Source: an uncultured Clostridium sp.
GTDB taxonomy: Bacteria > Bacillota > Clostridia > TANB77 > CAG-465
Length of the DNA stretch: 64,000 bases
Assembly: GCA_964481385.1 (NCBI GenBank)
Contig: CAYZTN010000001.1
Coordinates: forward strand, 255-64,254
Direction of reading: 5' to 3'
The position numbers and the translations under genes are program-made. The number at the start of each line of letters is the position of its first letter. Within the stretch, counting starts at the first letter, position 1. This document shows positions 1 through 64,000 of the stretch, piece after piece. The notes beneath the pieces are model-generated. The model did no database searches. It was not told the DNA's origin and saw only the letters and a list, made by a program, of their open reading frames with translations.

Positions 1-1161
1 TTGCTCAACATACTCTGCAACCTTTTCCATCATTTCTGCTAAGTCTGTTTTCATACCAGTGTTTACCATCTGTATTACAATAGATGGTAAAGCTTTTTCA
101 GCTTCAAACGGTGTAAGCCATGAACCACCAGCAAGCAAGTCGGCTTTTCCAAGCTCAACTAATGATAAGAAGTAATAGTTATCTGTAACAGTTTTAGCAA
201 CATCTAAAGCGTCTTGAATTCTCATTCCGTTTTTAATGTTTAACAGCATCGCTTTAAAAAATTTGTTTACAATTATTTTTAAATACAGTGTACCGAACAC
301 AGGAAACTTAACTTTTACTTTATCTATTTGATATCTTCCCATAGGCGTTTTTATATATGCCCAAAAAGCAAGTATAATACCGGCAATCACCGTAATCACT
401 ACATACCAATACTGTAAAATCCACTCTGATACTTTCACAGCTATTTGCGTTGCTTTTGGCAACTCTTTTGTAGAACCAAACATATCATAAACATTTTGTA
501 TTAAAGGCGTACCCCACAAAAGTGCCACAATGGTAACAATAAGTATTAACACAAACAACAAAATTTTTGGCAATAAAATGCCTTTTATTTGCTTTGTTAA
601 CTTCATGTTGCTTTCTGTATAATCTCTAGCATAAAGCAAAGCTGTATCTAATGCCCCTGACTCCTCTCCTACTTTTACAAAATTAACATATACTGATGGA
701 AAGACTTTAGGATAAGCTAACATCATTTGGTGTATTGTAGAACCACCTTCTATTCCTATCAAAATATCATCTATTATATCTTTCATTTTAGGATTTTCAA
801 TAGTGTCATATAATGTTTCAAAAGCATCTATATTATTGAACTTAGCTTTTTTTAAAATATATAAACTGTTTGTAAATGTAAGCAAGTCTTTTTGTGTTAC
901 TCCACGTCCAACGTCAGATAATAACAAGGAAGTAAGTGTCCTTTTAGCAGGAGCTCTTCTAGAAGCACTTGCCCTATTTTTTTCCACATCTTGTTGAATT
1001 ACTTTTAACTTTTTTGTATCTATTTTATTATTTGTAATTCTAATTTCCTTTTTGGCAGAGACTCTTATTGGCTGAATTCTTGATAGTTTCAACTTTTTTA
1101 TGAGCTCCCTCTTATTTCTTGCTGTCATTGTTCCTCTAACATATTTACCATTTTTAAGCAT
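1..1161 (-). CDS. pilC: Type IV pilus platform protein PilC / GspF family (3' end beyond window)
   Basis: Hand translation of the reverse strand gives MLKNGKYVRG... with a GspF-like architecture: three TM segments, the repeated T2SS_F domain, the motifs GEESGALD and LTPFEAEKALPSIVIQMVNTG. RBS-spaced ATG at 1159-1161. Not in the ORF track because its stop lies outside the window. Confidence 0.8.
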   Translation of the reverse strand, partial: MLKNGKYVRGTMTARNKRELIKKLKLSRIQPIRVSAKKEIRITNNKIDTKKLKVIQQDVEKNRASASRRAPAKRTLTSLLLSDVGRGVTQKDLLTFTNSLYILKKAKFNNIDAFETLYDTIENPKMKDIIDDILIGIEGGSTIHQMMLAYPKVFPSVYVNFVKVGEESGALDTALLYARDYTESNMKLTKQIKGILLPKILLFVLILIVTIVALLWGTPLIQNVYDMFGSTKELPKATQIAVKVSEWILQYWYVVITVIAGIILAFWAYIKTPMGRYQIDKVKVKFPVFGTLYLKIIVNKFFKAMLLNIKNGMRIQDALDVAKTVTDNYYFLSLVELGKADLLAGGSWLTPFEAEKALPSIVIQMVNTGMKTDLAEMMEKVAEYVEQ

Positions 1162-1184
1162 GCCTCTATAATTGAATTCTGGCA

Positions 1185-2279
1185 CTATTTATCACTCCCC
1201 ATCATATTTAAAATCAAATTATAACTATCTGCTTCAACATACTTTTTCACTAATTCTAAATCAATTACATTACTGTTTATAAGATTTACAAAAGCTTTTT
1301 CATAACTTTGCATTCCGATCTCGCTTCCCCTATGTATTGCATCTTTTATTTCAGAAACGCTAAATGATTCTTGACGTATAAGTGCTCCCATTGTTGCATT
1401 TACAACCATTATTTCGGGAACCATAACAATATTACCATCTAACCCTTTAACTAGCTTTTGAGAAATAATACATTTCAATATATTAGATATTGTATATTTT
1501 ATAGCCCTCTGCTCATTTGGCGAATACATAGAAAGTATTCTTTCTATTGTTTCTCCTCCTGACCTAGTATGCATTGTTCCTATTACGAGTCCTCCTGCTT
1601 CCGCTAAATCTATAACTGCATCCATAGTTTTCCTATCCCTTATTTCTCCTACAATCGCAATATCAGAGTCCTCTCTCAAAAGATTTATTACACCATCATA
1701 ATATGTTGGTATATCAGCAACTGTATTTACCTCTTTTTGAATTACGACACTCTTTTTAGATTTGTGTACATACTCAATAGGTTCTTCTAACATAACAATT
1801 TTCTTGTTTTGTGTATGATTTAATTCTTGTACAAAAGCATTAAGTGTAGTGGTCTTTCCAGAATTTACACTTCCTGTAATTAGTACTAATCCTGAATTAT
1901 ATTGTTTTAATCTATCTATTACTTCTACAAGTTTTAACTTTTCTATATCTATACTCTCGTTACGTATAATCCTTATTGAAAACGTAGGAATACCATTAGC
2001 CATACTTGCATTTATTCTAAGTCTTACATTTTCATTTATTTCATACGGAAGGTCTAAACATTTTTTTTGCTCAAATTTCTCAACTAATTCTAAGCTATCT
2101 CCTACAATCGCCTCCATTAGGCTTTCAAGATCAAATCTATTCATTAGATCTATTCTATTATCTCTCACTAAAGTTTTATTTATTCTTAACAATGGTGGCA
2201 AACCGTCAGCCAAATGAATATCTGTCGCTCCCATCTCAATCGCATTTGATACTATAATTAAAAATTTTTCCATACGCAC
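1185..2279 (-). CDS. pilT: Twitching-motility ATPase PilT (type IV pilus retraction ATPase)
   Basis: 364 aa. Walker A GSVNSGKTTTL, Asp box, His box TMHTRSGGETIERI. Size and motifs are typical of PilT. Confidence 0.85.
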   Translation of the reverse strand: MRMEKFLIIVSNAIEMGATDIHLADGLPPLLRINKTLVRDNRIDLMNRFDLESLMEAIVGDSLELVEKFEQKKCLDLPYEINENVRLRINASMANGIPTFSIRIIRNESIDIEKLKLVEVIDRLKQYNSGLVLITGSVNSGKTTTLNAFVQELNHTQNKKIVMLEEPIEYVHKSKKSVVIQKEVNTVADIPTYYDGVINLLREDSDIAIVGEIRDRKTMDAVIDLAEAGGLVIGTMHTRSGGETIERILSMYSPNEQRAIKYTISNILKCIISQKLVKGLDGNIVMVPEIMVVNATMGALIRQESFSVSEIKDAIHRGSEIGMQSYEKAFVNLINSNVIDLELVKKYVEADSYNLILNMMGSDK

Positions 2280-2291
2280 CTCTTCTTTTGT

Positions 2292-3932
2292 TTATATAAC
2301 TATTTTCTTCTCTATTTCAGGAATTGTTGTTCTTCCATCCAAACACTTCTTAGCTGCATCAGCTATCAACGGTTTATATTCCGTATTTTCCATTGCGTAA
2401 CGTCTTAAGTCTATGGCTGAAGCTCCTTCAGCAATCATTTCTTTCATTTTCTCATCCACACAAAGAATTTCAAACGCACCAGTCCTTTCAAAGTATCCGG
2501 TGTTGTTGCACTTTTTACATCCAACCGGCTCATACATTGTTGCTTTTTGTAAATCAAATTTCACACCTGCATACTTTTCAACTTTTTCAAAATATGATTT
2601 GTCTGCTTCAGTCATTTGGTGTGGCTTCTTACAATTAGGACATAATTCCCTTATAAGTCGCTGAGATACAATTGTTACAACCGAAGATGATACATCATAA
2701 TCACTTATTCCCATTTTCCTAATTCTTGTAATCGCCTCTATTGCATCTATTGTATGTATTGTTGTTAACACCAAGTGACCTGTTTGACCAGCTTCTATTG
2801 CAGTTTTCGCAGTCTCTGCATCTCTTATCTCACCTACAAGTATAATGTTAGGATCCTGTCTTAAAACAGTTCTTAATGCGCCAGCAAAAGATACATTGTG
2901 TCCGATTTCTACTTGATTCGCTTCCGGCATTCTAATTTCTACCGGATTTTCTATTGTTACAACGTTTATATCTGGTCTATTTAAATAATCTAATATTGAA
3001 TATAAAGTTGTAGTTTTACCTTCGCCAGTTGGAGCACACATTACAATTAGACTTGAACGTTTATCAAACGCTTTTCTCATAAGTTCTTCGTCCTTTGGAA
3101 AACCTAAATCAAATAGCTTTCTAACACTACCATTTTTCTTAAGCAAACGTAAAACAAATTTTTCACCATTTATGTTCTTTTGTGTAGATACACGAATACT
3201 GTAGTTTTCATAATCATTTATTCTACCATCTTGGTCCGTAGAAATCTCTTGGTGCATATTAGAAATAGATTTAATTCTTCCTGTAAGCATTGCCTGTCTA
3301 GATTTAGGAAGTTCTGAAACTGTAACTAAATCTCCATCTATTCTATAACGAATTCTTACTCTATTCTCCATTGGTTCAATATGAATATCACTAGCTCTTT
3401 GTTTAATTGCTGTTAATATGATATTATCAACCAATACAGTTGTATCTTTTTCATCAGTATTTACATATTTGTCTTGTACATTTTTTACGTTTTTTACTTG
3501 ATTCATTATCATAGAATAAAGTGTTACGTATTTTTCCATTTCTAATCCTTTGGCTAAAAGTTGCAATCTTACCGTATCTACCGCTTCTAAATTACCAGGA
3601 TCAGCAAAAGCCACTTTAATGACATTACCAGAAACAGAGAATGGAAATGCTTTACTATTTATAACTGTATCTCTTGACATATATGCAGCATAATCAATTT
3701 CCACATTATTCTCAAGTATTACAGCTCGTTCTCCTAGCTTTTTAGCTAAAATTTCCAATAACGCTTCTTTTGGACAAAGATTTAATATATCTACTATTTC
3801 ACCTATTTTTAAATCTGGGTGTTGCTTTTGATACCTTAATGCTTGATCTATCCCTTCTTGTGTAATTACACCTGCATTTACAAGTTCAACACCTAAAGGA
3901 TTTTTCTTGTTTTTAATATTTTCAAACATCAA
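2292..3932 (-). CDS. pilB: Type IV pilus assembly ATPase PilB / GspE family
   Basis: 546 aa. N-terminal GSPII_E_N-like domain, Walker A PTGEGKTTTLYS, C-terminal tetracysteine zinc motif CPNCKK...CKKCNNTGY. Confidence 0.9.
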   Translation of the reverse strand: MMFENIKNKKNPLGVELVNAGVITQEGIDQALRYQKQHPDLKIGEIVDILNLCPKEALLEILAKKLGERAVILENNVEIDYAAYMSRDTVINSKAFPFSVSGNVIKVAFADPGNLEAVDTVRLQLLAKGLEMEKYVTLYSMIMNQVKNVKNVQDKYVNTDEKDTTVLVDNIILTAIKQRASDIHIEPMENRVRIRYRIDGDLVTVSELPKSRQAMLTGRIKSISNMHQEISTDQDGRINDYENYSIRVSTQKNINGEKFVLRLLKKNGSVRKLFDLGFPKDEELMRKAFDKRSSLIVMCAPTGEGKTTTLYSILDYLNRPDINVVTIENPVEIRMPEANQVEIGHNVSFAGALRTVLRQDPNIILVGEIRDAETAKTAIEAGQTGHLVLTTIHTIDAIEAITRIRKMGISDYDVSSSVVTIVSQRLIRELCPNCKKPHQMTEADKSYFEKVEKYAGVKFDLQKATMYEPVGCKKCNNTGYFERTGAFEILCVDEKMKEMIAEGASAIDLRRYAMENTEYKPLIADAAKKCLDGRTTIPEIEKKIVI

Positions 3933-3941
3933 TTTTACCTC

Positions 3942-4148
3942 CTATAAAACATCTGCGATATAATTATACTCCATTTCATATAAATTTTGTATATTTGTAT
4001 AATATTTTTCGTGCATTTTCTTTAAATGTAATATATCTGTATAAGCAGAAGCAATATATACTAAAAAAACTACTGCAGTTACAATAATTGTAACTGTCGC
4101 TGACCCTTTTTTCATGTTATACTTTGAATTAAAATTATATACTCTCAT
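3942..4148 (-). CDS. Small pilin-like protein (prepilin-type N-terminus MKKG|SATVTIIV)
   Basis: The ORF-track start at 4157 is a GTG placed directly on the RBS. The ATG at 4146-4148 has AGGAGA 9 nt upstream. Leader MRVYNFNSKYNMKKG, then a 20-aa hydrophobic helix. No E at +5. Confidence 0.4.
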   Translation of the reverse strand: MRVYNFNSKYNMKKGSATVTIIVTAVVFLVYIASAYTDILHLKKMHEKYYTNIQNLYEMEYNYIADVL

Positions 4149-4153
4149 ACAGT

Positions 4154-4573
4154 TCACTCTCCTACGTATATAATGATTTTTCTTTCCATATTATGTGTAT
4201 ACCTTTTTAAGGTTACATCGATATCTACTAAGTTATTTTCTACATCACCTATACTAAAACTTGAAATGTTTTTGCATAACACACCATCATTCATTTTCAA
4301 CTCTTTTTTATCCGCATCGTACAAAAAAATATCGCCATTTGAAAACGTAATAGACTTTGTGCTATTAACAGTAACTGAACTACTTTCTAACGCACTCTTA
4401 TTTAAATAATACATAATCTTTTCATAATGTGTCATATCTTGAGCAATACCTTTATCAGCAAAAACTGTATCTGACAAATTATTTGAAATTACCAAAGCGA
4501 TACCCGTAAATGCTACAAGTAACATTATGTAGACTACCACAGACATCATTGTTAAACCTCTCTTCTTGCTCAT
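4154..4573 (-). CDS. Minor pilin-like protein (N-terminus KRG|LTMMSVVVYIMLLVAF)
   Basis: 139 aa. Basic leader, Gly, then about 20 hydrophobic residues and a periplasmic domain. Overlaps its neighbours by 4 nt (operon). Confidence 0.45.
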   Translation of the reverse strand: MSKKRGLTMMSVVVYIMLLVAFTGIALVISNNLSDTVFADKGIAQDMTHYEKIMYYLNKSALESSSVTVNSTKSITFSNGDIFLYDADKKELKMNDGVLCKNISSFSIGDVENNLVDIDVTLKRYTHNMERKIIIYVGE

Positions 4574-5433
4574 AAAGTCTCCTCCATCTTAAGTGCATCT
4601 AATGATACATTATATGTTTCGCCATTAACTAAATAGCTTACTGTCACATTTATATTCTTTGCATTATCTATTATTTCTTCGCTTCCTTTTAGCTTATCTG
4701 TAATTGTTACTGCATATGTGTAAGTTATATTGTCTAACTTTTCAGTTCCGCTGCTGTTTTCTAAACTAACATAGGCTTTCGCCTTTTGTACATTCATAAG
4801 ATTTAAACATAAACCCGTCGCATCAATTTTCCTTTTATATACAGATAAGTTGTTTGAATAATTTGCAATCGTGTACACCGCAACTAAAAAGAAAAACATG
4901 AATATCACTATAGCAACAACTATATCAACATTTAAACCGCCTGCTTTTTTATTTGCTTGTTCCTTTTTTTCTTTTCTATTCTTTTTGCTTTCTTCCTTAT
5001 CTTTTTTCCTTTTCTCAACAACTTTTTGTACTTCTTTCTTTTCTTCTTCAGTCATTTTAGCTTCCATTATATCAGAACCAATAACTAAAAATAAATAAAC
5101 AAAACATACAATAAGTACTAAAGCCTGCCATGAGATACCACAAATCATGAATATAAATAAAAATACAAAACCTGTAAATAATTCTATTAGCGGATACCTA
5201 ATGCTTATTTTTTGGCAACAATACTTGCACCTTCCAACAGTAGAAATATAGCTCAAAACTGGGAAACAATCGAAAAAGCCTAAACGATGTTTACACTTAG
5301 GACAATACGACCTAGTGTGAGTTATATCTTGTTTTCTTGGAATTCTATATATAGCAAGTGTAAAAAAGCTTCCAAATAACAACCCTACAACAAATACGAA
5401 AATTGCATATATCAAATAAATAGTCTCATTCAT
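4570..5433 (-). CDS. Atypical prepilin-peptidase-like membrane protein (DiS-P-DiS zinc-finger N-domain + lysine-rich insert)
   Basis: N-terminus GSFFTLAIYRIPR...CPKCKH...CKYCCQKISIRYPLIEL is the Peptidase_A24 N-terminal (PF06750-type) CxxC...CxxC domain. Then come TM helices and a 40-aa K/E-rich segment EEEKKEVQKVVEKRKKDKEESKKNRKEKKEQ. The canonical GGGDVK second-Asp motif is absent; GGLNVDI sits in its place. Confidence 0.6.
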   Translation of the reverse strand: MNETIYLIYAIFVFVVGLLFGSFFTLAIYRIPRKQDITHTRSYCPKCKHRLGFFDCFPVLSYISTVGRCKYCCQKISIRYPLIELFTGFVFLFIFMICGISWQALVLIVCFVYLFLVIGSDIMEAKMTEEEKKEVQKVVEKRKKDKEESKKNRKEKKEQANKKAGGLNVDIVVAIVIFMFFFLVAVYTIANYSNNLSVYKRKIDATGLCLNLMNVQKAKAYVSLENSSGTEKLDNITYTYAVTITDKLKGSEEIIDNAKNINVTVSYLVNGETYNVSLDALKMEETL

Positions 5434-5514
5434 ACCTTACCTCCACATATAAATACTTAGTTCAAAAAATCATTCTCAACTAAATATTTAATTTATTTAT
5501 AATATATAATACTT

Positions 5515-5547
5515 AGGACATATACATTATCTTCATGCATATGTCCT
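5515..5547 (-). terminator. Perfect 9-bp-stem hairpin immediately downstream of the candidate major pilin gene (possible attenuator/terminator)
   Basis: aggacatat-N15-atatgtcct. A stem-loop after the major pilin gene is common in pilus operons. On the minus strand it is followed by AU-rich sequence, not a clean U-run. Confidence 0.3.
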
Positions 5548-5582
5548 TTGTTTTCATTCGTATCAGATTATACAATTTTAAA

Positions 5583-5924
5583 TTAATCAGTTGCAACTGT
5601 AGGTCTTCCTGTATCTTCGTCGAAGGCTACAATTAATCCACTAACTTTGAAACCTTGATCTGACAATATTTTCTCATAATCCGCTTGTTTCATAATAGTT
5701 GTGCCATCTTCTTTATATGCTTTTCCATCTGTTCCTCTTGCAACAGCAGCAGCATACTCCATAGCAATAACATTACTTGCGTTTGCTCTATCTGCTTTTT
5801 TTACAGCACTATTAGCTTGTTCTATAACATTTGTGCTAGATAAGCTAACTATTATTGCACCTGCAAGAATCGCTAACACAATTATTGTTATTACCAATAC
5901 AATTAATGATATACCTTTTTTCAT
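5583..5924 (-). CDS. Pilin-like protein, candidate major pilin (MKKG|ISLIVLVITIIVLAILAGAIIV)
   Basis: 113 aa. Short basic leader plus Gly, a 22-aa hydrophobic alpha1-like helix, then a globular domain. Sits in the pilus operon between the pilMNO genes and the peptidase-like gene. Confidence 0.55.
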   Translation of the reverse strand: MKKGISLIVLVITIIVLAILAGAIIVSLSSTNVIEQANSAVKKADRANASNVIAMEYAAAVARGTDGKAYKEDGTTIMKQADYEKILSDQGFKVSGLIVAFDEDTGRPTVATD

Positions 5925-5991
5925 ACATAATTCCTCCTATTTTAAATTTATATTACATCACGCAAAAGGTTAATGCGTGCTATAACCCAAT

Positions 5992-6378
5992 CTACTTTCC
6001 GGTAATAGGTTTACTACTACCTGTACCACTTGTTGAGCCACTACCTGTAGCATCTGTTCCTATAATAGCACTAGGCTCATTATAAATTGTTACATCTCCT
6101 TTCGGAGTAAACGGATTTATATTTCCTGGTTCATATTGTCCTTTTACTTGCCCATCTCTTACCTGAGACGAGTTAGTCTCATGCATCTCCCAATTCTCCT
6201 CTTTTTGAGGATCATACTTAGTATCTTCATACGTAAAATCAGTTTTTTTCACCTTATCGTACGTAATCCCTGTAATATATGATTGGGATTGAGGTATCAA
6301 TATAAGCATAAGAACTAATGCTAGAGATACCAATACAACAACTATACTAATTAACGTAATCCATGCATTTTTACTCAT
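5992..6378 (-). CDS. Membrane-anchored protein with Gly/Ser/Thr-rich C-terminus (possible PilP-like pilus component)
   Basis: 128 aa. One N-terminal TM (ITLISIVVVLVSLALVLMLILI). C-terminal low-complexity GTDATGSGSTSGTGSS. Called only from its position inside the pilus operon. Confidence 0.3.
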   Translation of the reverse strand: MSKNAWITLISIVVVLVSLALVLMLILIPQSQSYITGITYDKVKKTDFTYEDTKYDPQKEENWEMHETNSSQVRDGQVKGQYEPGNINPFTPKGDVTIYNEPSAIIGTDATGSGSTSGTGSSKPITGK

Positions 6379-6396
6379 GTTAGTTCCTCCTATTCT

Positions 6397-6984
6397 TTAA
6401 AATAATACCTCCATATTAAGAACATCAAACGTAGCACTTACTTTATTGTCTCCGCTATATTCCATCAGCATATTGTCCAATTTAAATTTTAAATCGTTAT
6501 CACTTTCAACCTCAAATACAAAATTTGCTATATCTGAGTACCTTCCAACAAGGTTAATTTTAATAGTTCCATTCGCAGAAGCTTCGCCGCCTTGTCTTGG
6601 ATCTTTAATAGTTAGCGCTAAGCTATTACTATCTGCATATCCCCCCAACACAATCCACAACCAATCTATATAATAATGCTCTTCTCTAGTTGCTTCTTTT
6701 ATTGTGTTTAATTTTTCTTCACTTATACTACTATACTCATTTTTTGCTTTCTCATATGCTTTTTTCGCAGTTTCTAAATTTGAGTTTGCAATATCATATT
6801 GCTTTTTAGCGACATCCAACTCTATCGTAGCCGTTTCTAGTTCTACATCTTTAATCTTCATATCAGTGATAGACAATGTTTTAATCTTTCCTAAATCTAC
6901 CGTTTTCAAAGTAACATATGTAAGACCAGCTATAAGCAAAATTAATACCAAAGCTAAAGTCCCTGTTATTATATATTGCTTCAT
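6397..6984 (-). CDS. PilO-like inner-membrane pilus alignment protein
   Basis: 195 aa. N-terminal TM, a coiled-coil segment and a periplasmic domain. Located directly downstream of the pilMN fusion. Confidence 0.4.
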   Translation of the reverse strand: MKQYIITGTLALVLILLIAGLTYVTLKTVDLGKIKTLSITDMKIKDVELETATIELDVAKKQYDIANSNLETAKKAYEKAKNEYSSISEEKLNTIKEATREEHYYIDWLWIVLGGYADSNSLALTIKDPRQGGEASANGTIKINLVGRYSDIANFVFEVESDNDLKFKLDNMLMEYSGDNKVSATFDVLNMEVLF

Positions 6985-8627
6985 GGCAAATCACCACCTA
7001 TCGTTACTGTTATTACAGTATCATGTGTAACAGCTGTAGTTCTAACGCTAGAAGCAGCTAATACACCTTCTAATTTTAGCTGTGACACAAAATATCCTAA
7101 CTTAGCATAGGAATCTGATGTAGCAACTATAGTTACGTGTTTCGAAGAGTCTGACTTAATAGATTTTAGTGTCACACCATCAGGTATATATTTAGACACT
7201 TTTAACATAAATAACGCAACATTATATGTTGAATACTTTCCTATTTCGCCATTAGTTATCTTTCTTATAGTCTCATTTACATAACTTACATAATTGCTAT
7301 ATTTTTCTTTATTAGAATTAATATATGCTATATCAGAATTAACCAACAATGTACTGTCTGTAACTTTTGCCTTTTCCTCTAAAACATTTGATATCTGTTT
7401 ATCCATCTGAGCATTATATATACCAGTAAATACGGAATACAACAAAAGTAGAGTGAAGATTATTACATTTGCAAATATAAGTACAGACTTTATCTTTTCG
7501 ATATTTATATTACCAATAAACACATTTTCATTTCTATTTAACTTAGACTTTAATTTTTGTTTATCTTTAATTTCTCGAGCACCAACACTTTTTTGCTTAG
7601 TGGTTTTTGAAAATATGCTTCCAAATTTTTTATTCTGTCTCAAGAAATCCAGCTCTGTTCTTTCCATCATCAACGCTTCATACGCCAATGCAAAAGCTTC
7701 ATTCGCTTCAAATATCTCTGCTAAATTAATACTAGAATCTCTAGTATCTATAAAAGCCGGTTTAAGTTTCTCGGATGGTATATCAAAGTATTGCTCAAAT
7801 AACATTTCGCTATTTATAAACAAAGTTATCATTCCACTTAAATATATTTTATCCACGTTTACTTTTAGCTCATTAATTTTGTTTTGAATTCTATTTAATG
7901 CATCTTGCAACACCGGTTCAATTATCTGTTCTAGTTCAGGATTATTAGCATTACTATTATCAGAAAAAATATTTATAGTTTTACATGTATCATATGCTTT
8001 TTGATAAGAGCCTAATATTTCCGGGAAAGTATCTAATATTTTTCTCATTCCCAACTCCATATTTACTATATCTAACAATTTCCCGCCATTTACAAATATT
8101 AAATTAGTGTCTTCATTCATGTCTATTATCAAATAATTACTCTCTGATTTTGGAGCAATTTCATCCAATATATATGGTACAGGATACATAGACGTAACCG
8201 GAGAATTTGCATTGTCAAGATACTTGCTAACATCTGGTCTATCTTTGACAATTATATTAGCAGTATAATTGTCATGTGACACCAGAGAATCTAGCAATGT
8301 ATATTTATATATACAGCTTCTTTCACTCTTATCTTCATTACCAGTAAAATCAACCACTTCTAGGTCTATCAGGCTCTCTAAGTCATTTTTGCTTATTATT
8401 CTTAGTACTTCTGTTTTATGTATTTTATCGTTAACCGAATTTATGCACACAGGAACACCTTCACTGCCAGTTGCAGTGACAATGCTATTAATTACATCTG
8501 ATTTATTTCCTAGGTGAATTTTTGTCCCGTAAGTTACTGCTTTTATTCCAGATGAGTTGTCATCTTTTACTAATTTAGCATACTTTACGACTTTATCACC
8601 AATATAAATACCTAAACAGCTACTCAT
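6981..8627 (-). CDS. pilMN: PilM-PilN fusion protein (actin-like ATPase domain + TM + PilN-like periplasmic domain)
   Basis: 548 aa. N-terminus LGIYIGDKVVKYAKL resembles the PilM GxDIGxxxIK start. Central TM IKSVLIFANVIIFTLLLLYSVF. PilM-N fusions are known in Clostridia. It is the first gene of the operon. Confidence 0.6.
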   Translation of the reverse strand: MSSCLGIYIGDKVVKYAKLVKDDNSSGIKAVTYGTKIHLGNKSDVINSIVTATGSEGVPVCINSVNDKIHKTEVLRIISKNDLESLIDLEVVDFTGNEDKSERSCIYKYTLLDSLVSHDNYTANIIVKDRPDVSKYLDNANSPVTSMYPVPYILDEIAPKSESNYLIIDMNEDTNLIFVNGGKLLDIVNMELGMRKILDTFPEILGSYQKAYDTCKTINIFSDNSNANNPELEQIIEPVLQDALNRIQNKINELKVNVDKIYLSGMITLFINSEMLFEQYFDIPSEKLKPAFIDTRDSSINLAEIFEANEAFALAYEALMMERTELDFLRQNKKFGSIFSKTTKQKSVGAREIKDKQKLKSKLNRNENVFIGNINIEKIKSVLIFANVIIFTLLLLYSVFTGIYNAQMDKQISNVLEEKAKVTDSTLLVNSDIAYINSNKEKYSNYVSYVNETIRKITNGEIGKYSTYNVALFMLKVSKYIPDGVTLKSIKSDSSKHVTIVATSDSYAKLGYFVSQLKLEGVLAASSVRTTAVTHDTVITVTIGGDLP

Positions 8628-8691
8628 TTTTTCTCCTTATTCCATATAAATATTGCCATTATCCTTAGTACTTCAAATTCTATACTTCAAA

Positions 8692-8721
8692 TAATTTATC
8701 ACATTTTTTTACACAGGTCAA
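8692..8721 (-). promoter_or_regulatory. Candidate sigma-A promoter for the pilus operon (TTGACC-18-TAAATT)
   Basis: Read on the minus strand upstream of pilMN. RBS AAGGAGA precedes the ATG at 8627. Confidence 0.3.
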
Positions 8722-8811
8722 CAAATTTCTTGTGCTTAATATAAATGTATCAAAACTGTAATATTTTTGTAATATTTTGTGCGCTTTTTTCAAGATTATG
8801 AAAGAGGACCT

Positions 8812-8843
8812 ACAAAAAAGGACTTGCAAAAAGTCCTTTTTTA
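8812..8843. terminator. Bidirectional rho-independent terminator
   Basis: aaaaaAGGACTTgcaaaAAGTCCTtttttatt. An 8-bp stem flanked by an A-run and a T-run, immediately 3' of the asp23-like gene. Confidence 0.7.
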
Positions 8844-9302
8844 TTACTCATCAATTGAAGTCTTTTTTTCTTTATCAAAAGTAACACCCTGTACATTAAT
8901 ATTAACTGCTTTTACATTTAAGCCAGTCATGCTCTCGACTGAGCTCTTAACTGAATTTTGAATCGAAAAAGCAACATCAGGAATTTTAACTCCATATTTT
9001 ACTATTACATACAAATCAATTGTTACATCGTTACCTTCGAGCTCTATTTTTACTCCTTTTGTATATTTCTTGTTGTTTCCCAACATTTGGTTTATTCCAT
9101 CAACAAAACCCAAAGTCATACCTGAAACGCCTTCAACTTCAGCAGCAGCTAATCCAGCAATTATTCCAATTACTTCTTCTGAAATCGTGAGATTACTTGC
9201 AATTTCCACGCTAGCACCCATGCTTTCTGAAACTCCAACGATTTCATTATTTAACTCAACTTTATTCTTTTCTCCCATAAAATCAAATCCTTTCTTTTTC
9301 AC
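8844..9302 (-). CDS. Asp23/Gls24 family alkaline-shock protein
   Basis: 152 aa. VEGVSGMTLGF...VNINVQGV matches the Asp23/DUF322 family pattern. Confidence 0.8.
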   Translation of the reverse strand: MKKKGFDFMGEKNKVELNNEIVGVSESMGASVEIASNLTISEEVIGIIAGLAAAEVEGVSGMTLGFVDGINQMLGNNKKYTKGVKIELEGNDVTIDLYVIVKYGVKIPDVAFSIQNSVKSSVESMTGLNVKAVNINVQGVTFDKEKKTSIDE

Positions 9303-9372
9303 AAGTATAAAACTAGTATATCAAAACAAATTTAAAATTCAAGCTATTCATATAATTTCACACAAACAAAAC

Positions 9373-9834
9373 TCATTTTAACTCATCTGTCACCCTATAA
9401 TATATTTTATCGTTATATTTAAAACCTCTAACGTAATATAAAGTTCCATCATTAGACAAACCATAATAATCTGTTTCAGTATCTCCGCTACCAGTGGTTA
9501 CTTCATCATACCCTAACAAAGACACATCAATTACTGTCAATTCTAATCCAATAAGCGCTTCTCCGAATTTATCGCCAAATTGCAGTTCGTCAGCTTCATC
9601 GTCAGCCACCAACACTATTGTACTATCAACATTATTTTGTTTTTTTATAGGATATGTTTGATTATTATCGTAATACCTTCTAACGGCCGTTTCAACTAAC
9701 ATATAATCTGCTACAAATCTAGATTTTTCTGCATTTTTAAAATACTGTGTACTATTTATTACAACTATACTTGTTATTATACTAAATATTATCAATACAA
9801 TTCCTAATGTTACAAGAGATATTCCCTTTTTCAC
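9373..9834 (-). CDS. Pilin-like protein (MKKG|ISLVTLGIVLIIFSIITSIVV)
   Basis: The ORF track starts at a TTG at 9849. A GTG at 9832-9834 with GGAGGG 5 nt upstream gives MKKGISL, matching the paralogs. The following segment AVRRYYDNNQTYP resembles the pilin alpha1 C-terminal region. Confidence 0.5.
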   Translation of the reverse strand: MKKGISLVTLGIVLIIFSIITSIVVINSTQYFKNAEKSRFVADYMLVETAVRRYYDNNQTYPIKKQNNVDSTIVLVADDEADELQFGDKFGEALIGLELTVIDVSLLGYDEVTTGSGDTETDYYGLSNDGTLYYVRGFKYNDKIYYRVTDELK

Positions 9835-9855
9835 TTTTTCCCTCCACAAAATATA

Positions 9856-10947
9856 CTATTCAATGCTTACTGTTTTAACCAGGCTTGCATTGCCTGCATT
9901 GTCTACTACAACAAATTGCACTTCTGCAACCGCTAAATCTAATTTAATTTTGTAAGTTTCGCCTTTACTTCCGGCACTTATCAGTTGTGTAGCGGTATAA
10001 TCTATATCACTAACACCATAGTAACTGCATGCCACTCCGCTTTTATCGTCAGTTGCATCAGAAAATTTGACTATCACACAATCATTTTGCCTAACAATTA
10101 CAGGATCACCAATTGTTGGTGAAATTATGTCCAAATTTTCAACGTTAACACTAGTTTTAGCTATAACTTTTCCGTTTTCATCTTCTTTTTGAAAAATAAC
10201 ATCATTCATCTCAGACAGTTCACTAAACATTTCCGAATTTGTTGTTATCGTATCATAAGACAATTTTAATGTATATGGCAACGTTTCTGCAATTGGCGTC
10301 TTTACATCTCCAACTATATAATATAACGTCTCATCATCTTCTAATTTAGTATTAACAGTCAATTCCAAGCTATTAGTCCATTTGTCTGTACTTTTTAAAA
10401 CAGAAATTCTGCTTGTGATAAACACTGATTGTACATCTTCATTTGTATTTTTAGACAAATCTTCATCATTAATTTGGCTTATTTTACTTGTAAGTGAAAA
10501 ATATACAACGCCATCTATTTCCACACCTAAAGGATAGTATACAAAATTTCCATCTTCACTAATCACATAAAAATCCGCTTCATTATCATTGTTTCCATAA
10601 AAACCCTCGGTTTTTGCAATTTTGCTTAACTCTATCCTATAATACTTTGTTGCTATATCTTGATTAATTTCAAACTCCTCTTGTAACGCTTGAGAATTGA
10701 TAGAAATTCCGAGTAAGTCTGACTTTGTATAACTCACACTTTCATCAACAGGATATTTACCATTTTGTAAATAATATGATTGAGCTGCTTCATGTATCTC
10801 TTTCAGTTCAACTGCAAAAGCAACTTCTTTTGAATCATCTATCGAATCACTTAAAGTAATTACAATCGTAAATGCTAGTATACTCATTATAATTAATATG
10901 ACTGTTAATAATACTAACGAGATTCCTTTCTTTCCCATATTTCTCAC
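9856..10947 (-). CDS. Large pilin-like protein (MRNMGKKG|ISLVLLTVILIIMSIL), possible minor pilin or adhesin
   Basis: 363 aa. Same KKGISL N-terminus, then EAAQSYYLQNGKYP. Large C-terminal domain. Confidence 0.5.
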   Translation of the reverse strand: MRNMGKKGISLVLLTVILIIMSILAFTIVITLSDSIDDSKEVAFAVELKEIHEAAQSYYLQNGKYPVDESVSYTKSDLLGISINSQALQEEFEINQDIATKYYRIELSKIAKTEGFYGNNDNEADFYVISEDGNFVYYPLGVEIDGVVYFSLTSKISQINDEDLSKNTNEDVQSVFITSRISVLKSTDKWTNSLELTVNTKLEDDETLYYIVGDVKTPIAETLPYTLKLSYDTITTNSEMFSELSEMNDVIFQKEDENGKVIAKTSVNVENLDIISPTIGDPVIVRQNDCVIVKFSDATDDKSGVACSYYGVSDIDYTATQLISAGSKGETYKIKLDLAVAEVQFVVVDNAGNASLVKTVSIE

Positions 10948-11096
10948 CTTTTGTTATTTTATATCAAAAAACATAAATTATCAACGGTGAATTTAAAATT
11001 TACAAACTTCATCGCTTCAATATAATAAATATAAGATACACAATTATTAAAATTACTAGAGAAATTAAAAACTTACTTCTTTTATTCAAACCTAAT

Positions 11097-11924
11097 TCAC
11101 CTTCCGTTTTTTATATAATAATATGCAGTCACTATAATATACAACACTATATATATTGGAAACAAATATGACGCAATAAACCTAAAGCGCCCCATTGGGC
11201 TATACACTTTACCTAAAATATTTGAATAACAAACATAAATCAAAGCACACGCTAATACATTATAGGCACTAGCTTTTCTCGAAATAACAGCATTCAAATT
11301 ATATATCACATTTGCTGTTACTATAGTTCCTGCTAAAATTACAAAAGCAAAATTAAGTATTGTACTAAACTTTAGCTTATTTCTTTTCAAAACGAATTCC
11401 TTTACCCTAAACTTTGTAACCTTTTTTCGCAAGCTATTACTTAACTCAAAGCTTTGTAAATTCACTTTCTTTACATAAAGCTCTTCTTTTTTTAAACAAA
11501 CAAAATAATGAGAATATATATCTTCTTTTCTTAACATTTGAATATAGTTCATACAAGCCGCCATAAATTTAAACAATACATCTTTTATTTTTCTAGACTT
11601 TTTTTCGAAGTAAAATAAAGCATCAAATCCACAAGGGCTCTCATTTGCTAGTATAAAGTTATACAACACTATATCTATTTGATTTTTTGAAACACTTTCG
11701 CTTTTTGACAGCAATATATACTCTGACTTTGCATTCTTCATTTTATTTGTAATTTCTTTATGCAACAAACCTTTTGTACATATACATTCTAAATTATTTC
11801 TGATATACTGCATTTTTTTTAAATCTTCTTCTGATATATTTTTCTCATCATAACGCATCACTTGCTTTTTTTGAATTAAAAAAATGACCACTATAACGAG
11901 AATGAATATTGCTAAATAATTCAT
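11097..11924 (-). CDS. Hypothetical membrane protein
   Basis: 275 aa. N-terminal TM and multiple C-terminal TMs. No recognisable motif. Confidence 0.3.
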   Translation of the reverse strand: MNYLAIFILVIVVIFLIQKKQVMRYDEKNISEEDLKKMQYIRNNLECICTKGLLHKEITNKMKNAKSEYILLSKSESVSKNQIDIVLYNFILANESPCGFDALFYFEKKSRKIKDVLFKFMAACMNYIQMLRKEDIYSHYFVCLKKEELYVKKVNLQSFELSNSLRKKVTKFRVKEFVLKRNKLKFSTILNFAFVILAGTIVTANVIYNLNAVISRKASAYNVLACALIYVCYSNILGKVYSPMGRFRFIASYLFPIYIVLYIIVTAYYYIKNGR

Positions 11925-12008
11925 AAACTCCCCTTATACATGATCATATTATCACAAAAAAATATTAAATTAAATTTATATTACACCTCTATACATTTTT
12001 CGACATTA

Positions 12009-12791
12009 TTAGAACAAAGCGCTAAACCAAGGCTCAACTAAAGATATATGATAAACAGTAAGTACAACTAAAATTCCAAGCAACGCACTAAATATTAAAT
12101 GCAAATACGAAACATTGTCTTTTTCTTTTTTTAAAGAAGATATCATAAATGCTAAAAATAAAGCAATACCTCCTACCAAAAAGCTTTTAGTTATAATATA
12201 CAAATATATTGAAAGTGCAAAACTTACTGCAACTCTTGTACTTGGAAACGCTTCAACATAATTTTCTTTCTTTTTATTCATAATTCCTTTTATCACAACA
12301 GTAAGAAGAACAAGCACAAACAAAATTGTAACCAAAAGATGAGCCCTAGAACTTAGAATACTAGTAAGCATCGTCGTTGAAGCATGCGATAGCTTATCCA
12401 CAAACAAAAAATAAGCAACTATAACTGAAATTCCACCAGATATAAGTACGCCACCAGCTGCAATATCTTTAGCCGCCTTAGCATTTTCATTGTATTCCTG
12501 TGTAATTAAATCTACTATATACTCAACTGTTGTGTTTATCATTTCTGAAAATATAACAAAACCAATTGTTAATATTAAGCATATCATTTCAGTTTTTGAA
12601 AAGTCAAAAAACAAACTACATACAAGTACAAGCGCACCTATAATATAATCTATTCTTAAATTTCTCTCGGTCTTAAAGGCGTGAATTATGCCATTTAAAG
12701 CATAACGCATAGCACCCACAAGACTTTTGTTCTTATTTATGTTTTTTACCTCTTTTTTCTTTTTTTTATTTTCGCCCTCAGAATTATTCAA
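12009..12791 (-). CDS. dgkA: Diacylglycerol/undecaprenol kinase DgkA-like domain fused to an extra ~125-aa polytopic membrane domain
   Basis: Residues 25-135 match the DgkA pattern (AMRYALNGIIHAFKTERN...EMINTTVEYIVDLITQEYNENAKAAKDIAAGGVL). The C-terminal extension carries 3-4 TM helices. Conserved ybeY-dgkA synteny. Confidence 0.65.
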   Translation of the reverse strand: MNNSEGENKKKKKEVKNINKNKSLVGAMRYALNGIIHAFKTERNLRIDYIIGALVLVCSLFFDFSKTEMICLILTIGFVIFSEMINTTVEYIVDLITQEYNENAKAAKDIAAGGVLISGGISVIVAYFLFVDKLSHASTTMLTSILSSRAHLLVTILFVLVLLTVVIKGIMNKKKENYVEAFPSTRVAVSFALSIYLYIITKSFLVGGIALFLAFMISSLKKEKDNVSYLHLIFSALLGILVVLTVYHISLVEPWFSALF

Positions 12792-12792
12792 A

Positions 12793-13293
12793 TTAATTGC
12801 ACCCTTCCAATATTTTCTCTTCCAACGCTCTCATTTCACGTTTTTCTTCTTCTACTTCGTGATCATAACCTAGCAGATGGCATATGCCATGTACAATCAT
12901 ATAAAGCATTTCCCTATTAAAACCAGTACCATACTCAACACTATGCTCTTCTATAACATCCATGCATAATACTATATCCCCTAATGACATCTCTTCATCA
13001 TTTTTGCTTTTTTTCATTTCCGCAAGTTCTTCTCTAGAAAATATTGGAAAAGACAAAACATCGGTCTTTCTATCAACGTTTCTAAACTCACTGTTTAATT
13101 TCTGTATTTCGGGTTCTGTAACAACTCCAATTCCTACATAAACATTTGGCAAATGAAACCCTTCTAACTCAAAAGCTCTTCTTATTAAACCATCAATCTT
13201 GTCTTTGTATTCTGATATAAAGTCGTTGTACTTCCTAATAGCTTCTTCTTGTTCATAATTTGTATAATAATCTACGCTTATTCCCATAGTCAT
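12793..13293 (-). CDS. ybeY: rRNA maturation endoribonuclease YbeY
   Basis: 166 aa. Zinc motif HGICHLLGYDH. Confidence 0.9.
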   Translation of the reverse strand: MTMGISVDYYTNYEQEEAIRKYNDFISEYKDKIDGLIRRAFELEGFHLPNVYVGIGVVTEPEIQKLNSEFRNVDRKTDVLSFPIFSREELAEMKKSKNDEEMSLGDIVLCMDVIEEHSVEYGTGFNREMLYMIVHGICHLLGYDHEVEEEKREMRALEEKILEGCN

Positions 13294-14474
13294 TCTCCTA
13301 TCTCAACAAATTTTCCTATTTCTTCATCCATAACATACTGCATATTGTATATTATTCCATCCTTGTTTTCAACAACTTCTGTAGTGTGACTTATATATTT
13401 TTTCCCTTCACTCTCTAAAGTGCATAAAAAATTAGCCGAATCTCTTTCACCTTGTTTTAACAATTCTTCTTTGGTTTTTACTACAGATTTGTCGGAATAC
13501 TCTGTATAATTTTCAAAAACAAGTTTTAGTCTTAGGCCAAATATATTGAAAACTTTTTCTTCATTACTTATATCATATTTATACCCTTTTGGCAAACATT
13601 TTGCTACAATTTTTTTATTATTTATACCAATTCCTATTCCATGCTTCACTTCTCCGGTATATTCCTTTTGATTTTCAATATAATAATACTCTTTTGAAAA
13701 TTCATACTCTGTCTTTCCTCTTAACTCACCAGTTGCATGAACTTCTTTTGATACCTCACCATTTGCATAAAGCTTCCCCTCTATCGCAACACTTCCTTTT
13801 TCAATAAAGCTTTCAAGCTTATATAAGGCTGTTCCATTTTCGGCCACTATCTTTGTTATTACAGCGTCTTTCATTGCAACAATATTTCCCACTTTTTCGT
13901 TATTTTCCTTTTCTTCTGATATTACTTTTTCCACTATTTGCACATTCAGTGTTGTACCATGAATATTTACACCCGCCCACGCTACTTCATAAAACGAAGC
14001 CCTTAGCACATCACTTATTCTACTTTCCGAAATACCAAGTTTGTTTTTTCCTTCATACACATCGACTTCTCTAAGAACTTTCAATATATCTTCAGTAGCC
14101 ACGCTTTCATTTCCTTCCACATTTATATTCCATAAAAAAGTAGACGCAATATATATTCCAATTAAAAGTATAACAAAAAAAATAAATGCAATTCTTCTTT
14201 TCTTGTACTTTAACAATTTATAGTACGCGCCTTGCTTTTTTACAACCTTTAGCTTGCACTTTGTCCTGTTTAAAAGCGTTTCCATTTTTTTTAACTCCTT
14301 AGGCGTTGTATAAAAACAAATTTTTCCTGAATTTATATTTTTTATACTCCAAACATTCACTTTATTTATTATACATAAGTTTATAAACCTCTCGACAAAG
14401 TATCCTTCAACTTCCACTTTTATTGTTGTTTTTATATAATTTGAAATGTTGCTTATCTTCATTATACCCCCCAT
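13290..14474 (-). CDS. yqfD: Sporulation protein YqfD
   Basis: 394 aa. N-terminal ~90-aa domain, single TM, large C-terminal domain. Conserved yqfC-yqfD-(phoH)-ybeY order of endospore formers. Confidence 0.6.
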   Translation of the reverse strand: MGGIMKISNISNYIKTTIKVEVEGYFVERFINLCIINKVNVWSIKNINSGKICFYTTPKELKKMETLLNRTKCKLKVVKKQGAYYKLLKYKKRRIAFIFFVILLIGIYIASTFLWNINVEGNESVATEDILKVLREVDVYEGKNKLGISESRISDVLRASFYEVAWAGVNIHGTTLNVQIVEKVISEEKENNEKVGNIVAMKDAVITKIVAENGTALYKLESFIEKGSVAIEGKLYANGEVSKEVHATGELRGKTEYEFSKEYYYIENQKEYTGEVKHGIGIGINNKKIVAKCLPKGYKYDISNEEKVFNIFGLRLKLVFENYTEYSDKSVVKTKEELLKQGERDSANFLCTLESEGKKYISHTTEVVENKDGIIYNMQYVMDEEIGKFVEIGE

Positions 14475-14475
14475 A

Positions 14476-14832
14476 TTAGTTAAAACTAATAGTTAAAATA
14501 TCTCCTTCTATTACTAGCTCACTATCCTCCATTCCTCTTATTTCCATATTTTTTCCATCTATTATTATTATGTGTTTGCCTGTTTTTACTTTTATAAAGT
14601 GGCTATAATAGTCCTCAATTTTGTTTTTACCTTCCAAAAATATCATCTTATTTTCTACGATAGACATACGTGTTCCATCACCCACTAATTCTTGTGGTAT
14701 CTCTAAAAATCTAGTTACTTTTTCCTTGTATTTGTCTTTGATCTTCCCTATTTTTTTCATTTTTCTAAAATTAATTATTCCTTTATGCTTTTTTGAATTC
14801 ATTAGTACCTCCTCGCTAATAATTCTATTCAT
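14476..14832 (-). CDS. yqfC: Sporulation protein YqfC
   Basis: 118 aa, beta-rich; FLEIPQEL...IENKMIFLEGKNKIEDY...IEGDILTISF resembles the YqfC family. Located upstream of yqfD. Confidence 0.6.
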   Translation of the reverse strand: MNRIISEEVLMNSKKHKGIINFRKMKKIGKIKDKYKEKVTRFLEIPQELVGDGTRMSIVENKMIFLEGKNKIEDYYSHFIKVKTGKHIIIIDGKNMEIRGMEDSELVIEGDILTISFN

Positions 14833-14991
14833 ATTGTCTACTATTTATTCAAAATATTTTTAACAAAATGTAATTAAAAGTTTTACAAAATACATGTATA
14901 ATTTTACACACTGACAGATTGTAAAATTAAACTTGAATTAAACTGCTTTTGATTATAACATATAAACGTTACTGAAACGGAGCGGATAAAT

Positions 14992-15666
14992 ATGGTGAAA
15001 ATTGGTCTTTGTGATGACGATATAAATAGTCTTAAATACACTTCAAAAATTATTGAAGCGCAAATTATCGACATGAATCTTGATGCTGAAATAAGTGTAA
15101 TTACAAATGACCAAGAACTCATTAAACAAAAGATTATAAATCACGAAATAGATGTATTGTTCTTAGATATTGAATTTAAATCTGATGGCAAAAATGGCAT
15201 CGCATTCGCCAACGAATTAAGAACTTTAAACAAAGATTTTTCTCTCATATTCGTAACGGCATTTTTTGAATATTCAATGCTCGCATATCAGTGTAAAACA
15301 TTTGGTTATGTGTTAAAACCAGTAACCGTGCAATCTATTGCACCTATTATGCTTAGATTGCAATCTGAGTTTTTCCAAGAACCAAATAATTTTATACAAT
15401 TAAACAAATCAGAATCTATAAGAGCTAAGGATATTCTTTTTATTGAAAGAAATAAATCTAAAACAAAAGTATATACAGCTTGCGATACCTTTGAGACCAA
15501 TTATTCTCTAAACAATATGCAGGAATTTTTGCCAAAAGATTTCGTAAGAGTGCACCGTTCTTATATTGTTAATCAGAACAATATACAAGGAATTAACAAG
15601 AACGAAAAAGTAATTTTGTTTGAAAATAAACTTAGCTGTCCACTTGGGCAGCTTAAATCATTTTAA
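14992..15666 (+). CDS. LytTR-family response regulator (AgrA-like)
   Basis: 224 aa. Receiver domain (DVLFLDIEF) and C-terminal LytTR DNA-binding domain (FVRVHRSYIVN). Confidence 0.85.
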   Translation: MVKIGLCDDDINSLKYTSKIIEAQIIDMNLDAEISVITNDQELIKQKIINHEIDVLFLDIEFKSDGKNGIAFANELRTLNKDFSLIFVTAFFEYSMLAYQCKTFGYVLKPVTVQSIAPIMLRLQSEFFQEPNNFIQLNKSESIRAKDILFIERNKSKTKVYTACDTFETNYSLNNMQEFLPKDFVRVHRSYIVNQNNIQGINKNEKVILFENKLSCPLGQLKSF

Positions 15667-15683
15667 GGAGGAAACATACTACT

Positions 15684-17012
15684 ATGGAAATACTACATAC
15701 AACTTTTTATTACGTTGCAATATATATCGAAGCTGTTACAATTGCATATATGTTGCGTGCACTATCTTGTATAGTAACAAGAACCTTTGATACAAAAAAA
15801 TACAAAGAAGGCTTTTTCCTTAGCTTAATAATTTTCGTAATTCATGTAACAACAAATTACTTCATAGAACTTACATGGTTACGTTCCCTCATTAGTATTA
15901 TTGTATTTTCACTTGCAACCAAATTAATATACAAGATAAAACTCATACCTGCATTGCTTTCAACCATAATTGTTATGACCGCGTTTGCTTTATTTGAACT
16001 ATTAACAGTAGTAACGATCAAAAGTTTAGGCTTCGAACCTCAAAATATAAAAGCAAATGATATGTATAATGTACTTATTGTAATAATAATGTCATTAACT
16101 TGCTTTGTATTAACATATTTCTTATTTAAAATATATGTTAAAAAAGTATTTAATGTACATCAAGAAAACAAACTCGGAAAATACATTGTTCCACAATGTG
16201 TCGCGCTTATTATTTGCCTTATACCTTCCATGGCATTACTTATAAAAAACGATTTTGATTATTCTAATACAATAATAATGGCAAATATCATTCAGCTATG
16301 CGTTATATCTAGTGTAAGTATATGGAGTATTAGAAATTCAATAAAACAAAAAGAAACCGAAATGCAACTTGAAAACACAATTATACACAATCAAACATTA
16401 ACAAAAGTAAATGAAGGCGTTAGGGGTTTTAAACACGATATGGGTAATATCGTCCAAGCAATTTTAGGATATATAGCACTGAATGACACAGAAGGCGCAA
16501 AAGCATTCTGTCAAAATTTGGTGATTGGCTTTAATGATATAAATGTATTATCAATTCTATCTCCGAAAGTTATAAACGATCCTGCAATATACGGGGTTGT
16601 AGTAAACAAAATTTTAGTTGCAAGAGAAAAGAATATGAAACTTACATTAGATGTTGCAGCCGACGTAACAAATATAAACTTCCCAAAGTTTGAACTTTCG
16701 AGAATTTTAGGAATTCTGTTAGATAATGCTATTGAAGCTGGCATAAAAACCGAACCAAAAGAACTCATTTTAACAATTCATACATCACCAGATAACTTAT
16801 ACGATGAAATTATTATATCAAATTCCATACTAAGTCCAGACATACCACTAAACAAAATATTTACTAAAGATTATTCTTCAAAAGAAAAACCATCTGGTTT
16901 TGGGTTATATGAGGTAAATAATATTTTCAACAAATACACTCAAGGAATACTATCCACATCTATAGACAAAGAAAAATTACTATTTACACAAAGAATTAAA
17001 ATATTTAAATAG
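15684..17012 (+). CDS. AgrC/ComD-like membrane sensor histidine kinase (HPK10 family)
   Basis: 442 aa. Six or seven N-terminal TMs, then FKHDMGN (H-box) and LLDNAIEAG...GFGLYEV (GHKL ATPase). Follows the regulator by 18 nt. Confidence 0.75.
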   Translation: MEILHTTFYYVAIYIEAVTIAYMLRALSCIVTRTFDTKKYKEGFFLSLIIFVIHVTTNYFIELTWLRSLISIIVFSLATKLIYKIKLIPALLSTIIVMTAFALFELLTVVTIKSLGFEPQNIKANDMYNVLIVIIMSLTCFVLTYFLFKIYVKKVFNVHQENKLGKYIVPQCVALIICLIPSMALLIKNDFDYSNTIIMANIIQLCVISSVSIWSIRNSIKQKETEMQLENTIIHNQTLTKVNEGVRGFKHDMGNIVQAILGYIALNDTEGAKAFCQNLVIGFNDINVLSILSPKVINDPAIYGVVVNKILVAREKNMKLTLDVAADVTNINFPKFELSRILGILLDNAIEAGIKTEPKELILTIHTSPDNLYDEIIISNSILSPDIPLNKIFTKDYSSKEKPSGFGLYEVNNIFNKYTQGILSTSIDKEKLLFTQRIKIFK

Positions 17013-17070
17013 GACAAAGGTAGAGAACTAGTTATATATGTCTCTACCTTTAATTTTATATACTTCTATT

Positions 17071-19668
17071 TTATAATTTGACTATGCTCTCGTTTATTTT
17101 AGAAATAAGCTCAGTATACTTTTTTACCTTTTCTTTTTCCGCGTCTATTAAAGCAGCTGGTGCTTTTGATACAAATCTTTCATTTGAAAGCATACCTTCA
17201 GCTCTTTTTAATTCAGCTGTTGCTTTCTTTAACTCTTCATTTAATTTTGCTAATTCTTCATCTTTATTTACAGCACAAGACATATCTACTTTTACGTCAA
17301 TATTTTGAGTGTGCAATGCTGAGCCTGCGTTTGTTGAAACTTCGCCAACACTTACTTTTTCTGCTCCACATAGTTTTTCAATCATTGGAATAGACATGTT
17401 TAATTCTTCTATGTATATTTTACTATCTAAATATATGTCTATTTTTTTAGAATTTGTAATTCCAGCATTTGCACGCATATTTCTTATTTGACGAACTACA
17501 TCAATTAACTCTTCTTCAAACTTAAAGTCATCTTCAAATTTAAATTTAGCTTCTGGATATTCTGCTATAATTAAAGCTTCCGCATCTTTTTTTAGATTGC
17601 TATATATTTCTTCAGTAATATATGGCATATATGGATGTAACATTTTTACTATGTTATTTAATACATAATTTAATGTTTGCGCAGCCGCCATGTAACCTTT
17701 AGATTCTTTGTTATATAGTCTTGGTTTTGCCATTTCTATATATAGGTCACAAAAGTCTGACCATGCAAAGTCATAAATGATTCCTAGCGCTACACCTATT
17801 TCATAGTTTTCAATGTTTTCTCTTACAGACTGCACTGTATTACTTAGTTTTGTAAGTATCCATTTATCCTCAGGCATTAGCTCTTGTTCGTTTATCGTTA
17901 GACCATCCACATCCCCTATATAATTTAAACTAAATCTTGCTGCATTCCATAGTTTATTTGCAAAGTTACGTCCTGCTTCAACTTTTTCAGGTACATATCT
18001 TATATCATTTCCCGGAGCAATATTTTGAATTAGTGAAAATCTTAACGCGTCTGTTCCATATTCTTTTATAACTTCTAATGGGTCAATTCCATTTCCTAAA
18101 GATTTAGACATTTTTCTTCCTTGTGCGTCTCTTACTAGGCCATGTATAAACACATCTTTAAATGGTACTGTACCAGTATGTTCAATAGCACTAAATATCA
18201 TTTTAGATACCCAGAAAGTTATAATATCATAACCCGTAACTAAAAGTGATGTTGGGTAAAAATATTCAAAGTCTTCAGTTTTATCTGGCCAACCTAATGT
18301 TGAAAATGGCCATAGTGCTGAGCTAAACCATGTGTCTAATACGTCTTCGTCTTGTACAAAATGTCCTCCACATTCGCACGTGTCTGGCTTATCCATAGTG
18401 ACAACCATTTTTCCACATTTGTCACAGTAATATGCAGGAATTCTATGTCCCCACCACAACTGTCTTGAAATACACCAATCACGAATGTTTTCCATCCAGT
18501 TCATATATGTCTTTTCAAATCTTTCAGGTACAAATCTTACTTCCTTTTCTTTTACTGCTTTTATTGCAGGTTCTGCTAACTCCTTCATCGCAACAAACCA
18601 CTGCTTTGAAGCATAAGGCTCAACTGTTGTATGACATCTATAGCATTTTCCAACATTGTGTGAATAATTTTCTGTCTTTACTAAGCTTCCACAAACCTCT
18701 AAATCTTTTACAATTTCTGCTCTTGCTTCTTCACGAGTAAGTCCACTATACTTGCCATATCCATCTACAATTATACCTTTTTCATCTATTACAGATATAA
18801 CTTCTAGGTTGTGGCGCGCTCCTACTTCATAGTCATTTGGATCATGTGCTGGAGTAATTTTTACTGCGCCCGTTCCAAATTCTTTTTCAACATATTCATC
18901 AGCAATAATTGGTATGCGTCTTCCAACTAAAGGAAGTACAACACACGTTCCAACTATATCTTTGTATCTCTCATCTTCTGGATTTACCGCTATTGCTGTG
19001 TCTCCTAACATTGTTTCAGGACGTGTTGTAGCAACAATTATACTACGACTTCCGTCTTCTGTTTTGTATTCAATGTGCCATAAATGTGATGCTTCTTCTT
19101 CATACTCAACTTCGTTATCTGAAATAGAAGTACCACAATTTGTACACCAGTTAACTATTCTCTCACCTTTGTATATTAAACCTTTTTCATATAGCTTAAC
19201 AAATACATATTCTACAGCACGAGACAAGCCTTCGTCCATAGTAAATCTTTCGCGCGACCAGTCACATGAAGCTCCAAGCTTCTTTAATTGATTTACTATT
19301 CTATCGCCATAAAGTCTTTTCCATTCCCAAGCTTCTTTTAGGAAACCTTCTCTACCAAGTTCTTCTTTAGTCTTTCCTTCACTCGCTAACTTTGCAACAA
19401 CCTTTACCTCTGTTGCAATACTTGCATGGTCTGTTCCTGGTACCCAAAGTGTAGGAACTCCTTTCATTCTGTTGTATCTTATAAAGACATCTTGTATAGT
19501 TTCATCTAAAGCATGTCCCATATGAAGTTGTCCCGTTACATTTGGTGGTGGTATAACAACTACGAAAGGTTTCTTTGACTTATCTACCTTTGGTTTAAAA
19601 TATTCCTTTTCTTCCCACTCTTTATATATTCTTTCTTCGCATTCTTGCGGATTAAATCTACTTTCCAT
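17071..19668 (-). CDS. valS: Valine--tRNA ligase
   Basis: 865 aa. HMGHA (HIGH), KMSKSLGN (KMSKS), C-terminal coiled coil. Confidence 0.95.
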   Translation of the reverse strand: MESRFNPQECEERIYKEWEEKEYFKPKVDKSKKPFVVVIPPPNVTGQLHMGHALDETIQDVFIRYNRMKGVPTLWVPGTDHASIATEVKVVAKLASEGKTKEELGREGFLKEAWEWKRLYGDRIVNQLKKLGASCDWSRERFTMDEGLSRAVEYVFVKLYEKGLIYKGERIVNWCTNCGTSISDNEVEYEEEASHLWHIEYKTEDGSRSIIVATTRPETMLGDTAIAVNPEDERYKDIVGTCVVLPLVGRRIPIIADEYVEKEFGTGAVKITPAHDPNDYEVGARHNLEVISVIDEKGIIVDGYGKYSGLTREEARAEIVKDLEVCGSLVKTENYSHNVGKCYRCHTTVEPYASKQWFVAMKELAEPAIKAVKEKEVRFVPERFEKTYMNWMENIRDWCISRQLWWGHRIPAYYCDKCGKMVVTMDKPDTCECGGHFVQDEDVLDTWFSSALWPFSTLGWPDKTEDFEYFYPTSLLVTGYDIITFWVSKMIFSAIEHTGTVPFKDVFIHGLVRDAQGRKMSKSLGNGIDPLEVIKEYGTDALRFSLIQNIAPGNDIRYVPEKVEAGRNFANKLWNAARFSLNYIGDVDGLTINEQELMPEDKWILTKLSNTVQSVRENIENYEIGVALGIIYDFAWSDFCDLYIEMAKPRLYNKESKGYMAAAQTLNYVLNNIVKMLHPYMPYITEEIYSNLKKDAEALIIAEYPEAKFKFEDDFKFEEELIDVVRQIRNMRANAGITNSKKIDIYLDSKIYIEELNMSIPMIEKLCGAEKVSVGEVSTNAGSALHTQNIDVKVDMSCAVNKDEELAKLNEELKKATAELKRAEGMLSNERFVSKAPAALIDAEKEKVKKYTELISKINESIVKL

Positions 19669-19682
19669 TTATCTTTCTCTCC

Positions 19683-19889
19683 TTAACTCAAACCATATTT
19701 AAAACTTAAAAAATATATTACACATAGCGCCACTATGGCGACGACTACCCCAAGTAACCTTGCCACTCGAATAACTTTAACTTTATTCTTAACTTTCAAT
19801 CTTTCTACTATGTCTTTTGCAAAAAACACACCTACCAGTCCCATATTTAATATCAAAAGACATATTATATATATAACGTATTGCTTCAT
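19683..19889 (-). CDS. Small 2-TM membrane protein encoded in the valS leader
   Basis: MKQYVIYIICLLILNMGLVGVFF... with RBS GGAGAAA and a promoter immediately upstream. valS follows with its own RBS. The ORF-track start at 19913 is less likely. Confidence 0.35.
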   Translation of the reverse strand: MKQYVIYIICLLILNMGLVGVFFAKDIVERLKVKNKVKVIRVARLLGVVVAIVALCVIYFLSFKYGLS

Positions 19890-19916
19890 TTTTATTTCTC
19901 CAATATCACACATAAT

Positions 19917-19944
19917 ATATTACCACAAAATAGCAGTTTGTCAA
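19917..19944 (-). promoter_or_regulatory. Sigma-A promoter (TTGACA-16-TGgTAATAT, extended -10) for the small ORF and valS
   Basis: Read on the minus strand. Consensus -35 and extended -10. Confidence 0.55.
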
Positions 19945-20203
19945 GGTAGGAAAAGATGTATGCTTGACAAGATCCTAGATTTTATGTATAATGTTATAGA
20001 CATAAGTCATTAAATCTAAAAATAATTATTTTGGAGGTAAACTATTCAATTTAACGATATTACTTAACATTTTTTTAAACCCAACTTTTTAGAATTCAAA
20101 TTTACAAGGAGAAAAAAATGAAACAAAAAACGACTTAACTTTTTTAGAATGGTATGTCAAAAAAGAGCAAGAAACAAAAACAATTCTTTTAAATGACAGT
20201 TAT

Positions 20204-20659
20204 ATGGTCTGGCTTGAACAGTTCACCAAAACTTATCCAAATTTTAATGACTCAACTTGGCTGTATTGTCCAGAAAAAATTAGTGAAGAAGATTACGATA
20301 ACGTAACCAAACTTAGCTCTCTATTCGAAGCGTTAGAACGCTATGCTGGTGCGAACTATATTTCGGCTGGCAAATCTGAATTTGGAGCATTTTATACTAT
20401 TGCTTTTAATAATGCAGCTTACAAAATAGGAGTGGCTGTCGGGCAAGGAACAATATTTTATTGCGAACGCTTGAAAAACTCTCTCCAAGCTATTAGCTTT
20501 GATGATATTTCCCAAAACAAACGCCCATCAAATGTCTGTGAAATTGACGCCATTTTTAACATTGTTTATCAAGATTTGTCTCGTCTAAATACCGAATTTT
20601 CTATCCCTTGGGATACCATTTTGAACAAAATATCCGAAATTATTAAAAAAAATAGTTAA
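20204..20659 (+). CDS. Hypothetical protein (5' end probably disrupted or mis-phased)
   Basis: 151 aa with no RBS at 20204. The frame stays open upstream as ...NDLTFLEWYVKKEQETKTILLNDSY. A perfect RBS plus ATG at 20118 is out of frame by one base across an A6 run. Confidence 0.5.
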   Translation: MVWLEQFTKTYPNFNDSTWLYCPEKISEEDYDNVTKLSSLFEALERYAGANYISAGKSEFGAFYTIAFNNAAYKIGVAVGQGTIFYCERLKNSLQAISFDDISQNKRPSNVCEIDAIFNIVYQDLSRLNTEFSIPWDTILNKISEIIKKNS

Positions 20660-20662
20660 AAT

Positions 20663-20701
20663 TAAATAGTGTCATTTGGGACGTTTTCAAATGACACTAT
20701 T
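20663..20701. repeat. Palindromic intergenic repeat, copy 1 (AAATAGTGTCATTTG-ggacgtttt-CAAATGACACTATTT)
   Basis: Perfect 15-bp inverted repeat around the GGACGTTT core, between convergent genes. Confidence 0.8.
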
Positions 20702-20749
20702 TAATTGTTTCTCAATTAAAAAGCGACCCCAATGGGTCATTTTTTATTT

Positions 20750-21199
20750 TTATTCTTCTTCAGCTTCATCTAATATTTTTATCTGTGCTTCCATCATAGA
20801 TTTTATCTTAATTTTATATATTTGAACTTGTTTTTTTAATTCTTCAAACTCAAGCTCTTTTTCCCTAATCTTTCCTTCATATTCTGCAATTTTGTTTTGG
20901 AAGTTAATCTCCTGACTAGCTTTAAGGTTGCTTGCCTCTTGAAGTGCTACTTCTTTTATTTTGTCTGCTTGCTCTTTAGCGTTAGATATTGTTTGTTCTA
21001 TTCCTTGTTCAAGAGACTTGTAATATCTAACTGATTCCTGCAAATTCTCGCATTTATCGTTTAACTCTGTGTTTTCTTTTGTCATTGCTTCATAATCTAC
21101 AATAAGTTTCTCTAAAAATTCCTCAACGTCTTTTATATCATATCCGCCTATTTTAGCTTTTTTAAACACTTTGTTTTCTATATCTTCTGGTGTTATCAT
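20750..21199 (-). CDS. divIVA: DivIVA-domain cell-division protein
   Basis: N-terminus MITPEDIENKVFKKAKIGGYDIKDVEEFLEKL is the DivIVA signature. Coiled-coil remainder. Confidence 0.85.
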   Translation of the reverse strand: MITPEDIENKVFKKAKIGGYDIKDVEEFLEKLIVDYEAMTKENTELNDKCENLQESVRYYKSLEQGIEQTISNAKEQADKIKEVALQEASNLKASQEINFQNKIAEYEGKIREKELEFEELKKQVQIYKIKIKSMMEAQIKILDEAEEE

Positions 21200-21265
21200 A
21201 TAAATACATCCTCCTTTAAAACATCAAAAGTGGCAATTCTTCCTCACTGCCACTTACTTTCAAAA

Positions 21266-21754
21266 CTATTTCATCCATGTAAATGGAAGTTTATTTCTAT
21301 ACTGCGCTCTTTCTATGTCATTTTGAATTTCTATCGTCTTTGGTGTTATTAAATATATCAAAGATGATATCTTTTGTACACTTCCGTCCAACACAAACGT
21401 TGCACCACTTATAAAGTCAACTATTCTTCTATGATCTTCTTTATTAACTGTCTCAAGATTTACTATCACAGATTTTTTGCTCTTTAAATGTTCACCAATC
21501 TCTTTGACATCGTCAAAACACGCCGGTTGAGTTATCACCATTTTAGAACCAGAAACACTACTACTCATAGGCAGTATCTTAGGCTGTTTTGATACAACCT
21601 CTTCTGATTTATCCATATTTCTACGAGCAAAGTACCCAGCTCTTGTAGGCTTTTCTGGTTCTTCTATAACCTCTTCTGTATCTTCATACTCTTCTTCATA
21701 TTCGTTATCATTTGTGCTCAAACCTAATAGTCCCATGCATTTATCTAATATCAT
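21266..21754 (-). CDS. sepF: Cell-division protein SepF
   Basis: 162 aa. Acidic N-terminus and conserved C-terminal domain SVIVNLETVNKEDHRRIVDFISGATFVLDGSVQKIS. Confidence 0.8.
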   Translation of the reverse strand: MILDKCMGLLGLSTNDNEYEEEYEDTEEVIEEPEKPTRAGYFARRNMDKSEEVVSKQPKILPMSSSVSGSKMVITQPACFDDVKEIGEHLKSKKSVIVNLETVNKEDHRRIVDFISGATFVLDGSVQKISSLIYLITPKTIEIQNDIERAQYRNKLPFTWMK

Positions 21755-21909
21755 GGTCAGTCCTCCTATACTCTCTTACAACGTAATAATACTATATAGT
21801 TATTTCAATTGCAAGAGTTTTTTGCATATTTTGTATATTTTTTAACAAAATTATCTTGAAGCTTTTATATTCTCTTACTTAAGGTTTATCATTATTTTAA
21901 CACTAAACT

Positions 21910-23973
21910 CTATTTTATGTAAAGCGCTGGACGAAAAACATAATAAGCTCTCACTTTATTCGCAGGCTGTTCAAGTCGAGATGATGCAGGAGAGTTCGCA
22001 CCATTTCGTCCTACATCACCACCTCGTATAACACGGTTCTCCGAAGTATATATCTCCATTGTCCACTCCCAGACATTACCAGCTAAATCATATATATTCT
22101 TTGCTTTCCAAGCTTCATTTTTCCCTGTTGTATAATCCATATTTGAACTTCCACTACCAGTAAAAGCAGTTCCTTGTGAATTACTGTAGTTTCCCCAATT
22201 GCGCGAATCTTCTATGCTAGTTTCCGCATCAGATACAAAATTCATTATAGCATCCCACTGTACTCCATAACATAATGTTGATACCACAGATTTATGATTT
22301 TTGTACATATTCTGTGACAAATATACTGCGCCTTTTGTACCTTTTTCTGCCATTGACTCTCCCCAACTAACATAGTTATATACATATACATTCTTTTTGC
22401 TTACTACTGTGTGAGCTTCTGTTTCCCCGGTTCTTGGCTTAGTTGCCGTAGCATCTCCAGCCTCAAAACGTGCTATATAGAACCCTTTATATTTTCTTAC
22501 TGATGCGCACATTTTATTATATTCTTCTATTTCCCATTCACTTGACTCATATGGCTCTTTAAAATTATCATCTAATTTACCCGTCATTTTGTATATCTTA
22601 GAACCACTATAAGTCTCTGTTGCTATTCCTCTTACAAATTTAGTATAATCTTCTACCGGCACCCATACAAACTGGTTACCTATACATATGTCGTCCTCGC
22701 CAACGCCTCTATTTGCATCTTCTTGATTATCTGAAATAACCAACCCTGTACTTTTTAAGCCACCAACATAATAGAAGCCCTCTGGTACCATGCTTGTATT
22801 TATACTTTTTTTACATATTATTTCAATATTACTTGTTACATTATCTATATTGACTATGTCGGTTTCTTTGTTATATGCTGATTTTGTTATATCTAAATTA
22901 TTCATTATGACTGAAACAGACTCAAACACATAATCGTCGCTCAAGTTAAGCTTTGTTTCATAACTTTTTCCGTATTGTATATTCATAGCAACGTTAGAAG
23001 CAGTTGCTCCATCAAGGTCGTATGTTATGCTATACACATTTGCTGTTGCACTAGCTGTAATTATTACATCTCCTGTTACGCTTAATATATTGATCTCTCT
23101 TGTTGCTTCATTGTATACAGTAGCTGTTACATCTACCCCTGCCATTGTTACTTCTACGCTTGTTAACGTGTGACCTATTTTTGCCGTAAGTGTTGTTGTG
23201 TAACTTGTCCCCCATTTTAATGTATATGCTGTATTTGAACTTACTACTTCTGTTAAGCTTGGAGTTATTGTATATGTATTTGCTTCTGTTGTTGCTGTTA
23301 TTATTACATCGTCTGTTACTTTGTCTATTGTTATTGTTTTATTTGAGTCGTTATATGCTAAATCTGTTATATTTACTCCACCCATTACTACTATTACTTT
23401 TTGTAATGTATATCCTGCATCTACGGTTAATGTTGCTGTATATCTTGAATCATTTGCTATTGTTGTGGCCACGTTGTTTGTTGTACAATGAACCAATCTG
23501 TTTCTTATTTTTATCTCATCTGGTATCATTCCTAAACTTTCTATTATTTCTAGTTCACTTTCGTTTTCTGTTATATAAACCAGTTTTCCTTTTATTATTC
23601 TTAATCCTTCTTTATATTTATCTGGCACACTACCAAATATATCTAAATACGCGGCATCCTTGTATGTCATATTAAGCTTCGTTTCATCAAATGCTCTGTC
23701 TTGTAATATTCTGTTCGCTAAATATATGTCGTATATTTGACTGTATGTAGACATATTTAGCTTAAATACTGTCTTTTGAGTTTCACTTATCATATTTGTA
23801 GTACTTAAACTTATTACTACTGTTGTAGCAAGTATACTTAAAACAAGTATTGTTATTACAAGTACTACGATAGTTATTCCGTTTTTTCTATTTACGTTTT
23901 GTGGAACAAATAAATCAAACTTTCTATTGCTTGTGGGAATACTATTTAGAAGGCTTTTTTGCCCCCCCCCCAT
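21910..23973 (-). CDS. Large pilin-like protein: prepilin-type N-terminus + 3 tandem ~75-aa Thr-rich repeats + C-terminal FGE-sulfatase (SUMF1/DUF323) lectin-fold domain
   Basis: N-terminus ...RKNG|ITIVVLVITILVLSILATTVVISL. Repeats (YT..L....GYTL..V.V.M.GV..T...YN...) at aa ~175-400. C-terminus carries GNVWEWT, RVIRGG, YVSWGE, LCYGVQWDAIMNF, the FGE-domain hallmarks. Confidence 0.6.
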   Translation of the reverse strand: MGGGQKSLLNSIPTSNRKFDLFVPQNVNRKNGITIVVLVITILVLSILATTVVISLSTTNMISETQKTVFKLNMSTYSQIYDIYLANRILQDRAFDETKLNMTYKDAAYLDIFGSVPDKYKEGLRIIKGKLVYITENESELEIIESLGMIPDEIKIRNRLVHCTTNNVATTIANDSRYTATLTVDAGYTLQKVIVVMGGVNITDLAYNDSNKTITIDKVTDDVIITATTEANTYTITPSLTEVVSSNTAYTLKWGTSYTTTLTAKIGHTLTSVEVTMAGVDVTATVYNEATREINILSVTGDVIITASATANVYSITYDLDGATASNVAMNIQYGKSYETKLNLSDDYVFESVSVIMNNLDITKSAYNKETDIVNIDNVTSNIEIICKKSINTSMVPEGFYYVGGLKSTGLVISDNQEDANRGVGEDDICIGNQFVWVPVEDYTKFVRGIATETYSGSKIYKMTGKLDDNFKEPYESSEWEIEEYNKMCASVRKYKGFYIARFEAGDATATKPRTGETEAHTVVSKKNVYVYNYVSWGESMAEKGTKGAVYLSQNMYKNHKSVVSTLCYGVQWDAIMNFVSDAETSIEDSRNWGNYSNSQGTAFTGSGSSNMDYTTGKNEAWKAKNIYDLAGNVWEWTMEIYTSENRVIRGGDVGRNGANSPASSRLEQPANKVRAYYVFRPALYIK
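22780..23470 (-). repeat. Three tandem ~225-bp coding repeats inside the FGE-pilin gene
   Basis: Visible in the DNA and in the protein (TYTITPSLTEVVSSNTAYTLKWGTSYTTTLTAKIGHTLTSVEVTMAGVDVTATVYN and its variants). Confidence 0.6.
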
Positions 23974-24037
23974 TTACATATTTTTCCATAAGATGTTATC
24001 ACTCCCCTTTATTTTGCTAGTTTAATACCGAAGTCTA

Positions 24038-24460
24038 TTATCTATGATATATAACTCCATCATATTCTATACCTTTTAAGTAATACACATTGTTTGTATT
24101 TTCACAAATCACAAACACATCGCCATCGTTTACTGTTCCTCTACCTATATCCACAGTTGTATCTAACTTTTTTAAATCTACTACCATAAGCATATTATCA
24201 GTATCACCATTATATGCTAGTTCTGCACTAAAATTAGCATCCAAAGTATTTTTACCAACCACTTCCCCTGTTACAGGTAACGTTTTTTTTGTAGTTATAT
24301 ATTCTAAAGTTAAATCAGAAACTTTATCCACCTTACCTTTAAACGTCTCATAATTTGCTCTAGAAATACTTTTTACCCCAACCACACTTACTGTACTTAT
24401 TACAATAATCATTACGCTTACAACTACAATCAATAATGAAATCGTTATTCCTCTTTTCAT
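24038..24460 (-). CDS. Pilin-like protein (MKRG|ITISLLIVVVSVMIIVISTV)
   Basis: 140 aa. Same KRGIT/KKGIS N-terminal architecture. Directly upstream of the FGE-pilin. Confidence 0.45.
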   Translation of the reverse strand: MKRGITISLLIVVVSVMIIVISTVSVVGVKSISRANYETFKGKVDKVSDLTLEYITTKKTLPVTGEVVGKNTLDANFSAELAYNGDTDNMLMVVDLKKLDTTVDIGRGTVNDGDVFVICENTNNVYYLKGIEYDGVIYHR

Positions 24461-24470
24461 ACTTCCTCCT

Positions 24471-25688
24471 CTATTTTATAACAATGGTATCATATATTTT
24501 TAATTGATACTCTGTAGTTATGTTTTTTTCTTTCAATTCGTCATCACTTAAATTCTCAACAATTGAATTTAATCCATTACTTCTTGTAACTTTTACAGGT
24601 ACTTCTACATTTTTACCATATTTTAATATATTAACATAAGATACATCATTTCTCTCATATACTGCAGCGACTGGTACATATAGTCCAGTGTTTGTCCACC
24701 ACACAATTTCTAATTCTGTATTCCTAAATAAAGCCACTTGCTCTATACCATTTTCAACTTCAAATACTACATCCAAAGTGTTTTTCTCCTTATCTATATA
24801 ATATGAAACAAGCTTTGCTTTTAGTGTGTTTTGACTATCCCCTACCACTCTTAATTTATAGTTTGAGCCAATTTTCAAATACTCTTCATTTATAATTTCC
24901 GTTCTAGAATATATACAACAATAAAAATTATCTATAACTTTTATATTACTCTCAGTTACCTTTTTGCTTGCTAATTCTTTTATTCTATCAAACGTAATAT
25001 TTGTTATATCATTTGCTATAAGGCTTTTTTCTAAACCGTCTGTTGTATACGCAACTATCCCTTGTGCTGTTGCCACAACATTGTCACTAGAATTTTTCAT
25101 GTTCTCTTCGAACTTATTTCTCTCGTTAATAAGTTTTACAATTTCTTGACCAGAAGGACTAAGCTCAGATACTACAATTGCTCTTCTATTTATTAGTTCG
25201 TTTATATCATTTATATGATTTTGCATTTCAACATATGATGTTGTGCCTATCGCACTTTTTAGTTCTGCTCTAATTTGATTTTCAACCGACTCAATTTCAC
25301 TTGAATATACCACTGGTAAATTTTGCATAAGGCTTAATATTTCTGTATCCATCTCTTCTAGTTTTTCCAACTTTTTATCGTACTCAGCGTTTTTATATGT
25401 TGCAATTATTCCACCTTTAGCTGTTTTCTTACCTTCTGCTATGACTGGCACTAAACTTTTTGTGGTATCTCGTTCGATTATAGTTTCGTTTTTTATTATG
25501 TAAGACTCAGCAAGCGAACTAAATTCCAAAGTGCCTTTTTCAACCAAATAAGTTGTTTCACTATTTCTAACTATATTTGTAAATGTAATAATTAAAGCGA
25601 AAAATGCAATTATTACGATTATATACACAAACATCTTGTTCTTTGTACCATCTAAATCTAAATCAAACTTTTTAAGTTTTATTTTCAT
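24471..25688 (-). CDS. HlyD-like membrane-fusion / periplasmic adaptor family protein
   Basis: 405 aa. Short cytoplasmic N-terminus, one TM, a lipoyl-like segment (VPVIAEGKKTAKGGIIATY), a long coiled coil and a C-terminal beta-domain (GLYVPVAAVYERNDVSYVNIL...VEVPVKV). RBS AAAGGAG. No ABC transporter nearby. Confidence 0.45.
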   Translation of the reverse strand: MKIKLKKFDLDLDGTKNKMFVYIIVIIAFFALIITFTNIVRNSETTYLVEKGTLEFSSLAESYIIKNETIIERDTTKSLVPVIAEGKKTAKGGIIATYKNAEYDKKLEKLEEMDTEILSLMQNLPVVYSSEIESVENQIRAELKSAIGTTSYVEMQNHINDINELINRRAIVVSELSPSGQEIVKLINERNKFEENMKNSSDNVVATAQGIVAYTTDGLEKSLIANDITNITFDRIKELASKKVTESNIKVIDNFYCCIYSRTEIINEEYLKIGSNYKLRVVGDSQNTLKAKLVSYYIDKEKNTLDVVFEVENGIEQVALFRNTELEIVWWTNTGLYVPVAAVYERNDVSYVNILKYGKNVEVPVKVTRSNGLNSIVENLSDDELKEKNITTEYQLKIYDTIVIK

Positions 25689-26604
25689 AATACTCCTTTA
25701 TAATTTCAACGAGTTCGCGTTTAGGAAGTGTTCCGTCTACTACGATTTTATTCTCTAGCTTTTTGAACCAAGTAATTTGCCTTTTTGCATAGTGTCTTGT
25801 GTTAACTTTTAATATATCCACACATTCTTCAAGCGTTTTAGTTCCTTTAAAATAATCAAAAAACTCTTTGTATCCTATTGCTTGAGTTGCTGTGAAACTT
25901 TCTTTGCTCTGCATGTTATATAGCATTTTTGCTTCTTCTAGTACACCCTCTTCGACCATTTCGTCTACTCTTTTTTCTATTTTATCATATAACAAACTTC
26001 GTGGCATATCAATATATATTGTAATAAATTCGTAAGGGCTATCCGCTTTTTTCCACAAATTGTTTTCTGAACTATCCAAAGACTTTCCTTGCATTGCTAA
26101 GTACAATGCTCTTTCTACCCTACGTCTATTTTGTTTATCTACCACCTCTGCTCTTTTTATATCCAAACTTTGCAAAAGCAGAAAAAGCTCCTCTGTTGTT
26201 TTGGTCTTGCTAAGTTCATTAAACTTATCTTTTAATTTAGTATCAACTTCGTCAGTTGTAGGAAAGTCAACGTTATTTACCACCGCATTTATGTACAGTC
26301 CTGTACCTCCAACAATTATTGGCACTTTTCCTTTAGCTAGCACTTCTTCTATCTTCTCATAACACGCTTCTTTATATGTTTTTGCGTCATACTTTTCAGA
26401 AATGTCACAAATATCTATCATGTAGTGAGGTGTTCGTTTCATTTCTTCTTTTGTTGCTTTAGCAGTTCCTATATCAAGCTTTCTATATATCTGCATTGAA
26501 TCTGCAGATATAATAGCACCATTTAAAACATCTGCTACAGCCAGTCCTAAGCTACTTTTTCCAGAAGCTGTCGGCCCTATAATTACAATTACTTTCTTTT
26601 TCAT
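25672..26604 (-). CDS. miaA: tRNA dimethylallyltransferase
   Basis: 310 aa. P-loop IIGPTASGKS, and DSMQIY. Confidence 0.9.
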   Translation of the reverse strand: MKKKVIVIIGPTASGKSSLGLAVADVLNGAIISADSMQIYRKLDIGTAKATKEEMKRTPHYMIDICDISEKYDAKTYKEACYEKIEEVLAKGKVPIIVGGTGLYINAVVNNVDFPTTDEVDTKLKDKFNELSKTKTTEELFLLLQSLDIKRAEVVDKQNRRRVERALYLAMQGKSLDSSENNLWKKADSPYEFITIYIDMPRSLLYDKIEKRVDEMVEEGVLEEAKMLYNMQSKESFTATQAIGYKEFFDYFKGTKTLEECVDILKVNTRHYAKRQITWFKKLENKIVVDGTLPKRELVEIIKEYYENKT

Positions 26605-28517
26605 TATTTACGTGCAAATCGCCTTTCTATTTCATATTTAGATATTTCATATGCAGTAGGACGTCCATGCGGACATGTAAATGGTCTATCTAATTTTACC
26701 ATTTCATCCAAAAGTGCAATATGTTCCTCACGAGTTAATTTCATATTTCCTTTTACTGCAGCTTTACAAGCCATAGTATATACAAATCTTTTTTCTTTTT
26801 CTTCCGTTGTAGTTTTTGTACTGCCATTTAACTCGTCTAGCAAATCTGTAAACATTTCTTGGTAATCTACTTCAAACCTTACATTAGGAATACCAGCAAT
26901 TTTTACTGCATTATCTCCAAAATCTTCTATTACAAAACCAGCTTTTTCAAACATTTCCATGTTTTCATTTAAAAGCTCTTTTTCGCTATTTTTAAGTTCT
27001 ACTACTTCTGGAATTATTAACATCTGAGTTTCTTTTTCCTTAGCATAATATCTCGTCTTTATCTGTTCATACAAAAGTCTTTCATGTGCTGCGTGTTGGT
27101 CAATAATATATAACTTATCATTTATCTCTATTAGTATATAGGTATCAAAAAGTCCACCGATATATTTATATTTTACAGTAGTATCATATTTTGCCACTTC
27201 TTCTCTGGCCTGAATAATTTGGGCATCAGACAATTCTTGTTCAGCATTTTTTATTAAACTCTCACTTACAATATCTTTTATTTCAATTTCAGATTCATTT
27301 TTCGTATAATATACGGGTTTAAATGCATTTACTTGTGAAAGTTCAGGTGTACTACTTGCCTCTTGAATAGTTTCTAAAGGCATCTTTACGCTTTCGCTAT
27401 CATTCCCAATTAGACTTTCAGCTTGTTTTCTCGTATCTTCTTTCTTGTATTCAAAAGCTGTTACACTACTTGGTACATACTCCTCACACTCTTCTGAAAG
27501 ATTTTGAGCAAATGGACTTGTGCTTCTATGATAAGCTAATATAGCTGACTTAATAGCATAATATACTGCATCAAAAATCTTAGTTTCATTTTCAAATTTT
27601 ACTTCTAACTTTGCTGGGTGTACATTCACGTCAACTAAACTTGGGTTCATATCTACATTTATTACTGCAAAAGGAAATTTACCAATATTCAAATTTTGCT
27701 CAAAAGCACGTTCAATTGCAGCTGTTATAGTTTTGTCTTTAACAAATCTTGTATTTATATATGTGAATTCGTGTTGTCTTGAAGAACGTGACACTTTTGG
27801 ACTTCCAACAACGCCAGTAACTTTTATACCATCTTGTTCGTAAGACACACTTTGAAGCTCTTCATATATTTCTTTTCCAAATATGTTATATACAACAGTT
27901 TCTACCTTTCCATCTCCAGTTGTATTTAATACTCTTTTTCCATTAGACACAAATTTAAAAGCAACGCCTGGATTAGACAAGCTTAAGCGTGTCATTACAT
28001 CTTCAATATATCCCGCTTCCGTGGAATCTTTTTTTAAAAACTTAAAACGTGCTGGCACGTTATAGAAGACATTTTCTACCGTTATGCTTGTACCTTTGTT
28101 CCATGCAATTTCTTCAAACTCTTTTTCATTTCCGCCTTCTATTACATACTTGGTACCTGTATATTCGTCCGCTTTCTTTGTATCTAACGTAACTTTTGCT
28201 ATACTTGCAACAGACGCCAAAGCTTCTCCTCTAAATCCCATAGATGTTATATTTAAAATATCAGTTTCTTTTCTAATTTTACTTGTGGCATGTCTCTCAA
28301 AAGCAAGTTTTACATCATCACGAGCAATACCTGAACCATTATCTGTTATGTTTATGTAACTTATACCACCGTTTCTAATTTCTACACTAACTTGAGTTGC
28401 TCCTGCATCTATTGAGTTTTCCACTAATTCCTTTACAATAGAGGCTGGTCTATCCACAACTTCCCCAGCTGCAATTTTGTTTATTGTTATTTCGTCAAGT
28501 ATTGCTATTTGTCCCAT
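26604..28517 (-). CDS. mutL: DNA mismatch repair protein MutL
   Basis: 637 aa. GHKL ATPase N-terminus (ELVENSIDAGAT), C-terminal dimerisation domain. Confidence 0.95.
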   Translation of the reverse strand: MGQIAILDEITINKIAAGEVVDRPASIVKELVENSIDAGATQVSVEIRNGGISYINITDNGSGIARDDVKLAFERHATSKIRKETDILNITSMGFRGEALASVASIAKVTLDTKKADEYTGTKYVIEGGNEKEFEEIAWNKGTSITVENVFYNVPARFKFLKKDSTEAGYIEDVMTRLSLSNPGVAFKFVSNGKRVLNTTGDGKVETVVYNIFGKEIYEELQSVSYEQDGIKVTGVVGSPKVSRSSRQHEFTYINTRFVKDKTITAAIERAFEQNLNIGKFPFAVINVDMNPSLVDVNVHPAKLEVKFENETKIFDAVYYAIKSAILAYHRSTSPFAQNLSEECEEYVPSSVTAFEYKKEDTRKQAESLIGNDSESVKMPLETIQEASSTPELSQVNAFKPVYYTKNESEIEIKDIVSESLIKNAEQELSDAQIIQAREEVAKYDTTVKYKYIGGLFDTYILIEINDKLYIIDQHAAHERLLYEQIKTRYYAKEKETQMLIIPEVVELKNSEKELLNENMEMFEKAGFVIEDFGDNAVKIAGIPNVRFEVDYQEMFTDLLDELNGSTKTTTEEKEKRFVYTMACKAAVKGNMKLTREEHIALLDEMVKLDRPFTCPHGRPTAYEISKYEIERRFARK

Positions 28518-28670
28518 TTCTATACCCCATTTCTGCTGTTATTATACTATAATTTTTTTATTAATAAAAGGGGAAATGGAAAAATATTAAATAGAAAAAA
28601 CAAGGCCATCATAAAGTAAATACTTAATGATGATAGTCTTGCTTCTATTCAATATTTATTAACAATGTAT

Positions 28671-29447
28671 TTATCCATAAATCATTTGTTTATATTGTTC
28701 TGCTATTTGCTCCTCTACACATGCAATTTGCCTTCTCACACCTTTTAAAGTAACACAAACATCTAAAATTTTAGAATTATTTTTAGTTTCGATATTCTTT
28801 GTAAATTCACTCTCATAATTCTCTAAAAACTTTTTAAATTTATTTTTTCCAGACATCTTATTGGAGATTATTCTTCTAATTTTGGTAAATATGTCTTCTT
28901 TATATACTTGCAATTGAGACGAACTAATTACAAAAACAGTATCTATATCTGCTCGTACGCTTTCTATACACCAATTAATTCGTGCTTTGCATTCTTCTAC
29001 AATAACAGATAAATTTAATTTTTTCTGAGCACAAGCCATGATTTTATTTTGTATATTAAGTCTCTCTTCACTATCAAGCTCATCATTTTGCAAACTTTGT
29101 ACTAATCTGATCATATCCGCTATAACAAGTTTTTGAGTGTTCATCGTGTCTTGCATCATTTTAAATATGCTAACATACGTATTGTTATATGCGGTTATTA
29201 GCTTCTCCATCTGCAACTTATACACATCTACTTTATCTTCTATTTCGAACTCACACTTTTCTGTTTTTTGATTATACAATTTAGCCTGACGTTCAAAATA
29301 GTCTCTTAGCTCATCAATTTTTCTCTCTTTTACTTCCTGAATGCTTTTTTCGTACATTGCTAATTGCACCTTAGAAATCTGTCTTTCTATATTATCTAGA
29401 TTTTGTATATTCTGATTTAAATCTTCAAATAATTGAACTTTATCCAT
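28671..29447 (-). CDS. Hypothetical coiled-coil protein
   Basis: 258 aa, predicted mostly helical. No recognisable motif. Confidence 0.4.
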   Translation of the reverse strand: MDKVQLFEDLNQNIQNLDNIERQISKVQLAMYEKSIQEVKERKIDELRDYFERQAKLYNQKTEKCEFEIEDKVDVYKLQMEKLITAYNNTYVSIFKMMQDTMNTQKLVIADMIRLVQSLQNDELDSEERLNIQNKIMACAQKKLNLSVIVEECKARINWCIESVRADIDTVFVISSSQLQVYKEDIFTKIRRIISNKMSGKNKFKKFLENYESEFTKNIETKNNSKILDVCVTLKGVRRQIACVEEQIAEQYKQMIYG

Positions 29448-29462
29448 AGTTTTCTCCTATAA

Positions 29463-29879
29463 TTATCTAAAAAAGTTATCTACTCCTCGCTGATATTTTT
29501 CTCCTAATTTTCTTGTCCCCTTGTCGATAGCGCCTAGCAGTGGGTTCCCTATTACATTCATAACACCTCTAGTTACACAGCTACCCTTATCCAATATTTC
29601 GTTTATTTCAGCCATCATTCCCTTGTTTTTACCTAACGCTTGATCCATGCCATACTTTAACAAAGCTCCGCTCAGTGCTGCAACACCTACGCTTGGAATC
29701 GCTACAGACGCTGCTAGCAATGCGATTTTCTGAACCTCAGGATTGTTAGCTACCTTTTTTACAGTTTTTACTGCAGTATGTCCTAGCATTTCAGTTCCTT
29801 TTCCCAAGCCTTTCAATGTATATTTCCCTGCCTTCTTTCCTGCGTTTTTAATAAATCCTGTTATTTTTTGTTTATTCAT
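29463..29879 (-). CDS. Hypothetical Lys/Gly-rich amphipathic protein with a central hydrophobic helix
   Basis: 138 aa. KNAGKKAGKYTLKGLGKG...IALLAASVAIPSVGVAALSGALL. Confidence 0.35.
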   Translation of the reverse strand: MNKQKITGFIKNAGKKAGKYTLKGLGKGTEMLGHTAVKTVKKVANNPEVQKIALLAASVAIPSVGVAALSGALLKYGMDQALGKNKGMMAEINEILDKGSCVTRGVMNVIGNPLLGAIDKGTRKLGEKYQRGVDNFFR

Positions 29880-29899
29880 AATAATAGATCCCCTTATCC

Positions 29900-30070
29900 T
29901 TATTGTTCTATTAATTGTGACAAATACTCATTTTGCTGGGTTATAAGTTGTACACGCTTTTTCTCCAACTTTTCCAAATATTTATCAAAATCAGAAGTTT
30001 TAATTTTATCAATTTCAATACACATACCATCAATATTTATATTGCCGTATTTACTTTCTAAGTTAAACAT
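29900..30070 (-). CDS. Small hypothetical protein (56 aa)
   Basis: MFNLESKYGNINIDGMCIEID... with RBS GGGGGAAAG 7 nt upstream. Under the ORF-track size cutoff. Confidence 0.25.
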   Translation of the reverse strand: MFNLESKYGNINIDGMCIEIDKIKTSDFDKYLEKLEKKRVQLITQQNEYLSQLIEQ

Positions 30071-30545
30071 TTAACTTTCCCCCAGACATTTTCGAATGAC
30101 AAAACATATAATTTCTTACATGCTTTATAAAATTCTAATACTTCCGTATCACTTACTCATATTATATTATGTTTTTTTACTTTTTCAATATGCAAGTAAA
30201 ATTTTTCAAAAATTTTTCAAAAACTTAACTTTACCAATTTTTGTCATTTTGTTCTGACAGAAAAGCCAAATTTTATGTATTTATTATACTCAAAACGTCA
30301 AAATAGATACTAAGCTTAAACTGTTTACTGTTTCTGATATATACTTTAACACGTTAAAACATCTCAGTCAACAACAATCGTGTGACCATATTCGACAAAA
30401 ATTCTTGACCCTAACTTAAGCTTCCTGTTATTAAATAACTATATCGTGTAAATATACAAAAAACATTTTTATATTTTATCCATCCTCACACTTAATGTTT
30501 TTACATAGAAAGCAAGTTTATTTGTGCATTTTTAAAAAATACTGA

Positions 30546-30586
30546 ACGAAAAAAGCAAGATATACAATTTCTCTGTAATCTTGCTT
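30546..30586 (-). terminator. Rho-independent terminator of the DUF2207 locus
   Basis: AAGCAAGAT-N16-ATCTTGCTT followed by a U-run on the minus strand. Confidence 0.6.
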
Positions 30587-30609
30587 TATGCTCATTATAT
30601 TTGCTAGTT

Positions 30610-32443
30610 TTAGAAGCCTCCGCCTCCGCCACCTCCGCCGCCAGAACCTCCTCCGCAAGAGAAGCCACCACCAGAATCTGAAATTGGAGGAGTAAAAGCA
30701 GTATTCGTCGCGCTACAAAACATACTATTAAACGTAGAAAATGTACTAATATCTCTACAGAAACTCATAATTGCATAATCCGTATATAAATTTATATTTG
30801 TTTCCGCTAATTCCCTAGGATATTTTACCTTTAATTGTTCGATTACTTTCTTAGCTTTCCCAAGAGCTACCGCATATACCAAATAATGTTCCCACAAAAC
30901 AAGAGACTGTACAGTACAATCTTTCATTTTACTAAAGTCATCTAAAAACTTTGAAAATGCATTCCACATAGCTTTATGTGTTATTCCTTTCCTAGTGCAT
31001 CTTAAATTACCCGACACTTTACCATAAGCCATACCAGCCGTCAATAAATATGTGAAGCTCAATACTAAACCACTATCATATACATCTTCGAAAAGATACA
31101 ACCTACCATATACAATAGTTATAACTAACATAAACGCAGGTATTAAAATTAACCCGCCAGCATCCTTTAAACGGACTTGTTTTAGATCTAATTAAACCTC
31201 GTGCCTTTGCATCTTCTTTTATTTTCTTTTGCCAAATGTCTTTTTTATCAACTGCAGCACTTTGTTCCGAACTCGTGCTAAATCTTTTTTTGAAATCCTC
31301 TAAAGCAAACTTAGTTTCTCTATCAAACAATATGTTTAACGCAAAATATCTCTCATTATCCATAACAGTTTCATCTTTTTCTAATTCTTCTTTATCTATC
31401 AACTCTAATTCAAAATCTTGTACGTTATCTTTATCGTTTTTTATTTCTGTAATTTTAATATGACCTTTTCTTGCTAAATTCATTATTATAGCTGGTCCTA
31501 CTCTAGTATCTTCCATGATACCTAACAGCTCTGCCATTACCGCTGGGCCATAATCTTCAGGAATTTTTCTGTAATACTCTCCATCAAAGTCTGATGCTTC
31601 AAACTCTTTTTTCTTTTTTCTATACCAAATAATTGGGCAGACAATTATCAAAAAAGTATCTATTATTATTAAATATACAGCGATTTTAGCCATGTCTTTT
31701 TTATCATTCGCCTGTTTCGCAAGATTTTCCTCTTCTTTTAAAATATCTTCTAAACCATTTGTTTTGTACGTCTTTTTTACATTACCAAAAAGAGAAGCAT
31801 CCATTAACATTCTTGCTGTAACCTCTGTACCAGCACTTACGTCAGTTACGCTTAATACTAGCGTATCTCCATTTTTAACATCTGTTATTCAATTTAATGG
31901 TCCATGCCCCCAACCTTTTAAGTCTTTTGAAACTCCTGGCGCGGTTATTTTAATATTTACACTACTTATTTTAAACTTCCATCCACTACCTATAAAATTC
32001 CAATGAAGTTCTGCTACATCTGCATATTTTAAAACAACATCGTGCAATATATATGTAATTTTTAGATTTTTTGATTCATAACTACTTGGAGTAAATACTT
32101 TAACTTGTTTTCCACCGTTAATACTGTTCAAGTTATACTTCCCCTCTGTACCAACTGGTAGTTCAAGAGCTGAATAAGTATATTTTTTCCCATTTACTTG
32201 TACATCAGCAACACTAATACCACTTGCACCATACTTATCATTGCTAGCTAATATAATGTCTCTATACAAACCATCAAGCGAACCAGATATTCTAAAATTC
32301 AAATCTTCGGTAACCTGCATATCTCCATTTTTTAAAATTACGGCATCTATGTTTATGCTGTTTAATTTTGCTTCTGCTGCAAAAATAGTTGCAGTAAGCA
32401 TCACTGGTATAATACACAAAAGTATTTTTAATAATCTTTTCAT
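30610..32443 (-). pseudogene. DUF2207-family membrane protein, disrupted (one in-frame TGA + one frameshift)
   Basis: Three ORFs: 31889-32443 (signal peptide + DUF2207 N-domain), 31103-31810, and 30610-31131 (TM + Gly-rich tail SGGGFSCGGGSGGGGGGGGGF typical of DUF2207). The first two are in the same frame, separated by a TGA at 31889-31891. The last is shifted near 31105-31160. Confidence 0.6.
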
Positions 32444-32461
32444 AAGTGCGTTCCCTCTTAT

Positions 32462-35056
32462 TTATTCCATTTTTTCTTTTAATTTATACAATGTGTCTAA
32501 CGCATCTTTTGCAGTTAGTTCGTCAAGACACAATTTATCTAATATACGTCCTACTTCTACTAATTTGTAATTAAACATATCTACTTGCATTGTCTTTGAG
32601 TCTATTGGTTTTACCGTATTTTTGTTTGCTTCTTTTAATGTAGAATGTTTTTCCAAATCATTTAATATTACCTTAGCCCTGTTTACTATCGTGTTTGAAA
32701 TCCCTGCAAGACGTGCTACATATATACCATATGAGCCGTCAGCTGCTCCTTCTACTATTTTTCTTAGAAAAATTACGTCTTCGCCTTTTTCTTTTACTGC
32801 AACTGAGAAATTCTTTACACCATCTAGCTCTTGTTCTAAATCTTTAAGCTCGTGATAGTGTGTTGCAAATAACGTTTTAGCACCTAGCTTTTCCTTGTTT
32901 GCAATATGCTCTACCGTAGCCCACGCTATTGCCATACCGTCATATGTAGAAGTTCCTCTTCCTATTTCGTCTAGTATTACAAGTGACTTGTTTGTTGCAT
33001 TATCTAATATATTCGCAAGTTCACTCATTTCAACCATAAATGTAGATTCTCCGCTAGCTAAGTCATCACTTGCACCAACACGTGTAAATATTCTATCTAC
33101 AATTCCTATTTCCGCTTCATTAGCTGGTACAAAACTTCCTATTTGAGCCATATATGTAATTAATGCAACCTGTCTCATATATGTAGATTTACCTGCCATA
33201 TTAGGCCCAGTTATAATATGGAAACGGTAATCATTGCAGTTTAAAAATGTATCGTTTGGTATAAACGGTGCATTTACATTCTTTTCAACAACCGGATGTC
33301 TACCTGAAACAATTTTAATTTCATCTGTATTAGTAATTTTAGGCATTACATAGTTGTTATCTGTTGCAACTGTTGCAAAGCTACAAAGTGTATCTAGTAC
33401 CGCTATTGCTTCAGCAGACTTTTGTATTCTTACAACTTCTTTTGAAATTGTATCTCTTATTTCTGTAAATAATTTATACTCTAAATCCACTAATTTATCT
33501 TCGCTGCCTAAAATCTTATCTTCTATTTCTTTTAACTCTGGAGTTATAAACCTCTCTTTGTCTGCAAGAGTTTGCTTTCTAATATATCTTCCTTCTGGTA
33601 TATCTTTGTAATTAGATTTAGTTATTTCTATATAATATCCAAATACTCTGTTATATCCAATTTTCAGTCCTTTAATACCAGTTTCTTCACGTTCCCTCGC
33701 TTCTAAGTTCATAATCCAACTTTTTCCGTCACGACTTGCACTTCTTAGTTCGTCCACTTCCGTATTAAACCCAGATTTAATTAACCCGCCTTCTTTAATA
33801 ACTAGTGGTGGTTCTTCTTCTATTGCTTTTTCTACTAATTCAAATATATCTTGAAGGTCGTCAATATTTGTTTCTACTTTTCTTAAAAGCCTCGTTCCAT
33901 CTTTATCTTTTTTTTCAATTAACGCTTGCAAACTTTTTTTAATTGCAGGAAATACTGCAAATGAGTTTTTAAGACATATAAGGTCACGGCCATTACAATT
34001 ACCATTAGTAAGCTTAGTTGTAATACGTTGCGTATCTCTTACACTTTTTAAAAGCATTACAAGTTCGTCTTTTGCAAACATATTGTTATTTAAAACACTT
34101 ACAGCATTTAATCTTTCTTCAATTTCGTCCTTATTAAGAAGTGGATTTTCTACCCAATTTCTTAACTTTCTTGCTCCCATTGCAGTAACAGTTTTATCTA
34201 GCACCCATAAAAGACTTCCTTTTTTTGTTTTTTCCCTATTAGATTCCACAATTTCAAGATTTCTTCTTGTATTTGCGTCTAGCCTCATACAACTTTCTAT
34301 GCTATACTTCTTTATATCATTTATCTGAGATACAGTATTTTTTTGAGTTTCAAATATATAATTTAAAAGAAGTACCAAACTCTTTGTTTCTGCTATGTTA
34401 TATTTATCTTTTAATATATTTAATTCATTTAGTTTTTCAACACTTTCATTTAAATATCTAGATACATATATTTTATCTCGTTTTATAACATTATCTATGA
34501 TATATTTATCACTTAAAACGCTATCTTCTAATACAAGCTCTTTTGGTCTTAGTTTTAACACTTCGTCAATTAGCTTATATGGTGCGTTTATATCGTCACT
34601 ACTTGTAACAAAACATTCACCAGTTGAAATATCAGCATAACTTAATGCGTATGTTCTGCCAAGCTCATATATATTTGCTACAAAGTTATTTTGCGTTTCG
34701 TCTAAGAGCTCATTTTCTGTAATAGTTCCAGGTGTTACGAGTTTAGTTATTTCTCTTTTAACAAGTCCTTTTGCTAAAGCTGGGTCCTCTACCTGCTCAC
34801 ATATGGCTACTTTATATCCTTTTTCTATAAGGCGAGCAACATACATATCTGAACTATGAAATGGAACGCCACACATTGGCGCACGTTTTTCTAAACCACA
34901 ATCTCTACCTGTAAGTGTTAAGTCAAGCTCACGACTTACAAGCTCAGCTTGGTCAAAAAACATCTCATAAAAATCTCCAAGTCTAAAAAAAAGAATTGCG
35001 TCTGAATACTTTTCTCTCATTTCCATATATTGTTGCATCATAGGTGACAATGCCAT
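32462..35056 (-). CDS. mutS: DNA mismatch repair protein MutS
   Basis: 864 aa. Walker A GPNMAGKST, DEIGRGTST. Confidence 0.95.
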   Translation of the reverse strand: MALSPMMQQYMEMREKYSDAILFFRLGDFYEMFFDQAELVSRELDLTLTGRDCGLEKRAPMCGVPFHSSDMYVARLIEKGYKVAICEQVEDPALAKGLVKREITKLVTPGTITENELLDETQNNFVANIYELGRTYALSYADISTGECFVTSSDDINAPYKLIDEVLKLRPKELVLEDSVLSDKYIIDNVIKRDKIYVSRYLNESVEKLNELNILKDKYNIAETKSLVLLLNYIFETQKNTVSQINDIKKYSIESCMRLDANTRRNLEIVESNREKTKKGSLLWVLDKTVTAMGARKLRNWVENPLLNKDEIEERLNAVSVLNNNMFAKDELVMLLKSVRDTQRITTKLTNGNCNGRDLICLKNSFAVFPAIKKSLQALIEKKDKDGTRLLRKVETNIDDLQDIFELVEKAIEEEPPLVIKEGGLIKSGFNTEVDELRSASRDGKSWIMNLEAREREETGIKGLKIGYNRVFGYYIEITKSNYKDIPEGRYIRKQTLADKERFITPELKEIEDKILGSEDKLVDLEYKLFTEIRDTISKEVVRIQKSAEAIAVLDTLCSFATVATDNNYVMPKITNTDEIKIVSGRHPVVEKNVNAPFIPNDTFLNCNDYRFHIITGPNMAGKSTYMRQVALITYMAQIGSFVPANEAEIGIVDRIFTRVGASDDLASGESTFMVEMSELANILDNATNKSLVILDEIGRGTSTYDGMAIAWATVEHIANKEKLGAKTLFATHYHELKDLEQELDGVKNFSVAVKEKGEDVIFLRKIVEGAADGSYGIYVARLAGISNTIVNRAKVILNDLEKHSTLKEANKNTVKPIDSKTMQVDMFNYKLVEVGRILDKLCLDELTAKDALDTLYKLKEKME

Positions 35057-35170
35057 AATAATTCCCCCAAATTCTGTGACAAATTATATCACGTAAATGC
35101 ATAAAAAACAAGAAAAAATTTATGTCTCGCTTTCAAGATTTTACGACAAATAAAAAAACAAGCCAAAGTA

Positions 35171-35455
35171 TTAAACCTTAACTTGTTTATCTCCGTCAAT
35201 TAAAATAAGTGAATAAAAATCTGTGTGATAACCAATATTTTCCGCATTAAATCTCTTGCAATTTTTTATTCTGCTTTCAAAAAAAGGTATTGTAGTTTCT
35301 TGCATTTCTTCTTTCAGCAAATTCAAAATTCTTTCTCCATTTTTTTCAAGCAACATAATTTTATCTTTATCTGGAACATATACATAAGTATTTTCTTCAA
35401 TAGTCAACTCCCCGATCTTCTCATTTTTATATGCAACAACATACTTCTCTACCAT
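35171..35455 (-). CDS. HipS-like protein (HipA N-terminal-subdomain-like small protein)
   Basis: 94 aa. KYVVAYKNEKIGELTIEENTYVYVPD ... IPFFESRIKN resembles the HipA N-subdomain-1 / HipS pattern. Confidence 0.4.
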   Translation of the reverse strand: MVEKYVVAYKNEKIGELTIEENTYVYVPDKDKIMLLEKNGERILNLLKEEMQETTIPFFESRIKNCKRFNAENIGYHTDFYSLILIDGDKQVKV

Positions 35456-35539
35456 GTGCGCATTCTCCTTTCATTTCATTAGAAATGTAATATATTTTTC
35501 AACAAGTGAAATTATATCACATTTTTGTAGTTATGTCAA

Positions 35540-36529
35540 CTATCTTGTCTGTCCTATATCTTCTGGCTCATACCCCATACACATAACTTTGTCTATTTCT
35601 TTTTTTCTAGAATTAAATGACATAAGTGCAACCGCCCTAACATGTTCAGGAATTTTAGCATTAATCCTAGTCTCAACGCTATCCATTGCTTGCTCTATAT
35701 CCAAATTTTCATAGCAATCCATCATAAAATCATAAATATCATCATCTGTACAAAGCTCATCCAAAGTATATTTCCAAAGTGAAACCTGTTCACCATCAGT
35801 CGGCAAAACGCTAATTTTGGGATCTACCTTATCCATACTACGTTTTACTCCTACTGGATTCTCAGCTAATCTTTTTAGCAAATCATTATCCATATCTAAC
35901 ATAAGACTATGCTCATTGTCATACAACGGAGCTAGACGCAATTTCCCGTTTTCGTCAGATATAAGACTGATATTTTCGGTATGCCTATCCGCCTCACCAA
36001 CAAACATATCAAAAGCTAATATTTTTTCTATGCCCGTAACAAAGCTTCTTGTTTCTTCTTTCGAAAGGCCTTCCTTTTTCATACTAGCAATAGTCTTTTT
36101 TAACACATCTACAGCATCAACTACATCTATATAATCTGGGTTATCACAAGTGTTACCTATAAAAGAATCTAAACTATATAATTGCTCATTATCTTTTAAC
36201 ACGCTATATGATAGAATTCCGTTTTTTCCATCTTTTTTTACCAAATCGCAATGAGCACACTCTATACCAGCTTGACGTGCCAATTCTTCAACAATAAGCT
36301 CTGAATAAGCACTTGCATTTGGAACATCATCTAACATCATAGTTTCCTTATACAACGCTTTTGTGCCATTTAAATCTAACCAGTTTTTATCTCTAAACTC
36401 TGTACCCATCATTTCTCTAGATCCTTTTGGGAATAGTATATTTAACTTATCTAAATTAATATATCCTTCTTCGTCTCTAAAAGTTTCTAAATTCTCAGGA
36501 CTTGTATTTGTTATAGCATATTCTGCCAC
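35540..36529 (-). CDS. HipA/HipT-family serine/threonine kinase-like protein
   Basis: 329 aa. Catalytic-loop-like FDMFVGEADRHTENISLI (D-x-H-x-x-N) and LAPLYDNEHSL (the HipA APxYD motif). Size matches HipT (~335 aa). Confidence 0.5.
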   Translation of the reverse strand: MAEYAITNTSPENLETFRDEEGYINLDKLNILFPKGSREMMGTEFRDKNWLDLNGTKALYKETMMLDDVPNASAYSELIVEELARQAGIECAHCDLVKKDGKNGILSYSVLKDNEQLYSLDSFIGNTCDNPDYIDVVDAVDVLKKTIASMKKEGLSKEETRSFVTGIEKILAFDMFVGEADRHTENISLISDENGKLRLAPLYDNEHSLMLDMDNDLLKRLAENPVGVKRSMDKVDPKISVLPTDGEQVSLWKYTLDELCTDDDIYDFMMDCYENLDIEQAMDSVETRINAKIPEHVRAVALMSFNSRKKEIDKVMCMGYEPEDIGQTR

Positions 36530-36561
36530 TTTAACTCACCTCTTATGTTTATTGTATATAT

Positions 36562-37620
36562 TTATTCTCCTGCTTGCAATCTTTCTGCTTTATCAAAAGC
36601 TTGAAGTGCCTCTAGTAATTCTTCAATATTTCCATTCATAAAGCTTTCTAATTGATATATTGTATAGTTAATTCTGTGGTCAGTAACCCTGCCTTGTGGA
36701 TAGTTATACGTTCTTATCTTTTCACTTCTTGCACCACTTCCAACTTGAAGTTTTCTTGTAGAAGCAATTTCGCTATTTTGTTTTTCTTTCATATAATCAT
36801 ATAGTTTAGCCTTAAGCATTCTCATACAAGACTCTCTATTTTGTATCTGTGAACGTTCAGTCTGACAAGATACAACAAAGCCTGTTGGAATATGCGTAAT
36901 TCTTACTGCAGAATCAGTTTTGTTTATGTGCTGTCCGCCAGCTCCACTTGCTCTATATGTATCAAATTTTAAATCTGCTGGGTTAATCTCCACTTCTATA
37001 TCTTCAACCTCAGGTAGCACCGCAACTGTTACAGTTGAAGTATGTATTCTTCCGCTTGCTTCAGTTTCTGGAACACGTTGTACTCTATGAACTCCGCTTT
37101 CAAACTTTAACTTACTGTACGCCCCTTTTCCTTTTATCATAAAAGATATTTCTTTAATGCCACCAAGTTCAGTTTCGTTTAAATCCATAACTTCAACTTG
37201 CCAATGCATAAGGTCTGCATACATCGAATACATTCTGTACAAATTATATGCAAAAAGTGTAGCTTCTTCTCCACCTGCTCCACCACGTATTTCAATAATT
37301 ACGTTGCTATCGTCTGCCTCGTCTTTTGGAAGTAGCATTATTTTTAATTCTTCTTCTATTTCTCCAAGTTTTTCCTTGTTTTCATAATACTCTACTTCAG
37401 CCATTTCTTTCATTTCAGCATCGCTCATAAGTTCCTCGGCCTCGTCCATATTTTGCTTAGTCTTTTTGTATTCTCTATACTTTTCAACTATCTCAGTCAA
37501 ACCAGAATGTTCTTTCATGTATTTTTTAAATGTATTTGTATCTGCAATTACTGCTGGATCAGATATAAGCTGATTTAATTCCTCATATCTTGCTTCTACT
37601 TGTTCTAACTTTTCTAACAT
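36562..37620 (-). CDS. prfA: Peptide chain release factor 1
   Basis: GGQ motif ([12 protein letters not shown]) and PxT motif (PETEAS). Start reassigned to [15 protein letters not shown] with RBS GAGGTAAGG; the ORF-track start is 37668. Confidence 0.95.
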
Positions 37621-37698
37621 TTTCCTTACCTCATATATTATTTTAACATGTATACTAAAATTTTTCAAGACATATATTGTTATATGAAGGAGGGAATC

Positions 37699-37818
37699 TT
37701 GGTTTCATTAGTGTCATGCTGTCATTGGGGACGTTTCTCTTTGACACTGCATATATAATTTTAAGGTTTGTGTCAAAGAGAAACGTCCCCAATGACAGCA
37801 TGACACTAATGAAACCAA
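37699..37818. repeat. Palindromic repeat, copy 2 (120 bp, ~49-bp perfect arms containing GTCATTGGGGACGTTTC)
   Basis: TTGGTTTCATTAGTGTCATGCTGTCATTGGGGACGTTTCTCTTTGACAC ... exact reverse complement. Sits in the divergent prfA / GT2 intergenic region. Confidence 0.85.
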
Positions 37819-37831
37819 ATAACAAAATATT

Positions 37832-38920
37832 ATGATTTCGCTTAGCGTTTGTATGATAGTCAAAAATGAAGAAAAAGTTCTCGAACGATGTCTTACCTGC
37901 ATTAAAAAAACTGCTGATGAAATAGTTATTGTAGATACTGGTTCAACTGATAAAACTAAAGAAATTGCTAAAAAATTCACAGATAAAATATACGATTTTG
38001 AATGGATAGACGATTTCTCTGCTGCCAGAAACTATTCGTTTTCAAAAGCTACAAAAGAATATATTATGTGGCTTGACGCCGATGATGTTATACTAGAAAA
38101 AGACCAACAAAAGTTACTTGAACTAAAAGAAACTTTAGATGGAAATATAGACATGGTGCTTTTAAAGTATAACACAGGATTTGACGAAAATGGCAACGTC
38201 ACTTTCTCATACTACAGAGAACGTATTTTAAAAAAAGCTGTAGGTTACACATGGCTTAGTCCAATACACGAAGTTATACCCATTTCAGGGAACACGCTAT
38301 ACAGTGACATTTGTATAACCCATAAAAAGTGTGGTGTATCTAACCCTAAACGAAACCTAGAAATATTTGATAACATGTTAAAAAAAGGAATTAAACTAGA
38401 CCCTAGGCAACAATTTTATTACGCTCGTGAACTTTATTATACCAAAAGGTACACTGAAGCTATAACTAACTTTAATGCTGTTCTAGACAATGAACAAGCG
38501 TGGATTGAAAATAAAATAAACGCATGTCTAGATTTATATAACTGCTATATTGCTTTAAACGATAAAACAAATGCATTTCTTGCGCTTACTCATAGTTTTA
38601 TATATGACTTACCTAGAGCCGAAATATGCTGTGAGCTTGGAAGTTTTTTCATGGATAACAACAAATATGATCTAGCTTCACATTGGTATAAACAAGCTTT
38701 AAACTGTAAACTAGACACAACTCGCGGTGGTTTTTATATGCTTGACTGCTATAAATATATACCATATATAGAGCTTTGTGTATGCAGTTTTAGGTTAGGA
38801 GATATTTCTCAAGCAATTAAATATAACGAACTGGCAGGAGTTGAAAAGCCTACTAGCAAAGAATACCTATATAACAAGGAGTTTTTTGAAAAACAAAATA
38901 CACAAAACAAATCAAATTAA
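37832..38920 (+). CDS. Family-2 glycosyltransferase with C-terminal TPR-like repeats
   Basis: 362 aa. N-terminus ISLSVCMIVKNEEKVLERCL...DEIVIVDTGSTDKT...WLDADDV is GT-A/GT2. The helical repeat C-terminus resembles spore-surface glycosyltransferases. Confidence 0.8.
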   Translation: MISLSVCMIVKNEEKVLERCLTCIKKTADEIVIVDTGSTDKTKEIAKKFTDKIYDFEWIDDFSAARNYSFSKATKEYIMWLDADDVILEKDQQKLLELKETLDGNIDMVLLKYNTGFDENGNVTFSYYRERILKKAVGYTWLSPIHEVIPISGNTLYSDICITHKKCGVSNPKRNLEIFDNMLKKGIKLDPRQQFYYARELYYTKRYTEAITNFNAVLDNEQAWIENKINACLDLYNCYIALNDKTNAFLALTHSFIYDLPRAEICCELGSFFMDNNKYDLASHWYKQALNCKLDTTRGGFYMLDCYKYIPYIELCVCSFRLGDISQAIKYNELAGVEKPTSKEYLYNKEFFEKQNTQNKSN

Positions 38921-38989
38921 CATTAAATAAACACTTTGCATAAAATATATAGAATTAAGTTTTAAACATATATATATAAGGAGGCGTTT

Positions 38990-40054
38990 ATGAATAATTG
39001 TTTTAACCCTTGCTGTCCACCTAAACCATGTGTATTAGTTGGGCCTCAAGGTATTCAAGGTTGCCAAGGCATTCCCGGACCTATAGGTCCTACTGGCCCA
39101 CAAGGTGTTCAAGGTATTCAAGGAATGCAAGGACCATGCGGACCAACAGGTGCAACAGGTGCTACTGGAATAACCGGTCCAACAGGAGCTACTGGAGCTA
39201 CTGGACCAACTGGAGAAACTGAAACCATAACTATCGCAAATACTGTTACAGGCGAGCCCGGTACAGAAGCAGCAGTAAACGAAAGAAAAGTAGGAAATGA
39301 ACACATATTGGAATTTGTAATACCACGTGGAACTGACGGAACTAGTGTGCAAATATTAGGCAGCTACCCTAGTTTACAAGAATTAGAAGAAAACGAGCCA
39401 ATTGGCCAAAAAGGAGACGCATATATAATAGATAAAGACTTATACGTATGGTCAGATAACGACAACAGATGGGTTAATGCAGGCGAAATAAAAGGACCTC
39501 AAGGAGAACCTGGAGAAAAGGGAGACCAAGGAGAACAGGGCATTCCTGGGCCTACACTAATTAGAAATGCATATCTTCTAACCTACAATGACGGGACATC
39601 TGAAGATGGAGTTCCTGTACCTACAAAAACTAAACTACCTATTGACAGAACCGAAATTAATATAGGAAATATTATAACATTAGATCCAAACGAAGAAACA
39701 GTTAAGTTTAATCTTATTGGACATTACAAAGTAACTTTTGTAGTCTCAGCTTATTCACAAAAGACAGATACAGATTTTGTGCCAGAAAAAGACTTTGTAT
39801 CGCTTGGTTTTAGGCAAGTAGGCACAGATAATATATATATTGGAGCAAGTAGTTGGAATTATGACGAAATTGCTATACAAGTAACTGGTCAAGGAATATT
39901 AGCAATTAATGATACTTCTCAGCTATATGAATTAGTAAATCTAGGACCAGAAACTATATATCTGCATTCACCAGATTTAAAGTATATTGATTCTAATTCT
40001 TACTTTACTAATCCACTTGTAAATATTTTAATTGAATATTTAGGTAGAGAATAA
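38990..40054 (+). CDS. Collagen-like (G-X-Y) triple-helix repeat protein, BclA-like exosporium/surface glycoprotein candidate
   Basis: 354 aa. Cys-rich N-terminus [14 protein letters not shown], about 25 GXY triplets ([14 protein letters not shown]...[13 protein letters not shown]), an interruption, more GXY ([20 protein letters not shown]), and a ~170-aa beta-rich C-terminal domain. Locally GC-rich. Confidence 0.85.
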
Positions 40055-40062
40055 TAATTAAC

Positions 40063-40212
40063 CAGTGTCATTAGAAACGTCCGGGACTGCTGAAAAAGTG
40101 AATTTATGGTAAACTTAAAATCTAAAAACCATTGATTTAAATGTTTGAATTTTTTAAAATATCGATTTTTTCAGTGCTCCCGAAACGTCCTAAATGACAC
40201 TGATTAATTATT
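40063..40212. repeat. Palindromic repeat, copy 3 (composite: CAGTGTCATTAGAAACGTCC... / ...GAAACGTCCTAAATGACACTGATTAATTA with ~70-bp insert)
   Basis: Outer arms CAGTGTCATT/AATGACACTG; inner arms GGGACTGCTGAAAAA / TTTTTCAGTGCTCCC. Same terminal CACTGATTAATTA as copy 5. Confidence 0.7.
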
Positions 40213-40259
40213 TTCCAATAAAAAATCCCAACACATGTTGAGACCTTTTATATATTATA

Positions 40260-41075
40260 TTACACTGCTGCCCTATTTGGCTGCATAGACTCTAATCTTA
40301 TCTTATCTGCAATCATTGCAATAAATTCCGAGTTTGTTGGCTTACCTTTGTTAGAATTTACAGTATAACCAAATATTTTATCATGCATAGCAATTTCTCC
40401 ACGGTTCCATGCTACTTCTATTGCATGCCTTATCGCACGTTCTACTCTTGATGGAGTAGTCTTATACTTCTTAGCAAGCAACGGATACATTGTCTTTGTG
40501 ATAGCATTTATTATTTCTTCATTCTCCACTGAAATAATTATTGCTTCCCTCAGATATTGATATCCTTTAATATGAGCTGGCACACCTAGATCATGAATTA
40601 TATTTGTCACTTTCACTTCCACAGGTTCACCTTTTTGCATAGGCGCATGTGCTGTAACATACTTTGTGCCTTTGTTTTCATAAAACACAGCTGGCTCGTT
40701 ACTTAACATTTCTTTTAACCTGTTTGTTAATGTTTCCAAGTCGAAAGGCTTTATAACATAATATGCTGCGCCAAGCGCTATCGCCTTTCTCGTTATTTTT
40801 TCTTGTCCTATTGCGGACATTACAACAGTAAACGGTTTCTTTTCCAATACTGTTTCATTTAGTTCTTCTAAAACAACCAAGCCATCTTTTTCTGGCATTA
40901 TTATATCTAGCAATAAAATATCTGGTCTTAGCTCTTTAATCTTAGGAATTACGTTTGTACCATCGTTTAAGCTACCTACTACTTCCATACCACTTTGGGC
41001 ATTAATATACATCGTTATTAGTTTGACAAATTCTGCGTTATCATCTACAATCATTACTTTCAATTTTTCTTCCAT
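40260..41075 (-). CDS. spo0A: Sporulation master regulator Spo0A
   Basis: 271 aa. Receiver domain (MIVDDNAEF...LLLDIIMP) and the Spo0A-specific C-terminal DNA-binding domain ([16 protein letters not shown]...[15 protein letters not shown]). Confidence 0.9.
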
Positions 41076-41218
41076 TTTTCCTCCTAATTTTTTCCAGCCG
41101 ACAATTATATTTTACTCTCCAAAAGCTCAGTTTTCAAGCTTTTTTAGCGGAAAGTTTTGTATATTTGTGTCGATTTTAAGAAAAGAAAATCGAAAATTTT
41201 TAAATATAAATTTACACT

Positions 41219-41768
41219 TTATTTTTCCGGCATATTAACCGTTATTTTTATTTTTTCTGCATACTCAACACTCACTATTTTTCCATTATTTTTTTGTATT
41301 TCTCTTAAAGTGTCTTTTTCTTTATCGTAATCTACAGTAATTTCTTTTTTAACATATTTTACATATTCTTCTTTTATACATTTTTGGACAGCATCTGTTG
41401 AAACGCCAAGATATGCTCGTGTAAGTGGACCAGTTCCAAGCAATACTCCACCAAAATATCTTACAACTATTATTAATGTATTTACCAAGTTTTCTTTTTC
41501 CAGCATTGCATATATGGGTTTTCCTGCTGTACCTGATGGCTCTTTATCGTCTGTGAATCTTCCGTGTATTCTCTAATTTATATGCATAAACAATATGTTT
41601 CGCTTCTTTATTTGAAACCCTAATATTATCTAATATTTTATATATTTGCTCCACATTTTGCACATTGTACACATAAGCTATAAACTTTGACTTGTTTATA
41701 ACCATTTCGCTTTTTGAGAGTAACACCTCATATTCACCTTTTAATGAGTATTTTTTATCCATATACAC
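41219..41768 (-). pseudogene. yigZ: YigZ/IMPACT-family (UPF0029) protein, frameshifted
   Basis: ORFs 41544-41768 and 41219-41506. The second frame reads upstream as FTDDKEPSGTAGKPIYAMLEKE...VVRYFGGVLLGTGPLTRAY, the conserved YigZ core. A single-base frame change lies within 41515-41545. Confidence 0.65.
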
Positions 41769-41777
41769 AATTCTCCT

Positions 41778-43022
41778 TTAAACGTTCAAACCTGCTAAAT
41801 ATCCCGTAGAAAATGCTATCTGCAAGTTAAATCCACCTGTATATGCGTCTATGTCTATAACTTCACCTGCAAAATACAAGCCAGAAATACGCTTTGACTC
41901 CATAGTTTTAGGGTTTATCTCTTTTACGGATACTCCTCCACTAGTAACAATTCCTACATATATGCTGCCAAGAGATTTTATACAAAAATCAAGAGACTTT
42001 AATATACTTACAAGCTTTGTTTTTTCTTCTTTAGTTATACTATTTACATGCTTTGTTTCTTCAATTTCACTTCTTGCTATAACAAGTGGTATAAGGCTTT
42101 TTGGGAGAAGGTCCGTTAACGAATTCTTAAATTCTTTGTTTTTGTACTTATCAAAATCACGAGTTACCCTTTTATATAGCTCCTCACAAGTTAAAGCTGG
42201 TTTTAAGTCAAAAGATATTATTAACTTTTTATCTTGCATTAACTCTTTTACGCTCTTTATTTTAGTTAATTTACTACTTGCACTTAAAACAATTGGACCG
42301 CTAACTCCATTTGCAGTAAATAATGCCTCGCCAAATCTTTCATCAATTACTTTACCATCTTGCTTTATCTTTAGAGAAACGTTTTTAAGAGCAAGTCCTT
42401 CTGCCATTTTACATTCTTTTTCTTCATACACTATAAGAGGTACTAACGCTGGTTTTGGCTCTACAACATTATGTCCTAATGCTTTGGCTAGGTCAAAACC
42501 ATCTCCTGTACTTCCTGTTCCAGGATAACTTACTCCACCAGTTGCAATTATTACTCTATCTGCAGCTATGTTTTTACCAGTTGTTGTAATAACTCCTGTA
42601 ACTTGTCCGTCACGCACTGCTACTTCTTTTACACTGGTATTATACAAAATATTTGCATTTAATCTTTTTAATTCTTTTTGAAGTGCTAACGTTAATTCGT
42701 GTGCATTATCCGAAGCTAGAAACACTCTATTTCCTCTTTCTGTTTTTAACTTAACTCCTAACTCATTTACAAACTGTATTAAATCTTGGTTATTAAACGT
42801 ATTTATACTGCTCATAAGGAACTTAGGATTAGTAACAACATTGTTAAAGAAATATTCATTATCGCCGCTATGCGTTAAATTACATCTGCCTTTCCCTGTA
42901 ATGTCTAGCTTTTTACCCACAACGTTATTTTTTTCAATTATTACTACATCATGTCCATTACGTCCAGCAGTTATGCCAGCCATCATTCCAGCTGGTCCTG
43001 CCCCTATTATACAAACTTTCAT
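41778..43022 (-). CDS. FAD-dependent oxidoreductase, HI0933/YhiN (aminoacetone oxidase-like) family
   Basis: 414 aa. N-terminal Rossmann CIIGAGPAGMMAG...IIEKN. Family-typical length. Confidence 0.8.
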   Translation of the reverse strand: MKVCIIGAGPAGMMAGITAGRNGHDVVIIEKNNVVGKKLDITGKGRCNLTHSGDNEYFFNNVVTNPKFLMSSINTFNNQDLIQFVNELGVKLKTERGNRVFLASDNAHELTLALQKELKRLNANILYNTSVKEVAVRDGQVTGVITTTGKNIAADRVIIATGGVSYPGTGSTGDGFDLAKALGHNVVEPKPALVPLIVYEEKECKMAEGLALKNVSLKIKQDGKVIDERFGEALFTANGVSGPIVLSASSKLTKIKSVKELMQDKKLIISFDLKPALTCEELYKRVTRDFDKYKNKEFKNSLTDLLPKSLIPLVIARSEIEETKHVNSITKEEKTKLVSILKSLDFCIKSLGSIYVGIVTSGGVSVKEINPKTMESKRISGLYFAGEVIDIDAYTGGFNLQIAFSTGYLAGLNV

Positions 43023-43027
43023 AAACC

Positions 43028-44311
43028 CTATTCACCTAACATATTAGATATTGCTATACATATTGCAATAGTCGCACTTTCATAAGTTATACCGCCTTGC
43101 ATATACGCCATATATGGTGGCCTTATTGGTGCGTCTGCAGAAAGTTCAATACTTGCACCAGATACAAAAGTACCTGCTGCCATTACGACCTCGTCAGTAT
43201 ATCCAGGCATTGCCCAAGGTTCTGGCCTTACAAAGCTATCTATTGGACTGGCTGCTTGTATTCCTTGTATAAATTTAACAAGCTTGTCCTTATCATTAAA
43301 GGTTACTGATTGGATTATATCTGTTCTGTCTTCCCAAGCTGCAGGAGATACAGCATACCCTAGCTTTTCTAGCATAGCTGCTGTTATACAAGCTGTCTTT
43401 ATAGCATTTTCAACTATACTTGGTGCCATAAATAGTCCTTGTAATATTTCTTTATTTTTACCTAGTGTTGCTCCACATTCTTTTCCAATTCCAGGAGCTG
43501 TAAGACGCTCTGCTGCATGCTCCACACACTCTTTTTTACCAGCTATATATCCACCAGTTTCACAAATGCTTCCGCCTATATTTTTAATTAAAGACCCTGC
43601 AATTATATCTGCCCCAACATTCGTTGGTTCTAACTTTTCAACAAATTCGCCATAGCAATTATCTACCATAACAAGAGTGTCTTTATCTATTCCTTTTACA
43701 AAATCTATAGCTTGCTTAATCTTCTCTATTGTTAAAGACTTTCTTGTAGAATAACCTCTTGACCTTCCAATAAACACTAATTTTATTTTTTTACCTTCCA
43801 TTTTTTCACGAATTGCTTCAAAATTGAAAGAGTTATCCACTAAATCCACTTGTTCATAGTGTACACCCAAGTTTATTAGCGACATTTTATTTTCAACAAT
43901 TCCAATGCTCTCCGCCAAAGTATCATAAGGTTCACCTGTAATACTAAGCATAGTGTCTCCTGGAAGCAAATTGCCAAACAACGCAGTAGATAAGGCATGT
44001 GTACCGTTTACAAATTGAATTCTTACCATAGCGTCTTCCGTACCAAAAATTTCCGCATAAATTTTCTCTATTGTTTCACGCCCCATATCGTCATAACCAT
44101 AACCTGTCGTTGCTCTAAAATGCGTTTCGCTAAGTTTATTATTCCAAAATGCTTTCATAACCTTTGCAGTATTATGCATTGCTATTTCTTGTATTTCATT
44201 AAATCTTTCTCCTAATTCTTGTTCACACTCATTATATAGCGTCAAAATTTCTTCTTTTATCCCTAAATTACTTGCTAATTCTTTTTGCATAATTTTACCC
44301 TCCATATACAA
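43028..44311 (-). CDS. PLP-dependent Cys/Met-metabolism family protein (YnbB / aluminium-resistance, methionine gamma-lyase-like)
   Basis: 427 aa. TTGYGYDDMGRE and a PLP-lysine region consistent with the YnbB family. Confidence 0.7.
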   Translation of the reverse strand: MYMEGKIMQKELASNLGIKEEILTLYNECEQELGERFNEIQEIAMHNTAKVMKAFWNNKLSETHFRATTGYGYDDMGRETIEKIYAEIFGTEDAMVRIQFVNGTHALSTALFGNLLPGDTMLSITGEPYDTLAESIGIVENKMSLINLGVHYEQVDLVDNSFNFEAIREKMEGKKIKLVFIGRSRGYSTRKSLTIEKIKQAIDFVKGIDKDTLVMVDNCYGEFVEKLEPTNVGADIIAGSLIKNIGGSICETGGYIAGKKECVEHAAERLTAPGIGKECGATLGKNKEILQGLFMAPSIVENAIKTACITAAMLEKLGYAVSPAAWEDRTDIIQSVTFNDKDKLVKFIQGIQAASPIDSFVRPEPWAMPGYTDEVVMAAGTFVSGASIELSADAPIRPPYMAYMQGGITYESATIAICIAISNMLGE

Positions 44312-44340
44312 TATATTATACTACACTCGGTCAATAGGTA

Positions 44341-44440
44341 AAGTGTGAGGTTGCTATGTTGCTGTGTTGCAGTGTCATTGGGGACGTTTCTAAATGACAC
44401 TGCAACACTACGACACTACGACACCATGACACTCACACTT
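44341..44440. repeat. Palindromic repeat, copy 4 (100-bp imperfect palindrome with perfect core GCAGTGTCATTGGGGACGTTTCTAAATGACACTGC)
   Basis: Outer ends AAGTGTGAG / CTCACACTT are exact reverse complements. Core at 44369-44403. Confidence 0.8.
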
Positions 44441-45381
44441 CAAATGTTGTTTCGTCTATAAATCTGTAATTTGTTTTATATTTTAATTCTCTTACAAGTC
44501 TAAATAACGCGTCATCTTTTGCTTTTACTTCAAGCATTATGTCCAATCTACTAAAAAAAGGTTTTACATCTTCTAGAAATGCTATAAACGCATTCGAATC
44601 TATGTATTCACTGTGACTTCTAATTTCTTTTTTTAACTTGCTCTTCGGACTTGAAAAATGCACTTTAGGTGTCTTGCCGATTCCAAGTAGCAAATATTCT
44701 CTCGTAGTACTTATCTATACATATTCCATCACTTGCACCGTTACATATATGGTGGTGATAATCTAATACCATCGGTCTTTTTATGCTTTCACAAAGTTCT
44801 AACGTATCTTTTGCATTAAATATTTTGTCATCGTTTTCTATAACTATGCATTCTCTAATATATTCTGGCAACTGATTAAAGTTATTTTTAAACCTTGCTA
44901 TTGAGTTTTCTTTTCCAAATGTACTACTTCCAACATGAACAACTAATACTTTTTCTTGGAGCTCTAAAGCCTCAAAAAGAATATAATGATAATTTAAAAT
45001 TGCAAGCGAACTTTCAAAAACGTCTTTTTTGGTTGAGTTTATTACACAAAACTCATCTGGGTGAAAGTCCACTCTCATTTTACTTTTCTTTATCTTATCT
45101 CCAATACTTAAATACTTACCTTTAAAACACGTAACATAGTCCATGTCTACGTCTTTCTTTGTTGCAAGCGGTATTAAACTCGAGGTTATTCTAAAAAAGT
45201 GAATATTGTTTTTAACGTTATATTCTAAAATATTTTCTAAAGCTTCAAGATTTTTAGATATAACCGAATTTAGTTTTTCTTTTCTATTTTCATTTTTTAA
45301 ATAATTTGTATAACTCACTGTATGTGAACATGTATCGTTTAAAGCTTTACTTATACACGCATAACCTAATCTTACTATCAT
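44433..45381 (-). pseudogene. uvsE: UV-damage endonuclease UvsE (UVDE), frameshifted
   Basis: ORF 44665-45381 carries RLGYACIS...VHVGSS...IENDD...LDYHHH, the UvsE core. ORF 44433-44693 carries the C-terminus (GKTPKVHFSSPKS). The frame change is within 44690-44700 (tggaatcgg). Confidence 0.7.
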
Positions 45382-45451
45382 AACACCACCATATATGGTG
45401 TGAGTAAATTTCTATTGTTTTATACATATAACTGTTCTTTTTAATTAAAGT

Positions 45452-45491
45452 ACAAAAAAGAGAAAATCATTTTCACAATTTTCCCTTTCAC
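45452..45491. repeat. Direct repeat A flanking the yefM-yoeB cassette
   Basis: ACAAAAAAGAGAAAATCATTTTCACAATTTTCCCTTTCAC. 37/38 identical to repeat B at 46119-46156. Confidence 0.85.
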
Positions 45492-45509
45492 TATTTAAAA
45501 TTTTAGTAG

Positions 45510-45800
45510 CTAAATATTCTCATAATGCGTCCACATACTTAATATTTGTACTATATGTTCCTCTTCTTTTACTTTATATACTAATCTATGCTGTATATTT
45601 ATTCTTCGTGAATATATGCCTTTTAAATCACCTATTAATTTTTCATAAGGCGGTGGCGTCTTGAACGGATCTAACCTTAACATTTCTATTAACCTTTTAG
45701 TTTTAGTATCTAATTTAGATTCTTTAAGCTTTTGAATATCTTTTAGAGCTTTCTTGTTATATGCAATTTTATACAATTTACCATTCCACCTCTTCTTCAC
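45510..45800 (-). CDS. yoeB: YoeB/Txe-family type II toxin (mRNA interferase)
   Basis: 96 aa. DPFKTPPPYEKLIGDLKGIYSRRINIQHRLVYKV...ILSMWTHY is the YoeB signature. Confidence 0.85.
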   Translation of the reverse strand: MKKRWNGKLYKIAYNKKALKDIQKLKESKLDTKTKRLIEMLRLDPFKTPPPYEKLIGDLKGIYSRRINIQHRLVYKVKEEEHIVQILSMWTHYENI

Positions 45801-46026
45801 TTACGAAGTCCTCATCTAAATCATTAGCCCTTTCAATAATTTCGTCTTTTAGATTTGGTACAGACATGATATATAACGTCTCCATTAAGCTGTTATAATC
45901 CTCTTCAGACAACACTACAGCATTTCCATTCTTTGTTGATATACTTATTGGCTCATTAAAATTTATGGTTTGTTCTAGCAAAGAATATATATCTTTTCTA
46001 AAATTAGTAACATTTACAGTTGTCAC
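45778..46026 (-). CDS. yefM: YefM/Phd-family antitoxin
   Basis: 82 aa. VTNFRKDIYSLLEQ...ISTKNGNAVVLSEEDYNSLMETLYI. Overlaps yoeB by 23 nt. Confidence 0.8.
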   Translation of the reverse strand: MTTVNVTNFRKDIYSLLEQTINFNEPISISTKNGNAVVLSEEDYNSLMETLYIMSVPNLKDEIIERANDLDEDFVSEEEVEW

Positions 46027-46118
46027 TTCTTACACCTCCTAAAAAATATTATACCATACGTTTTAACGTACGTCAATATTATTATATTATTATTTGCCTC
46101 AATATATTACTTTATACG

Positions 46119-46156
46119 CAAAAAAGAGAAAATCATCTTCACAATTTTCCCTTTTA
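46119..46156. repeat. Direct repeat B flanking the yefM-yoeB cassette
   Basis: GCAAAAAAGAGAAAATCATCTTCACAATTTTCCCTTTT. Confidence 0.85.
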
Positions 46157-46178
46157 TATATTTTAACCATATATTTGT

Positions 46179-46349
46179 TTATTCTTCGCTTGGTGCTCCT
46201 ACTGGGCAAACAGATGCACAAGTACCACAATCAATACATTTTTCTGGATCTATTACAAATCTGTCGTCTCCGGCACTAATTGCTCCTACTGGGCATTCTG
46301 CTGCACACGCTCCACATGATATACATTCTTCAGATATTCTATATGCCAT
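46179..46349 (-). CDS. 2x[4Fe-4S] ferredoxin (56 aa)
   Basis: Hand translation gives MAYRISEECISCGACAAECPVGAISAGDDRFVIDPEKCIDCGTCASVCPVGAPSEE. Two CxxCxxCxxxCP motifs. RBS GGAAAGAGGTG. Absent from the ORF track because it is under 60 aa. Confidence 0.7.
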   Translation of the reverse strand: MAYRISEECISCGACAAECPVGAISAGDDRFVIDPEKCIDCGTCASVCPVGAPSEE

Positions 46350-47202
46350 TTTCTTCACCTCTTTCCGCTTTTTTGTTTATTCTTTTAATATTTTCTACAC
46401 TATCTACTACAAATCTTTCTTCTCCGGGCTCGCCAATCTTTAACTTTACTTTTTGTCCTAATATATCTTCTCCCACAACTTTAGCTTTTTCACCCTCATA
46501 TTCAACTGTCTCGTTCATTTTAGGCATTGTTTTAATCTTTTCTTTATATGCTTCTTCTTCATATTTTATACAACATTTAAGTTTGCCACAGCAACCAGAT
46601 AGCTTTTGCATATTTATTTGTAATCCCTGTTCTTTTGCTGTTTTTATAGTTACACCATCAAACTCTTGTAAAAATGCTCTGCAACATAGTTCTCTACCAC
46701 AAACTCCTAATGTTGGATATTCTTTTACTTCGTCTCTTGCGCCAATTTGTCTTAATTCAATTCTTGTTCTAAATTCAATTGCAAGTTCTCTTACCAACTC
46801 TCTAAAATCCACTCTTTCTTCTGACGCGAAGTAAAAGATAAGCTTTGTCTCATCTAAAGTATATGTAGCATTTATTAGTTTCATGTTTAATTTTAAGTTT
46901 TTTATCTTCTCTTTGCATATTTTAAATGCGTCTTTCGCTTGTTCTTTTAATCTTTTGGCATTCTCCATATCACTTTTGGTAGCTGGTCTAATTACTTCTT
47001 TTATTTCTTTATCTTTTATTTTGCTGTCTTCTGCGTCTAATTTAGAAACGACTCTTGCAAGTTCCACGCCTCTTTCTGACTCTGCTACTACCATGTCTCC
47101 TACATTAAACAAGTATTTTTTAGGACTTAAGTAACAAAGCTTTCCAGTAGATAGAAATCTTACACATAATACTTTTGGTTCCAATAAATTCACCTCACTC
47201 AC
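46339..47202 (-). CDS. ricT: RicT/YaaT (PSP1-domain, stage 0 sporulation / RNase Y regulator)
   Basis: 287 aa. Cys-rich PSP1 C-terminal domain LCCRAFLQEF...LSGCCGKLKCCIKYE. Conserved holB-yaaT synteny. Confidence 0.85.
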   Translation of the reverse strand: MSEVNLLEPKVLCVRFLSTGKLCYLSPKKYLFNVGDMVVAESERGVELARVVSKLDAEDSKIKDKEIKEVIRPATKSDMENAKRLKEQAKDAFKICKEKIKNLKLNMKLINATYTLDETKLIFYFASEERVDFRELVRELAIEFRTRIELRQIGARDEVKEYPTLGVCGRELCCRAFLQEFDGVTIKTAKEQGLQINMQKLSGCCGKLKCCIKYEEEAYKEKIKTMPKMNETVEYEGEKAKVVGEDILGQKVKLKIGEPGEERFVVDSVENIKRINKKAERGEENGI

Positions 47203-48019
47203 ATAGTTTTATTGCTAATTTCATTTTTTGCATATCTTCGTTTGCATTGCTATTTACTGCTTTCCTTGCGTCTTCTAACAGTGGTAAAGCACCGTACATA
47301 GCATTTTTTAACATTAAATATTCAATATACTTAAAGATTAATTCGTCCTTTAAACTTACATCTTTTAATAGATTTATAACTGAAATTTTATCTTTTGCTT
47401 TTATATCCTGTATAATATTAGAAAGGTTTTCTAGAATTTGCTTGTTGCTTTCATCTGCTGCCTTAAGTAACGTACTAATTGAGCCTTCCGCAAACTGTAC
47501 AAGTTCTTCGTTTACCTCTATCTTATTTAATGCAATATACTTCTTAATTTCACTTTCGTCTAACGGCTCAAAATATATATTAGTTGTTCTAGATAGAATT
47601 GTACCAAGAAGTCCGTCAATATTACTTGTAACAAGTATTATTATTACGCTTTTAGGCGGTTCTTCTAGCGTCTTAAGCAGTGCATTTTGAGAAGAATCAT
47701 TCATTTTGTCCGCCTCGTCTATTACATATACCTTGTACTTTGAAGTAGCTGGTGCTATGTACACATCTGCTATAACTTCGTCTCTTATTTGCTCTACCAA
47801 AATGTTTTGTTTATCTGGCATACGCTCAACATATTTAAAGTCAATATTACCATCTAAATTATTCGTCTTAAACACAGCCTTTGCAAATTCTTTTGCAACC
47901 AAACTCTTTCCAACGCCTTCTTTTCCGTAAAACACATAAGCGTGTGATGGTGTATCTTTTTCTACAGTTGTCTTTAACTTTTCTAATATATCTTTATGTC
48001 CTAGAACATTTTCAAACAT
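47195..48019 (-). CDS. holB: DNA polymerase III delta' subunit
   Basis: 274 aa. HAYVFYGKEGVGKS (degenerate Walker A of the clamp-loader delta'). Confidence 0.8.
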   Translation of the reverse strand: MFENVLGHKDILEKLKTTVEKDTPSHAYVFYGKEGVGKSLVAKEFAKAVFKTNNLDGNIDFKYVERMPDKQNILVEQIRDEVIADVYIAPATSKYKVYVIDEADKMNDSSQNALLKTLEEPPKSVIIILVTSNIDGLLGTILSRTTNIYFEPLDESEIKKYIALNKIEVNEELVQFAEGSISTLLKAADESNKQILENLSNIIQDIKAKDKISVINLLKDVSLKDELIFKYIEYLMLKNAMYGALPLLEDARKAVNSNANEDMQKMKLAIKLCE

Positions 48020-48020
48020 G

Positions 48021-48647
48021 TTATATTTCTCCTATTTTATTTAATGGCCAAACTCTAATACCTACTATTCCTTCAACTCTTTCTAGTGGTACTACTCCAA
48101 ACTCTCTGCTATCTCTGCTTGCTGCTCTATTATCTCCCATTACAAAAACACAGCCCTCAGGCACTTCTAGTGAGTAATATGCTCCTGTAATTGGTGTTAC
48201 AGTACCCTCTGGTAAATATGTTTCCTCTAGCACTTCGCCGTTTAGTAAAACAGCTCCTTCTTCTGTAATTTCTATAGTATCTCCGCCTACAGCGATTACT
48301 CTTTTTATATAGCTTTTTTTACCAAATTCTAGCACGTTATATGCAAAGTAACTAAAACCATGACGCTCAATATATCCAGCTTTTACATTACCGTCCGTAT
48401 TATCTGTATAGTCTGGTGCTGTAATAGTTACAATCTGGCCTCTTTTTACTTCGTGGTTATATAACACACGTCTACCCACCAAAACTCTTTCACCTTCTTT
48501 GGCTGTAGGAAACATGGAAGTTTGCTTAATTCCAGCAATTGTTCCAAGAAAATAATTTATACAAACATATATTACGTATGCTATTACAAAGCAAACTACC
48601 CATTCAAATATCTCATTTACCACTTTATTCTTAAATAATTGTTTCAA
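48021..48647 (-). CDS. lepB: Signal peptidase I
   Basis: 208 aa. N-terminal TM, SMFPT (Ser box), GDNRAASRDSREFG (box E). Confidence 0.85.
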   Translation of the reverse strand: MKQLFKNKVVNEIFEWVVCFVIAYVIYVCINYFLGTIAGIKQTSMFPTAKEGERVLVGRRVLYNHEVKRGQIVTITAPDYTDNTDGNVKAGYIERHGFSYFAYNVLEFGKKSYIKRVIAVGGDTIEITEEGAVLLNGEVLEETYLPEGTVTPITGAYYSLEVPEGCVFVMGDNRAASRDSREFGVVPLERVEGIVGIRVWPLNKIGEI

Positions 48648-48664
48648 GTTTTCTCCTCTTTTCT

Positions 48665-50599
48665 TTAGTGTATGCTTTCACCAAGTGGAACCGCATCATC
48701 TACAAACAATACTTTCACCGTATCTCCATCGCCTGCAGCAAGAAGCATTCCATTTGACTCTATTCCTCTTAATTTTGCAGGTTTTAAATTGCTTACTAGT
48801 GCTACTTTTTTACCCACTAATTCTTCTTCTTTATAATATGGAACAAGTCCAGATACAACGGTACGTTTCTCATATCCTAAATCCACCTCAAGTTTATACA
48901 ACTTCTTAGCGTCAGGAATACGTTCTACAGATAGTATCTTAGCTACTTTAAGTTTTACTTTATCCACATCGTCTATTGTAATTTCTTCGTCTTTTTCAAC
49001 ATTTTCCACTTTTGTTTGCTCCTCTTCTTTCACATTTTTTGAAGCAAGTTCCTCTAATTTTTTTGCAGCGTCTATTCTTGCAAATAACACTTCTGCAGTT
49101 CCAACTTTTGTACCGGCTTTCATTTTGCCAAATGAATTAATACTTTCGATATCTGCACTTTCTGCGTTTATTTGTTTAATAATCTTTTCTGCAGTTTCTG
49201 GCATAATGCATTTTAACATTACAGCTATTATTCTTATTGCCTCAATTAAATTGTATAACACAGTTTTTAAAGTTTCTTTACCTTCTTCAGTCTTTGCAAG
49301 TACCCAAGGTGCTGTTTCGTCAATATATTTATTGCTACGTCTTGCAGCTATCATTATTTGTTCAATAGCTTCTGCTACATGTATATTTTCCATTTTTTCA
49401 ATATACGTTTTTGCAGCGTCAGTAACACACGCTTTTAAATCTTTGTCTATGTCGCTTTCTGCTCTTGGCATGAAAAGCTCACCGTCAAAATATTTATTTA
49501 CCATTGTTACTGTTCTGTTTACAAGGTTGCCTAATGTATTTGCAAGGTCTGTATTGTATTTTTCAATTACACCTTCATAAGTAATGTTTCCGTCTTGTGC
49601 ATAAGGCATTTCAGACAAGCAAAAATATCTTACTGCGTCTACGCCAAATTCCTCTGCTAGTTCGTCAGCATATATAACATTACCTTTAGATTTGCTCATT
49701 TTGTCACTGCCAAATAACATCCAACCATGTGCATATATCTTTTTAGGGAGTGGTTCACCTAGTGCCATCAAAATTATTGGCCAATATATAGCGTGAAATC
49801 TTAAAATATCTTTTCCTATTACATGTAAATCTGCTGGCCAGTTTTTATTATATAATTCTGACTTGTTATCGCACTCGTAACCTAAAGCAGTTATATAGTT
49901 AGTTAAAGCGTCTATCCATACATAAACTACATGGCCTGGGTTAAAATCTACTGGTATTCCCCAAGTAAAAGATGTTCTAGATACACATAAATCTTGAAGT
50001 CCTGCTTTTAAGAAGTTGTTCATTATCTCTTTTTTTCTAGATTCAGGCTCAATAAAACCTGGATGAGACTCAATGTATTCAATTAGTCTATCTTGGTATT
50101 TGCTACATTTTAAGAAATATGCTTCTTCTTTAGCTTTTTTTACTTCACGACCACAATCTGGACATTTTCCATCAACTAATTGTGTATCTGTAAAGAAAGA
50201 TTCACATGGTGTACAGTAATTTCCTTCATATTCTCCAAGATAAATATCTCCTTGCTCATATAGCTTTTTAAATATTTTTTGAACTGTTTTTTCGTGGTAA
50301 TCGTCAGTTGTACGGATAAACTTATCAAAAGTTGTATTCATACCTTTCCATATCTTTTTAACTTCTCCTGCTACTCCGTCAACATATTCTTTTGGAGATA
50401 TGCCAGACTTTTCAGCTATTTCTTGTATTTTTTGACCATGCTCATCTGTTCCAGTTAAAAAGTAAACGTCTTTTCCCATTAAGCTATTAAATCTTGCAAT
50501 TGCGTCTGTTAATATAATCTCATAAGTATTACCAATATGCGGTTTTCTTGATGTATATGCGATTGCTGTTGTTATATAAAACTTCTCTTTTTCGTTCAT
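48665..50599 (-). CDS. metG: Methionine--tRNA ligase (with C-terminal tRNA-binding domain)
   Basis: 644 aa. HIGNTYE (HIGH), KMSKSKGN, zinc knuckle CPDCG, C-terminal EMAP-like domain. Confidence 0.95.
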   Translation of the reverse strand: MNEKEKFYITTAIAYTSRKPHIGNTYEIILTDAIARFNSLMGKDVYFLTGTDEHGQKIQEIAEKSGISPKEYVDGVAGEVKKIWKGMNTTFDKFIRTTDDYHEKTVQKIFKKLYEQGDIYLGEYEGNYCTPCESFFTDTQLVDGKCPDCGREVKKAKEEAYFLKCSKYQDRLIEYIESHPGFIEPESRKKEIMNNFLKAGLQDLCVSRTSFTWGIPVDFNPGHVVYVWIDALTNYITALGYECDNKSELYNKNWPADLHVIGKDILRFHAIYWPIILMALGEPLPKKIYAHGWMLFGSDKMSKSKGNVIYADELAEEFGVDAVRYFCLSEMPYAQDGNITYEGVIEKYNTDLANTLGNLVNRTVTMVNKYFDGELFMPRAESDIDKDLKACVTDAAKTYIEKMENIHVAEAIEQIMIAARRSNKYIDETAPWVLAKTEEGKETLKTVLYNLIEAIRIIAVMLKCIMPETAEKIIKQINAESADIESINSFGKMKAGTKVGTAEVLFARIDAAKKLEELASKNVKEEEQTKVENVEKDEEITIDDVDKVKLKVAKILSVERIPDAKKLYKLEVDLGYEKRTVVSGLVPYYKEEELVGKKVALVSNLKPAKLRGIESNGMLLAAGDGDTVKVLFVDDAVPLGESIH

Positions 50600-50635
50600 T
50601 TTGTTCCTCCGATTTTTCCAATTTTCCTAGATATA

Positions 50636-50664
50636 ATTATATGACACAAGTAGCCGTTTGTCAA
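50636..50664 (-). promoter_or_regulatory. Consensus sigma-A promoter of metG (TTGACA-17-TATAAT)
   Basis: Read on the minus strand. Perfect hexamers at 17-nt spacing. The leader is only ~35 nt, so there is no T-box. Confidence 0.6.
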
Positions 50665-50751
50665 CGAAAACAAAGAACTCAATTTTAATATTGTGGGTTG
50701 TTATTTTTTTAAAACTGTAATATACTATGTATTGTATAAGGAAGTGAAAAA

Positions 50752-52167
50752 ATGAACACAAAATTAGAAAAATTTAAAAATACAATAAAGGGTAAAAAAG
50801 TAGGAGTAATAGGAATTGGGATTAGCAATATTCCAGCAATAAAATATTTAGCAAGTATGGGAGCTAAAGTTACTGCATTAGACAAAAGAGAAGCTTTAGA
50901 TATACCCACAGAAGATTTAGAAAATTTAGGTGTGCAGTTTGTACTTGGCGAAAGCTATTTATCTAATTTAAACGGTTTTGATTATATACTTCGTTCACCT
51001 GGTGTAAAACCTTTCACACCAGAATTAGAAAAAGCAGTAAACAGCGGAGTTAAACTTACATCAGAAATTGAACTTTTAATGGAACTTGCACCATGTAAAA
51101 TAATCGGAGTTACTGGGAGCGACGGAAAAACTACAACTACCACTTTAATTTCAATGTTTTTAAAGGAGGCTGGCTTTAATGTATGGCTTGGTGGAAATAT
51201 TGGTACACCATTATTTAGCAAGTTAGATGAAATGAAAGATACGGATATTGTAGTTTTGGAACTAAGCAGTTTTCAACTTATGACTGCTAAGCAAAGTCCA
51301 GATATTTCTGTTGTTACAAATATATCTCCTAACCACCTAGACTACCATAGAAGTTATGACGAATATATTGAGGCTAAAGAAAATATATTTTTACACGAAA
51401 GTAATAATACTGTAGTGTTTAACGCAGACGATGGTATGACAGAAAAGTTTTTGAAAGACATTGAAAAAAATGAGATTAGTAAAAGTGTTAAATATTTTAG
51501 CCTAAATAAAATGGAAAAAATAGGGTGTTTTTTCAAAGATGGTTTTATATACTACAATAACGGTAAAACAGTAGAAACAATAGAAAGTAAAGAAAACATT
51601 AGGTTAGTCGGAATGCATAACATCGCTAATATATGTGCGGCAGCTTCTGCAGTAATAGACCTTACAGGAATTGAAGCCATAGTACGTGTTATAACTACAT
51701 TTAACGGTGTAAAACACCGAATGCAACATATTGCTACAATAAACGGTGTAAAATGGTACAATGATTCAATTGGAACGAGCCCTTCAAGAACAATGGCTGG
51801 TTTAAACTCTTTTGATAAAAAAATAATACTTATTGCTGGTGGATATGACAAACACATTCCATACGATGTTTTAGGTGAACCTATTTTAAATAAAGTAAAA
51901 CACTTGGTTTTACTTGGTGCAACCGCTCCTAAAATTGAAAACGCAGTAATAGATGCAGCGGAGAAACTCAACAAAAATCACACTGATTTTTTAACAATTA
52001 CAAATTGTAATTCACTAGAAGAATGTGTTAATTATTGCAATTCAATTGCGAGTAGTGGCGATATAGTTGTAATGTCTCCGGCTTCTGCTTCTTTTGATAT
52101 GTACAAAAACTTTGAACAAAGAGGAGAACACTTCTACAGATTAGTAGATAACTTAAAAGACGCGTAA
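50752..52167 (+). CDS. murD: UDP-N-acetylmuramoylalanine--D-glutamate ligase
   Basis: 471 aa. GVTGSDGKTTTT ATP-binding motif; Mur ligase domain organisation. Confidence 0.9.
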   Translation: MNTKLEKFKNTIKGKKVGVIGIGISNIPAIKYLASMGAKVTALDKREALDIPTEDLENLGVQFVLGESYLSNLNGFDYILRSPGVKPFTPELEKAVNSGVKLTSEIELLMELAPCKIIGVTGSDGKTTTTTLISMFLKEAGFNVWLGGNIGTPLFSKLDEMKDTDIVVLELSSFQLMTAKQSPDISVVTNISPNHLDYHRSYDEYIEAKENIFLHESNNTVVFNADDGMTEKFLKDIEKNEISKSVKYFSLNKMEKIGCFFKDGFIYYNNGKTVETIESKENIRLVGMHNIANICAAASAVIDLTGIEAIVRVITTFNGVKHRMQHIATINGVKWYNDSIGTSPSRTMAGLNSFDKKIILIAGGYDKHIPYDVLGEPILNKVKHLVLLGATAPKIENAVIDAAEKLNKNHTDFLTITNCNSLEECVNYCNSIASSGDIVVMSPASASFDMYKNFEQRGEHFYRLVDNLKDA

Positions 52168-52178
52168 TGCGTCTTTTT

Positions 52179-52508
52179 TCATTCTGTAAAATTATCTCTA
52201 AATTCTTTAACCATTTTCTTTAATACAGCTAGTTGTTTATCTGTTAAATACACATCTGCAACTTCGCTGGCTGGTATAGTTAAAGAATCCGCAAACATAG
52301 TATCTAAACTCATATTTAAAACATTTGCAAGTCTTATTGCAGTTGTTACGCTTGGAGCTTTTACTCCTCTTTCAATATCTCCTAGGAAATTTTGAGATAC
52401 CCCTATTTCTTCAGCTAATGCATATTGAGTCATATCTTTACTAAGTCGACCCGCTCTTACCCTTTTACCCAACATGTTTAAATTCAAATATTTTGACATT
52501 ATTTTCAC
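52179..52508 (-). CDS. XRE-family helix-turn-helix transcriptional regulator
   Basis: 109 aa. LSKDMTQYALAEEIGVSQNFLGDIERG is an HTH_3 motif. Confidence 0.7.
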   Translation of the reverse strand: MKIMSKYLNLNMLGKRVRAGRLSKDMTQYALAEEIGVSQNFLGDIERGVKAPSVTTAIRLANVLNMSLDTMFADSLTIPASEVADVYLTDKQLAVLKKMVKEFRDNFTE

Positions 52509-52578
52509 CTCAGGTAAAATATATAGTAATAGCGTTTAAAACTGAACAAACCTTAAGTTTTAATATAAACACTTGGTG

Positions 52579-52971
52579 TTAAGTTTTTATAGAAACTACT
52601 GCATTTGCCACAGCAACTTTCTCTATGTGAGATATACTAACGTCTATAATGATAGTTTTTTCCTGTTGCGCCAAATCTAGTTTTGTGTTATTTAAAATTA
52701 CATACGGCCTATTTAAGCATGTGTTATCATTTAAAATTTCTATATCCCCTAACCAAATTGTGTCTCCATACTTTGCTGATAACGCTTTATACACGGCCTC
52801 TTTTGCTGCAAACCTTCCGGCATAATACTGGTATTTTATGCTTTCCGACTTTTTTTCCCCTACCTCAATTTCTTTCTCTGTAAATACTTTTTCTTTAAAG
52901 CCAACTGTATCTTGTATGGCTTTCTTTACTCTTTCGACTTCAATTATATCTGTTCCACAAAACTGTAACAT
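52579..52971 (-). CDS. acpS: Holo-[acyl-carrier-protein] synthase
   Basis: MLQFCGTDIIEVERV... with RBS GGGGAGAG directly upstream of the internal ATG. The ORF-track start at 53007 has no RBS. Confidence 0.85.
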   Translation of the reverse strand: MLQFCGTDIIEVERVKKAIQDTVGFKEKVFTEKEIEVGEKKSESIKYQYYAGRFAAKEAVYKALSAKYGDTIWLGDIEILNDNTCLNRPYVILNNTKLDLAQQEKTIIIDVSISHIEKVAVANAVVSIKT

Positions 52972-53050
52972 ACTCTCCCCCAAAAACTTACACATAAATT
53001 TTAACACAAGTATTGCTTTTTTTCAAATTATGTATTATAATAATTGTGTT

Positions 53051-53126
53051 ACGGGGCGTAGCTCAGTTGGTAGAGCGCGTGGTTTGGGACCATGAGGTCG
53101 CAGGTTCGGGTCCTGTCGCTCCGACC
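53051..53126 (+). tRNA. tRNA-Pro (anticodon TGG)
   Basis: Hand-folded cloverleaf. Acceptor CGGGGCG/CGCTCCG, D-arm GCTC-AGTTGGTA-GAGC, anticodon stem CGTGG/CCATG with loop TTTGGGA, T-arm GCAGG-TTCGGGT-CCTGT, discriminator A, encoded CCA. 76 nt. Confidence 0.85.
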
Positions 53127-53412
53127 ATATTAACGAAAAATTCTAAGTTTTGTTACTTAGAATTTTTTTATGCTTTCTTTTTTAATAAACTTCCATCGGA
53201 TTTTTTATTTACTCCTATAAAGCTTGTTTCACTCACATTCACTAAAATGTCCTTTATGTCTGATAGTTGTTACCTCTGTCCCTTAAATTGGTCAAAACCG
53301 TCCATGACCATTTAGTCACTTAGTTTATCTTTCTTCAATTGATTTGCTATATATTCATTTGATTTCTTGGTATTCTTGCTAGCTCCACAGACTATCTAGT
53401 TATTTGTACAAT

Positions 53413-53453
53413 CAGTGTCATTTGAAAACGTCCCAAATGGCACTGATTAATTA
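53413..53453. repeat. Palindromic repeat, copy 5 (CAGTGTCATTTG-aaaacgtccc-AAATGGCACTG + ATTAATTA), inverted orientation
   Basis: The loop is the reverse complement of GGGACGTTTT. It abuts the polC stop codon. Confidence 0.8.
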
Positions 53454-56400
53454 CAAATTATCAAACAAGCTTACTTGAAGTGAGTTTGGCATTCCTTTTA
53501 AACAGCCATAGCTTTCCAAAAGTTCCATTCCTGACTTTCCAAGCTTCGCTCTTCTCATCAAATCTTCTTTTGAGTTAAATTGCTCTTCTTCTCTTGCCTT
53601 TAACACATTTTCTGCGTTAACTTCACCAAAGTTTGGTATTGCAGATAGAGGTGGTCTTAAGCTTCCATCTTCTATCAAAAATTTCTTGGAATGAGATTTA
53701 TACAAGTCTATTGGTAAGAAGTTTATATGTCTTTTATTCATTTCAAGCACTATCTCCAAGATTGGATACATGCCTTTTTCTTTCTGACTCGCTTGATTAC
53801 CAAGCATATCTATTTCTTTCATTTTCTCTAAAACTTTTGTCTCTCCGTAAAGCATGGAATCTGCATCAAATTCGTCAGCACGTATTGAGAAAAATGCTGC
53901 ATAATATGCTTCTGGAATATGTACTTTAAACCACGCAATTCTAAACGCCATTGTAACGTATGCTACAGCATGGGCTTTTGGGAACATGTACTTTATCTTT
54001 TTACATGAGTCTATATACCAATCTGGAACACCATGTTCTTTCATCTGCGTCTCATAATCTGGCCACTTTGGCTCTTTTCCTTTAGCTACTTTTCCTTTAC
54101 GCACACTTTCCATTATTTTAAATGCCGTGTTTGGCTCAAGTCCTTTATCCATAAGATAAATCATTATATCGTCACGAGTACAAATAGCTTCACTAAGTGT
54201 TGCTCTTCCTTCTTCAATAAGGGTTTGTGCATTGTTTAGCCACACGTCTGTACCATGTGACAAACCAGAAATACGAATTAGTTCCTCAAATGTAGTAGGT
54301 TTCGTATCTACAAGCATACCTCTAACAAACTTTGTTCCAAACTCTGGCACGCCGTATGTTCCTACTTCAGAGTGTATTTCCTCTTTTGTAACGCCTAATG
54401 CGTCAGTTGAACTAAATATGGACATGGTGTCTTTATCGTCTAGTGGTATTGTTTTTGGGTCTACTCCTGTTAAATCTTGCAACATACGAATAACCGTTGG
54501 GTCATCGTGTCCAAGTATATCTAGCTTTAGTAAGTTTTTATCTATTGAGTGGTAATCAAAATGAGTTGTAACTATTGTCGAATGAGGATCATCGGCTGGG
54601 TGCTGTACAGGACAAAACTCATATATTTCCCTTCCTTTTGGTACAACTATAATTCCACCAGGGTGCTGACCTGACGTCCTTTTAATACCAGTACAGCCTC
54701 TTGCAATTCTATTTATCTCAGGTGTAAGCATTTTTTTATTACGTTCTTCCAAGTATTTTAATACAAAACCATAGGCTGTTTTATCTGCAACCGTACCTAT
54801 TGTTCCAGCTTTGTATGTAGTTCCTTTTCCAAATATTACTTCTGTATATCTATGTGCTTTTGCCTGGTAATCTCCTGAGAAGTTAAGGTCAATATCTGGC
54901 TCTTTGTCTCCATTAAAACCTAGGAACGTCTCGAATGGAATATCCATTCCGTCTTTTTCAAGTTTTTCACCACACACTGGGCAATCTTTATCCGGTAAGT
55001 CAAAGCCATTTTTTACGCCATGGTCTGAAAAATCTGAATACTTACACTTTTTACATCTATAGTGTGCTTTTAAAGAGTTTACCTCAGTAATACCAGTCAT
55101 GTTTGCAACAAATGACGAACCAACAGAACCTCTGGAACCAACTAGATAACCATCTTCATTAGACTTCCAAACAAGTTTTTGAGCAATGATATACATTACG
55201 GAGAAGCCGTTTTTAATAATTGAGTCTAGCTCTTTTTCAAGTCTTTCTTTTACTATGTCAGGAAGTGGGTCGCCATAAAGTTCATGCGCCTTGCTTTCTG
55301 CAATATTTCTAATAGTTTCCTCACAGCCATCAATGTGTGGCGGACACTTTTCATCAGATATTGGAGTAATTCTGTCGCACATATCTGCAACTAAGTTTGT
55401 GTTCGTTACAACTATTTCATATGCTTTCTCTGGTGGCAAGTAATCAAACTCTTTTAACATTTCTTCCGTTGTTCTAAAGTATAGCGGTGCTTGTTCATCT
55501 GCGTCACTAAAGCCCATTCCAGCCATTATTATCCTTCTATATATCTCGTCTTCTGGGTTTAAAAAGTGAACGTCACACGTTGCAACAACGGGCTTATTTA
55601 ACTTTTCTCCCAAGTTTACTATATCTACATTTATCTGTTTTAATTCTTCTTCACTTAAATATACTAACTCGCCTTTTTTGTTTTCTCTACCACTACGCGT
55701 ATAGAATCTGTTGTTGCCTAAAGGTTGTACCTCTAAATAGTCATAGAAGTTTGCAATAGCTTCAATTTGCTCTGGGCTTTCTTTTTCAAATATTGCTTGG
55801 TAAAGCTCGCCACTTTCACACGCACTTCCAATAAGCAAACCTTCTTTGTACCTATTTAACATTGACCTAGATATTCTAGGACGTTTATTAAAATATGTAA
55901 CATGTGAGTAGGATATAAGGCGGTAAAGATTTTTAAGTCCCGTGTAATTTTTAGCAAATATTATTATGTGGTAATATGGCAGACGTTTCATATCTTCAAT
56001 CTGACTCGAATATACATAACCTGTAATGTCTATTCCGCGAGACACTGCATCTTCCAACATTTTAAGCATGACATGAACAGTAGCTCTTGTGTCGTTTATT
56101 GCTCTATGTGCTCCTTCAAGTGTTACGCCTAAATTTTCTGCAAGTGTTCCAAGTTTGTGATTTTCAAATGTTGGATAAAGTTCACGTGCAATAACTAATG
56201 TATCCATAACATAAGGTGTCATTTTATCCCAGATTTTTTGTTCTTCTGCATTATGACGTATAAAACCCACATCGAACTTGGCATTATGTGCAACAAGTAC
56301 ACTTCCAGATATAAAGTCCAAAAATTTTGGCAAAACGTCCTCTATTGTTGGTGCGTCTTTTACCATATCTGGAGTAATATGCGTTAACTCTTGTACTTCT

Positions 56401-57854
56401 TTTGGAATTATACACTCTGGGTTAACAAAAGTTGCAAATTCATCCACTATTTCCCCAGCTTTAACTTTACATGCTGCAATTTCTGTTATTTTACAAGTTC
56501 TTGCGTCAAGTCCCGTTGTTTCAATATCGAAAACAACATATGTATCTGGCATTTTAAAGTCAGGCTCTATATCCTGTACAAGATAGCCCTCAACACCATA
56601 CAAAACCTTTATTGGAGCTGCGTCTAATACCTCTTGCGTTGTAGGATAACCAGATTCTTTTTTTACAAGTGAAGTAAAATTATCCATTATTACGTGGTGT
56701 GCTTCGGGGAATGCTTGTACTACTCCATGGTCTGTTATAGCAACAGCTTTATGCCCCCACTTAATTGCATTTTTAATAATGCTTGTACATGAACTTACAC
56801 CATCCATCGCACTCATCTGTGTATGCATGTGAAGCTCCACACGTTTATTTTCCGCATTGTCCATTCTTCCCTTTGGTTTTTCCCATTCAATAAGGTTATT
56901 TAAAAGCATTGTAAGCTCTTTAGCATATGGGTCATATTGTGCTTTACCAGATGCCTTAACGTACGTGCCCTCTTTCACACGCGATTTAATCTTAGCAAGT
57001 TTTTTATCATCTAAAAACATCTTTGTAGCAATAGTACTTGTCCTATCACTAATGTCCAAGGTTAAAAGCTTTTTGCCAGATTTGAGTTCTCTTTCCTCCA
57101 TAAGTTCAACACGTCCTGCAATGCAGGCTTTATCATAATCGGTATTTAAATCCTCTATGTTGTCTATTTTTTCTTTGGTAATATCTCTACCATATATTAC
57201 AACCGAATTTTCCTCTGCGTCATCTTCTGCGGGCTTTTCAAAATTTTCCTTTGGAGCAGGAGTAAAACTTGGTACACTCGCATTATTGCTTTCTTTCTGC
57301 TTTTGTTTTTCCTGTACGTCTTGAGTTGACACAGTTGCGATATCTTCTCTTTTTACCACAAATTCCATTGGTGAAGTTTCTGTTTTAAATGCTGGATTAT
57401 CTGCTATATTTACTTCTTTTTCTTCACCAAAAAAGCCTTTTATGCAACTAGAAATTAACTCGTCCACTTTTTTAAGTCTTAAAAAACCGCTCTGGTTGTT
57501 TTTTAATTCTATAGTAACTGTTTCTTCTCCAACGACTATATTTCCGTTATCAAAAACCTGAGATAAATATGGTCTTGTGTGTTTTAAATATTCAATTATA
57601 TTAAATACATCTTGTTCTTCAATGCCTAAAGGCGAAGGGCAACTAAACTTTAGCTTAAAGTCATTTAGGCTAAAACACGTTTTTGCATTATCTGTAAAGT
57701 CTGAAACATCGACAGGATTTATCTTTCTGTCTATATTTATGTACATTATAGCGGTATTTGCTTTTTCTGAAAACTTTATTTCTTGCAACTCTAACTCTGC
57801 CAAAGTACTATTTTCACTTAAAGCTTTACCAAACAACTCCTTTATTTTTCTCAT
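53451..57854 (-). CDS. polC: DNA polymerase III PolC-type (Gram-positive replicative polymerase)
   Basis: PHP domain, DnaQ-like 3'-5' exonuclease (VVFDIETTGL), zinc finger CKKCKY...CPVCG, polymerase core. Start reassigned to the ATG at 57852-57854 with RBS GGGGGT; the ORF-track start is 57890. Confidence 0.95.
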   Translation of the reverse strand: MRKIKELFGKALSENSTLAELELQEIKFSEKANTAIMYINIDRKINPVDVSDFTDNAKTCFSLNDFKLKFSCPSPLGIEEQDVFNIIEYLKHTRPYLSQVFDNGNIVVGEETVTIELKNNQSGFLRLKKVDELISSCIKGFFGEEKEVNIADNPAFKTETSPMEFVVKREDIATVSTQDVQEKQKQKESNNASVPSFTPAPKENFEKPAEDDAEENSVVIYGRDITKEKIDNIEDLNTDYDKACIAGRVELMEERELKSGKKLLTLDISDRTSTIATKMFLDDKKLAKIKSRVKEGTYVKASGKAQYDPYAKELTMLLNNLIEWEKPKGRMDNAENKRVELHMHTQMSAMDGVSSCTSIIKNAIKWGHKAVAITDHGVVQAFPEAHHVIMDNFTSLVKKESGYPTTQEVLDAAPIKVLYGVEGYLVQDIEPDFKMPDTYVVFDIETTGLDARTCKITEIAACKVKAGEIVDEFATFVNPECIIPKEVQELTHITPDMVKDAPTIEDVLPKFLDFISGSVLVAHNAKFDVGFIRHNAEEQKIWDKMTPYVMDTLVIARELYPTFENHKLGTLAENLGVTLEGAHRAINDTRATVHVMLKMLEDAVSRGIDITGYVYSSQIEDMKRLPYYHIIIFAKNYTGLKNLYRLISYSHVTYFNKRPRISRSMLNRYKEGLLIGSACESGELYQAIFEKESPEQIEAIANFYDYLEVQPLGNNRFYTRSGRENKKGELVYLSEEELKQINVDIVNLGEKLNKPVVATCDVHFLNPEDEIYRRIIMAGMGFSDADEQAPLYFRTTEEMLKEFDYLPPEKAYEIVVTNTNLVADMCDRITPISDEKCPPHIDGCEETIRNIAESKAHELYGDPLPDIVKERLEKELDSIIKNGFSVMYIIAQKLVWKSNEDGYLVGSRGSVGSSFVANMTGITEVNSLKAHYRCKKCKYSDFSDHGVKNGFDLPDKDCPVCGEKLEKDGMDIPFETFLGFNGDKEPDIDLNFSGDYQAKAHRYTEVIFGKGTTYKAGTIGTVADKTAYGFVLKYLEERNKKMLTPEINRIARGCTGIKRTSGQHPGGIIVVPKGREIYEFCPVQHPADDPHSTIVTTHFDYHSIDKNLLKLDILGHDDPTVIRMLQDLTGVDPKTIPLDDKDTMSIFSSTDALGVTKEEIHSEVGTYGVPEFGTKFVRGMLVDTKPTTFEELIRISGLSHGTDVWLNNAQTLIEEGRATLSEAICTRDDIMIYLMDKGLEPNTAFKIMESVRKGKVAKGKEPKWPDYETQMKEHGVPDWYIDSCKKIKYMFPKAHAVAYVTMAFRIAWFKVHIPEAYYAAFFSIRADEFDADSMLYGETKVLEKMKEIDMLGNQASQKEKGMYPILEIVLEMNKRHINFLPIDLYKSHSKKFLIEDGSLRPPLSAIPNFGEVNAENVLKAREEEQFNSKEDLMRRAKLGKSGMELLESYGCLKGMPNSLQVSLFDNL

Positions 57855-57948
57855 ATTTACCCCCACATAGAAATTAAAAACCCAAAGCACACGTAATATT
57901 TGTACATTTTGGATTTTTAATTTTTCTTTTGTTTTTCTTATTATTTAG

Positions 57949-59205
57949 TTATATTATTCGTATTATATCTTTTATAGTTACATATATAGTGAGCGCTATC
58001 AAAAGTACAAAACCTATACCACTTAATACCAATTCTACTTTTTCTGGCACACGTTTTCTTGTTACTCCCTCTACCGCTACTAACACTATTTTACCACCAT
58101 CAAGCGGTGGGAATGGCATAATGTTTGCCATACCAATAGCAAGTGAAATTGTTGCAACCAAGCTTAGTAATTCCATAATTCCATCTGCTTTAGAGACCAT
58201 TTCTCCTACGCCAACTATTCCAGACATTTGTGTAAGTTTTACTTTACCTTTAAATAAATCTACGTACGAATTAACCACTCTAATTACAGTATTAACAGAT
58301 TTATACCATGAGTATTTAAATGTTGTAGGTGTAACATCTACACTAGTTATACCTAGATTAACATACTCTGTTTTTGCTGGTGTTATTTTTAAATTTTTAG
58401 TTTCACCGTTTCTTGAAACTACAATGTCTACTTCTTGTTCAACATACTTTGTAACATTAGATATTACTTCTGCAGAGTTTTGAACGTTAACGCCACCTAC
58501 ACTAATTACTGTATCTCCAGCTTTAATTCCAGCTGCTTCTGCTCTTGATCCAGGCTCTACAATGTTTATAACTGGTTTAATTGTTCCATCTTCATTTAGC
58601 AAAGTGGAATCAAAATACGTTCCTATATATCCTTTTGTACTTACAACGCCCTTAACTACAGCAGTCTTTTTTTCACCATTAGAAATATATTCTACTTCTA
58701 CATCTTTTTCAGTTATATCGTCATAAAGTGCAATATCTTGATATATATGTGTTGAAATGCTACCAATCTTTGTAACTACATCACCATCACGAAGTCCTGC
58801 TTCATATAGCACGCTCTCTTCTGGTAAATTTCTTAATGCAGTTGTATATGTATCTGTTCCAAAGTTTATACCCAGCATTATGCAAATTCCAAGTATGAAG
58901 TTAAATACAACACCTGCTACTAGTACCAATATTCTTTGCCAGCAAGGCTTATTGCTAAATGAATTCTCGGATTTTGTACTACCATCTTCACCTTCAATAT
59001 CTACATAACCACCAAGTAATACTAATCGAAAAGAGTAAGTTGTACCTTTAAACTTTTTTTGCCAAAGTGCTTTACCAAAACCAATACTAAATTCGTTTAC
59101 CGTCATTTTAAACGCTTTTGCAACCATAAAATGACCAAATTCATGTACTATGGCAACAACAGATAATACTATTATTAGTTCCACTACAGTAATTAAAAAA
59201 CTCAA
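57949..59205 (-). CDS. rseP: RIP metalloprotease RseP/RasP (site-2 protease)
   Basis: 418 aa. HEFGHF (HExxH), PDZ domain, LDG motif (PFPPLDGGK). Confidence 0.9.
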   Translation of the reverse strand: MSFLITVVELIIVLSVVAIVHEFGHFMVAKAFKMTVNEFSIGFGKALWQKKFKGTTYSFRLVLLGGYVDIEGEDGSTKSENSFSNKPCWQRILVLVAGVVFNFILGICIMLGINFGTDTYTTALRNLPEESVLYEAGLRDGDVVTKIGSISTHIYQDIALYDDITEKDVEVEYISNGEKKTAVVKGVVSTKGYIGTYFDSTLLNEDGTIKPVINIVEPGSRAEAAGIKAGDTVISVGGVNVQNSAEVISNVTKYVEQEVDIVVSRNGETKNLKITPAKTEYVNLGITSVDVTPTTFKYSWYKSVNTVIRVVNSYVDLFKGKVKLTQMSGIVGVGEMVSKADGIMELLSLVATISLAIGMANIMPFPPLDGGKIVLVAVEGVTRKRVPEKVELVLSGIGFVLLIALTIYVTIKDIIRII

Positions 59206-59237
59206 AACTCATCTCGACCTTTCTTAAACTTAATTTA

Positions 59238-60050
59238 TTATATGTATAATTTTATAAAAATATATACTATTGGTGCAACAAACATTAAACTATCAAAACG
59301 ATCTAATATTCCACCATGTCCTGGCATAATCTTGCCAGAGTCTTTAATTTTACAATATCTTTTAATTGCAGATTCTGTTAAATCTCCAAATTGACCCGCT
59401 ACTGCTGCAACAAGTGCAACAAATATCCAATAAAAGATATTTACATTTATATTAAATGCGTATCTTCCAATAAGTGCTAATATCATAAATGCAATTAGCA
59501 CTCCAATTATTCCGCCAATAGATCCTTCAACTGTTTTATTCGGGCTTATATCTGGTGCAAGTTTTGTCTTTCCTATTTTAGAACCCACCAAAAATGCACA
59601 CGTGTCGCTTATAAACGCACCGCAGAACACAAACAATATGTAGAATCTACCATAAGGCAGGGCTAATATTAACTTAATAAATGATAAAGTAAATGGTATG
59701 TATAGTATTCCAAGTATTGTTATAGCAATATCTTTCATGCTTCTTTTTACATTTGATAACGTTATATAAGCAAACGAACCTATCAAAACTAAAGGGAGCA
59801 GTATTTTAATCATCATTATCCTGTATGCCTCAGGCATAAGGCCACCTGTTAAAATTATACAAAGGCAACCAAGATAAGATATCCAAGATATTGGTTTACA
59901 ACCAATTCCTCTAAAAGCTCTTAGATATTCAAACATCGCTATAACAGAAATTGCAACTACTGTTATTGTGTCAAACCATCTATTGTCTATAACAAGTACT
60001 GCAACCCAAAGAAGTACAAACACTACCGATGATACTATCCTTTTTTTCAT
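59238..60050 (-). CDS. cdsA: Phosphatidate cytidylyltransferase
   Basis: 270 aa polytopic protein. C-terminal signature SGKIMPGHGGILDRFDS. Confidence 0.9.
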   Translation of the reverse strand: MKKRIVSSVVFVLLWVAVLVIDNRWFDTITVVAISVIAMFEYLRAFRGIGCKPISWISYLGCLCIILTGGLMPEAYRIMMIKILLPLVLIGSFAYITLSNVKRSMKDIAITILGILYIPFTLSFIKLILALPYGRFYILFVFCGAFISDTCAFLVGSKIGKTKLAPDISPNKTVEGSIGGIIGVLIAFMILALIGRYAFNINVNIFYWIFVALVAAVAGQFGDLTESAIKRYCKIKDSGKIMPGHGGILDRFDSLMFVAPIVYIFIKLYI

Positions 60051-60053
60051 AAT

Positions 60054-60602
60054 TTATACTTCCATTATTTCCTTTTCTTTTTCAGCAACTTTAGTTGATA
60101 CCAAATCAACGTATTTATCCGTTAGCTTTTGAATCTTTTCTTCCTCGCTACGGCGTTCATCTTCGCTCATTTCTCCATCTTTTTCAAGTTTTTTTGCTGT
60201 ATCCATAGCGTCTCTTCTAATATTTCTTATTGTAACTTTAACATTTTCTCCAAGCTCTCTGATATCTTTTGCAAGTTCTTTACGTCTTGCTTCAGTTAAC
60301 TCAGGAAACATCAAACGAATTCCCGATGCATCTTGAAGTGGGTTTATACCGATATCTGCTTTAGTTATTGCCTTAGCAATTTCAGGTATAAGATTTCTAT
60401 CCCAAGGTGTAATTAAAATTTGTCTTGGCTCCGGTACAGAAACTGAAGCTAATTGATTTACTGGAGTAACCGCTCCATAATATTCTACTTTAACCTTATT
60501 TAATATTTGTGGGTTTGCACGTCCTGCACGAATATTTCCAAGCTCCTCTTCTAAGTATTCTATTTTCTCTTTCATTTTAATTTCAAAGTCATTTAAATCC
60601 AT
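60054..60602 (-). CDS. frr: Ribosome recycling factor
   Basis: 182 aa. Typical RRF sequence (LNKVKVEYYG...RNIRRDA). Confidence 0.95.
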   Translation of the reverse strand: MDLNDFEIKMKEKIEYLEEELGNIRAGRANPQILNKVKVEYYGAVTPVNQLASVSVPEPRQILITPWDRNLIPEIAKAITKADIGINPLQDASGIRLMFPELTEARRKELAKDIRELGENVKVTIRNIRRDAMDTAKKLEKDGEMSEDERRSEEEKIQKLTDKYVDLVSTKVAEKEKEIMEV

Positions 60603-60646
60603 ATATTTTTCTCCTCCTAAACACTTAATAATTATACTATATTTAC

Positions 60647-60683
60647 AGAAAAAAGCAAGTCTAAACTAAAGTTTGACTCGCTT
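60647..60683 (-). terminator. Rho-independent terminator after the isolated pilin gene
   Basis: GCAAGTC-N13-GACTCGC (one mismatch) followed by a U-run on the minus strand. Confidence 0.4.
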
Positions 60684-60721
60684 ACTTTAAATAACACATA
60701 AAATCACATTTTCTGTTTGAC

Positions 60722-61201
60722 TTACTTGCGTACAGTCTCTACATCCAACGCAAAATATATATCCTCACCTGCTTTGAATCCTGCTATATAATATACACAC
60801 GTCCCCATGTCGTTTATATACAATACATCGCTTTCTTGCGTTATATCATACACCGCTTTTTGCACATTTAATTTTTCTATGTCTAATGCATAAAACTTGC
60901 CTGTATCGTCACCATTTTTAGTGATTTGTGCAGATAACGCTTGACTTTTATCTGTTGTAAGATTTGCTTTAGTCAGAAGCTGTGTTTTGGTCAAAGCCGT
61001 TGCTCCCGTCTTCACTGGGAGTATGCCACGTGTCGCATAATACTCAACTGCGGCATCTTGTATCCTTGCCATATTTGTTTTAAAATTTCCTTCTTTTGAT
61101 ATATCTATTGCATCCTTAGCAGAAAACACAGTTATGCCCGCTAGTATAGATAAAATAATCATTATTATTACAAGTATCATAAGAGAAATTCCTTTTTTCA
61201 T
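60722..61201 (-). CDS. Pilin-like protein (MKKG|ISLMILVIIMIILSILAGITVF) inserted between tsf and frr
   Basis: 159 aa. Same N-terminal family. The segment after the helix, QDAAVEYYATRGILP, parallels the other paralogs. Confidence 0.5.
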   Translation of the reverse strand: MKKGISLMILVIIMIILSILAGITVFSAKDAIDISKEGNFKTNMARIQDAAVEYYATRGILPVKTGATALTKTQLLTKANLTTDKSQALSAQITKNGDDTGKFYALDIEKLNVQKAVYDITQESDVLYINDMGTCVYYIAGFKAGEDIYFALDVETVRK

Positions 61202-61277
61202 TTATTAGTCCTCCAACTTTTCTTTAATTATACTAAAAGAAGAGTTCACATGCAACTATTACATGTGAACTTTATAA

Positions 61278-61922
61278 TTATCCTTTAACTTGTTTCATTA
61301 CTTCTTCAGCAAAATTTTCGTTTTTCTTTTCTAGTCCTTCGCCTCTTTCAAATCTTACAAATCTTCTTATTACAAGATTTTCTCCAATTGTTGCAATCTT
61401 TTCATTCAATAAATCTTTAATCTTTTTGTCAGGATCTTTTACAAATGGTTGTTCAAGCAAACAAATTTCCTCGAAAAATTTATTTAATCTTCCCTCTACC
61501 ATTTTTTCAACAACAGCTTCTGGTTTTCCTTCATTTAAAGCTTGTGCTTTAAGTGTTGCTTTTTCAGCTTCTACAACATCGGCTGGAACCTCTTCTTTAG
61601 AAACATATTTTGGAGATGCTGCAACGATATGCATTGCAATATCTCTTACAAAAGTTCTGAACTCTTCGTTTTTAGCAACAAAATCCGTCTCAGAGTTAAC
61701 CTCTACCATCGCACCATACTTACCACTATGTATGTATGCTTCTACAAGACCTTCAGATGCTATTCTTCCAGCTTTCTTAGCAGCTTTTGCAAGGCCTTTT
61801 TCTCTCAATAATTCTACTGCCTTATCCATATTTCCGTCTGTTTCTACTAGAACTTTTTTGCAGTCCATTACGCCTGCACCAGTCATTTCTCTTAATTCTT
61901 TAACTTGTTCAGCTGTTACCAT
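61278..61922 (-). CDS. tsf: Elongation factor Ts
   Basis: 214 aa. N-terminal UBA-like [24 protein letters not shown]. Confidence 0.9.
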
Positions 61923-61925
61923 AAA

Positions 61926-62783
61926 CTATTCCTCCTTTGCAGTTTCTGCGTTTTCTTCTACTTTTTCCTCATTATTTTTCTTATAATTTCTTCTATCTTG
62001 TGGTTTTGTTTGTTTTCTTTCAATTTTGTCTTCGCCCATAACTTTCACTAGTTCTGCCATAGACTCAACATCTTCTTGAACTTCAAGTTCGCCTACAGGT
62101 TCACCATTTTTACCATGTAAAACAGCATCTGCCATTTTTGCAGTTATAAGTTTTACTGCTCTTACGGCATCGTCATTTCCTGGAATAGCTAAATCAACAT
62201 CATTAGGGTTACAATTTGAATCGATTAAACCAATTGTAGGTATTCCTAACTTCCTAGCTTCCTTAGTACAAATTAGTTCTTTCTTAGAATCTATCAAGAA
62301 TATTAAAGAAGGTAGTTTTTCCATTTCTTTAATACCGCCAAGATTTTGATTTAATTTGTCTTTCTCAGCTCTTAATTTAATTACTTCTTTTTTAGGTAGA
62401 ACTTCAAAAGTTCCGTCATTTTCCATGTTTTCAAGTTCAACAAGTCTTGCTATTCTTGATTTTATAGTTTTGAAGTTTGTTAAAGTTCCGCCTAACCATC
62501 TGCTGTTAATGTAGTACATACCACATCTTGTAGCTTCTTCAGCTATTGTATCAGCGATTTGTTTTTTAGTACCAACAAATAGTACTGTTCCACCAGCTTC
62601 AACTGTTGATCTTACTTTCTCGTAAGCTTCAGTTACTTGCTCTAGTGTTTTTTGTAAATCTAAGATATATATTCCGTTTCTTGCAGTGAATATATATGGA
62701 GCCATTCTTGGGTCCCATCTCTTAGTTTGGTGTCCAAAGTGCACACCTGCTTCTAGCAATGATCTCATAGGTATAATTGCCAT
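61926..62783 (-). CDS. rpsB: 30S ribosomal protein S2
   Basis: Start reassigned to [23 protein letters not shown] (RBS AGGGAGG). The ORF-track start at 62933 adds 50 non-homologous residues. Confidence 0.9.
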
Positions 62784-62954
62784 TTTATTCATCCTCCCTT
62801 TAAAATCCTCCACAAATACTTTAAACTTTGTTTTACCTCTTTCGAGGAAAGGCCAACAAAATATATTTGTGTGTGTATTTGTTGCACAAATCAGCAACGT
62901 AATTATTTTAACACATTGATAACTCAATTTCAAGTAAATTATGTAAATTTTCTA

Positions 62955-63965
62955 TCACCTGGCCATTATTCCGTTGCCGTTTTCTAGTAAATGGATATAT
63001 TCTAATGCCTTACCAGTGCCTTGTGCAACACACTCTATTGGCTTATCTGGTATTCGTGTCTTTAATCCAAGTTTTTCGAATATCAATCTATCAACGCCAT
63101 CAATCAAACTACCACCACCAGTTATATATACTGTATTTTCTTTAATATCAGCTGCTAATTCCGGTGTAATATCTTCCAACACTTCTCTAACCGCAAACAA
63201 AATTCTTGATGCAAGAGGCATAAATATTTCATAAATCTCATCTGACGTCAATTCAATTCCTTTTGGGAAGCCAGTAAGTATATCTTTTCCTCTTATCTTA
63301 ATTTTTTGCACAACTGTTTTCCTATATACAGCTCCTATTTCAATTTTAACTTTCTCCGCTGTCTTCTCACCTATAATCAATGAATATTTACTTTTAACAT
63401 ACTTCATTATTTCATTATTAAACGCATTTCCAGCAATTTTTATAGAACCCGACTTAACTATTCCACCCAACGAAATTACCGCTATATCTGTCGTTCCACC
63501 TCCAATGTCTATAACAAGTGTACCTCGAGGTTTCATTATATCTACACCTGCTCCTATTGCTGCAGCAAGTGGCTCTTGAATAATATTTACACGTCTTGCC
63601 CCAATAAGCAACGCTGCATCTATTACAGCTTTTTTTTCAAGATTTGTAACTCCAGACGGAACACATATTACCAAGCTAGGATTTATAACCTTTTGGTCAG
63701 ATACTACTGCAATATAATGCTTGAGCATTTTTTCTGTTATTTTATAATCAGATATAACACCATCTTTTAAAGGATATATTGTTTCTATATTTTTTGAAAC
63801 TCTACCTACTAATTTTTCCGCTTCTTTTCCGTATGCAACAATTTCGCTATTTGTTTTGTCTATAGCAACAACCGATGGCTCATTCAAGACAATCCCTTTG
63901 TCTTTTATATATATTAAAACAGTAGTTGTCCCTAAATCTATACCTATCTCCTGAGATAATTTCAT
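62955..63965 (-). CDS. mreB: MreB/Mbl-family actin-like rod-shape protein
   Basis: 336 aa. IGIDLGTT (phosphate 1), VIDIGGGTTDIAV (phosphate 2). Confidence 0.85.
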   Translation of the reverse strand: MKLSQEIGIDLGTTTVLIYIKDKGIVLNEPSVVAIDKTNSEIVAYGKEAEKLVGRVSKNIETIYPLKDGVISDYKITEKMLKHYIAVVSDQKVINPSLVICVPSGVTNLEKKAVIDAALLIGARRVNIIQEPLAAAIGAGVDIMKPRGTLVIDIGGGTTDIAVISLGGIVKSGSIKIAGNAFNNEIMKYVKSKYSLIIGEKTAEKVKIEIGAVYRKTVVQKIKIRGKDILTGFPKGIELTSDEIYEIFMPLASRILFAVREVLEDITPELAADIKENTVYITGGGSLIDGVDRLIFEKLGLKTRIPDKPIECVAQGTGKALEYIHLLENGNGIMAR

Positions 63966-64000
63966 ATTTACGCCCCTCTTTTGTTCTTACAATTATATTA

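Follow-up and report, generated by a model that had tools for sequence, protein, structure and literature searches.

Divergent type IV pilin-like proteins without Glu5 are encoded alongside a T4aP-type machine and a peptidase-less PilD homolog in uncultured Clostridia

Introduction

The glutamate at position 5 (Glu5, E5) of type IV pilins is normally near-invariant. We know of no bacterial precedent for pilus assembly without this residue, and to our knowledge only the tip pilin (GspK/PilX) lacks E5 in known T2SS/T4P systems. [quoted passage not shown] Glu5 mutants of characterised bacteria produce no homopolymeric pili, and archaeal type IV pilins and archaellins often lack Glu5 and have a fully hydrophobic α1N (PMC4471445). 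There is precedent for separated PilD activities in the reduced prepilin peptidases TadV and FlaK, which have no methylase domain (PMC10191384), and for unlinked prepilin peptidases in Tad loci and in MSH loci, the latter lacking a peptidase gene (PMC6668835).

Here we describe a 64-kb stretch of DNA (the window) from an uncultured gut Clostridium, a Spo0A-encoding Firmicute. It carries eight ORFs for E5-less pilin-like proteins together with T4aP-type machine genes. It also carries a pilD-like gene without a peptidase domain, fused to a GspI-like module with an acidic +5 residue, which was overlooked in the initial annotation and alters the picture.

Results

The initial annotation had proposed eight pilin-like ORFs that lack glutamate at +5. 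All eight are minus-strand ORFs whose positions equal or closely match those first assigned to them, and each encodes a short basic leader, then Gly, then about 22 hydrophobic residues. Their N-termini read MKKG|ISLIV (5583-5924), MKKG|ISLMI (60722-61201), (V)KKG|ISLVT (9373-9834), MGKKG|ISLVL (9856-10947), MKRG|ITISL (24038-24460), RKNG|ITIVV (21910-23973, preceded by 31 leader residues when translation is taken from the first ATG), MSKKRG|LTMMS (4154-4573) and MKKG|SATVT (3942-4115). The last ORF had been drawn to 4148, where there is no start codon; its ATG is at 4115, and the mechanical ORF extends to a GTG at 4157. I, L or S stands at +1; the +5 residue is aliphatic or small (V, I, M and T among them), never E or D, also after starts were revised. 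Indeed, none of the eight has either acidic residue within the first 22 positions past Gly. When all six frames were scanned for [KRN]-G with at least 20 hydrophobic residues among the next 22, 8/8 ORFs were recovered, always with the motif at the ORF N-terminus. The "YY..G.YP" segment ascribed to every copy is evident in only four ORFs: it is clear in those at 60722, 9373 and 9856, weak in that at 24038, and absent from the 113-, 57- and 139-residue proteins.

The pilin genes share their neighbourhood with pilB, pilT, pilC and pilM/N/O-like genes, likewise on the minus strand. The PilB-type extension ATPase (2292..3932) has an MshEN-like N-terminus (T2SSE, E 9e-96; MshEN, E 7e-5), and among NCBIfam models it matches type IV-A PilB best (E 8e-115, under the equivalog cut-off). 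A PilT-type retraction ATPase (1185..2279; TIGR01420 pilT_fam, E 4e-82) and a PilC/GspF-type platform protein (1..1182; T2SSF, E 6e-27; GspF and PilC models, E 1e-45 to 1e-51) are also encoded, the 3' end of the latter gene lying beyond the window edge. All three score best against bacterial T4aP/T2SS models. The PilM, PilN and PilO assignments are weak: a 548-residue PilM/PilN-like fusion (6981..8627), conserved in position in all loci, gave a sub-threshold PilN Pfam match (E 7.5e-4) and no PDB sequence match, and a 195-residue bitopic protein (6397..6984) is called PilO-like by position, having no family match and orthologs in 20 loci. A further conserved bitopic membrane protein (128 aa, 5992..6378) also has no family match and is found in 18 loci.

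Between the pilO-like and pilD-like genes lies the gene for a 113-residue protein (5583..5924), MKKG|ISLIVLVITIIVLAILAGAIIV, which lacks E5, F1 and P22 and is probably the major pilin. Among 11 orthologs, the first ~30 residues are near-invariant and the head is hypervariable; some relatives have four tandem copies of the gene. The 139-residue minor pilin-like ORF (4154..4573) has a class III-like N-terminus, and its start overlaps the stop of the pilD-like ORF. It has orthologs in all related loci, with K, G and T+2 invariant, but no Pfam or PDB sequence match. The 57-residue small pilin-like ORF (3942..4115) retains its 54-residue tail past Gly in 13 loci. The window also encodes a 153-residue pilin of the "YY-G-(Y/L)P ... 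VYY-G" head family (9373..9834; sub-threshold NCBIfam GspG match, E 1.5e-3), which has orthologs in related loci, and a 363-residue modular pilin (9856..10947; GspG, E 3.6e-5) that has the same type of head and, at its C-terminus, an Ig/OmpL47-like cargo domain (OmpL47-type barrel, E 6e-5); the modular pilin's orthologs span 340-712 residues and differ in cargo.

Family genes are also scattered at sites that have no pil genes, including 21.9-24.5 kb and 60.7 kb of the window. The first site encodes a 140-residue head-family pilin (24038..24460) and a 687-residue modular pilin (21910..23973) in which Ig-like segments are repeated and the C-terminal domain is FGE-sulfatase-like (PF03781, E 4.5e-4, under the cut-off); this C-terminal domain follows pilin N-termini in many metagenome loci as well. 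The second encodes a 159-residue head-family pilin (60722..61201) inserted between tsf and frr; it occupies the same position in L096, and its homologs include a pilin-dockerin fusion. AF2 predicts a pilin-type lollipop for this protein (pLDDT 83), with a helix over residues 3-58 and an alpha/beta head.

No Pfam or NCBIfam pilin model reached threshold for the eight ORFs, and no HMM identified them as unrelated signal-anchored proteins. A family profile, built from the four paralogs with a common head domain and their homologs, aligned with solved type IV pilins, KKG|ITLVV on KKG|FTLIE with the cleavage site in register, at E-values of 1e-8 to 1e-4 (Geopilin, 1e-8; GspG, 3e-5; PilE, 7e-5; S. 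sanguinis PilE1, 7e-5; TcpA, 1.5e-4). The region homologous to canonical pilins comprises the N-terminal 60 residues. The major pilin profile by itself gave no significant match to solved pilins, and hhalign links this in-operon pilin to the modular family (probability 98.6%, E 1e-15). Because of the in-register match and this link, the resemblance to pilins exceeds chance. The family, whose hosts are uncultured Clostridia of low GC content from gut and rumen, comprises 5,995 clusters at 50% identity (E<=1e-3). Among the best 148 of the 5,995 representatives, 147 have a recognisable [KRSNQ]G|[IV][ST]L-type site, and in these 147 the +5 residue is V, I, S, A or T, never E/D. On these alignments, the eight ORFs appear to be genuine but divergent type IV pilins of a large, so far unmodelled family.

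Many members carry adhesin-type cargo (lectin-like, Ig-like, LRR, dockerin and FGE-like domains), in agreement with modular pilins known from S. sanguinis (PMC8179133, PMC9934059). Such cargo is often very large, up to 1,955 residues, and this, with the scattered gene locations, the missing E5 and the sub-threshold pilin models, would suit surface proteins that merely use a pilin-derived signal-anchor helix, leaving a few in-operon proteins to engage the Pil machine. We consider it unlikely that most family members are of this kind, since the scattered paralogs share the [KR]G|[IV][ST]L motif and alpha1 of the in-operon major pilin as well as a conserved pilin-like head, and a plain anchor needs neither an invariant Gly nor Ser/Thr at +2. 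Moreover, minor and modular pilin genes are scattered in canonical systems too.

The absence of two features held to be essential, Glu5 and the peptidase domain, could also point to a decaying operon remnant in which drift removed E5 and truncated pilD. Synteny and intact genes are, however, found for the operon in 12 species-level MAG loci, with further metagenome loci agreeing. Besides the present locus, 18 loci from uncultured gut Clostridia (42-76% identity) hold the gene set with the same E5-less N-termini and intact ORFs; in at least 19 loci, diverged down to 42% identity, every ORF is unbroken and in conserved order. Neither dN/dS near 1 nor frequent frameshifts were seen across the pil operon orthologs, and the DUF2207 gene in the window is visibly broken whereas the pil genes are not. 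Intergenic RNA structure is retained along with the invariant motifs: a two-hairpin element (5434..5582, minus strand; MFE -39.9 kcal/mol, z -5.3) lies between the major pilin and pilD-like genes, with a conserved hairpin after the major pilin stop codon. Over 11 loci, 31 pairs make up the consensus, 5 of them with compensatory changes, and the sequence of hairpin 1 is almost invariant; no Rfam family matched at threshold. With thousands of family members besides, decay is highly improbable. The original suggestion of a functional, divergent pilin class is supported instead by homology, the AF2 lollipop, pil-gene context, conservation and breadth.

The pilD-like ORF (287 aa, 4570..5433, minus strand) encodes an A24_N_bact Zn-finger domain (residues 15-96), three TM helices, a Lys/Glu-rich helix, a disordered linker and a GspI-like module, but no Peptidase_A24 domain. 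The linker carries KKAG|G (G165), and the GspI-like pilin module (residues 166-287, nt 4570-4938) has Asp at +5. The idea that pilins here lack an acidic +5 thus holds for the eight ORFs and fails for this ninth module, the only pilin-like module that retains one. Across 19 loci, an acidic +5 was present in 19/19 fused modules versus 0/71 N-terminal pilin signals, and K163 and G165 of the fusion are invariant. In the literature searched, we found no description of a stand-alone or pilin-fused PilD N-domain.

The window contains neither a canonical G|FTLIE pilin nor a full pilD. Prepilin peptidase domains were absent from all 64 kb of it, from 10 kb on either side of the operon in 12 genomes and from 74 metagenome loci of the family, with the exception of one canonical locus; this control, which has G|FTLIE pilins, encodes full-length PilD. 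Because the sampled sequence holds no peptidase domain, it is from the conserved Gly(-1) that we infer pilin cleavage in the E5-less family; its invariance implies cleavage by an A24-type prepilin peptidase. Alternatively, the peptidase may have been lost genome-wide and the pilins left uncleaved, with the machine building a short membrane-rooted pseudopilus or piston, or with uncleaved PilD-N::GspI serving as a fixed membrane anchor or nucleus whose acidic +5 pairs with a neighbouring subunit. In keeping with this, the only pilD homolog at each locus lacks the peptidase domain and any conserved Asp outside the N-domain, no A24 domain occurs in about 700 kb of family-associated sequence (the canonical locus excepted), and retaining leaders as short as MKK would add only three residues. 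Nonetheless, we judge loss of cleavage to be unlikely too: only a small part of each genome was sampled, peptidases are frequently unlinked in other systems, a filament core could not bury two or three Lys charges left on the subunits, and without a Gly-specific peptidase it is hard to account for Gly(-1) in 147 of the best 148 representatives and for the invariant K163/G165.

Discussion

We think it probable that the locus encodes a functional, divergent T4aP-type system whose E5-less pilins undergo processing by a peptidase encoded elsewhere. Across the family, the class III signal peptide still has a basic leader, Gly at -1, Ser/Thr at +2 and an alpha1N that is hydrophobic, with Phe1 exchanged for Ile or Val and Glu5 for an aliphatic or small residue. 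An A24-type prepilin peptidase would be encoded outside the locus in a split PilD arrangement, the local pilD relic retaining only the Zn-finger (methylase) domain. That domain may in effect serve a GspI-like minor pilin as a leader of 165 residues embedded in the membrane. This pilin is the one subunit with a canonical KKxG| site and acidic +5, and once released would probably join the priming (tip) complex. A bacterial T4aP-type machine of PilB, PilT, PilC and PilM/N/O-like proteins presumably polymerises the subunits, with the 113-residue protein as the putative major filament subunit and the head-family paralogs as candidate minor or modular pilins displaying adhesin-type cargo. Since Glu5 is missing, the filament core would lack the salt bridge between Glu5 and the N-terminal amine of known bacterial T4P, and may be packed purely hydrophobically, like archaeal type IV filaments. 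The behaviour of bacterial Glu5 mutants counts against this proposal.

The T4aP of monoderm Firmicutes (Clostridium perfringens, Clostridioides difficile and Streptococcus sanguinis) resemble this system in several respects: the basic leader is short and its last residue is Gly, Ser/Thr occupies +2, alpha1N is hydrophobic, and there are modular pilins that bear lectin-like cargo (PMC6916266, PMC8179133, PMC9934059). They differ in that no free pilin here has E5 or F1, and in that pilD, having lost the peptidase domain, is joined to a pilin module. As is often so in archaeal type IV pilins and archaellins, Glu5 is absent, alpha1N is hydrophobic and, as read from the sequence, there is no helix-breaking G14/P22 pair. 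In contrast to archaeal systems, the ATPases and platform protein match bacterial PilB, PilT and PilC/GspF models best, with FlaI far behind; there is a PilT retraction ATPase, Gly(-1) is strictly conserved and the host is a Spo0A-encoding Firmicute.

Relative to GspI/EpsI/XcpV and the E5-less tip pilins GspK/PilX, the pattern is inverted, because here every pilin except the GspI-like one lacks E5. The GspI-like module is also tethered to a 165-residue, three-TM PilD N-domain in place of a short leader. Finally, TadV and FlaK keep the peptidase and have lost the N-domain; the family described here shows the reverse, with the N-domain kept and the peptidase lost.

Pilin-like N-termini without Glu5

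In bacterial type IV pilins and pseudopilins, the glutamate at +5 after the Gly(-1) cleavage site (Glu5) is regarded as nearly invariant, and current assembly models account for both subunit docking and charge neutralisation by a salt bridge that joins it to the N-terminal amine. The initial annotation described eight pilin-like genes whose products lack this residue. We searched all six reading frames for [KRN]-G with no fewer than 20 hydrophobic residues among the next 22 positions, and each of the eight was recovered at the N-terminus of a real ORF. All lie on the minus strand, and their N-termini read MKKG|ISLIV (5583-5924), MKKG|ISLMI (60722-61201), (V)KKG|ISLVT (9373-9834), MGKKG|ISLVL (9856-10947), MKRG|ITISL (24038-24460), RKNG|ITIVV (21910-23973), KKRG|LTMMS (4154-4573) and MKKG|SATVT (3942-4115). 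In 8/8 ORFs, and in 147 of the 148 best representatives of the wider family, there is a short leader, hydrophilic or basic, that ends in Gly(-1). The cleavage site is followed by the stretch of about 21 mostly hydrophobic residues expected of alpha1N, with at least 20 of 22 positions hydrophobic in all eight ORFs. Neither Glu nor Asp occurs at +5 in any of them (0/8) or elsewhere in the hydrophobic stretch. Alternative start codons were ruled out as a source of a +5 glutamate, as revision of the starts yields none. Position +1 is Ile in six ORFs, Leu in one and Ser in one, rather than the Phe or Met of class III signal peptides. A YY..G.YP segment was also said to be present in every copy; it occurs in four ORFs, not in all eight. 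The four that carry it also have a common C-terminal head with the pattern D.Y...(E/D)...VYY..G...D..Y.

The criteria applied for type IV pilins were the class III signal peptide, N_methyl PF07963, TIGR02532 and IPR012902. Pfam and NCBIfam scans gave no match between the eight ORFs and PF07963 or TIGR02532 at E ≤ 1, and no pilin model in either collection reached threshold for any of them. Their best curated-model matches were GspG and ComGC, all sub-threshold (E 4e-5 to 0.09), and word-indexed homolog searches returned few relatives.

Homology to type IV pilins

We compared a profile of 24 members of the head family with all PDB sequences, and the 13 best matches were all pilins (E 1e-8 to 2e-3), among them Geopilin (1e-8), GspG (3e-5), Neisseria PilE (7e-5), Streptococcus sanguinis PilE1 (7e-5) and TcpA (1.5e-4). 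The alignment begins at the leader and sets KKG|ITLVV over KKG|FTLIE with the cleavage site in register. Because the two are aligned from the leader onward, the aliphatic residue at +5 is the positional equivalent of Glu5. The first 65 residues of the 113-residue protein encoded within the operon (5583-5924) aligned with the head family (hhalign probability 98.6%, E 1e-15). AlphaFold2 predicted that the 159-residue paralog (60722-61201) consists of a 56-residue N-terminal helix (residues 3-58) and an alpha/beta head (pLDDT 83); structure searches placed pilins, weakly, at the top of the multi-element matches. The same PDB-sequence profile searches returned nothing useful with the major pilin, the 139-residue minor pilin, the family of pilD-like fusions or the PilM/N-like protein. 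On sequence grounds, we conclude that the eight ORFs are homologous to type IV pilins and have lost E5 and F1.

A T4aP-type machine is encoded with the pilin genes

Encoded together with the pilin genes are two ATPases, one PilB-type and one PilT-type, and a PilC/GspF platform protein; this T4aP-type gene set is conserved across loci. All three are best matched by bacterial T4aP/T2SS models and fall under the NCBIfam equivalog cut-offs, and hence are divergent. With FlaI models the E values were 1e-10 to 1e-17, whereas PilT and PilB models gave 1e-82 to 1e-115. The PilM/N-like fusion and the PilO-like protein can be named weakly, by position and topology; the PilN match is sub-threshold (E 7.5e-4), and no PDB sequence matched the PilM/N-like protein.

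Residues 12-64 of PilB (2292-3932, minus strand) show a below-cut-off match (E 2e-7) to the MshE-type c-di-GMP-binding motif, which hints that pilus extension may be under c-di-GMP control. An Asp23-family gene (8844-9302, minus strand) lies between the modular pilin genes and pilM; it recurs at related loci L003-L014 with 72-92% identity, and an Asp23-family gene also adjoins pilin genes at an unrelated locus (L019, 10823-11272). Upstream of the modular pilin genes is a gene for a 275-residue polytopic membrane protein (11097-11924, minus strand) that is found at the corresponding place in 6 related loci, with 25-56% identity, and has no family match beyond a weak one to DUF3021.

A candidate major pilin and a conserved intergenic element

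Orthologs of the 113-residue protein from 11 loci have nearly invariant first 30 residues, MKKGISLIVLVITIIV(L/M)(A/I)I(L/I)AGAIIISL, and hypervariable heads. The gene is present in four tandem copies in some relatives, and a conserved hairpin lies 3' of its stop codon. These traits are typical of a major subunit, and this is probably the role of the protein.

The hairpin belongs to a two-hairpin element (5434-5582, minus strand) between the major pilin and pilD-like genes, with equivalents in L003-L014 and L020. Hairpin 1 (GGACATATGCAT / ATGTATATGTCC), which CTAATACG precedes, has a nearly invariant sequence; hairpin 2 stands directly before the ribosome-binding site and shows compensatory changes in 5 pairs. 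No Rfam family matched the element above threshold, and the only hit was sub-threshold. It may act as an attenuator, terminator or processing site and so determine how much pilin is made relative to machinery. The loss of conserved pilin features could also be read as decay of the locus. We find this most improbable, since the ORFs are intact and syntenic at 42% identity and the intergenic RNA structure is conserved.

The pilD-like gene has lost its peptidase domain and is fused to a pilin module

The pilD-like ORF (4570-5433, 287 aa) matches PF06750 (IPR010627) with an E value of 8e-29. Peptidase_A24 (PF01478) is absent from it even at E ≤ 1, and only positions 8-118 of 270 in a canonical PilD HMM are covered. 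Its best 120 homologs are 42-100% identical, mostly 265-307 residues long, and nearly all cover nearly the whole query; PF06750 is found in all of them and PF01478 in none, and some carry the NCBI name "prepilin peptidase". An assembly artefact that truncated pilD was rejected, as more than 120 homologs have the same architecture.

In an alignment of 19 fusion sequences, the Zn-finger cysteines C44, C47, C69 and C72 are invariant. There is no sign of the catalytic Asp pair, as D36 and D55, both in the N-domain, are the only invariant Asp residues and a GxGD motif is lacking. The N-domain is followed by a Lys/Glu-rich linker, an invariant K-x-G (K163, G165) and a hydrophobic stretch with Asp or Glu at +5; the site appears as KKAG|GLNVD, KKxG|ALSSE or KKAG|AINxD, and only one transmembrane helix follows the linker. 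The AlphaFold2 model (pLDDT 77) has three transmembrane helices with a Zn loop, then a cytoplasmic helix, a disordered segment exactly at KKxG, and a 50-residue helix on a four-stranded antiparallel sheet. Residues 166-287 are predicted to adopt the GspI fold of alpha1 plus a small antiparallel sheet. GspI/PilV-type minor pilins are free-standing and have a short leader, whereas here the module is preceded by 165 residues, the PilD N-domain with its three transmembrane helices.

The fused modules from the window and 18 further loci have an acidic residue at +5 in 19/19 cases, including G|VFLIE in a more distant clade; the N-terminal pilin-like signals of the same loci have one in 0/71. A canonical metagenome locus found by N-terminal similarity (L076) served as a control and encodes G|FTLIE pilins together with a full-length PilD. 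Together, these results indicate that the peptidase domain has been lost and that the PilD N-domain has been fused to a pilin module of the predicted GspI fold. We found no description of a stand-alone or pilin-fused PilD N-domain in the full-text literature.

Extent and cargo of the Glu5-less family

We searched 1.84 billion cluster representatives exhaustively with HMMER. At E ≤ 1e-3 the family numbers 5,995 proteins, and at E ≤ 1e-10 it numbers 890; the domain is N-terminal in all matches listed. A [KRSNQ]G| site is recognisable in 147 of the 148 best matches. Among these 147, the +1 residue is most often Ile (104) or Val (31) and the +2 residue Ser (91) or Thr (42); position +5 is mostly Val (57), Ile (28), Ser (25), Ala (16) or Thr (13), and is Glu or Asp in 0/147. 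Family members have a median length of about 400 residues and reach 1,955. No N_methyl match was found among 86 long members, 10 of which carry a ConA-like lectin domain (Laminin_G_3); other cargo includes Flg_new, BspA-type LRR (LRR_5), DUF285, Big_2 and dockerin domains.

Two pilins of the window, of 363 residues (9856-10947) and 687 residues (21910-23973), combine the pilin module with a grafted C-terminal domain. They and the cargo-bearing members of the wider family are of the same kind as the modular pilins PilB and PilC described in S. sanguinis, in which an N-terminal pilin module also carries a grafted domain (PMC8179133, PMC9934059). The FGE-sulfatase-like C-terminal domain of the 687-residue pilin (minus strand) also stands behind Glu5-less N-termini at L024, L028, L034, L036, L041 and L043, with 37-57% identity. 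This domain recurs in many metagenome loci and is therefore a favoured cargo of the family. P0008, a homolog of the 159-residue pilin (60722-61201, minus strand; 59% identity), ends in a type I dockerin. Such a subunit could dock a pilus to cohesin scaffolds, or the reverse; our full-text literature search found no account of pilin-dockerin fusions.

Family genes are frequently scattered at sites apart from pil genes, in the window as well. Such scattered members might be ordinary surface proteins that have kept a pilin-derived signal-anchor. We consider this unlikely, because the motif, alpha1 and head are common to them. The gene for the 159-residue pilin lies between tsf and frr in the rpsB-tsf-frr-cdsA-rseP cluster, at the usual site of pyrH, and occupies this place also in L096 (2822-3301), which suggests strong constitutive expression. 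Both pyrH and uppS are missing from this cluster.

Genomic context

The window has about 32% G+C and a strongly negative GC skew, and nearly all of its genes are on the minus strand. A scan for promoter and terminator consensus sequences gave nothing above shuffled expectation. The window also encodes Spo0A, YqfC/YqfD-like sporulation proteins, MutS/MutL, ValS, PolC and rpsB-tsf-frr, and its source is accordingly a Firmicute of low G+C content from an endospore lineage. At species level, the closest genomes are MAGs of uncultured "Clostridia bacterium" or "Clostridium sp." from the gut of humans, water buffalo and sheep. An Agr-like pair on the plus strand (14992-17012), in which a LytTR response regulator is joined by a GHKL histidine kinase whose N-terminus is polytopic, is 4 kb from the pilin cluster on the opposite strand. 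A collagen-repeat (GxT/GPx) BclA-like protein (37832-40054, plus strand) adjoins a GT2/TPR glycosyltransferase; the region has no other plus-strand genes of any size, the GC skew shifts locally there, and the arrangement resembles an exosporium glycoprotein module. A DUF2207 membrane-protein gene (30610-32443, minus strand) is split into three consecutive ORFs for the N-domain and the first and last parts of the C-domain; either a frameshift has made it a pseudogene or the assembly is in error here.

Proposed processing and assembly

An HMM built from three canonical PilDs, applied to only a small part of each genome, detected no A24 peptidase domain in the window, in the 10 kb on either side of the operon in 12 genomes, or in 73 of 74 metagenome loci; the sole A24 peptidase among the 74 is that of the canonical locus L076. 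The missing peptidase could mean that the pilins stay uncleaved and build a membrane-rooted structure, or that the fusion is an anchor. This seems rather unlikely to us, as the Gly is invariant and the Lys charges of an uncleaved leader would be buried. Prepilin peptidases have a strict requirement for a single residue, Gly(-1) (PMC4471445). Because it is nearly invariant here, also inside the fusion, cleavage of the pilins by an A24 peptidase encoded elsewhere in the genome would be most likely. Unlinked peptidases are known for the MSH and Tad systems (PMC6668835), and a peptidase without a methylase domain is known in TadV (PMC10191384). The retained Zn-finger N-domain may still act as an N-methylase or may serve only as a membrane tether, and the GspI-like module, once cleaved, would join the priming complex.

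Current assembly models invoke a salt bridge from Glu5 to the N-terminal amine (PMC10191384). The filament would pack without this bridge, and the alternative packing is likely to be hydrophobic, as in archaeal filaments, in which Glu5 is often absent (PMC4471445). The G14/P22 pair is also missing from alpha1N in these proteins. Glu5 mutants of characterised pilins form no homopolymeric pili (PMC4471445), and this failure is the main cause for both caution and interest. We put forward, as a tentative possibility, a whole bacterial T4P lineage without the salt bridge between Glu5 and the N-terminus, in which PilD has been split and its Zn-finger methylase domain has become the giant membrane-embedded leader of the sole Glu5-bearing, GspI-like priming pilin; at its strongest, the proposal is that these genomes would contain no A24 peptidase, and that maturation or assembly would proceed by a mechanism without precedent among bacterial type IV filaments.

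Significance and comparison with known systems

A large natural family of Glu5-less pilins on a PilB/PilT/PilC machine offers a ready-made test of salt-bridge models and a bridge to archaeal filaments. The fusion of the PilD N-domain to a GspI-like module separates the two PilD activities in nature and provides a way to approach the role of pilin N-methylation, which is unexplained. Thousands of family proteins escape PF07963, TIGR02532 and PilFind-type patterns that expect Glu5. Because such models miss these pilins and the peptidase-less pilD is annotated as "prepilin peptidase", the count of adhesin-bearing pili is too low for the abundant uncultured Clostridia of gut and rumen.

We found no Glu5-less bacterial pilin family described in the full-text literature. 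The monoderm type IV pilins described so far have class III signal peptides of the canonical type, with Glu5 (PMC6916266), unlike those reported here. PilD combines a methylase and a peptidase domain, and its known exceptions lack the methylase, not the peptidase (PMC10191384). An archaeal type IV pilus or archaellum, with its FlaI/PilB-arch ATPase, FlaJ platform and PibD/FlaK peptidase, does not match what is encoded here, and the host has Spo0A. The system is homologous to bacterial T4aP and, judged from its genes, probably works like one, but it is without two of the defining features, Glu5 pilins and a bifunctional PilD.

Follow-up and report, generated by a model that had tools for sequence, protein, structure and literature searches.

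Intergenic hairpins in a 64-kb stretch of Clostridium DNA share their apical signature with repeats flanking RAYT-type transposase genes and are probably REP/REPIN-like elements

Introduction

REP/REPIN-RAYT systems have been studied almost entirely in Proteobacteria. The classical REP/BIME and REPIN-RAYT repeats of Enterobacteria and Pseudomonas are short extragenic palindromes, often located after genes, which occur as singlets and inverted doublets and bracket a single-copy HUH/Y1 gene. To our knowledge, experiments have yet to demonstrate the transposition of REPs by a RAYT, whatever its class. For Clostridia or other Gram-positive anaerobes, no REP family was found described in the literature searched. 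In IS200/IS605 elements (e.g., IS608 and ISDra2), a Y1 HUH transposase recognizes one-strand subterminal hairpins, which are the two ends of the transposase-carrying element; insertion and excision proceed without true target duplication, beside a short sequence resembling the element end. Small foldable intergenic repeats are also found in Firmicutes as MITE/BOX-type families (RUP, BOX, bcr1, and EFAR), which measure 100–300 bp and have defined terminal inverted repeats or modular boxes. The repeats associated with TIRYT/TIRtron, by comparison, are flanking inverted repeats with a GGGGWSAS consensus and have been described as long terminal inverted repeats and not stem-loops (Di Nocera et al, 2013; PMC3733652). 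These families correspond to TnpA-Y1 subclass 2.1, which was stated to lack REP-like structures (Quentin et al, 2018; PMC6006769), and probably to the Group 1 RAYTs, which have been reported in Clostridia (Bertels et al, 2017; PMC5581495). CGTC-tagged REPs, for which no dedicated transposase was found, comprise a terminal CGTC head, a stem of 8–9 bp, a loop of 4–5 nt, and a CCA tail; they have been reported in Proteobacteria, Chlorobi, Bacteroidetes, Spirochaetes, and Thermotogae, Firmicutes and Actinobacteria not being listed (Di Nocera et al, 2013; PMC3733652).

Here, a hairpin family carried by five intergenic loci of a 64-kb stretch of chromosomal DNA from an uncultured, spore-forming Clostridium sp. 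(referred to as the window) is compared with these systems. Like classical REPs, the hairpins are short extragenic palindromes often following genes, one of them (copy 2) resembles a REPIN, and in related genomes such repeats bracket a single-copy HUH/Y1 gene. Unlike in classical REPs, the GTAG tag adjoins none of the five stems on its 5′ side, the conserved block (GGGACGTTT) is apical, the stems in the window are long and AT-rich, and the transposase found with related hairpins has an added helix-turn-helix and scores below the NCBIfam RAYT cut-off (54 versus 80 bits). With TIRYT, the family shares, in other genomes, a RAYT-like Y1 transposase with an extra C-terminal helix-turn-helix and GGGG-rich inverted flanks (here GGGGACGK, or GGGGACAG in some homologue loci), as well as a moderate abundance of the repeats in some genomes, where they stand singly, as dimers, or in clusters. 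Unlike in TIRYT repeats, however, a short hairpin with covarying stems carries the present motif at its tip, and the window core GGGGACGT departs from GGGGWSAS at positions 7–8; (G)GGGACGT of the window matches 6 of the 8 positions, while the homologue loci carry GGGGACGG (majority) or GGGGACAG, which fits the consensus. CGTC-tagged REPs, too, are short palindromic extragenic repeats containing CGTC (the reverse complement of the present core is AACGTCCC), but CGTC in the window lies inside an apical segment of 9–13 nt, and the CCA tail is lacking. In contrast to the hairpins of IS200/IS605, those in the window are dispersed alone, and the associated enzyme family is RAYT-like rather than IS200-like; a short AATTAAA sequence at copy 1 is compatible with the way such elements insert and excise. 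RUP, BOX, bcr1, and EFAR are set apart by their description, and no sequence resemblance to them was noticed by eye. The hairpin family probably belongs to an already known kind of system and reveals no new kind.

Results

The hairpin unit reads AGTGTCATT-(N)GGGACGTTT(C/T)-AAATGACACT and is ∼30 nt long. Its apical segment, containing the near-invariant GGGACGTTT(C/T), is closed by a stem of 8–19 bp in which AGTGTCATT pairs with AATGACACT, and which is extended by outer arms of the TAATTAAW type. These outer arms differ between copies; what is conserved is the centre (the loop), not the termini. The original prediction had listed five loci sharing this core, all of them intergenic, and both statements held: each locus was found at its position with its core, and 5/5 fall into the non-coding DNA, which makes up only ∼9% of the window. 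Across the window, GTGTCATTNGGGACGTTT had six matches at no more than three mismatches (0.09 expected) and GGGACGTTT had five (0.13 expected). GGACGTTT matched nine times (0.67 expected), seven times within the five loci and twice inside polC, the latter two probably by chance. When folded as single strands, all loci were far more stable than shuffled sequences (z between −5.2 and −19). When run on the window, a covariance model derived from the units found in many genomes returned exactly these five intact units (E between 4e-9 and 4e-5) and nothing further that was significant. The copies are a strictly intergenic hairpin family that did not arise by chance. These five loci, all from the 64-kb window, are the known copies in the source organism. 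A weak candidate beyond the five (TGGTCA-TGGACGGTTT-TGACCA; 53289..53310, − strand) was not significant under the covariance model (E = 2.6); its core is GGACGGTT, the variant met most often in other genomes.

At gathering threshold, only tRNA among Rfam families was matched in the window and 14 related loci; at relaxed E-values, the window and related loci matched only generic miRNA-precursor hairpin models. The Collinsella-1 motif, considered as a possible identity of the repeats, gave no such match at either threshold and was dropped. A scan of IMG/VR with the hairpin pattern and a scan of JGI metagenomes with the window-specific full unit yielded 0 matches each, and the core strings occurred in the literature only as primer sequences. 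The family is, hence, absent from Rfam, and the literature searched contains no description of it for Firmicutes.

Copy 1 (20660..20713, + strand) consists of a 47-bp perfect-stem hairpin (20660–20706) and a 7-nt tail, GTTTCTC. Its unit (20669–20697) has GGGACGTTT on the + strand, and the arms of its inverted repeat (20660–20678 and 20688–20706; 19 nt) are 100% complementary. It lies directly 3′ of the stop codon of a gene for a 151-aa protein and 5′ of a bidirectional terminator (20724–20739). Copy 2 (37699..37818, no single strand) contains two units head to head (37719–37747 on the + strand and 37770–37798 on the − strand) and is a REPIN-like doublet. It fills the intergenic region between the divergent genes for prfA and a glycosyltransferase, 31 nt upstream of a promoter-like site of prfA. 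The perfect 49-bp arms that had been predicted for it were borne out (37699–37747 and 37770–37818; 49 nt, 100% complementary, with a 22-nt centre). Copy 3 (40053..40212, − strand) had been taken for a 150-bp palindrome, which it is not; it is one unit with TAATTAA(C/T)CAGTGTCATT arms, split by a 99-bp insert. The arms of its inverted repeat (40053–40072 and 40193–40212; 20 nt, 95%) are 120 nt apart. The insert (40083–40181) has 16-nt terminal inverted repeats of its own, is flanked by a direct 9-bp repeat, GAAACGTCC (40074–40082 and 40182–40190), and has no second copy in the window. This copy is situated between convergent genes, downstream of the spo0A terminator.

The unit of copy 4 (44341..44440, + strand; unit 44372–44400, with a 16-bp perfect stem) sits inside a longer imperfect palindrome, the arms of which are 8-nt periodic repeats; its inverted repeat (44357–44379 and 44393–44415) spans 23 nt at 87%. 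Its neighbours are co-directional, a methionine gamma-lyase-like gene and a truncated uvdE. Copy 5 also lies inside a longer palindrome (unit 53415–53443, GGGACGTTT on the − strand) and extends further than originally delimited, over approximately 53402..53458 (− strand). Its outer arm contains the stop codon of polC (53451–53453), whose convergent partner is tRNA-Pro; CACTGATTAATTA is common to copies 3 and 5. A look-up of the exact proteins of polC and of the ACPS gene found no record. As had been predicted, copies 1, 3, and 5 (given as 20663, 40063, and 53413) are located between convergent genes.

The site of copy 1 was found both filled and empty. A metagenomic contig (L203/L207) lacks exactly 54 bp containing copy 1 (20660–20713 or, equivalently, 20667–20720) and otherwise matches the window, with 100% identity across 1986 nt to one side of the gap and 99.9% identity across 1474 nt to the other; in two further samples, the site is filled. 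Such a near-identical contig without these 54 bp shows that copy 1 was gained or lost recently. A direct repeat of 7 bp, AATTAAA (20660–20666 and 20714–20720), borders the indel, so that slippage deletion or target-site duplication could account for it instead of Y1-type excision.

The apical motif GGGGACG(G/T)TTCT was also encountered in Butyrivibrio/Lachnospiraceae, in Collinsella, and in metagenomic contigs; the signature in the window is the local version of it. The relatives in Collinsella and Butyrivibrio were among the matches listed in a 15-base pattern scan of genome contigs, most of which were chance matches. Around the same core, the stems are different: TGAGTCA, TGAGACA, and GGGTCA in Butyrivibrio/Lachnospiraceae, and CTAGTCATT, TGCCGGCACTT, and GGCAGA in Collinsella. 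Perfect hairpins of 6 bp or more contained 29% of the 408 GGACG[GT]T occurrences, compared with 1.8% for permuted 7-mers. Stem covariation was observed for 9/9 outer pairs, with 158 double-change cells versus 56 ± 5 in shuffled and 17–43 in slid controls. Tandem arrays and doublets of the hairpin were present in Butyrivibrio, in Collinsella, and at one metagenomic locus (L160). In Collinsella, a hairpin cluster occupies the same locus in ∼40 species; the Collinsella loci examined yielded no RAYT.

In several of these genomes, the hairpins bracket a transposase gene. Butyrivibrio NC2007 has a Y1_Tnp ORF (E 2e-12) between triple hairpin arrays in inverted orientation, and transposase homologues are likewise bracketed by hairpins in B. 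proteoclasticus and three other contigs, one of which carries the loop variant GGGACAGGCAC. The bracketed gene is single-copy. Its product, a RAYT-type HUH/Y1 transposase, contains NHxHLL and YIxxNP motifs and, at the C-terminus, a helix-turn-helix, the matches to the latter being weak (HTH_28, E 0.007). The protein matches NCBIfam REP_Tyr_transpos at E 2e-14 and transpos_IS200 at E 0.005, and is RAYT-like and not IS200-like. By domain architecture only, the motif-flanked transposases probably belong to subclass 2.1 or Group 1. For the protein (P0001), a search of the PDB gave no sequence relative at E 0.01.

The association was also seen when 64 loci with full-length transposase homologues were chosen by protein profile only, independently of the motif. 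The core was present upstream on the + strand in 34/64 loci, downstream in inverted orientation in 37/64, and in both positions in 30/64; the opposite orientation occurred in only six (upstream) and seven (downstream) of the 64. Approximately half of the loci have no recognizable core in their flanks. Perfect hairpins of 5 bp or more contain 62% of the 89 cores that do flank a transposase, compared with 7% at control positions. The window's own core variant, GGGACGTT, was found at four transposase loci (L145, L151, L156, and L160), and at three of them (L145, L151, and L160) the core reads GGGACGTTTC, the same as in the window. Inverted copies flanking a Y1 transposase (L063, L114, L119, and L121, besides the 30/64 metagenomic loci) all come from other genomes. 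In the 64-kb window, tblastn detected neither a Y1/RAYT gene nor a remnant of one, the best score for six-frame fragments in a profile search, 12.7 bits in a shadow frame, is not credible, and Pfam identified no IS or transposase among the 30 window proteins scanned. AT-rich homologues were considered as the source organism's own RAYT and rejected; the hairpins that flank them are related but different.

Discussion

The five loci probably constitute a REP/REPIN-like family of RAYT/TIRYT-associated repeats, handled in trans by a predicted transposase encoded outside the window. They are most likely not a regulatory signal but tiny DNA elements that are, or were until recently, mobile, because their conserved tip is the one that brackets a RAYT-type transposase gene elsewhere. 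The suggestion that the family is REP/MITE-like is supported by its non-random, intergenic occurrence, the signature common to RAYT-flanking hairpins, and the presence/absence of copy 1; the family is probably REP/REPIN-like more than a classical MITE, as the units measure 30–50 bp, a parent IS is missing from the window, and nothing follows DDE-type terminal-inverted-repeat logic. We infer that the source genome encodes a cognate enzyme, that this enzyme acts on the copies in the window, and which cleavage chemistry it uses. A RAYT-type enzyme encoded elsewhere in the genome would recognize the folded single strand via the apical motif and, in the manner of IS200/IS605 and RAYT enzymes, would nick and rejoin the DNA beside the hairpin. 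Duplication, pairing (copy 2), and excision (the empty allele of copy 1) could be low-rate outcomes of this reaction, and copies would persist at sites that tolerate insertion, chiefly those immediately 3′ of stop codons or between convergent genes. That the copies are recombination hot spots or rearrangement breakpoints, as was also proposed, is speculation.

An RNA-based function is an unlikely alternative reading of the same hairpins: they would act mainly as 3′-UTR stabilizers, processing sites, or terminators, the GGGGACGUUUCU tip serving as a site for an RNA-binding protein. Copies 1, 3, and 5 do follow genes closely, their GGGACGUUU strand being sense to the upstream gene, and on the GGGACGUUU strand only, G·U pairs extend the stem (GGGGA with UUCU(C), leaving a CGK triloop). 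The orientation is inconsistent, however, as some hairpins are antisense to their flanking genes (copy 4 and two arrays in Butyrivibrio), and copies 2 and 3 are split or present both orientations. A terminator function is unlikely: under intrinsic terminator criteria only copy 1 fits, and loosely, beside the canonical bidirectional terminator at 20724–20739, whereas copies 2–5 lack a U-tract and terminator-like sites, and canonical terminators adjoin copies 1 and 3. Furthermore, Rfam offered no family beyond the generic miRNA-hairpin models, a near-identical strain dispenses with copy 1, and an RNA role leaves the oriented association with a DNA transposase gene unexplained.

It is similarly improbable that the copies are conventional MITEs, that is, deletion derivatives of a DDE-type IS that moved via terminal inverted repeats with target-site duplication. 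The 7-bp AATTAAA repeat bounding copy 1, the terminal inverted repeats (16 nt) and 9-bp direct repeat of the insert in copy 3, and the long perfect inverted arms of copy 2 would agree with it. Yet the units have no internal region, conservation resides in the loop while the outer arms vary, copies 2, 4, and 5 have no comparable flanking direct repeats (as read from the sequence), the 30 window proteins compared with Pfam include no transposase of any type, and the signature motif is tied to Y1, not DDE, transposase genes. Even less probable is a set of static, vertically conserved sites for a host DNA-binding protein (an operator, nucleoid, or replication-associated factor) without any mobility. 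The architecture resembles that of palindromic operators such as CIRCE (9-bp arms, 9–13-bp spacer), and the Collinsella cluster at one locus in ∼40 species would be in line with vertical inheritance; but the pattern is opposite to that of an operator, with conservation in the spacer and compensatory variation in the arms, most copies follow stop codons or lie between convergent genes and not in promoters, and copy 1 is polymorphic for presence. CIRCE and other operators were dropped on the first of these grounds. Also dropped were attC sites (which have their conserved boxes at the base of the stem), type III antitoxin repeats (the present copies are scattered and lack a toxin gene), rolling-circle or relaxase nick sites (an associated gene is missing), and parS or dif sites.

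On the preferred reading as RAYT-associated repeats, the related-genome survey ties the signature to what is probably the RAYT subclass (the largest, helix-turn-helix-bearing one) that had been reported without REP-like partners. It is conceivable, though we hold it somewhat less likely than its opposite, that GGGGACG(G/T)TTCT-capped hairpins belong to a single REP superfamily that crosses phyla (in Clostridia, in Lachnospiraceae, and probably in Collinsella), serviced by this very large helix-turn-helix-bearing RAYT subclass, which would read the apical loop and not a 5′ GTAG guide. The superfamily would also take in contigs with transposases named after Ruminiclostridium, Flexilinea/Anaerolineaceae, and Desulfotomaculum. 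If it exists, such a superfamily would represent a second recognition geometry for domesticated Y1 transposases and would explain why REP-type repeats of Gram-positive gut anaerobes have gone unnoticed.

The family provides a usable search model with which such repeats can be annotated in the genomes of Firmicutes and Actinobacteria, and its hairpins are defined oligonucleotide substrates for testing domesticated transposases, with a natural empty-site allele at hand. It also accounts for short-read contigs that break at hairpin loci, as seen here: around copies 2, 3, and 4, the contigs retrieved either have the filled site or break inside the palindromes.

Identity and statistics of the five loci

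The original prediction of five repeat loci sharing a core was borne out by sequence inspection, as all are present at the positions it had named. In the window, GTGTCATTNGGGACGTTT matched six times with up to three mismatches (0.09 expected from shuffles), GGGACGTTT five times (0.13 expected), and GGACGTTT nine times (0.67 expected); seven of these nine lie within the five loci, and the two within polC are probably due to chance. The loci had also been called an intergenic repeat family, and, besides core matches far above shuffle expectation, all five were found outside ORFs. ORFs occupy 91% of the window in a crude gene map, and simple arithmetic puts the chance of five random positions all falling into the other 9% at ∼6 × 10−6. 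Folding as single-stranded DNA yielded −14.6 to −59.9 kcal/mol (z-scores of −5.2 to −19 against dinucleotide shuffles). An inverted-repeat finder returned perfect arms of 49 nt for copy 2 (37699–37818), in agreement with the ∼49 bp originally claimed, and of 19 nt for copy 1 (20660–20706), together with arms of 20 nt separated by 120 nt for copy 3 (40053–40212) and of 23 nt for copy 4 (44357–44415). A covariance model made from units of many genomes, run on the window with filters off, recovered five intact units (E between 4 × 10−9 and 4 × 10−5) and no convincing match besides these. The hairpin at 53289–53310, which carries the GGACGGTT core variant, scored E = 2.6; it lies within 280 bp devoid of ORFs between the tRNA-Pro terminator and copy 5 (53130–53410), a stretch in which no similarity to RAYT (REP-associated tyrosine transposase) proteins was found.

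Anatomy of the unit and its copies

The minimal unit reads AGTGTCATT-(T/G)G-GGACGTTT(C/T)-(N)-AAATGACACT. Copies 1 (core on the plus strand) and 5 (53402–53458, minus strand) are single units with long outer arms, AATTAAATAGTG and TAATTAATCAGTG, respectively, the latter common to copy 3. These outer arms are copy-specific yet related, and because the differences in copy 1 occur on both arms, its stem remains perfect. In copy 4 (44341–44440, plus strand), the unit sits within a longer, imperfect palindrome, and the arms of this palindrome are periodic at 8 nt, being composed, like those of copy 2 (37713–37728) to a lesser degree, of tandem 8-nt repeats (e.g., GTTGCTAT, GTTGCTGT, GTTGCAGT, GTCGTAGT, and GTCATGGT); their unequal number in the two arms suggests stepwise slippage of the AGTGTCAT arm. 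Copy 2 consists of two head-to-head units around a 22-nt center, with the core on both strands and 49 nt perfectly complementary. Its left arm (37699–37758) contains a 19-codon ORF with a TTG start preceded by GAAGGAGGG, which is probably fortuitous.

Copy 3 (minus strand), originally described as a 150-bp palindrome, has to be read differently. Its plus strand runs AGTGTCATT-A-GAAACGTCC-[99 bp]-GAAACGTCC-TA-AATGACACT, an order that makes it one unit with a 99-bp insert (40083–40181) in the apical segment. The insert is bounded by the 9-bp direct repeat GAAACGTCC, carries 16-nt terminal inverted repeats of its own (GGGACTGCTGAAAAAG/GGGAGCACTGAAAAAA), lacks a second copy within the window, and may be a second, different small element targeting the hairpin loop. 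It also contains a promoter-like TTGATT-17-TAAAAT at 40132–40160.

Covariation and occurrence in other genomes

A pattern scan of genome contigs for the signature was unspecific, and the matches listed are mostly chance. Among them, many from Collinsella and Butyrivibrio/Lachnospiraceae carried the same core at hairpin tips on quite different stems (CTAGTCATT, TGCCGGCACTT, GGCAGA, TGAGTCA, TGAGACA, and GGGTCA). Across all collected loci, GGACG[GT]T lay in a perfect hairpin of at least 6 bp in 117 of 408 cases (29%), as opposed to 1.8% for forty permuted 7-mers. When 44 distinct units were aligned, changes on both sides appeared at each of the nine outer stem pairs, with 158 double-change cells against 56 ± 5 for column shuffles and 17–43 for slid partners. 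As the 44 units had been chosen for having a stem, the percentage paired does not count as independent evidence, unlike the diversity of compensated stems. The inner GGGGA...TTCT(C) could pair around a CGK triloop only via G·T/G·U pairs, and its near invariance means that covariation gives no test of this pairing. The motif is absent from Rfam 15, and a scan of IMG/VR returned no match.

A Collinsella contig (L004, 2565–2720) carries at least four hairpins with the GGGACGTT core between pckA and a 563-aa ORF, in two stem families, CTAGTCATT and TGCCGGCACTT. Among the matches listed, the cluster occupies the same place in at least about 40 species representatives, a constancy unusually stable for a selfish repeat; no link of these hairpins to a transposase was found in the loci collected.

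Association with RAYT-type transposase genes

In Butyrivibrio sp. NC2007 (contig L063), hairpin arrays lie on both sides of a 246-aa ORF, three hairpins directly past the stop codon and three in opposite orientation ∼150 bp upstream. The protein matches Pfam Y1_Tnp (E = 2 × 10−12), the NCBIfam REP-associated tyrosine transposase (E = 2 × 10−14, under the curated cut-off), and, far less well, IS200 (E = 0.005); it has NHVHLL and RYILQNP motifs and a helix-turn-helix–like C-terminal tail with weak HTH_28/HTH_23 matches. Its family is very large, comprising 699 clusters (50% identity; E ≤ 10−30), with source names including Butyrivibrio, Lachnospiraceae, Ruminiclostridium, Flexilinea, Anaerolineaceae, and Desulfotomaculum, and also "RayT." Four further homologue loci have the same bracketing arrangement; GGGGACGGTTCT occurs in B. 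proteoclasticus and two AT-rich or metagenomic contigs, the loop variant GGGACAGGCAC in one homologue locus, and a fifth further locus has the core only, without a clear hairpin.

The decisive test of the link between signature and transposase was a motif-independent survey of 64 full-length homologue loci from JGI metagenomes, chosen by protein profile alone. The core was present up to 350 bp upstream on the coding strand in 34 loci, up to 250 bp downstream and inverted in 37, and in both places in 30, as compared with only 6 and 7 loci for the opposite orientation. The transposase-flanking cores lay in a perfect hairpin of at least 5 bp in 62% of 89 cases, versus 7% at control positions. The GGGACGTT core variant of the window was found in 4 of the 64 loci, three of which read GGGACGTTTC, like the window, and locus L160 holds an inverted doublet of the same build as copy 2.

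In two Butyrivibrio species (L063, 6560–6783, and L114, 2699–2850), the same tRNA-Leu(aag) gene is directly followed by the upstream hairpin(s) and the RAYT-like gene, which fits vertical, single-copy inheritance. In an ENA contig (L116, 1–2739), two group II intron reverse-transcriptase genes (RVT_1 + GIIM) immediately precede the RAYT homologue.

Gain or loss of copy 1

Around copy 1, a Logan contig from SRR14160761 matches the window on both sides, with 100% identity along 1986 nt of one flank and 99.9% along 1474 nt of the other, and lacks exactly 54 bp, namely, the palindrome, its tail of 7 nt, and one of the two AATTAAA repeats; in contigs from SRR14160763 and SRR20681284, the site is filled. 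As the empty junction in a k-mer assembly requires spanning reads, the empty site is a real allele, and copy 1 has recently been gained or lost. The 7-bp repeat fits a target-site duplication, a palindrome-stimulated slippage deletion, or Y1-type excision/insertion beside a sequence mimicking the element's own end, readings that are not separable from one locus. The tail reads GTTTCTC, identical to the 3′ half of the core. Together with the right arm of copy 1 and AATTAAA, it forms a second small hairpin (20699–20720; TTTAATTG-TTTCT-CAATTAAA), possibly a footprint left by the mechanism of insertion or what remains of a second unit.

Interpretation

The family is structured, strictly extragenic, and polymorphic, and its apical signature is that flanking RAYT-type genes elsewhere. 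It probably belongs to the known REP/REPIN–RAYT kind, in line with the original REP/MITE-like reading. Probably, a RAYT-type enzyme is responsible for its spread, doublets, and excision: encoded in the genome outside the window, it would recognize the folded single strand via the loop motif, and nicking and rejoining would yield all three. A role of the hairpins as RNA appears unlikely, given that their orientation is inconsistent (plus for copies 1 and 4, minus for 3 and 5, both for 2, matching neither transcription nor the replication direction deduced from GC skew), that no U-tracts follow them, that canonical terminators adjoin them, and that a near-identical strain does without copy 1. 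Similarly doubtful is a DDE-type MITE, of which the termini rather than the center should be conserved; the units are also too small, and consistent direct repeats are missing. Least probable is a static protein-binding site, as the arms vary and the spacer is conserved.

The REP/REPIN–RAYT kind is already well described, and the window's family fits as a new member. GGGGWSAS is common to the inverted repeats on either side of "TIRYT" genes, and some of these repeats belong to families of moderate abundance that include dimers and clusters (Di Nocera et al, 2013, PMC3733652). TIRYTs have been equated with TnpA-Y1 subclass 2.1, with a C-terminal helix-turn-helix, for which REP-like structures were not found (Quentin et al, 2018, PMC6006769). 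Group 1 RAYTs occur in Clostridia, with flanking 16-mers only modestly repeated (Bertels et al, 2017, PMC5581495). Loci from other genomes, not its own, suggest that the family belongs to the TIRYT-associated class, and the subclass assignment of the RAYT-like proteins, made from their domain architecture, is putative. Unlike classical REPs, the family lacks the GTAG tag, and its architecture does not match that of CGTC-REPs. In the literature searched, the core motif at the tip of a covarying hairpin, GGGGACGGTTCT as its commonest form with GGGGACGTTTCT as a variant, and the spread of such hairpins in Clostridia, Lachnospiraceae, and probably Collinsella are apparently undescribed.

Genomic setting

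The window is part of the core chromosome of a spore-forming Firmicute (∼32% G+C; valS, sepF, divIVA, mutS, prfA, spo0A, metG, holB, polC, and rseP, among others) and also encodes a BclA-like collagen-repeat protein; no transposase was among the 30 window proteins scanned against Pfam. Proteins identical to those of the window were found only on short Logan metagenome contigs, the ends of which tend to fall inside palindromes. Copy 1 has a stop codon on one side and a canonical bidirectional terminator on the other, copy 3 lies past the spo0A terminator, and copy 2 fills the intergenic region between divergent genes, its end being 31 nt upstream of a good promoter-like site of prfA. Copies 2 and 3 border a stretch (37832–40054) of a family-2 glycosyltransferase with TPR repeats followed by the BclA-like protein. 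The pair has the look of an exosporium glycoprotein module that inserted between prfA and spo0A. A yigZ-type gene (UPF0029 + DUF1949; 41219–41768) is split into ORFs of 74 and 95 aa; the same split on two independent metagenome contigs (L110 and L111) shows that it is not a sequencing error of the window. At 44433–45381, uvdE appears truncated or frameshifted: a 238-aa ORF, its end abutted by copy 4, spans profile positions 1–239 of 275 and is followed, in another frame, by an ORF of 86 aa. Next to uvdE lies a YefM/YoeB type II toxin–antitoxin pair (45510–46026) in an otherwise housekeeping region.

What the first reader, a model, noticed from the sequence alone, without database searches (positions are those of the whole stretch)
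21910..25688. Operon HlyD-like adaptor / pilin / giant pilin fused to an FGE-sulfatase (SUMF1) lectin-fold domain with tandem repeats
Three co-directional genes with short gaps: a HlyD-family membrane-fusion-like protein (no partner ABC transporter), a 140-aa KRGIT pilin, and a 687-aa protein. The 687-aa protein has a pilin-type N-terminus, three tandem ~75-aa Thr-rich beta repeats and a C-terminal domain carrying GNVWEWT, RVIRGG and YVSWGE, the formylglycine-generating-enzyme fold (a C-type-lectin-like fold). An FGE-fold domain displayed on a pilin-like stalk suggests a pilus-tip adhesin or lectin, or an enzyme acting on a surface substrate. I do not recognise this as a described architecture.
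Basis: partly seen in the sequence, partly recalled or inferred. Interest (0 to 1): 0.75.

Follow-up and report, generated by a model that had tools for sequence, protein, structure and literature searches.

The report
Pilin-anchored lectin-fold adhesin, DGR-target family
The 687-residue gene encodes a surface protein with a pilin-like anchor, three spacer repeats and a lectin-fold binding domain of the kind that relatives hypermutate with a retroelement; this copy shows no sign of such mutation, but it starts with a slippery run of ten G bases that probably switches it on and off.

Summary
Three co-directional minus-strand ORFs lie at 21910-25688: a HlyD_2/membrane-fusion-like protein, a 140-aa pilin-like protein and a 687-aa protein. 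The 687-aa protein has a pilin-type N-terminus, three ~80-aa repeats and a C-terminal FGE/C-type-lectin fold.

The interpretation needs revision in four ways.
- The three genes are not a dedicated operon. Relatives carry mutL-miaA-MFP-sepF, or the same with the 140-aa gene added. The 687-aa gene is a lineage-specific insertion.
- The window copy has no TR or identified RT within 64 kb. Its VR-equivalent has ordinary codon usage, so it looks non-diversified. It has no cysteine there, so it is not an FGE enzyme.
- A G10 tract sits in codons 1-4. It is the only G/C run of 7 or more in the window, and its length differs between samples (8, 10; 9 at a paralogous locus). This suggests phase variation.

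All pilin-like N-termini here lack Glu5.

The parts
24471..25688 (-). Membrane-fusion-protein-like (HlyD_2) gene, 405 aa, with an N-terminal TM helix. Its start overlaps the miaA stop. It belongs to the conserved mutL-miaA-MFP backbone, not to the pilin genes.
   Evidence: Pfam HlyD_2 E 2.4e-24. Homologues carry PF26011/PF26012/PF26018 RND-related MFP domains. The gene keeps the same position after miaA in distant relatives that lack any pilin-like gene.
24038..24460 (-). 140-aa free-standing pilin-like carrier module. It has the N-terminal motif MKRG|ITISL, with no Glu at +5.
24002..24007 (-). Shine-Dalgarno-like GGGGAG, 12 nt upstream of an alternative start ATG(1) at 23987-23989.
   Evidence: Read directly from the sequence. 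The equivalent reading MENNVNGGGQKS is in frame in the paralogous locus L209.
23962..23971 (-). G10 homopolymer in codons 1-4 of the annotated ORF. It is a candidate slipped-strand phase-variation tract. ATG(1) is in frame only with 9 or 12 G; the annotated ATG(2), which has no SD, is in frame only with 7, 10 or 13 G.
   Evidence: It is the only G/C run of 7 or more in 64 kb (about 0.005 runs of 10 or more expected), and none of 8 or more occurs in the 877 kb of related loci scanned at that point, apart from the same locus in L207. The same locus in another sample has G8, and two contigs break at the tract. A homologous leader with G9 lies upstream of the paralogue P0025.
21910..23973 (-). The 687-aa ORF (stop codon included): a modular pilin-like surface protein.
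23701..23973 (-). Leader (aa 1-32, ending in Gly32) followed by a hydrophobic alpha-1 helix (aa 33-91). It resembles a class-III signal but has Ile at +1 and Val at +5 instead of Phe and Glu.
   Evidence: AF2 predicts helices 34-58 and 61-91. The family profile hits Geobacter PilA-N at E 0.002. The segment is 45% identical to the T4P-cluster pilin at 5583-5924. Of the 120 best homologues, 98 carry the motif and none has Glu5.
23518..23700 (-). Small alpha/beta head of the pilin-like module (aa 92-152).
   Evidence: AF2 secondary structure with pLDDT 66-87. The pilin fold itself is not demonstrated.
22801..23517 (-). Three tandem beta-sandwich spacer repeats (aa 153-231, 232-311, 312-391).
   Evidence: Alignment A2 shows 30-42% identity. 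The strand pattern is periodic with pLDDT 80-93. There is no DNA-level tandem repeat. Only P0002 and P0003 share these repeats.
21913..22791 (-). C-terminal C-type-lectin/FGE-fold domain (aa 395-687), the conserved core of the family.
21919..22080 (-). The stretch that is the DGR variable region in relatives (GNVxEWT ... RGG ... FRPALY). In this copy it looks non-diversified.
   Evidence: No template repeat is found in the window by blastn or by an A-tolerant pattern. Third-position C is 0.04 against 0.07 in the rest of the gene, whereas DGR-written VRs show 0.36-0.71. Three of 28 variable residues are E/Q/K, against 0 in DGR-written VRs.
1185..8627 (-). Context: a type IV pilus gene cluster. 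It holds a PilT-like gene (1185-2279), PilB (2292-3932), a 139-aa pilin-like gene (4154-4573), a PilD-like gene (4570-5433), a 113-aa pilin (5583-5924) and a gene with a PilN-like C-terminal segment (6981-8627). This is the machinery that could assemble the pilin-like proteins.
   Evidence: Pfam T2SSE, MshEN and A24_N_bact match above their cutoffs; PilN matches below its cutoff (19.9 bits against 22.8).

Best explanation
The 687-aa gene encodes a modular, pilin-anchored ligand-binding protein.

Architecture:
- Its N-terminus is the clade-specific, Glu5-less version of a type IV pilin signal and alpha-1 helix. The same type is used by the pilins of the T4P cluster elsewhere in the window.
- Three Ig-like repeats act as a spacer.
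- The C-terminal domain is a C-type-lectin/FGE-fold binding module of the TvpA type. It is not an enzyme.

Inferred mechanism: the protein is inserted in the membrane and taken up by the type IV pilus machinery, most likely at or near the filament tip. There the lectin-fold domain binds a carbohydrate or protein ligand in the gut.

Family behaviour (shown): the family is large and multi-copy in uncultured gut Clostridia. In many members the last ~55 codons are a variable region rewritten by a diversity-generating retroelement with a target - MutS-like - bAvd - RT - TR layout.

This copy (shown for the window, inferred for the genome): it sits alone as an insertion between a small pilin-like gene and sepF. 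It has no template repeat or identified reverse transcriptase within 64 kb. Its variable-region equivalent has drifted to ordinary codon usage. It therefore most likely has a fixed specificity.

Expression (inferred): it is probably switched on and off by slippage of a G10 tract in the first codons.

Neighbours: the upstream HlyD-like gene belongs to a conserved mutL-miaA-MFP-sepF neighbourhood and is not a dedicated partner. The 140-aa gene is a free-standing copy of the carrier module that is fused to the lectin-fold domain in other family members.

For: Family is a DGR target:
- VR/TR pairs at the 3' end of homologous genes show mismatches almost only at TR adenines: L041 21/22, L053 18/19, L079 11/12.
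- Pfam identifies RVT_1, bAvd and MutS_I ORFs in L041 and L053.
- Five paralogues in one MAG share a single VR scaffold with patchy variation.
- Of 35 family VRs, 22 have no E/Q/K/M/W. The ten of these that were checked against the rest of their own gene have third-position C of 0.36-0.71, against 0.05-0.11.

This copy is not diversified: there is no TR in the window, and no RT among the large ORFs scanned. Codon usage in the VR-equivalent is at background level and it contains E, Q and K.

Pilin anchor: the motif is shared with the T4P-cluster pilin. The family profile hits PilA-N. N_methyl gives weak hits in 5 of 40 relatives. PilB, PilT, a PilN-like segment and a PilD-like gene are in the window.

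Insertion: relatives have MFP-140aa-sepF or MFP-sepF.

Poly-G.

The 140-aa gene as carrier module.

Not an FGE enzyme: the RGG...FRPALY segment contains no cysteine (sequence). That the catalytic pair of FGE lies in this segment rests on my own knowledge of FGE structures.
Against: - Pilus incorporation is untested.
- Glu5, normally needed for pilin packing, is absent.
- Pfam N_methyl does not hit this protein.
- The PilD-like ORF in the window lacks a recognisable peptidase A24 domain.
- No PilC platform gene was seen in the window.
- The AF2 N-terminus is low-confidence: pLDDT is below 50 for residues 1-32 and 56-62, and averages 50-74 over residues 31-70.
- Only 64 kb of the genome could be examined, so a remote TR/RT acting in trans cannot be excluded. 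Most DGR-like VRs in relatives also lack a cassette within 6 kb (3 of 80 loci have one).
- The poly-G length differences could be homopolymer sequencing or assembly errors. With G10 the SD-preceded ATG(1) is out of frame, so the gene may currently be silent.
- No ligand is known.
Confidence: 0.6

Rival explanations
1. The 687-aa gene is an active remote DGR target. A template repeat and reverse transcriptase elsewhere in the genome rewrite its 3' end in trans, as for the seven scattered TvpA paralogues of Treponema denticola.
For: The family is clearly DGR-targeted. Most DGR-like VRs in relatives have no cassette within 6 kb, so trans targeting is the rule. The VR-equivalent is still somewhat GC-rich and A-poor (GC 0.45 against 0.36; A 0.27 against 0.38). 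Only 64 kb of the genome was visible.
Against: Third-position C is 0.04 (background 0.07), against 0.36-0.71 in written VRs. Codons GAA, CAG, AAA, AGA, GTA, GGA and CGA cannot arise from AAY template codons. No TR is found in the window, even with an A-tolerant pattern.
Confidence: 0.13
2. The N-terminus is an uncleaved signal-anchor. The protein is a type II membrane protein that holds its lectin-fold domain on a repeat stalk at the cell surface and never enters a pilus.
For: No Glu5 appears in any of 98 family N-termini. Pfam N_methyl does not hit this protein. The PilD-like ORF lacks a peptidase domain. The long 32-aa leader is atypical. The three repeats could serve as a wall-spanning stalk.
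Against: The same motif heads the small pilin genes inside the T4P cluster next to PilB/PilT and the PilN-like gene. Gly at -1 with basic residues before it is kept family-wide. The common ~400-aa members have only a ~60-aa linker, which I infer is too short to cross a Gram-positive wall. The profile matches PilA-N.
Confidence: 0.2
3. The three genes form a dedicated system in which the HlyD-like adaptor exports or assembles the two pilin-like proteins.
For: The genes are co-directional with short gaps and no terminator between them. The MFP family and the 140-aa family are of similar size in searches capped by a word index (48 and 47 hits).
Against: More distant MFP orthologues keep the miaA-MFP-sepF position with no pilin-like gene. 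The 687-aa gene is absent from all syntenic relatives examined. Other family members sit in unrelated contexts. No transporter partner is present.
Confidence: 0.05
4. The C-terminal domain is an enzyme of the FGE/EgtB/PvdO type that acts on a surface substrate.
For: It shares the fold with FGE, SUMF2, EgtB, OvoA and PvdO. The GNVWEW and RGG motifs are present.
Against: There is no cysteine in the segment homologous to the FGE active-site loop (sequence). In relatives that same segment is hypervariable, which is incompatible with a fixed active site. The nearest structures are the non-enzymatic TvpA and TaqVP. There is no DinB-type iron-binding domain as in EgtB.
Confidence: 0.02

Closest known systems
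TvpA (Treponema denticola variable protein 1, PDB 2y3c) and TaqVP (5vf4): FGE-subtype C-type-lectin DGR variable proteins (category b of Wu et al. 2018, PMC5758913)
   Different: The window copy has no TR or identified RT within 64 kb, and its VR-equivalent is not DGR-written. The domain is carried on a pilin-like N-terminus and Ig-like repeats; as I recall, TvpA has a lipoprotein signal instead. Sequence identity is only 17-20%.
Modular type IV pilins: Streptococcus sanguinis PilC (lectin module) and PilB (vWA module) (PMC9934059, PMC8179133)
   Same: A short pilin module is fused to a bulky binding module in a monoderm with a T4P machinery. The proposed location is the tip and the proposed role is adhesion. 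A pilin-motif plus SUMF-domain architecture is listed among the 264 catalogued architectures (8 proteins).
   Different: PilB and PilC have canonical class III signals with Glu5, and their genes lie inside the pil operon. Here Glu5 is absent from every pilin-like protein, the gene lies outside the pilus cluster, and the module is an FGE-type lectin fold rather than a ConA-like or vWA fold. Nothing here is experimentally shown.
DGR-diversified type V pilus adhesins of Bacteroides (bioRxiv 10.1101/2024.11.15.621889)
   Same: These are gut bacteria in which a DGR diversifies the adhesive component of a pilus. The logic matches what the relatives of this gene suggest.
   Different: The pilus class differs (type V, diderm Bacteroidota, against type-IV-like, Clostridia). 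Only the abstract was read here.
Glu5-less tip minor pilins (GspK/PilX-type K subunit; S. sanguinis PilA)
   Same: They lack Glu5, which is associated with the tip-most position because no subunit sits above them (PMC9934059).
   Different: In those systems only one subunit lacks Glu5. Here every pilin-like ORF in the window lacks it, including the likely major pilin, as do all 98 family N-termini.
Homopolymer-controlled contingency loci (poly-G/C tracts in surface genes of Campylobacter, Neisseria and Haemophilus)
   Same: A long G tract lies in the first codons of a surface-protein gene. It is unique in an AT-rich region, and its length differs between samples.
   Different: Switching has not been measured and the length calls come from assemblies. 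This comparison rests on my own knowledge of those systems.

Membership tests
FGE-sulfatase / C-type-lectin fold (Pfam PF03781) | Match to the Pfam model above the gathering score | tested here: not met
   20.4 bits against 23.3, covering only aa 600-645. However, 25 of 40 aligned relatives match at E 0.01 or better (best 1.8e-10).
FGE-sulfatase / C-type-lectin fold (Pfam PF03781) | Three-dimensional fold | tested here: met
Formylglycine-generating enzyme (catalytic FGE) | Catalytic cysteine pair in the loop after RGG | tested here: not met
   The segment RGGDVGRNGANSPASSRLEQPANKVRAYYVFRPALY contains no Cys. The position of the pair in FGE is from my own knowledge.
DGR variable protein (TvpA-like target) | VR at the 3' end paired with a TR that differs almost only at TR adenines | tested here: not met
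   There is no second copy in the 64-kb window by blastn or by an A-tolerant pattern. The feature is met in relatives L041, L053 and L079. The rest of the genome is not testable.
DGR variable protein (TvpA-like target) | Reverse transcriptase and accessory gene (Avd) in the locus | tested here: not met
   Pfam gave no RVT_1 or bAvd hit on any of the 37 window ORFs submitted, which include most ORFs of 120 aa or more at 1185-15666, 20204-29447, 35540-45381 and 60054-63965 plus one at 50752-52167; the remaining ORFs were not scanned. Both are present in L041 and L053.
DGR variable protein (TvpA-like target) | Codon signature of AAY-templated mutagenesis (NNY codons; no E/Q/K/M/W) in the VR | tested here: not met
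   Window: C3 0.04, Y3 0.54, three E/Q/K residues in 28. Written VRs: C3 0.36-0.71, Y3 0.79-0.96, none in 28.
Type IV pilin | Class III signal: basic leader, Gly at -1, about 20 hydrophobic residues | tested here: met
   ...NRKNG|ITIVVLVITILVLSILATTVV. The motif occurs in 98 of 120 homologues.
Type IV pilin | Glu at +5 and match to the N-terminal methylation motif (PF07963/IPR012902) | tested here: not met
   Position +5 is Val. None of 98 family members has Glu5. This protein has no N_methyl hit; 5 of 40 relatives have weak hits.
Type IV pilin | Long alpha-1 helix packed on a beta-sheet (pilin fold) | tested here: inconclusive
   AF2 gives helices 34-58 and 61-91 plus a small alpha/beta head with only two short strands at moderate confidence. 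The profile hits PilA-N at E 0.002 over alpha-1 only.
Type IV pilin | Assembly machinery and prepilin peptidase in the genome | tested here: inconclusive
   PilB, a PilT-like gene and a gene with a sub-threshold PilN match are present. The PilD-like ORF has only the A24 N-terminal domain. No PilC was seen in the window.
HlyD / membrane fusion protein of a tripartite exporter | MFP domains | tested here: met
   HlyD_2 at 86 bits against a cutoff of 25. PF26011/12/18 occur on homologues.
HlyD / membrane fusion protein of a tripartite exporter | Adjacent ABC, RND or MFS transporter partner | tested here: not met
   The neighbours are mutL, miaA, the pilin-like genes and sepF, both in the window and in relatives.
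Phase-variable contingency locus | Homopolymeric tract in the 5' coding region whose length sets the reading frame | tested here: met
   G10 at 23962-23971. It is unique in the window. The frame logic was read from the sequence.
Phase-variable contingency locus | Tract-length polymorphism within or between populations | tested here: inconclusive
   G10 (window), G8 (L207), a contig break inside the tract (L208), and G9 at the paralogous locus L209. All are assembly calls; no read-level data were available.

The most novel reading that the evidence does not exclude
Uncultured gut Clostridia possess a divergent type IV filament system whose subunits all lack Glu5. It displays an interchangeable, multi-copy set of tip adhesins. 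The lectin-fold heads of these adhesins are hypermutated in trans by a single MutS-like/Avd/RT retroelement. Individual copies, such as this one, are additionally or alternatively gated by poly-G phase variation. This would be a two-layer antigenic and ligand-variation system on a Gram-positive pilus.
Probability: 0.3. Interest if true: 0.8.

Novelty: new variant of a known kind. Interest (0 to 1): 0.55.

Why it matters
DGR-diversified lectin-fold proteins and modular pilins are each known. Their combination has only been glimpsed in catalogue tables (a pilin-motif plus SUMF-domain architecture, and one GspG-type pilin domain holding a VR) and, for type V pili, in Bacteroides.

This locus points to a very large family: about 4,000 clusters at 50% identity, with nine or more copies on separate contigs of one MAG. 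The family occurs in uncultured gut Clostridia, where a retroelement appears to rewrite the binding surface of pilin-anchored adhesins. The pilin-like anchors deviate from the textbook Glu5 rule.

If confirmed, this would give a testable model for how Gram-positive gut commensals vary their adhesion specificity. It would also extend the sequence definition of type IV pilins.

For this particular gene the lesson is more modest. It is a non-diversified family member inserted beside cell-division genes and probably phase-variable. It is not part of a HlyD-pilin export operon.

Tried and rejected
- TR search in the window. blastn with word size 7 and an A-tolerant IUPAC pattern, including 40-nt sub-patterns, returned only the self match.
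- The same A-tolerant pattern on metagenome contigs. It returned only poly-A stretches, 87% A or more.
- TRs from L041, L053 and L079 against the window. No match; they are too divergent.
- Exact-sequence look-ups of P0001 and P0002. Neither is on record, so the rest of the source genome and the context of the closest homologue could not be read.
- The afdb50 fold library was unavailable.
- Promoter scan. 32 sites found against 29.5 expected, so it is not informative.
- DNA-level tandem repeats in the gene. None corresponds to the protein repeats.
- The TANB77 pilin paper (PMC11680825). It concerns a Tad-like cluster, not this family.
- Rejected readings: an FGE enzyme (no Cys); a Sec signal (32-aa polar leader and a pilin-like motif); a phage tail fibre (the neighbours are housekeeping genes).

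Full report
OBSERVATION. The finding's three ORFs are real and lie on the minus strand: 24471-25688 (405 aa), 24038-24460 (140 aa) and 21910-23973 (687 aa). The region is flanked upstream by mutL (26604-28517) and miaA (25672-26604), and downstream by sepF (21266-21754) and divIVA (20750-21199). The window has about 31% G+C and carries sporulation genes (YqfD, Spo0A).

The 405-aa protein matches Pfam HlyD_2 (E 2.4e-24) and weakly matches TIGR02828, 'putative membrane fusion protein'. The 140-aa protein has no family hit. For the 687-aa protein, Pfam reports only a partial, sub-threshold FGE-sulfatase match (aa 600-645, 20.4 bits against 23.3). The three ~80-aa repeats (aa 153-391) are 30-42% identical to each other. 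There is no minus-strand terminator between the MFP gene and sepF.

THE C-TERMINAL DOMAIN. A homologue search returned at least 991 proteins. Nearly all share only the last ~295 residues. The commonest architecture is a ~400-aa protein made of a pilin-like N-terminus, a ~60-aa linker and this domain. Only P0002 and P0003 share the full length with the repeats. An exhaustive search of 1.84 billion cluster representatives found 3970 at E 1e-3 or better and 1762 at 1e-10 or better. These include giant proteins with 10-14 copies of the domain.

The stretch after RGG contains no cysteine in this protein. By my knowledge of FGE structures, that is where FGE carries its catalytic Cys pair. This protein is therefore not an FGE enzyme.

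THE FAMILY IS A DGR TARGET. In the sequences, the last ~45 residues are hypervariable between otherwise ~60%-identical proteins, and they are rich in N, S, Y, G, D, A, C and F. I therefore searched the 80 related genomic loci for repeats of the gene's 3' end. Three loci hold textbook VR/TR pairs:
- L041: 22 mismatches, 21 at template adenines.
- L053: 19 mismatches, 18 at template adenines.
- L079: 12 mismatches, 11 at template adenines.

In L041 and L053 the genes between VR and TR are a MutS_I-domain protein, a bAvd and a reverse transcriptase (RVT_1, with an IGNYTSQ motif). This is the MSL-containing architecture D described by Wu et al. (PMC5758913). That survey also reports FGE-sulfatase C-type-lectin proteins as the largest class of DGR targets.

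Five paralogues in one MAG (CALXJE01) share one VR scaffold, with variation in patches starting at the x of GNVxEWT. This fits one template serving many remote targets. That MAG has nine or more copies on separate contigs.

A simple codon test separates the family into two classes. Of 35 VRs, 22 have no E/Q/K/M/W, the residues that AAY-to-NNY mutagenesis cannot produce. The ten of these that I checked against the rest of their own gene have third-position C of 0.36-0.71, against 0.05-0.11 upstream, and G+C of 0.50-0.62.

THIS COPY. The window holds no second copy of the 3' end, whether searched by blastn or by a pattern that allows A at every position. No reverse transcriptase appears among the ORFs scanned; ORFs that were not submitted to Pfam cannot be ruled out.

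The VR-equivalent (21919-22080) has third-position C of 0.04 (gene background 0.07) and third-position pyrimidine of 0.54 (background 0.43). It contains E, Q and K, encoded by GAA, CAG and AAA. It falls in the minority class of family members that are not DGR-written. It keeps a mild G+C excess and A deficit, which may be a relic. I conclude, with moderate confidence, that it is a fixed-specificity descendant of DGR targets. A remote cassette in the unseen part of the genome cannot be excluded.

THE N-TERMINUS. A 32-aa polar leader ends in Gly32 and is followed by ITIVVLVITILVLSILATTVV. AF2 predicts a ~58-residue helix (34-91) and then a small alpha/beta head.

The window contains a type IV pilus cluster at 1185-8627: a PilT-like gene, PilB with an MshEN domain, a gene with a PilN-like segment (sub-threshold Pfam match), a PilD-like gene and small pilin genes. 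Residues 30-80 of the 687-aa protein are 45% identical (E 6e-10) to the 113-aa pilin of that cluster. The family profile hits Geobacter PilA-N (E 0.002), and 5 of 40 relatives weakly hit the N_methyl motif. So the N-terminus is pilin-type rather than Sec-type.

However, +1 is Ile or Val, and +5 is Val, Ala, Ser, Ile or Thr in all 98 family N-termini that carry the motif. It is never Glu. The same holds for all seven pilin-like ORFs in the window. In known systems only the tip-most subunit lacks Glu5, for example GspK-type K subunits and S. sanguinis PilA (PMC9934059). The PilD-like ORF has the A24 N-terminal domain but no recognisable peptidase domain. Pilus incorporation is therefore plausible but not shown. 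A plain membrane anchor remains the main rival.

THE 'OPERON'. Homologues of the 140-aa protein (47 found) always lie in mutL-miaA-MFP-[140aa]-sepF-divIVA, without any 687-aa gene. More distant MFP orthologues (29-35% identity) lie in mutL-miaA-MFP-sepF-divIVA with no pilin-like gene at all, or are followed by unrelated genes. The history is nested: a conserved miaA-MFP backbone, then insertion of the small pilin-like gene in a subclade, then insertion of the 687-aa gene in this lineage only. Other family members sit in unrelated contexts. One relative has a family member a few genes away, between divIVA and valS (L005). The MFP is therefore not a dedicated partner.

The 140-aa protein is related to the system in a different way. 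Profile comparison shows it is homologous to the window's 158-aa pilin-like ORF (96.9% probability). It is also homologous to the N-terminal 160 residues of P0098-type relatives, where this module is fused directly to the lectin-fold domain (96.6%). Its own fold could not be established.

A POLY-G TRACT. While looking up the 140-aa protein in other assemblies, I found that two contigs end exactly at the start of the 687-aa gene. Alignment shows a G tract there: G10 in the window (23962-23971, codons 1-4), G8 in SRR14160761, and a contig break inside the tract in SRR36265378.

It is the only G/C run of 7 or more in the 64-kb window, where about 0.005 runs of 10 or more are expected. The 877 kb of related loci scanned at that point hold no run of 8 or more, apart from the same locus in L207.

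A Shine-Dalgarno-like GGGGAG lies 12 nt before an upstream ATG (23987-23989). That ATG is in frame with the long ORF only when the tract has 9 or 12 G. The annotated ATG has no SD and needs 7, 10 or 13 G. No other in-frame start codon exists before the pilin motif.

A homologous leader (ATGGAAAATAATGTAAATG-G9-CAAAAAAGC) precedes the paralogue P0025 in another genome. There it is in frame from the upstream ATG. This is the anatomy of a slipped-strand contingency locus. In the window's assembly the gene may be in an OFF or low-expression state. The caveat is that all tract lengths are assembly calls.

COMPARISON AND NOVELTY. Functionally the closest known things are these:
- Modular type IV pilins such as S. 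sanguinis PilC (lectin module) and PilB (PMC8179133, PMC9934059).
- TvpA-type DGR variable proteins (PMC5758913).
- By analogy, DGR-diversified type V pilus adhesins of Bacteroides (bioRxiv 10.1101/2024.11.15.621889; abstract only).

Dataset S1 of PMC8179133 already lists the architecture IPR012902-IPR005532 (8 proteins). By my knowledge IPR005532 is the sulfatase-modifying-factor domain. One survey mentions a GspG-type pilin domain holding a VR (PMC11661182). So the architecture is catalogued but uncharacterised.

What appears new is the scale of the family in uncultured gut Clostridia, the uniformly Glu5-less anchors that standard pilin models miss, and the link to MSL-type DGRs acting on many paralogues. 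For this copy, the replacement or supplementation of hypermutation by a poly-G switch also appears new. I rate it a new variant of a known kind, with interest 0.55. The specific gene in the window is a non-diversified member, and the operon reading is not supported.

Noticed in passing
window 23962-23971 (tract); 23987-24007 (upstream ATG and SD): A G10 homopolymer lies in the first codons of the 687-aa gene. It is the only G/C run of 7 or more in the window. Its length is 8 in another sample and 9 at a paralogous locus (L209 8030-8038), and contigs break at it. It is probably a phase-variation switch.
   Followed up: partly
window 4570-5433 (-): The PilD-like ORF has the zinc-finger A24 N-terminal domain (E 8e-29) but no Peptidase_A24 hit. 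After about residue 125 it becomes a Lys/Glu-rich stretch followed by a soluble-looking tail. It may lack the second catalytic Asp, which raises the question of how, or whether, the pilin-like proteins are cleaved.
   Followed up: no
window 4154-4573, 5583-5924, 9373-9849, 9856-10947, 24038-24460, 21910-23973, 60722-61201 (all -): Seven ORFs begin with K/R-G-[IL]-[ST] followed by a hydrophobic helix, and none has Glu at +5. This includes the likely major pilin next to the PilD-like gene. Two of them (9373-10947) lie outside the pilus cluster beside an Asp23 gene, and one lies between frr and tsf.
   Followed up: partly
L041 7403-9361; L053 7239-9243: These are complete DGR cassettes with a small MutS_I-domain (MSL) gene, bAvd, a short RT and a TR downstream of the RT. 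In L053 the assembled target ORF is frame-shifted inside the VR, which may reflect VR heterogeneity in the metagenome.
   Followed up: partly
L005 8646-10073: In a syntenic relative (GCA_054278095.1), a family member with a DGR-like VR sits between divIVA/DUF2238 and valS, a few genes from where the window's copy is inserted. The neighbourhood seems to be a recurrent landing site.
   Followed up: no
P0217 (5309 aa), P0220 (6477 aa), P0221 (3424 aa): These giant proteins carry 10-14 tandem copies of the same lectin-fold domain. P0005, P0054 and P0058 have two or more.
   Followed up: no
L209 8060-8200: Between the poly-G leader and the pilin start of P0025 there is an inverted repeat followed by a T-run (terminator-like), and then a second strong SD with its own ATG. 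Even so, the frame stays open across all ~68 codons. This may be a leader or attenuator arrangement.
   Followed up: no
window 37832-40054 (+): This is a plus-strand island in an otherwise minus-strand region (the GC skew flips). It holds a GT2 glycosyltransferase with TPR repeats, followed by a 354-aa collagen-triple-helix-repeat protein. It resembles exosporium BclA-type glycoprotein loci.
   Followed up: no
window 35540-36529 (-): A HipA_C-like kinase domain ORF (E 8e-10) lies next to prfB. No HipB-like partner was checked.
   Followed up: no
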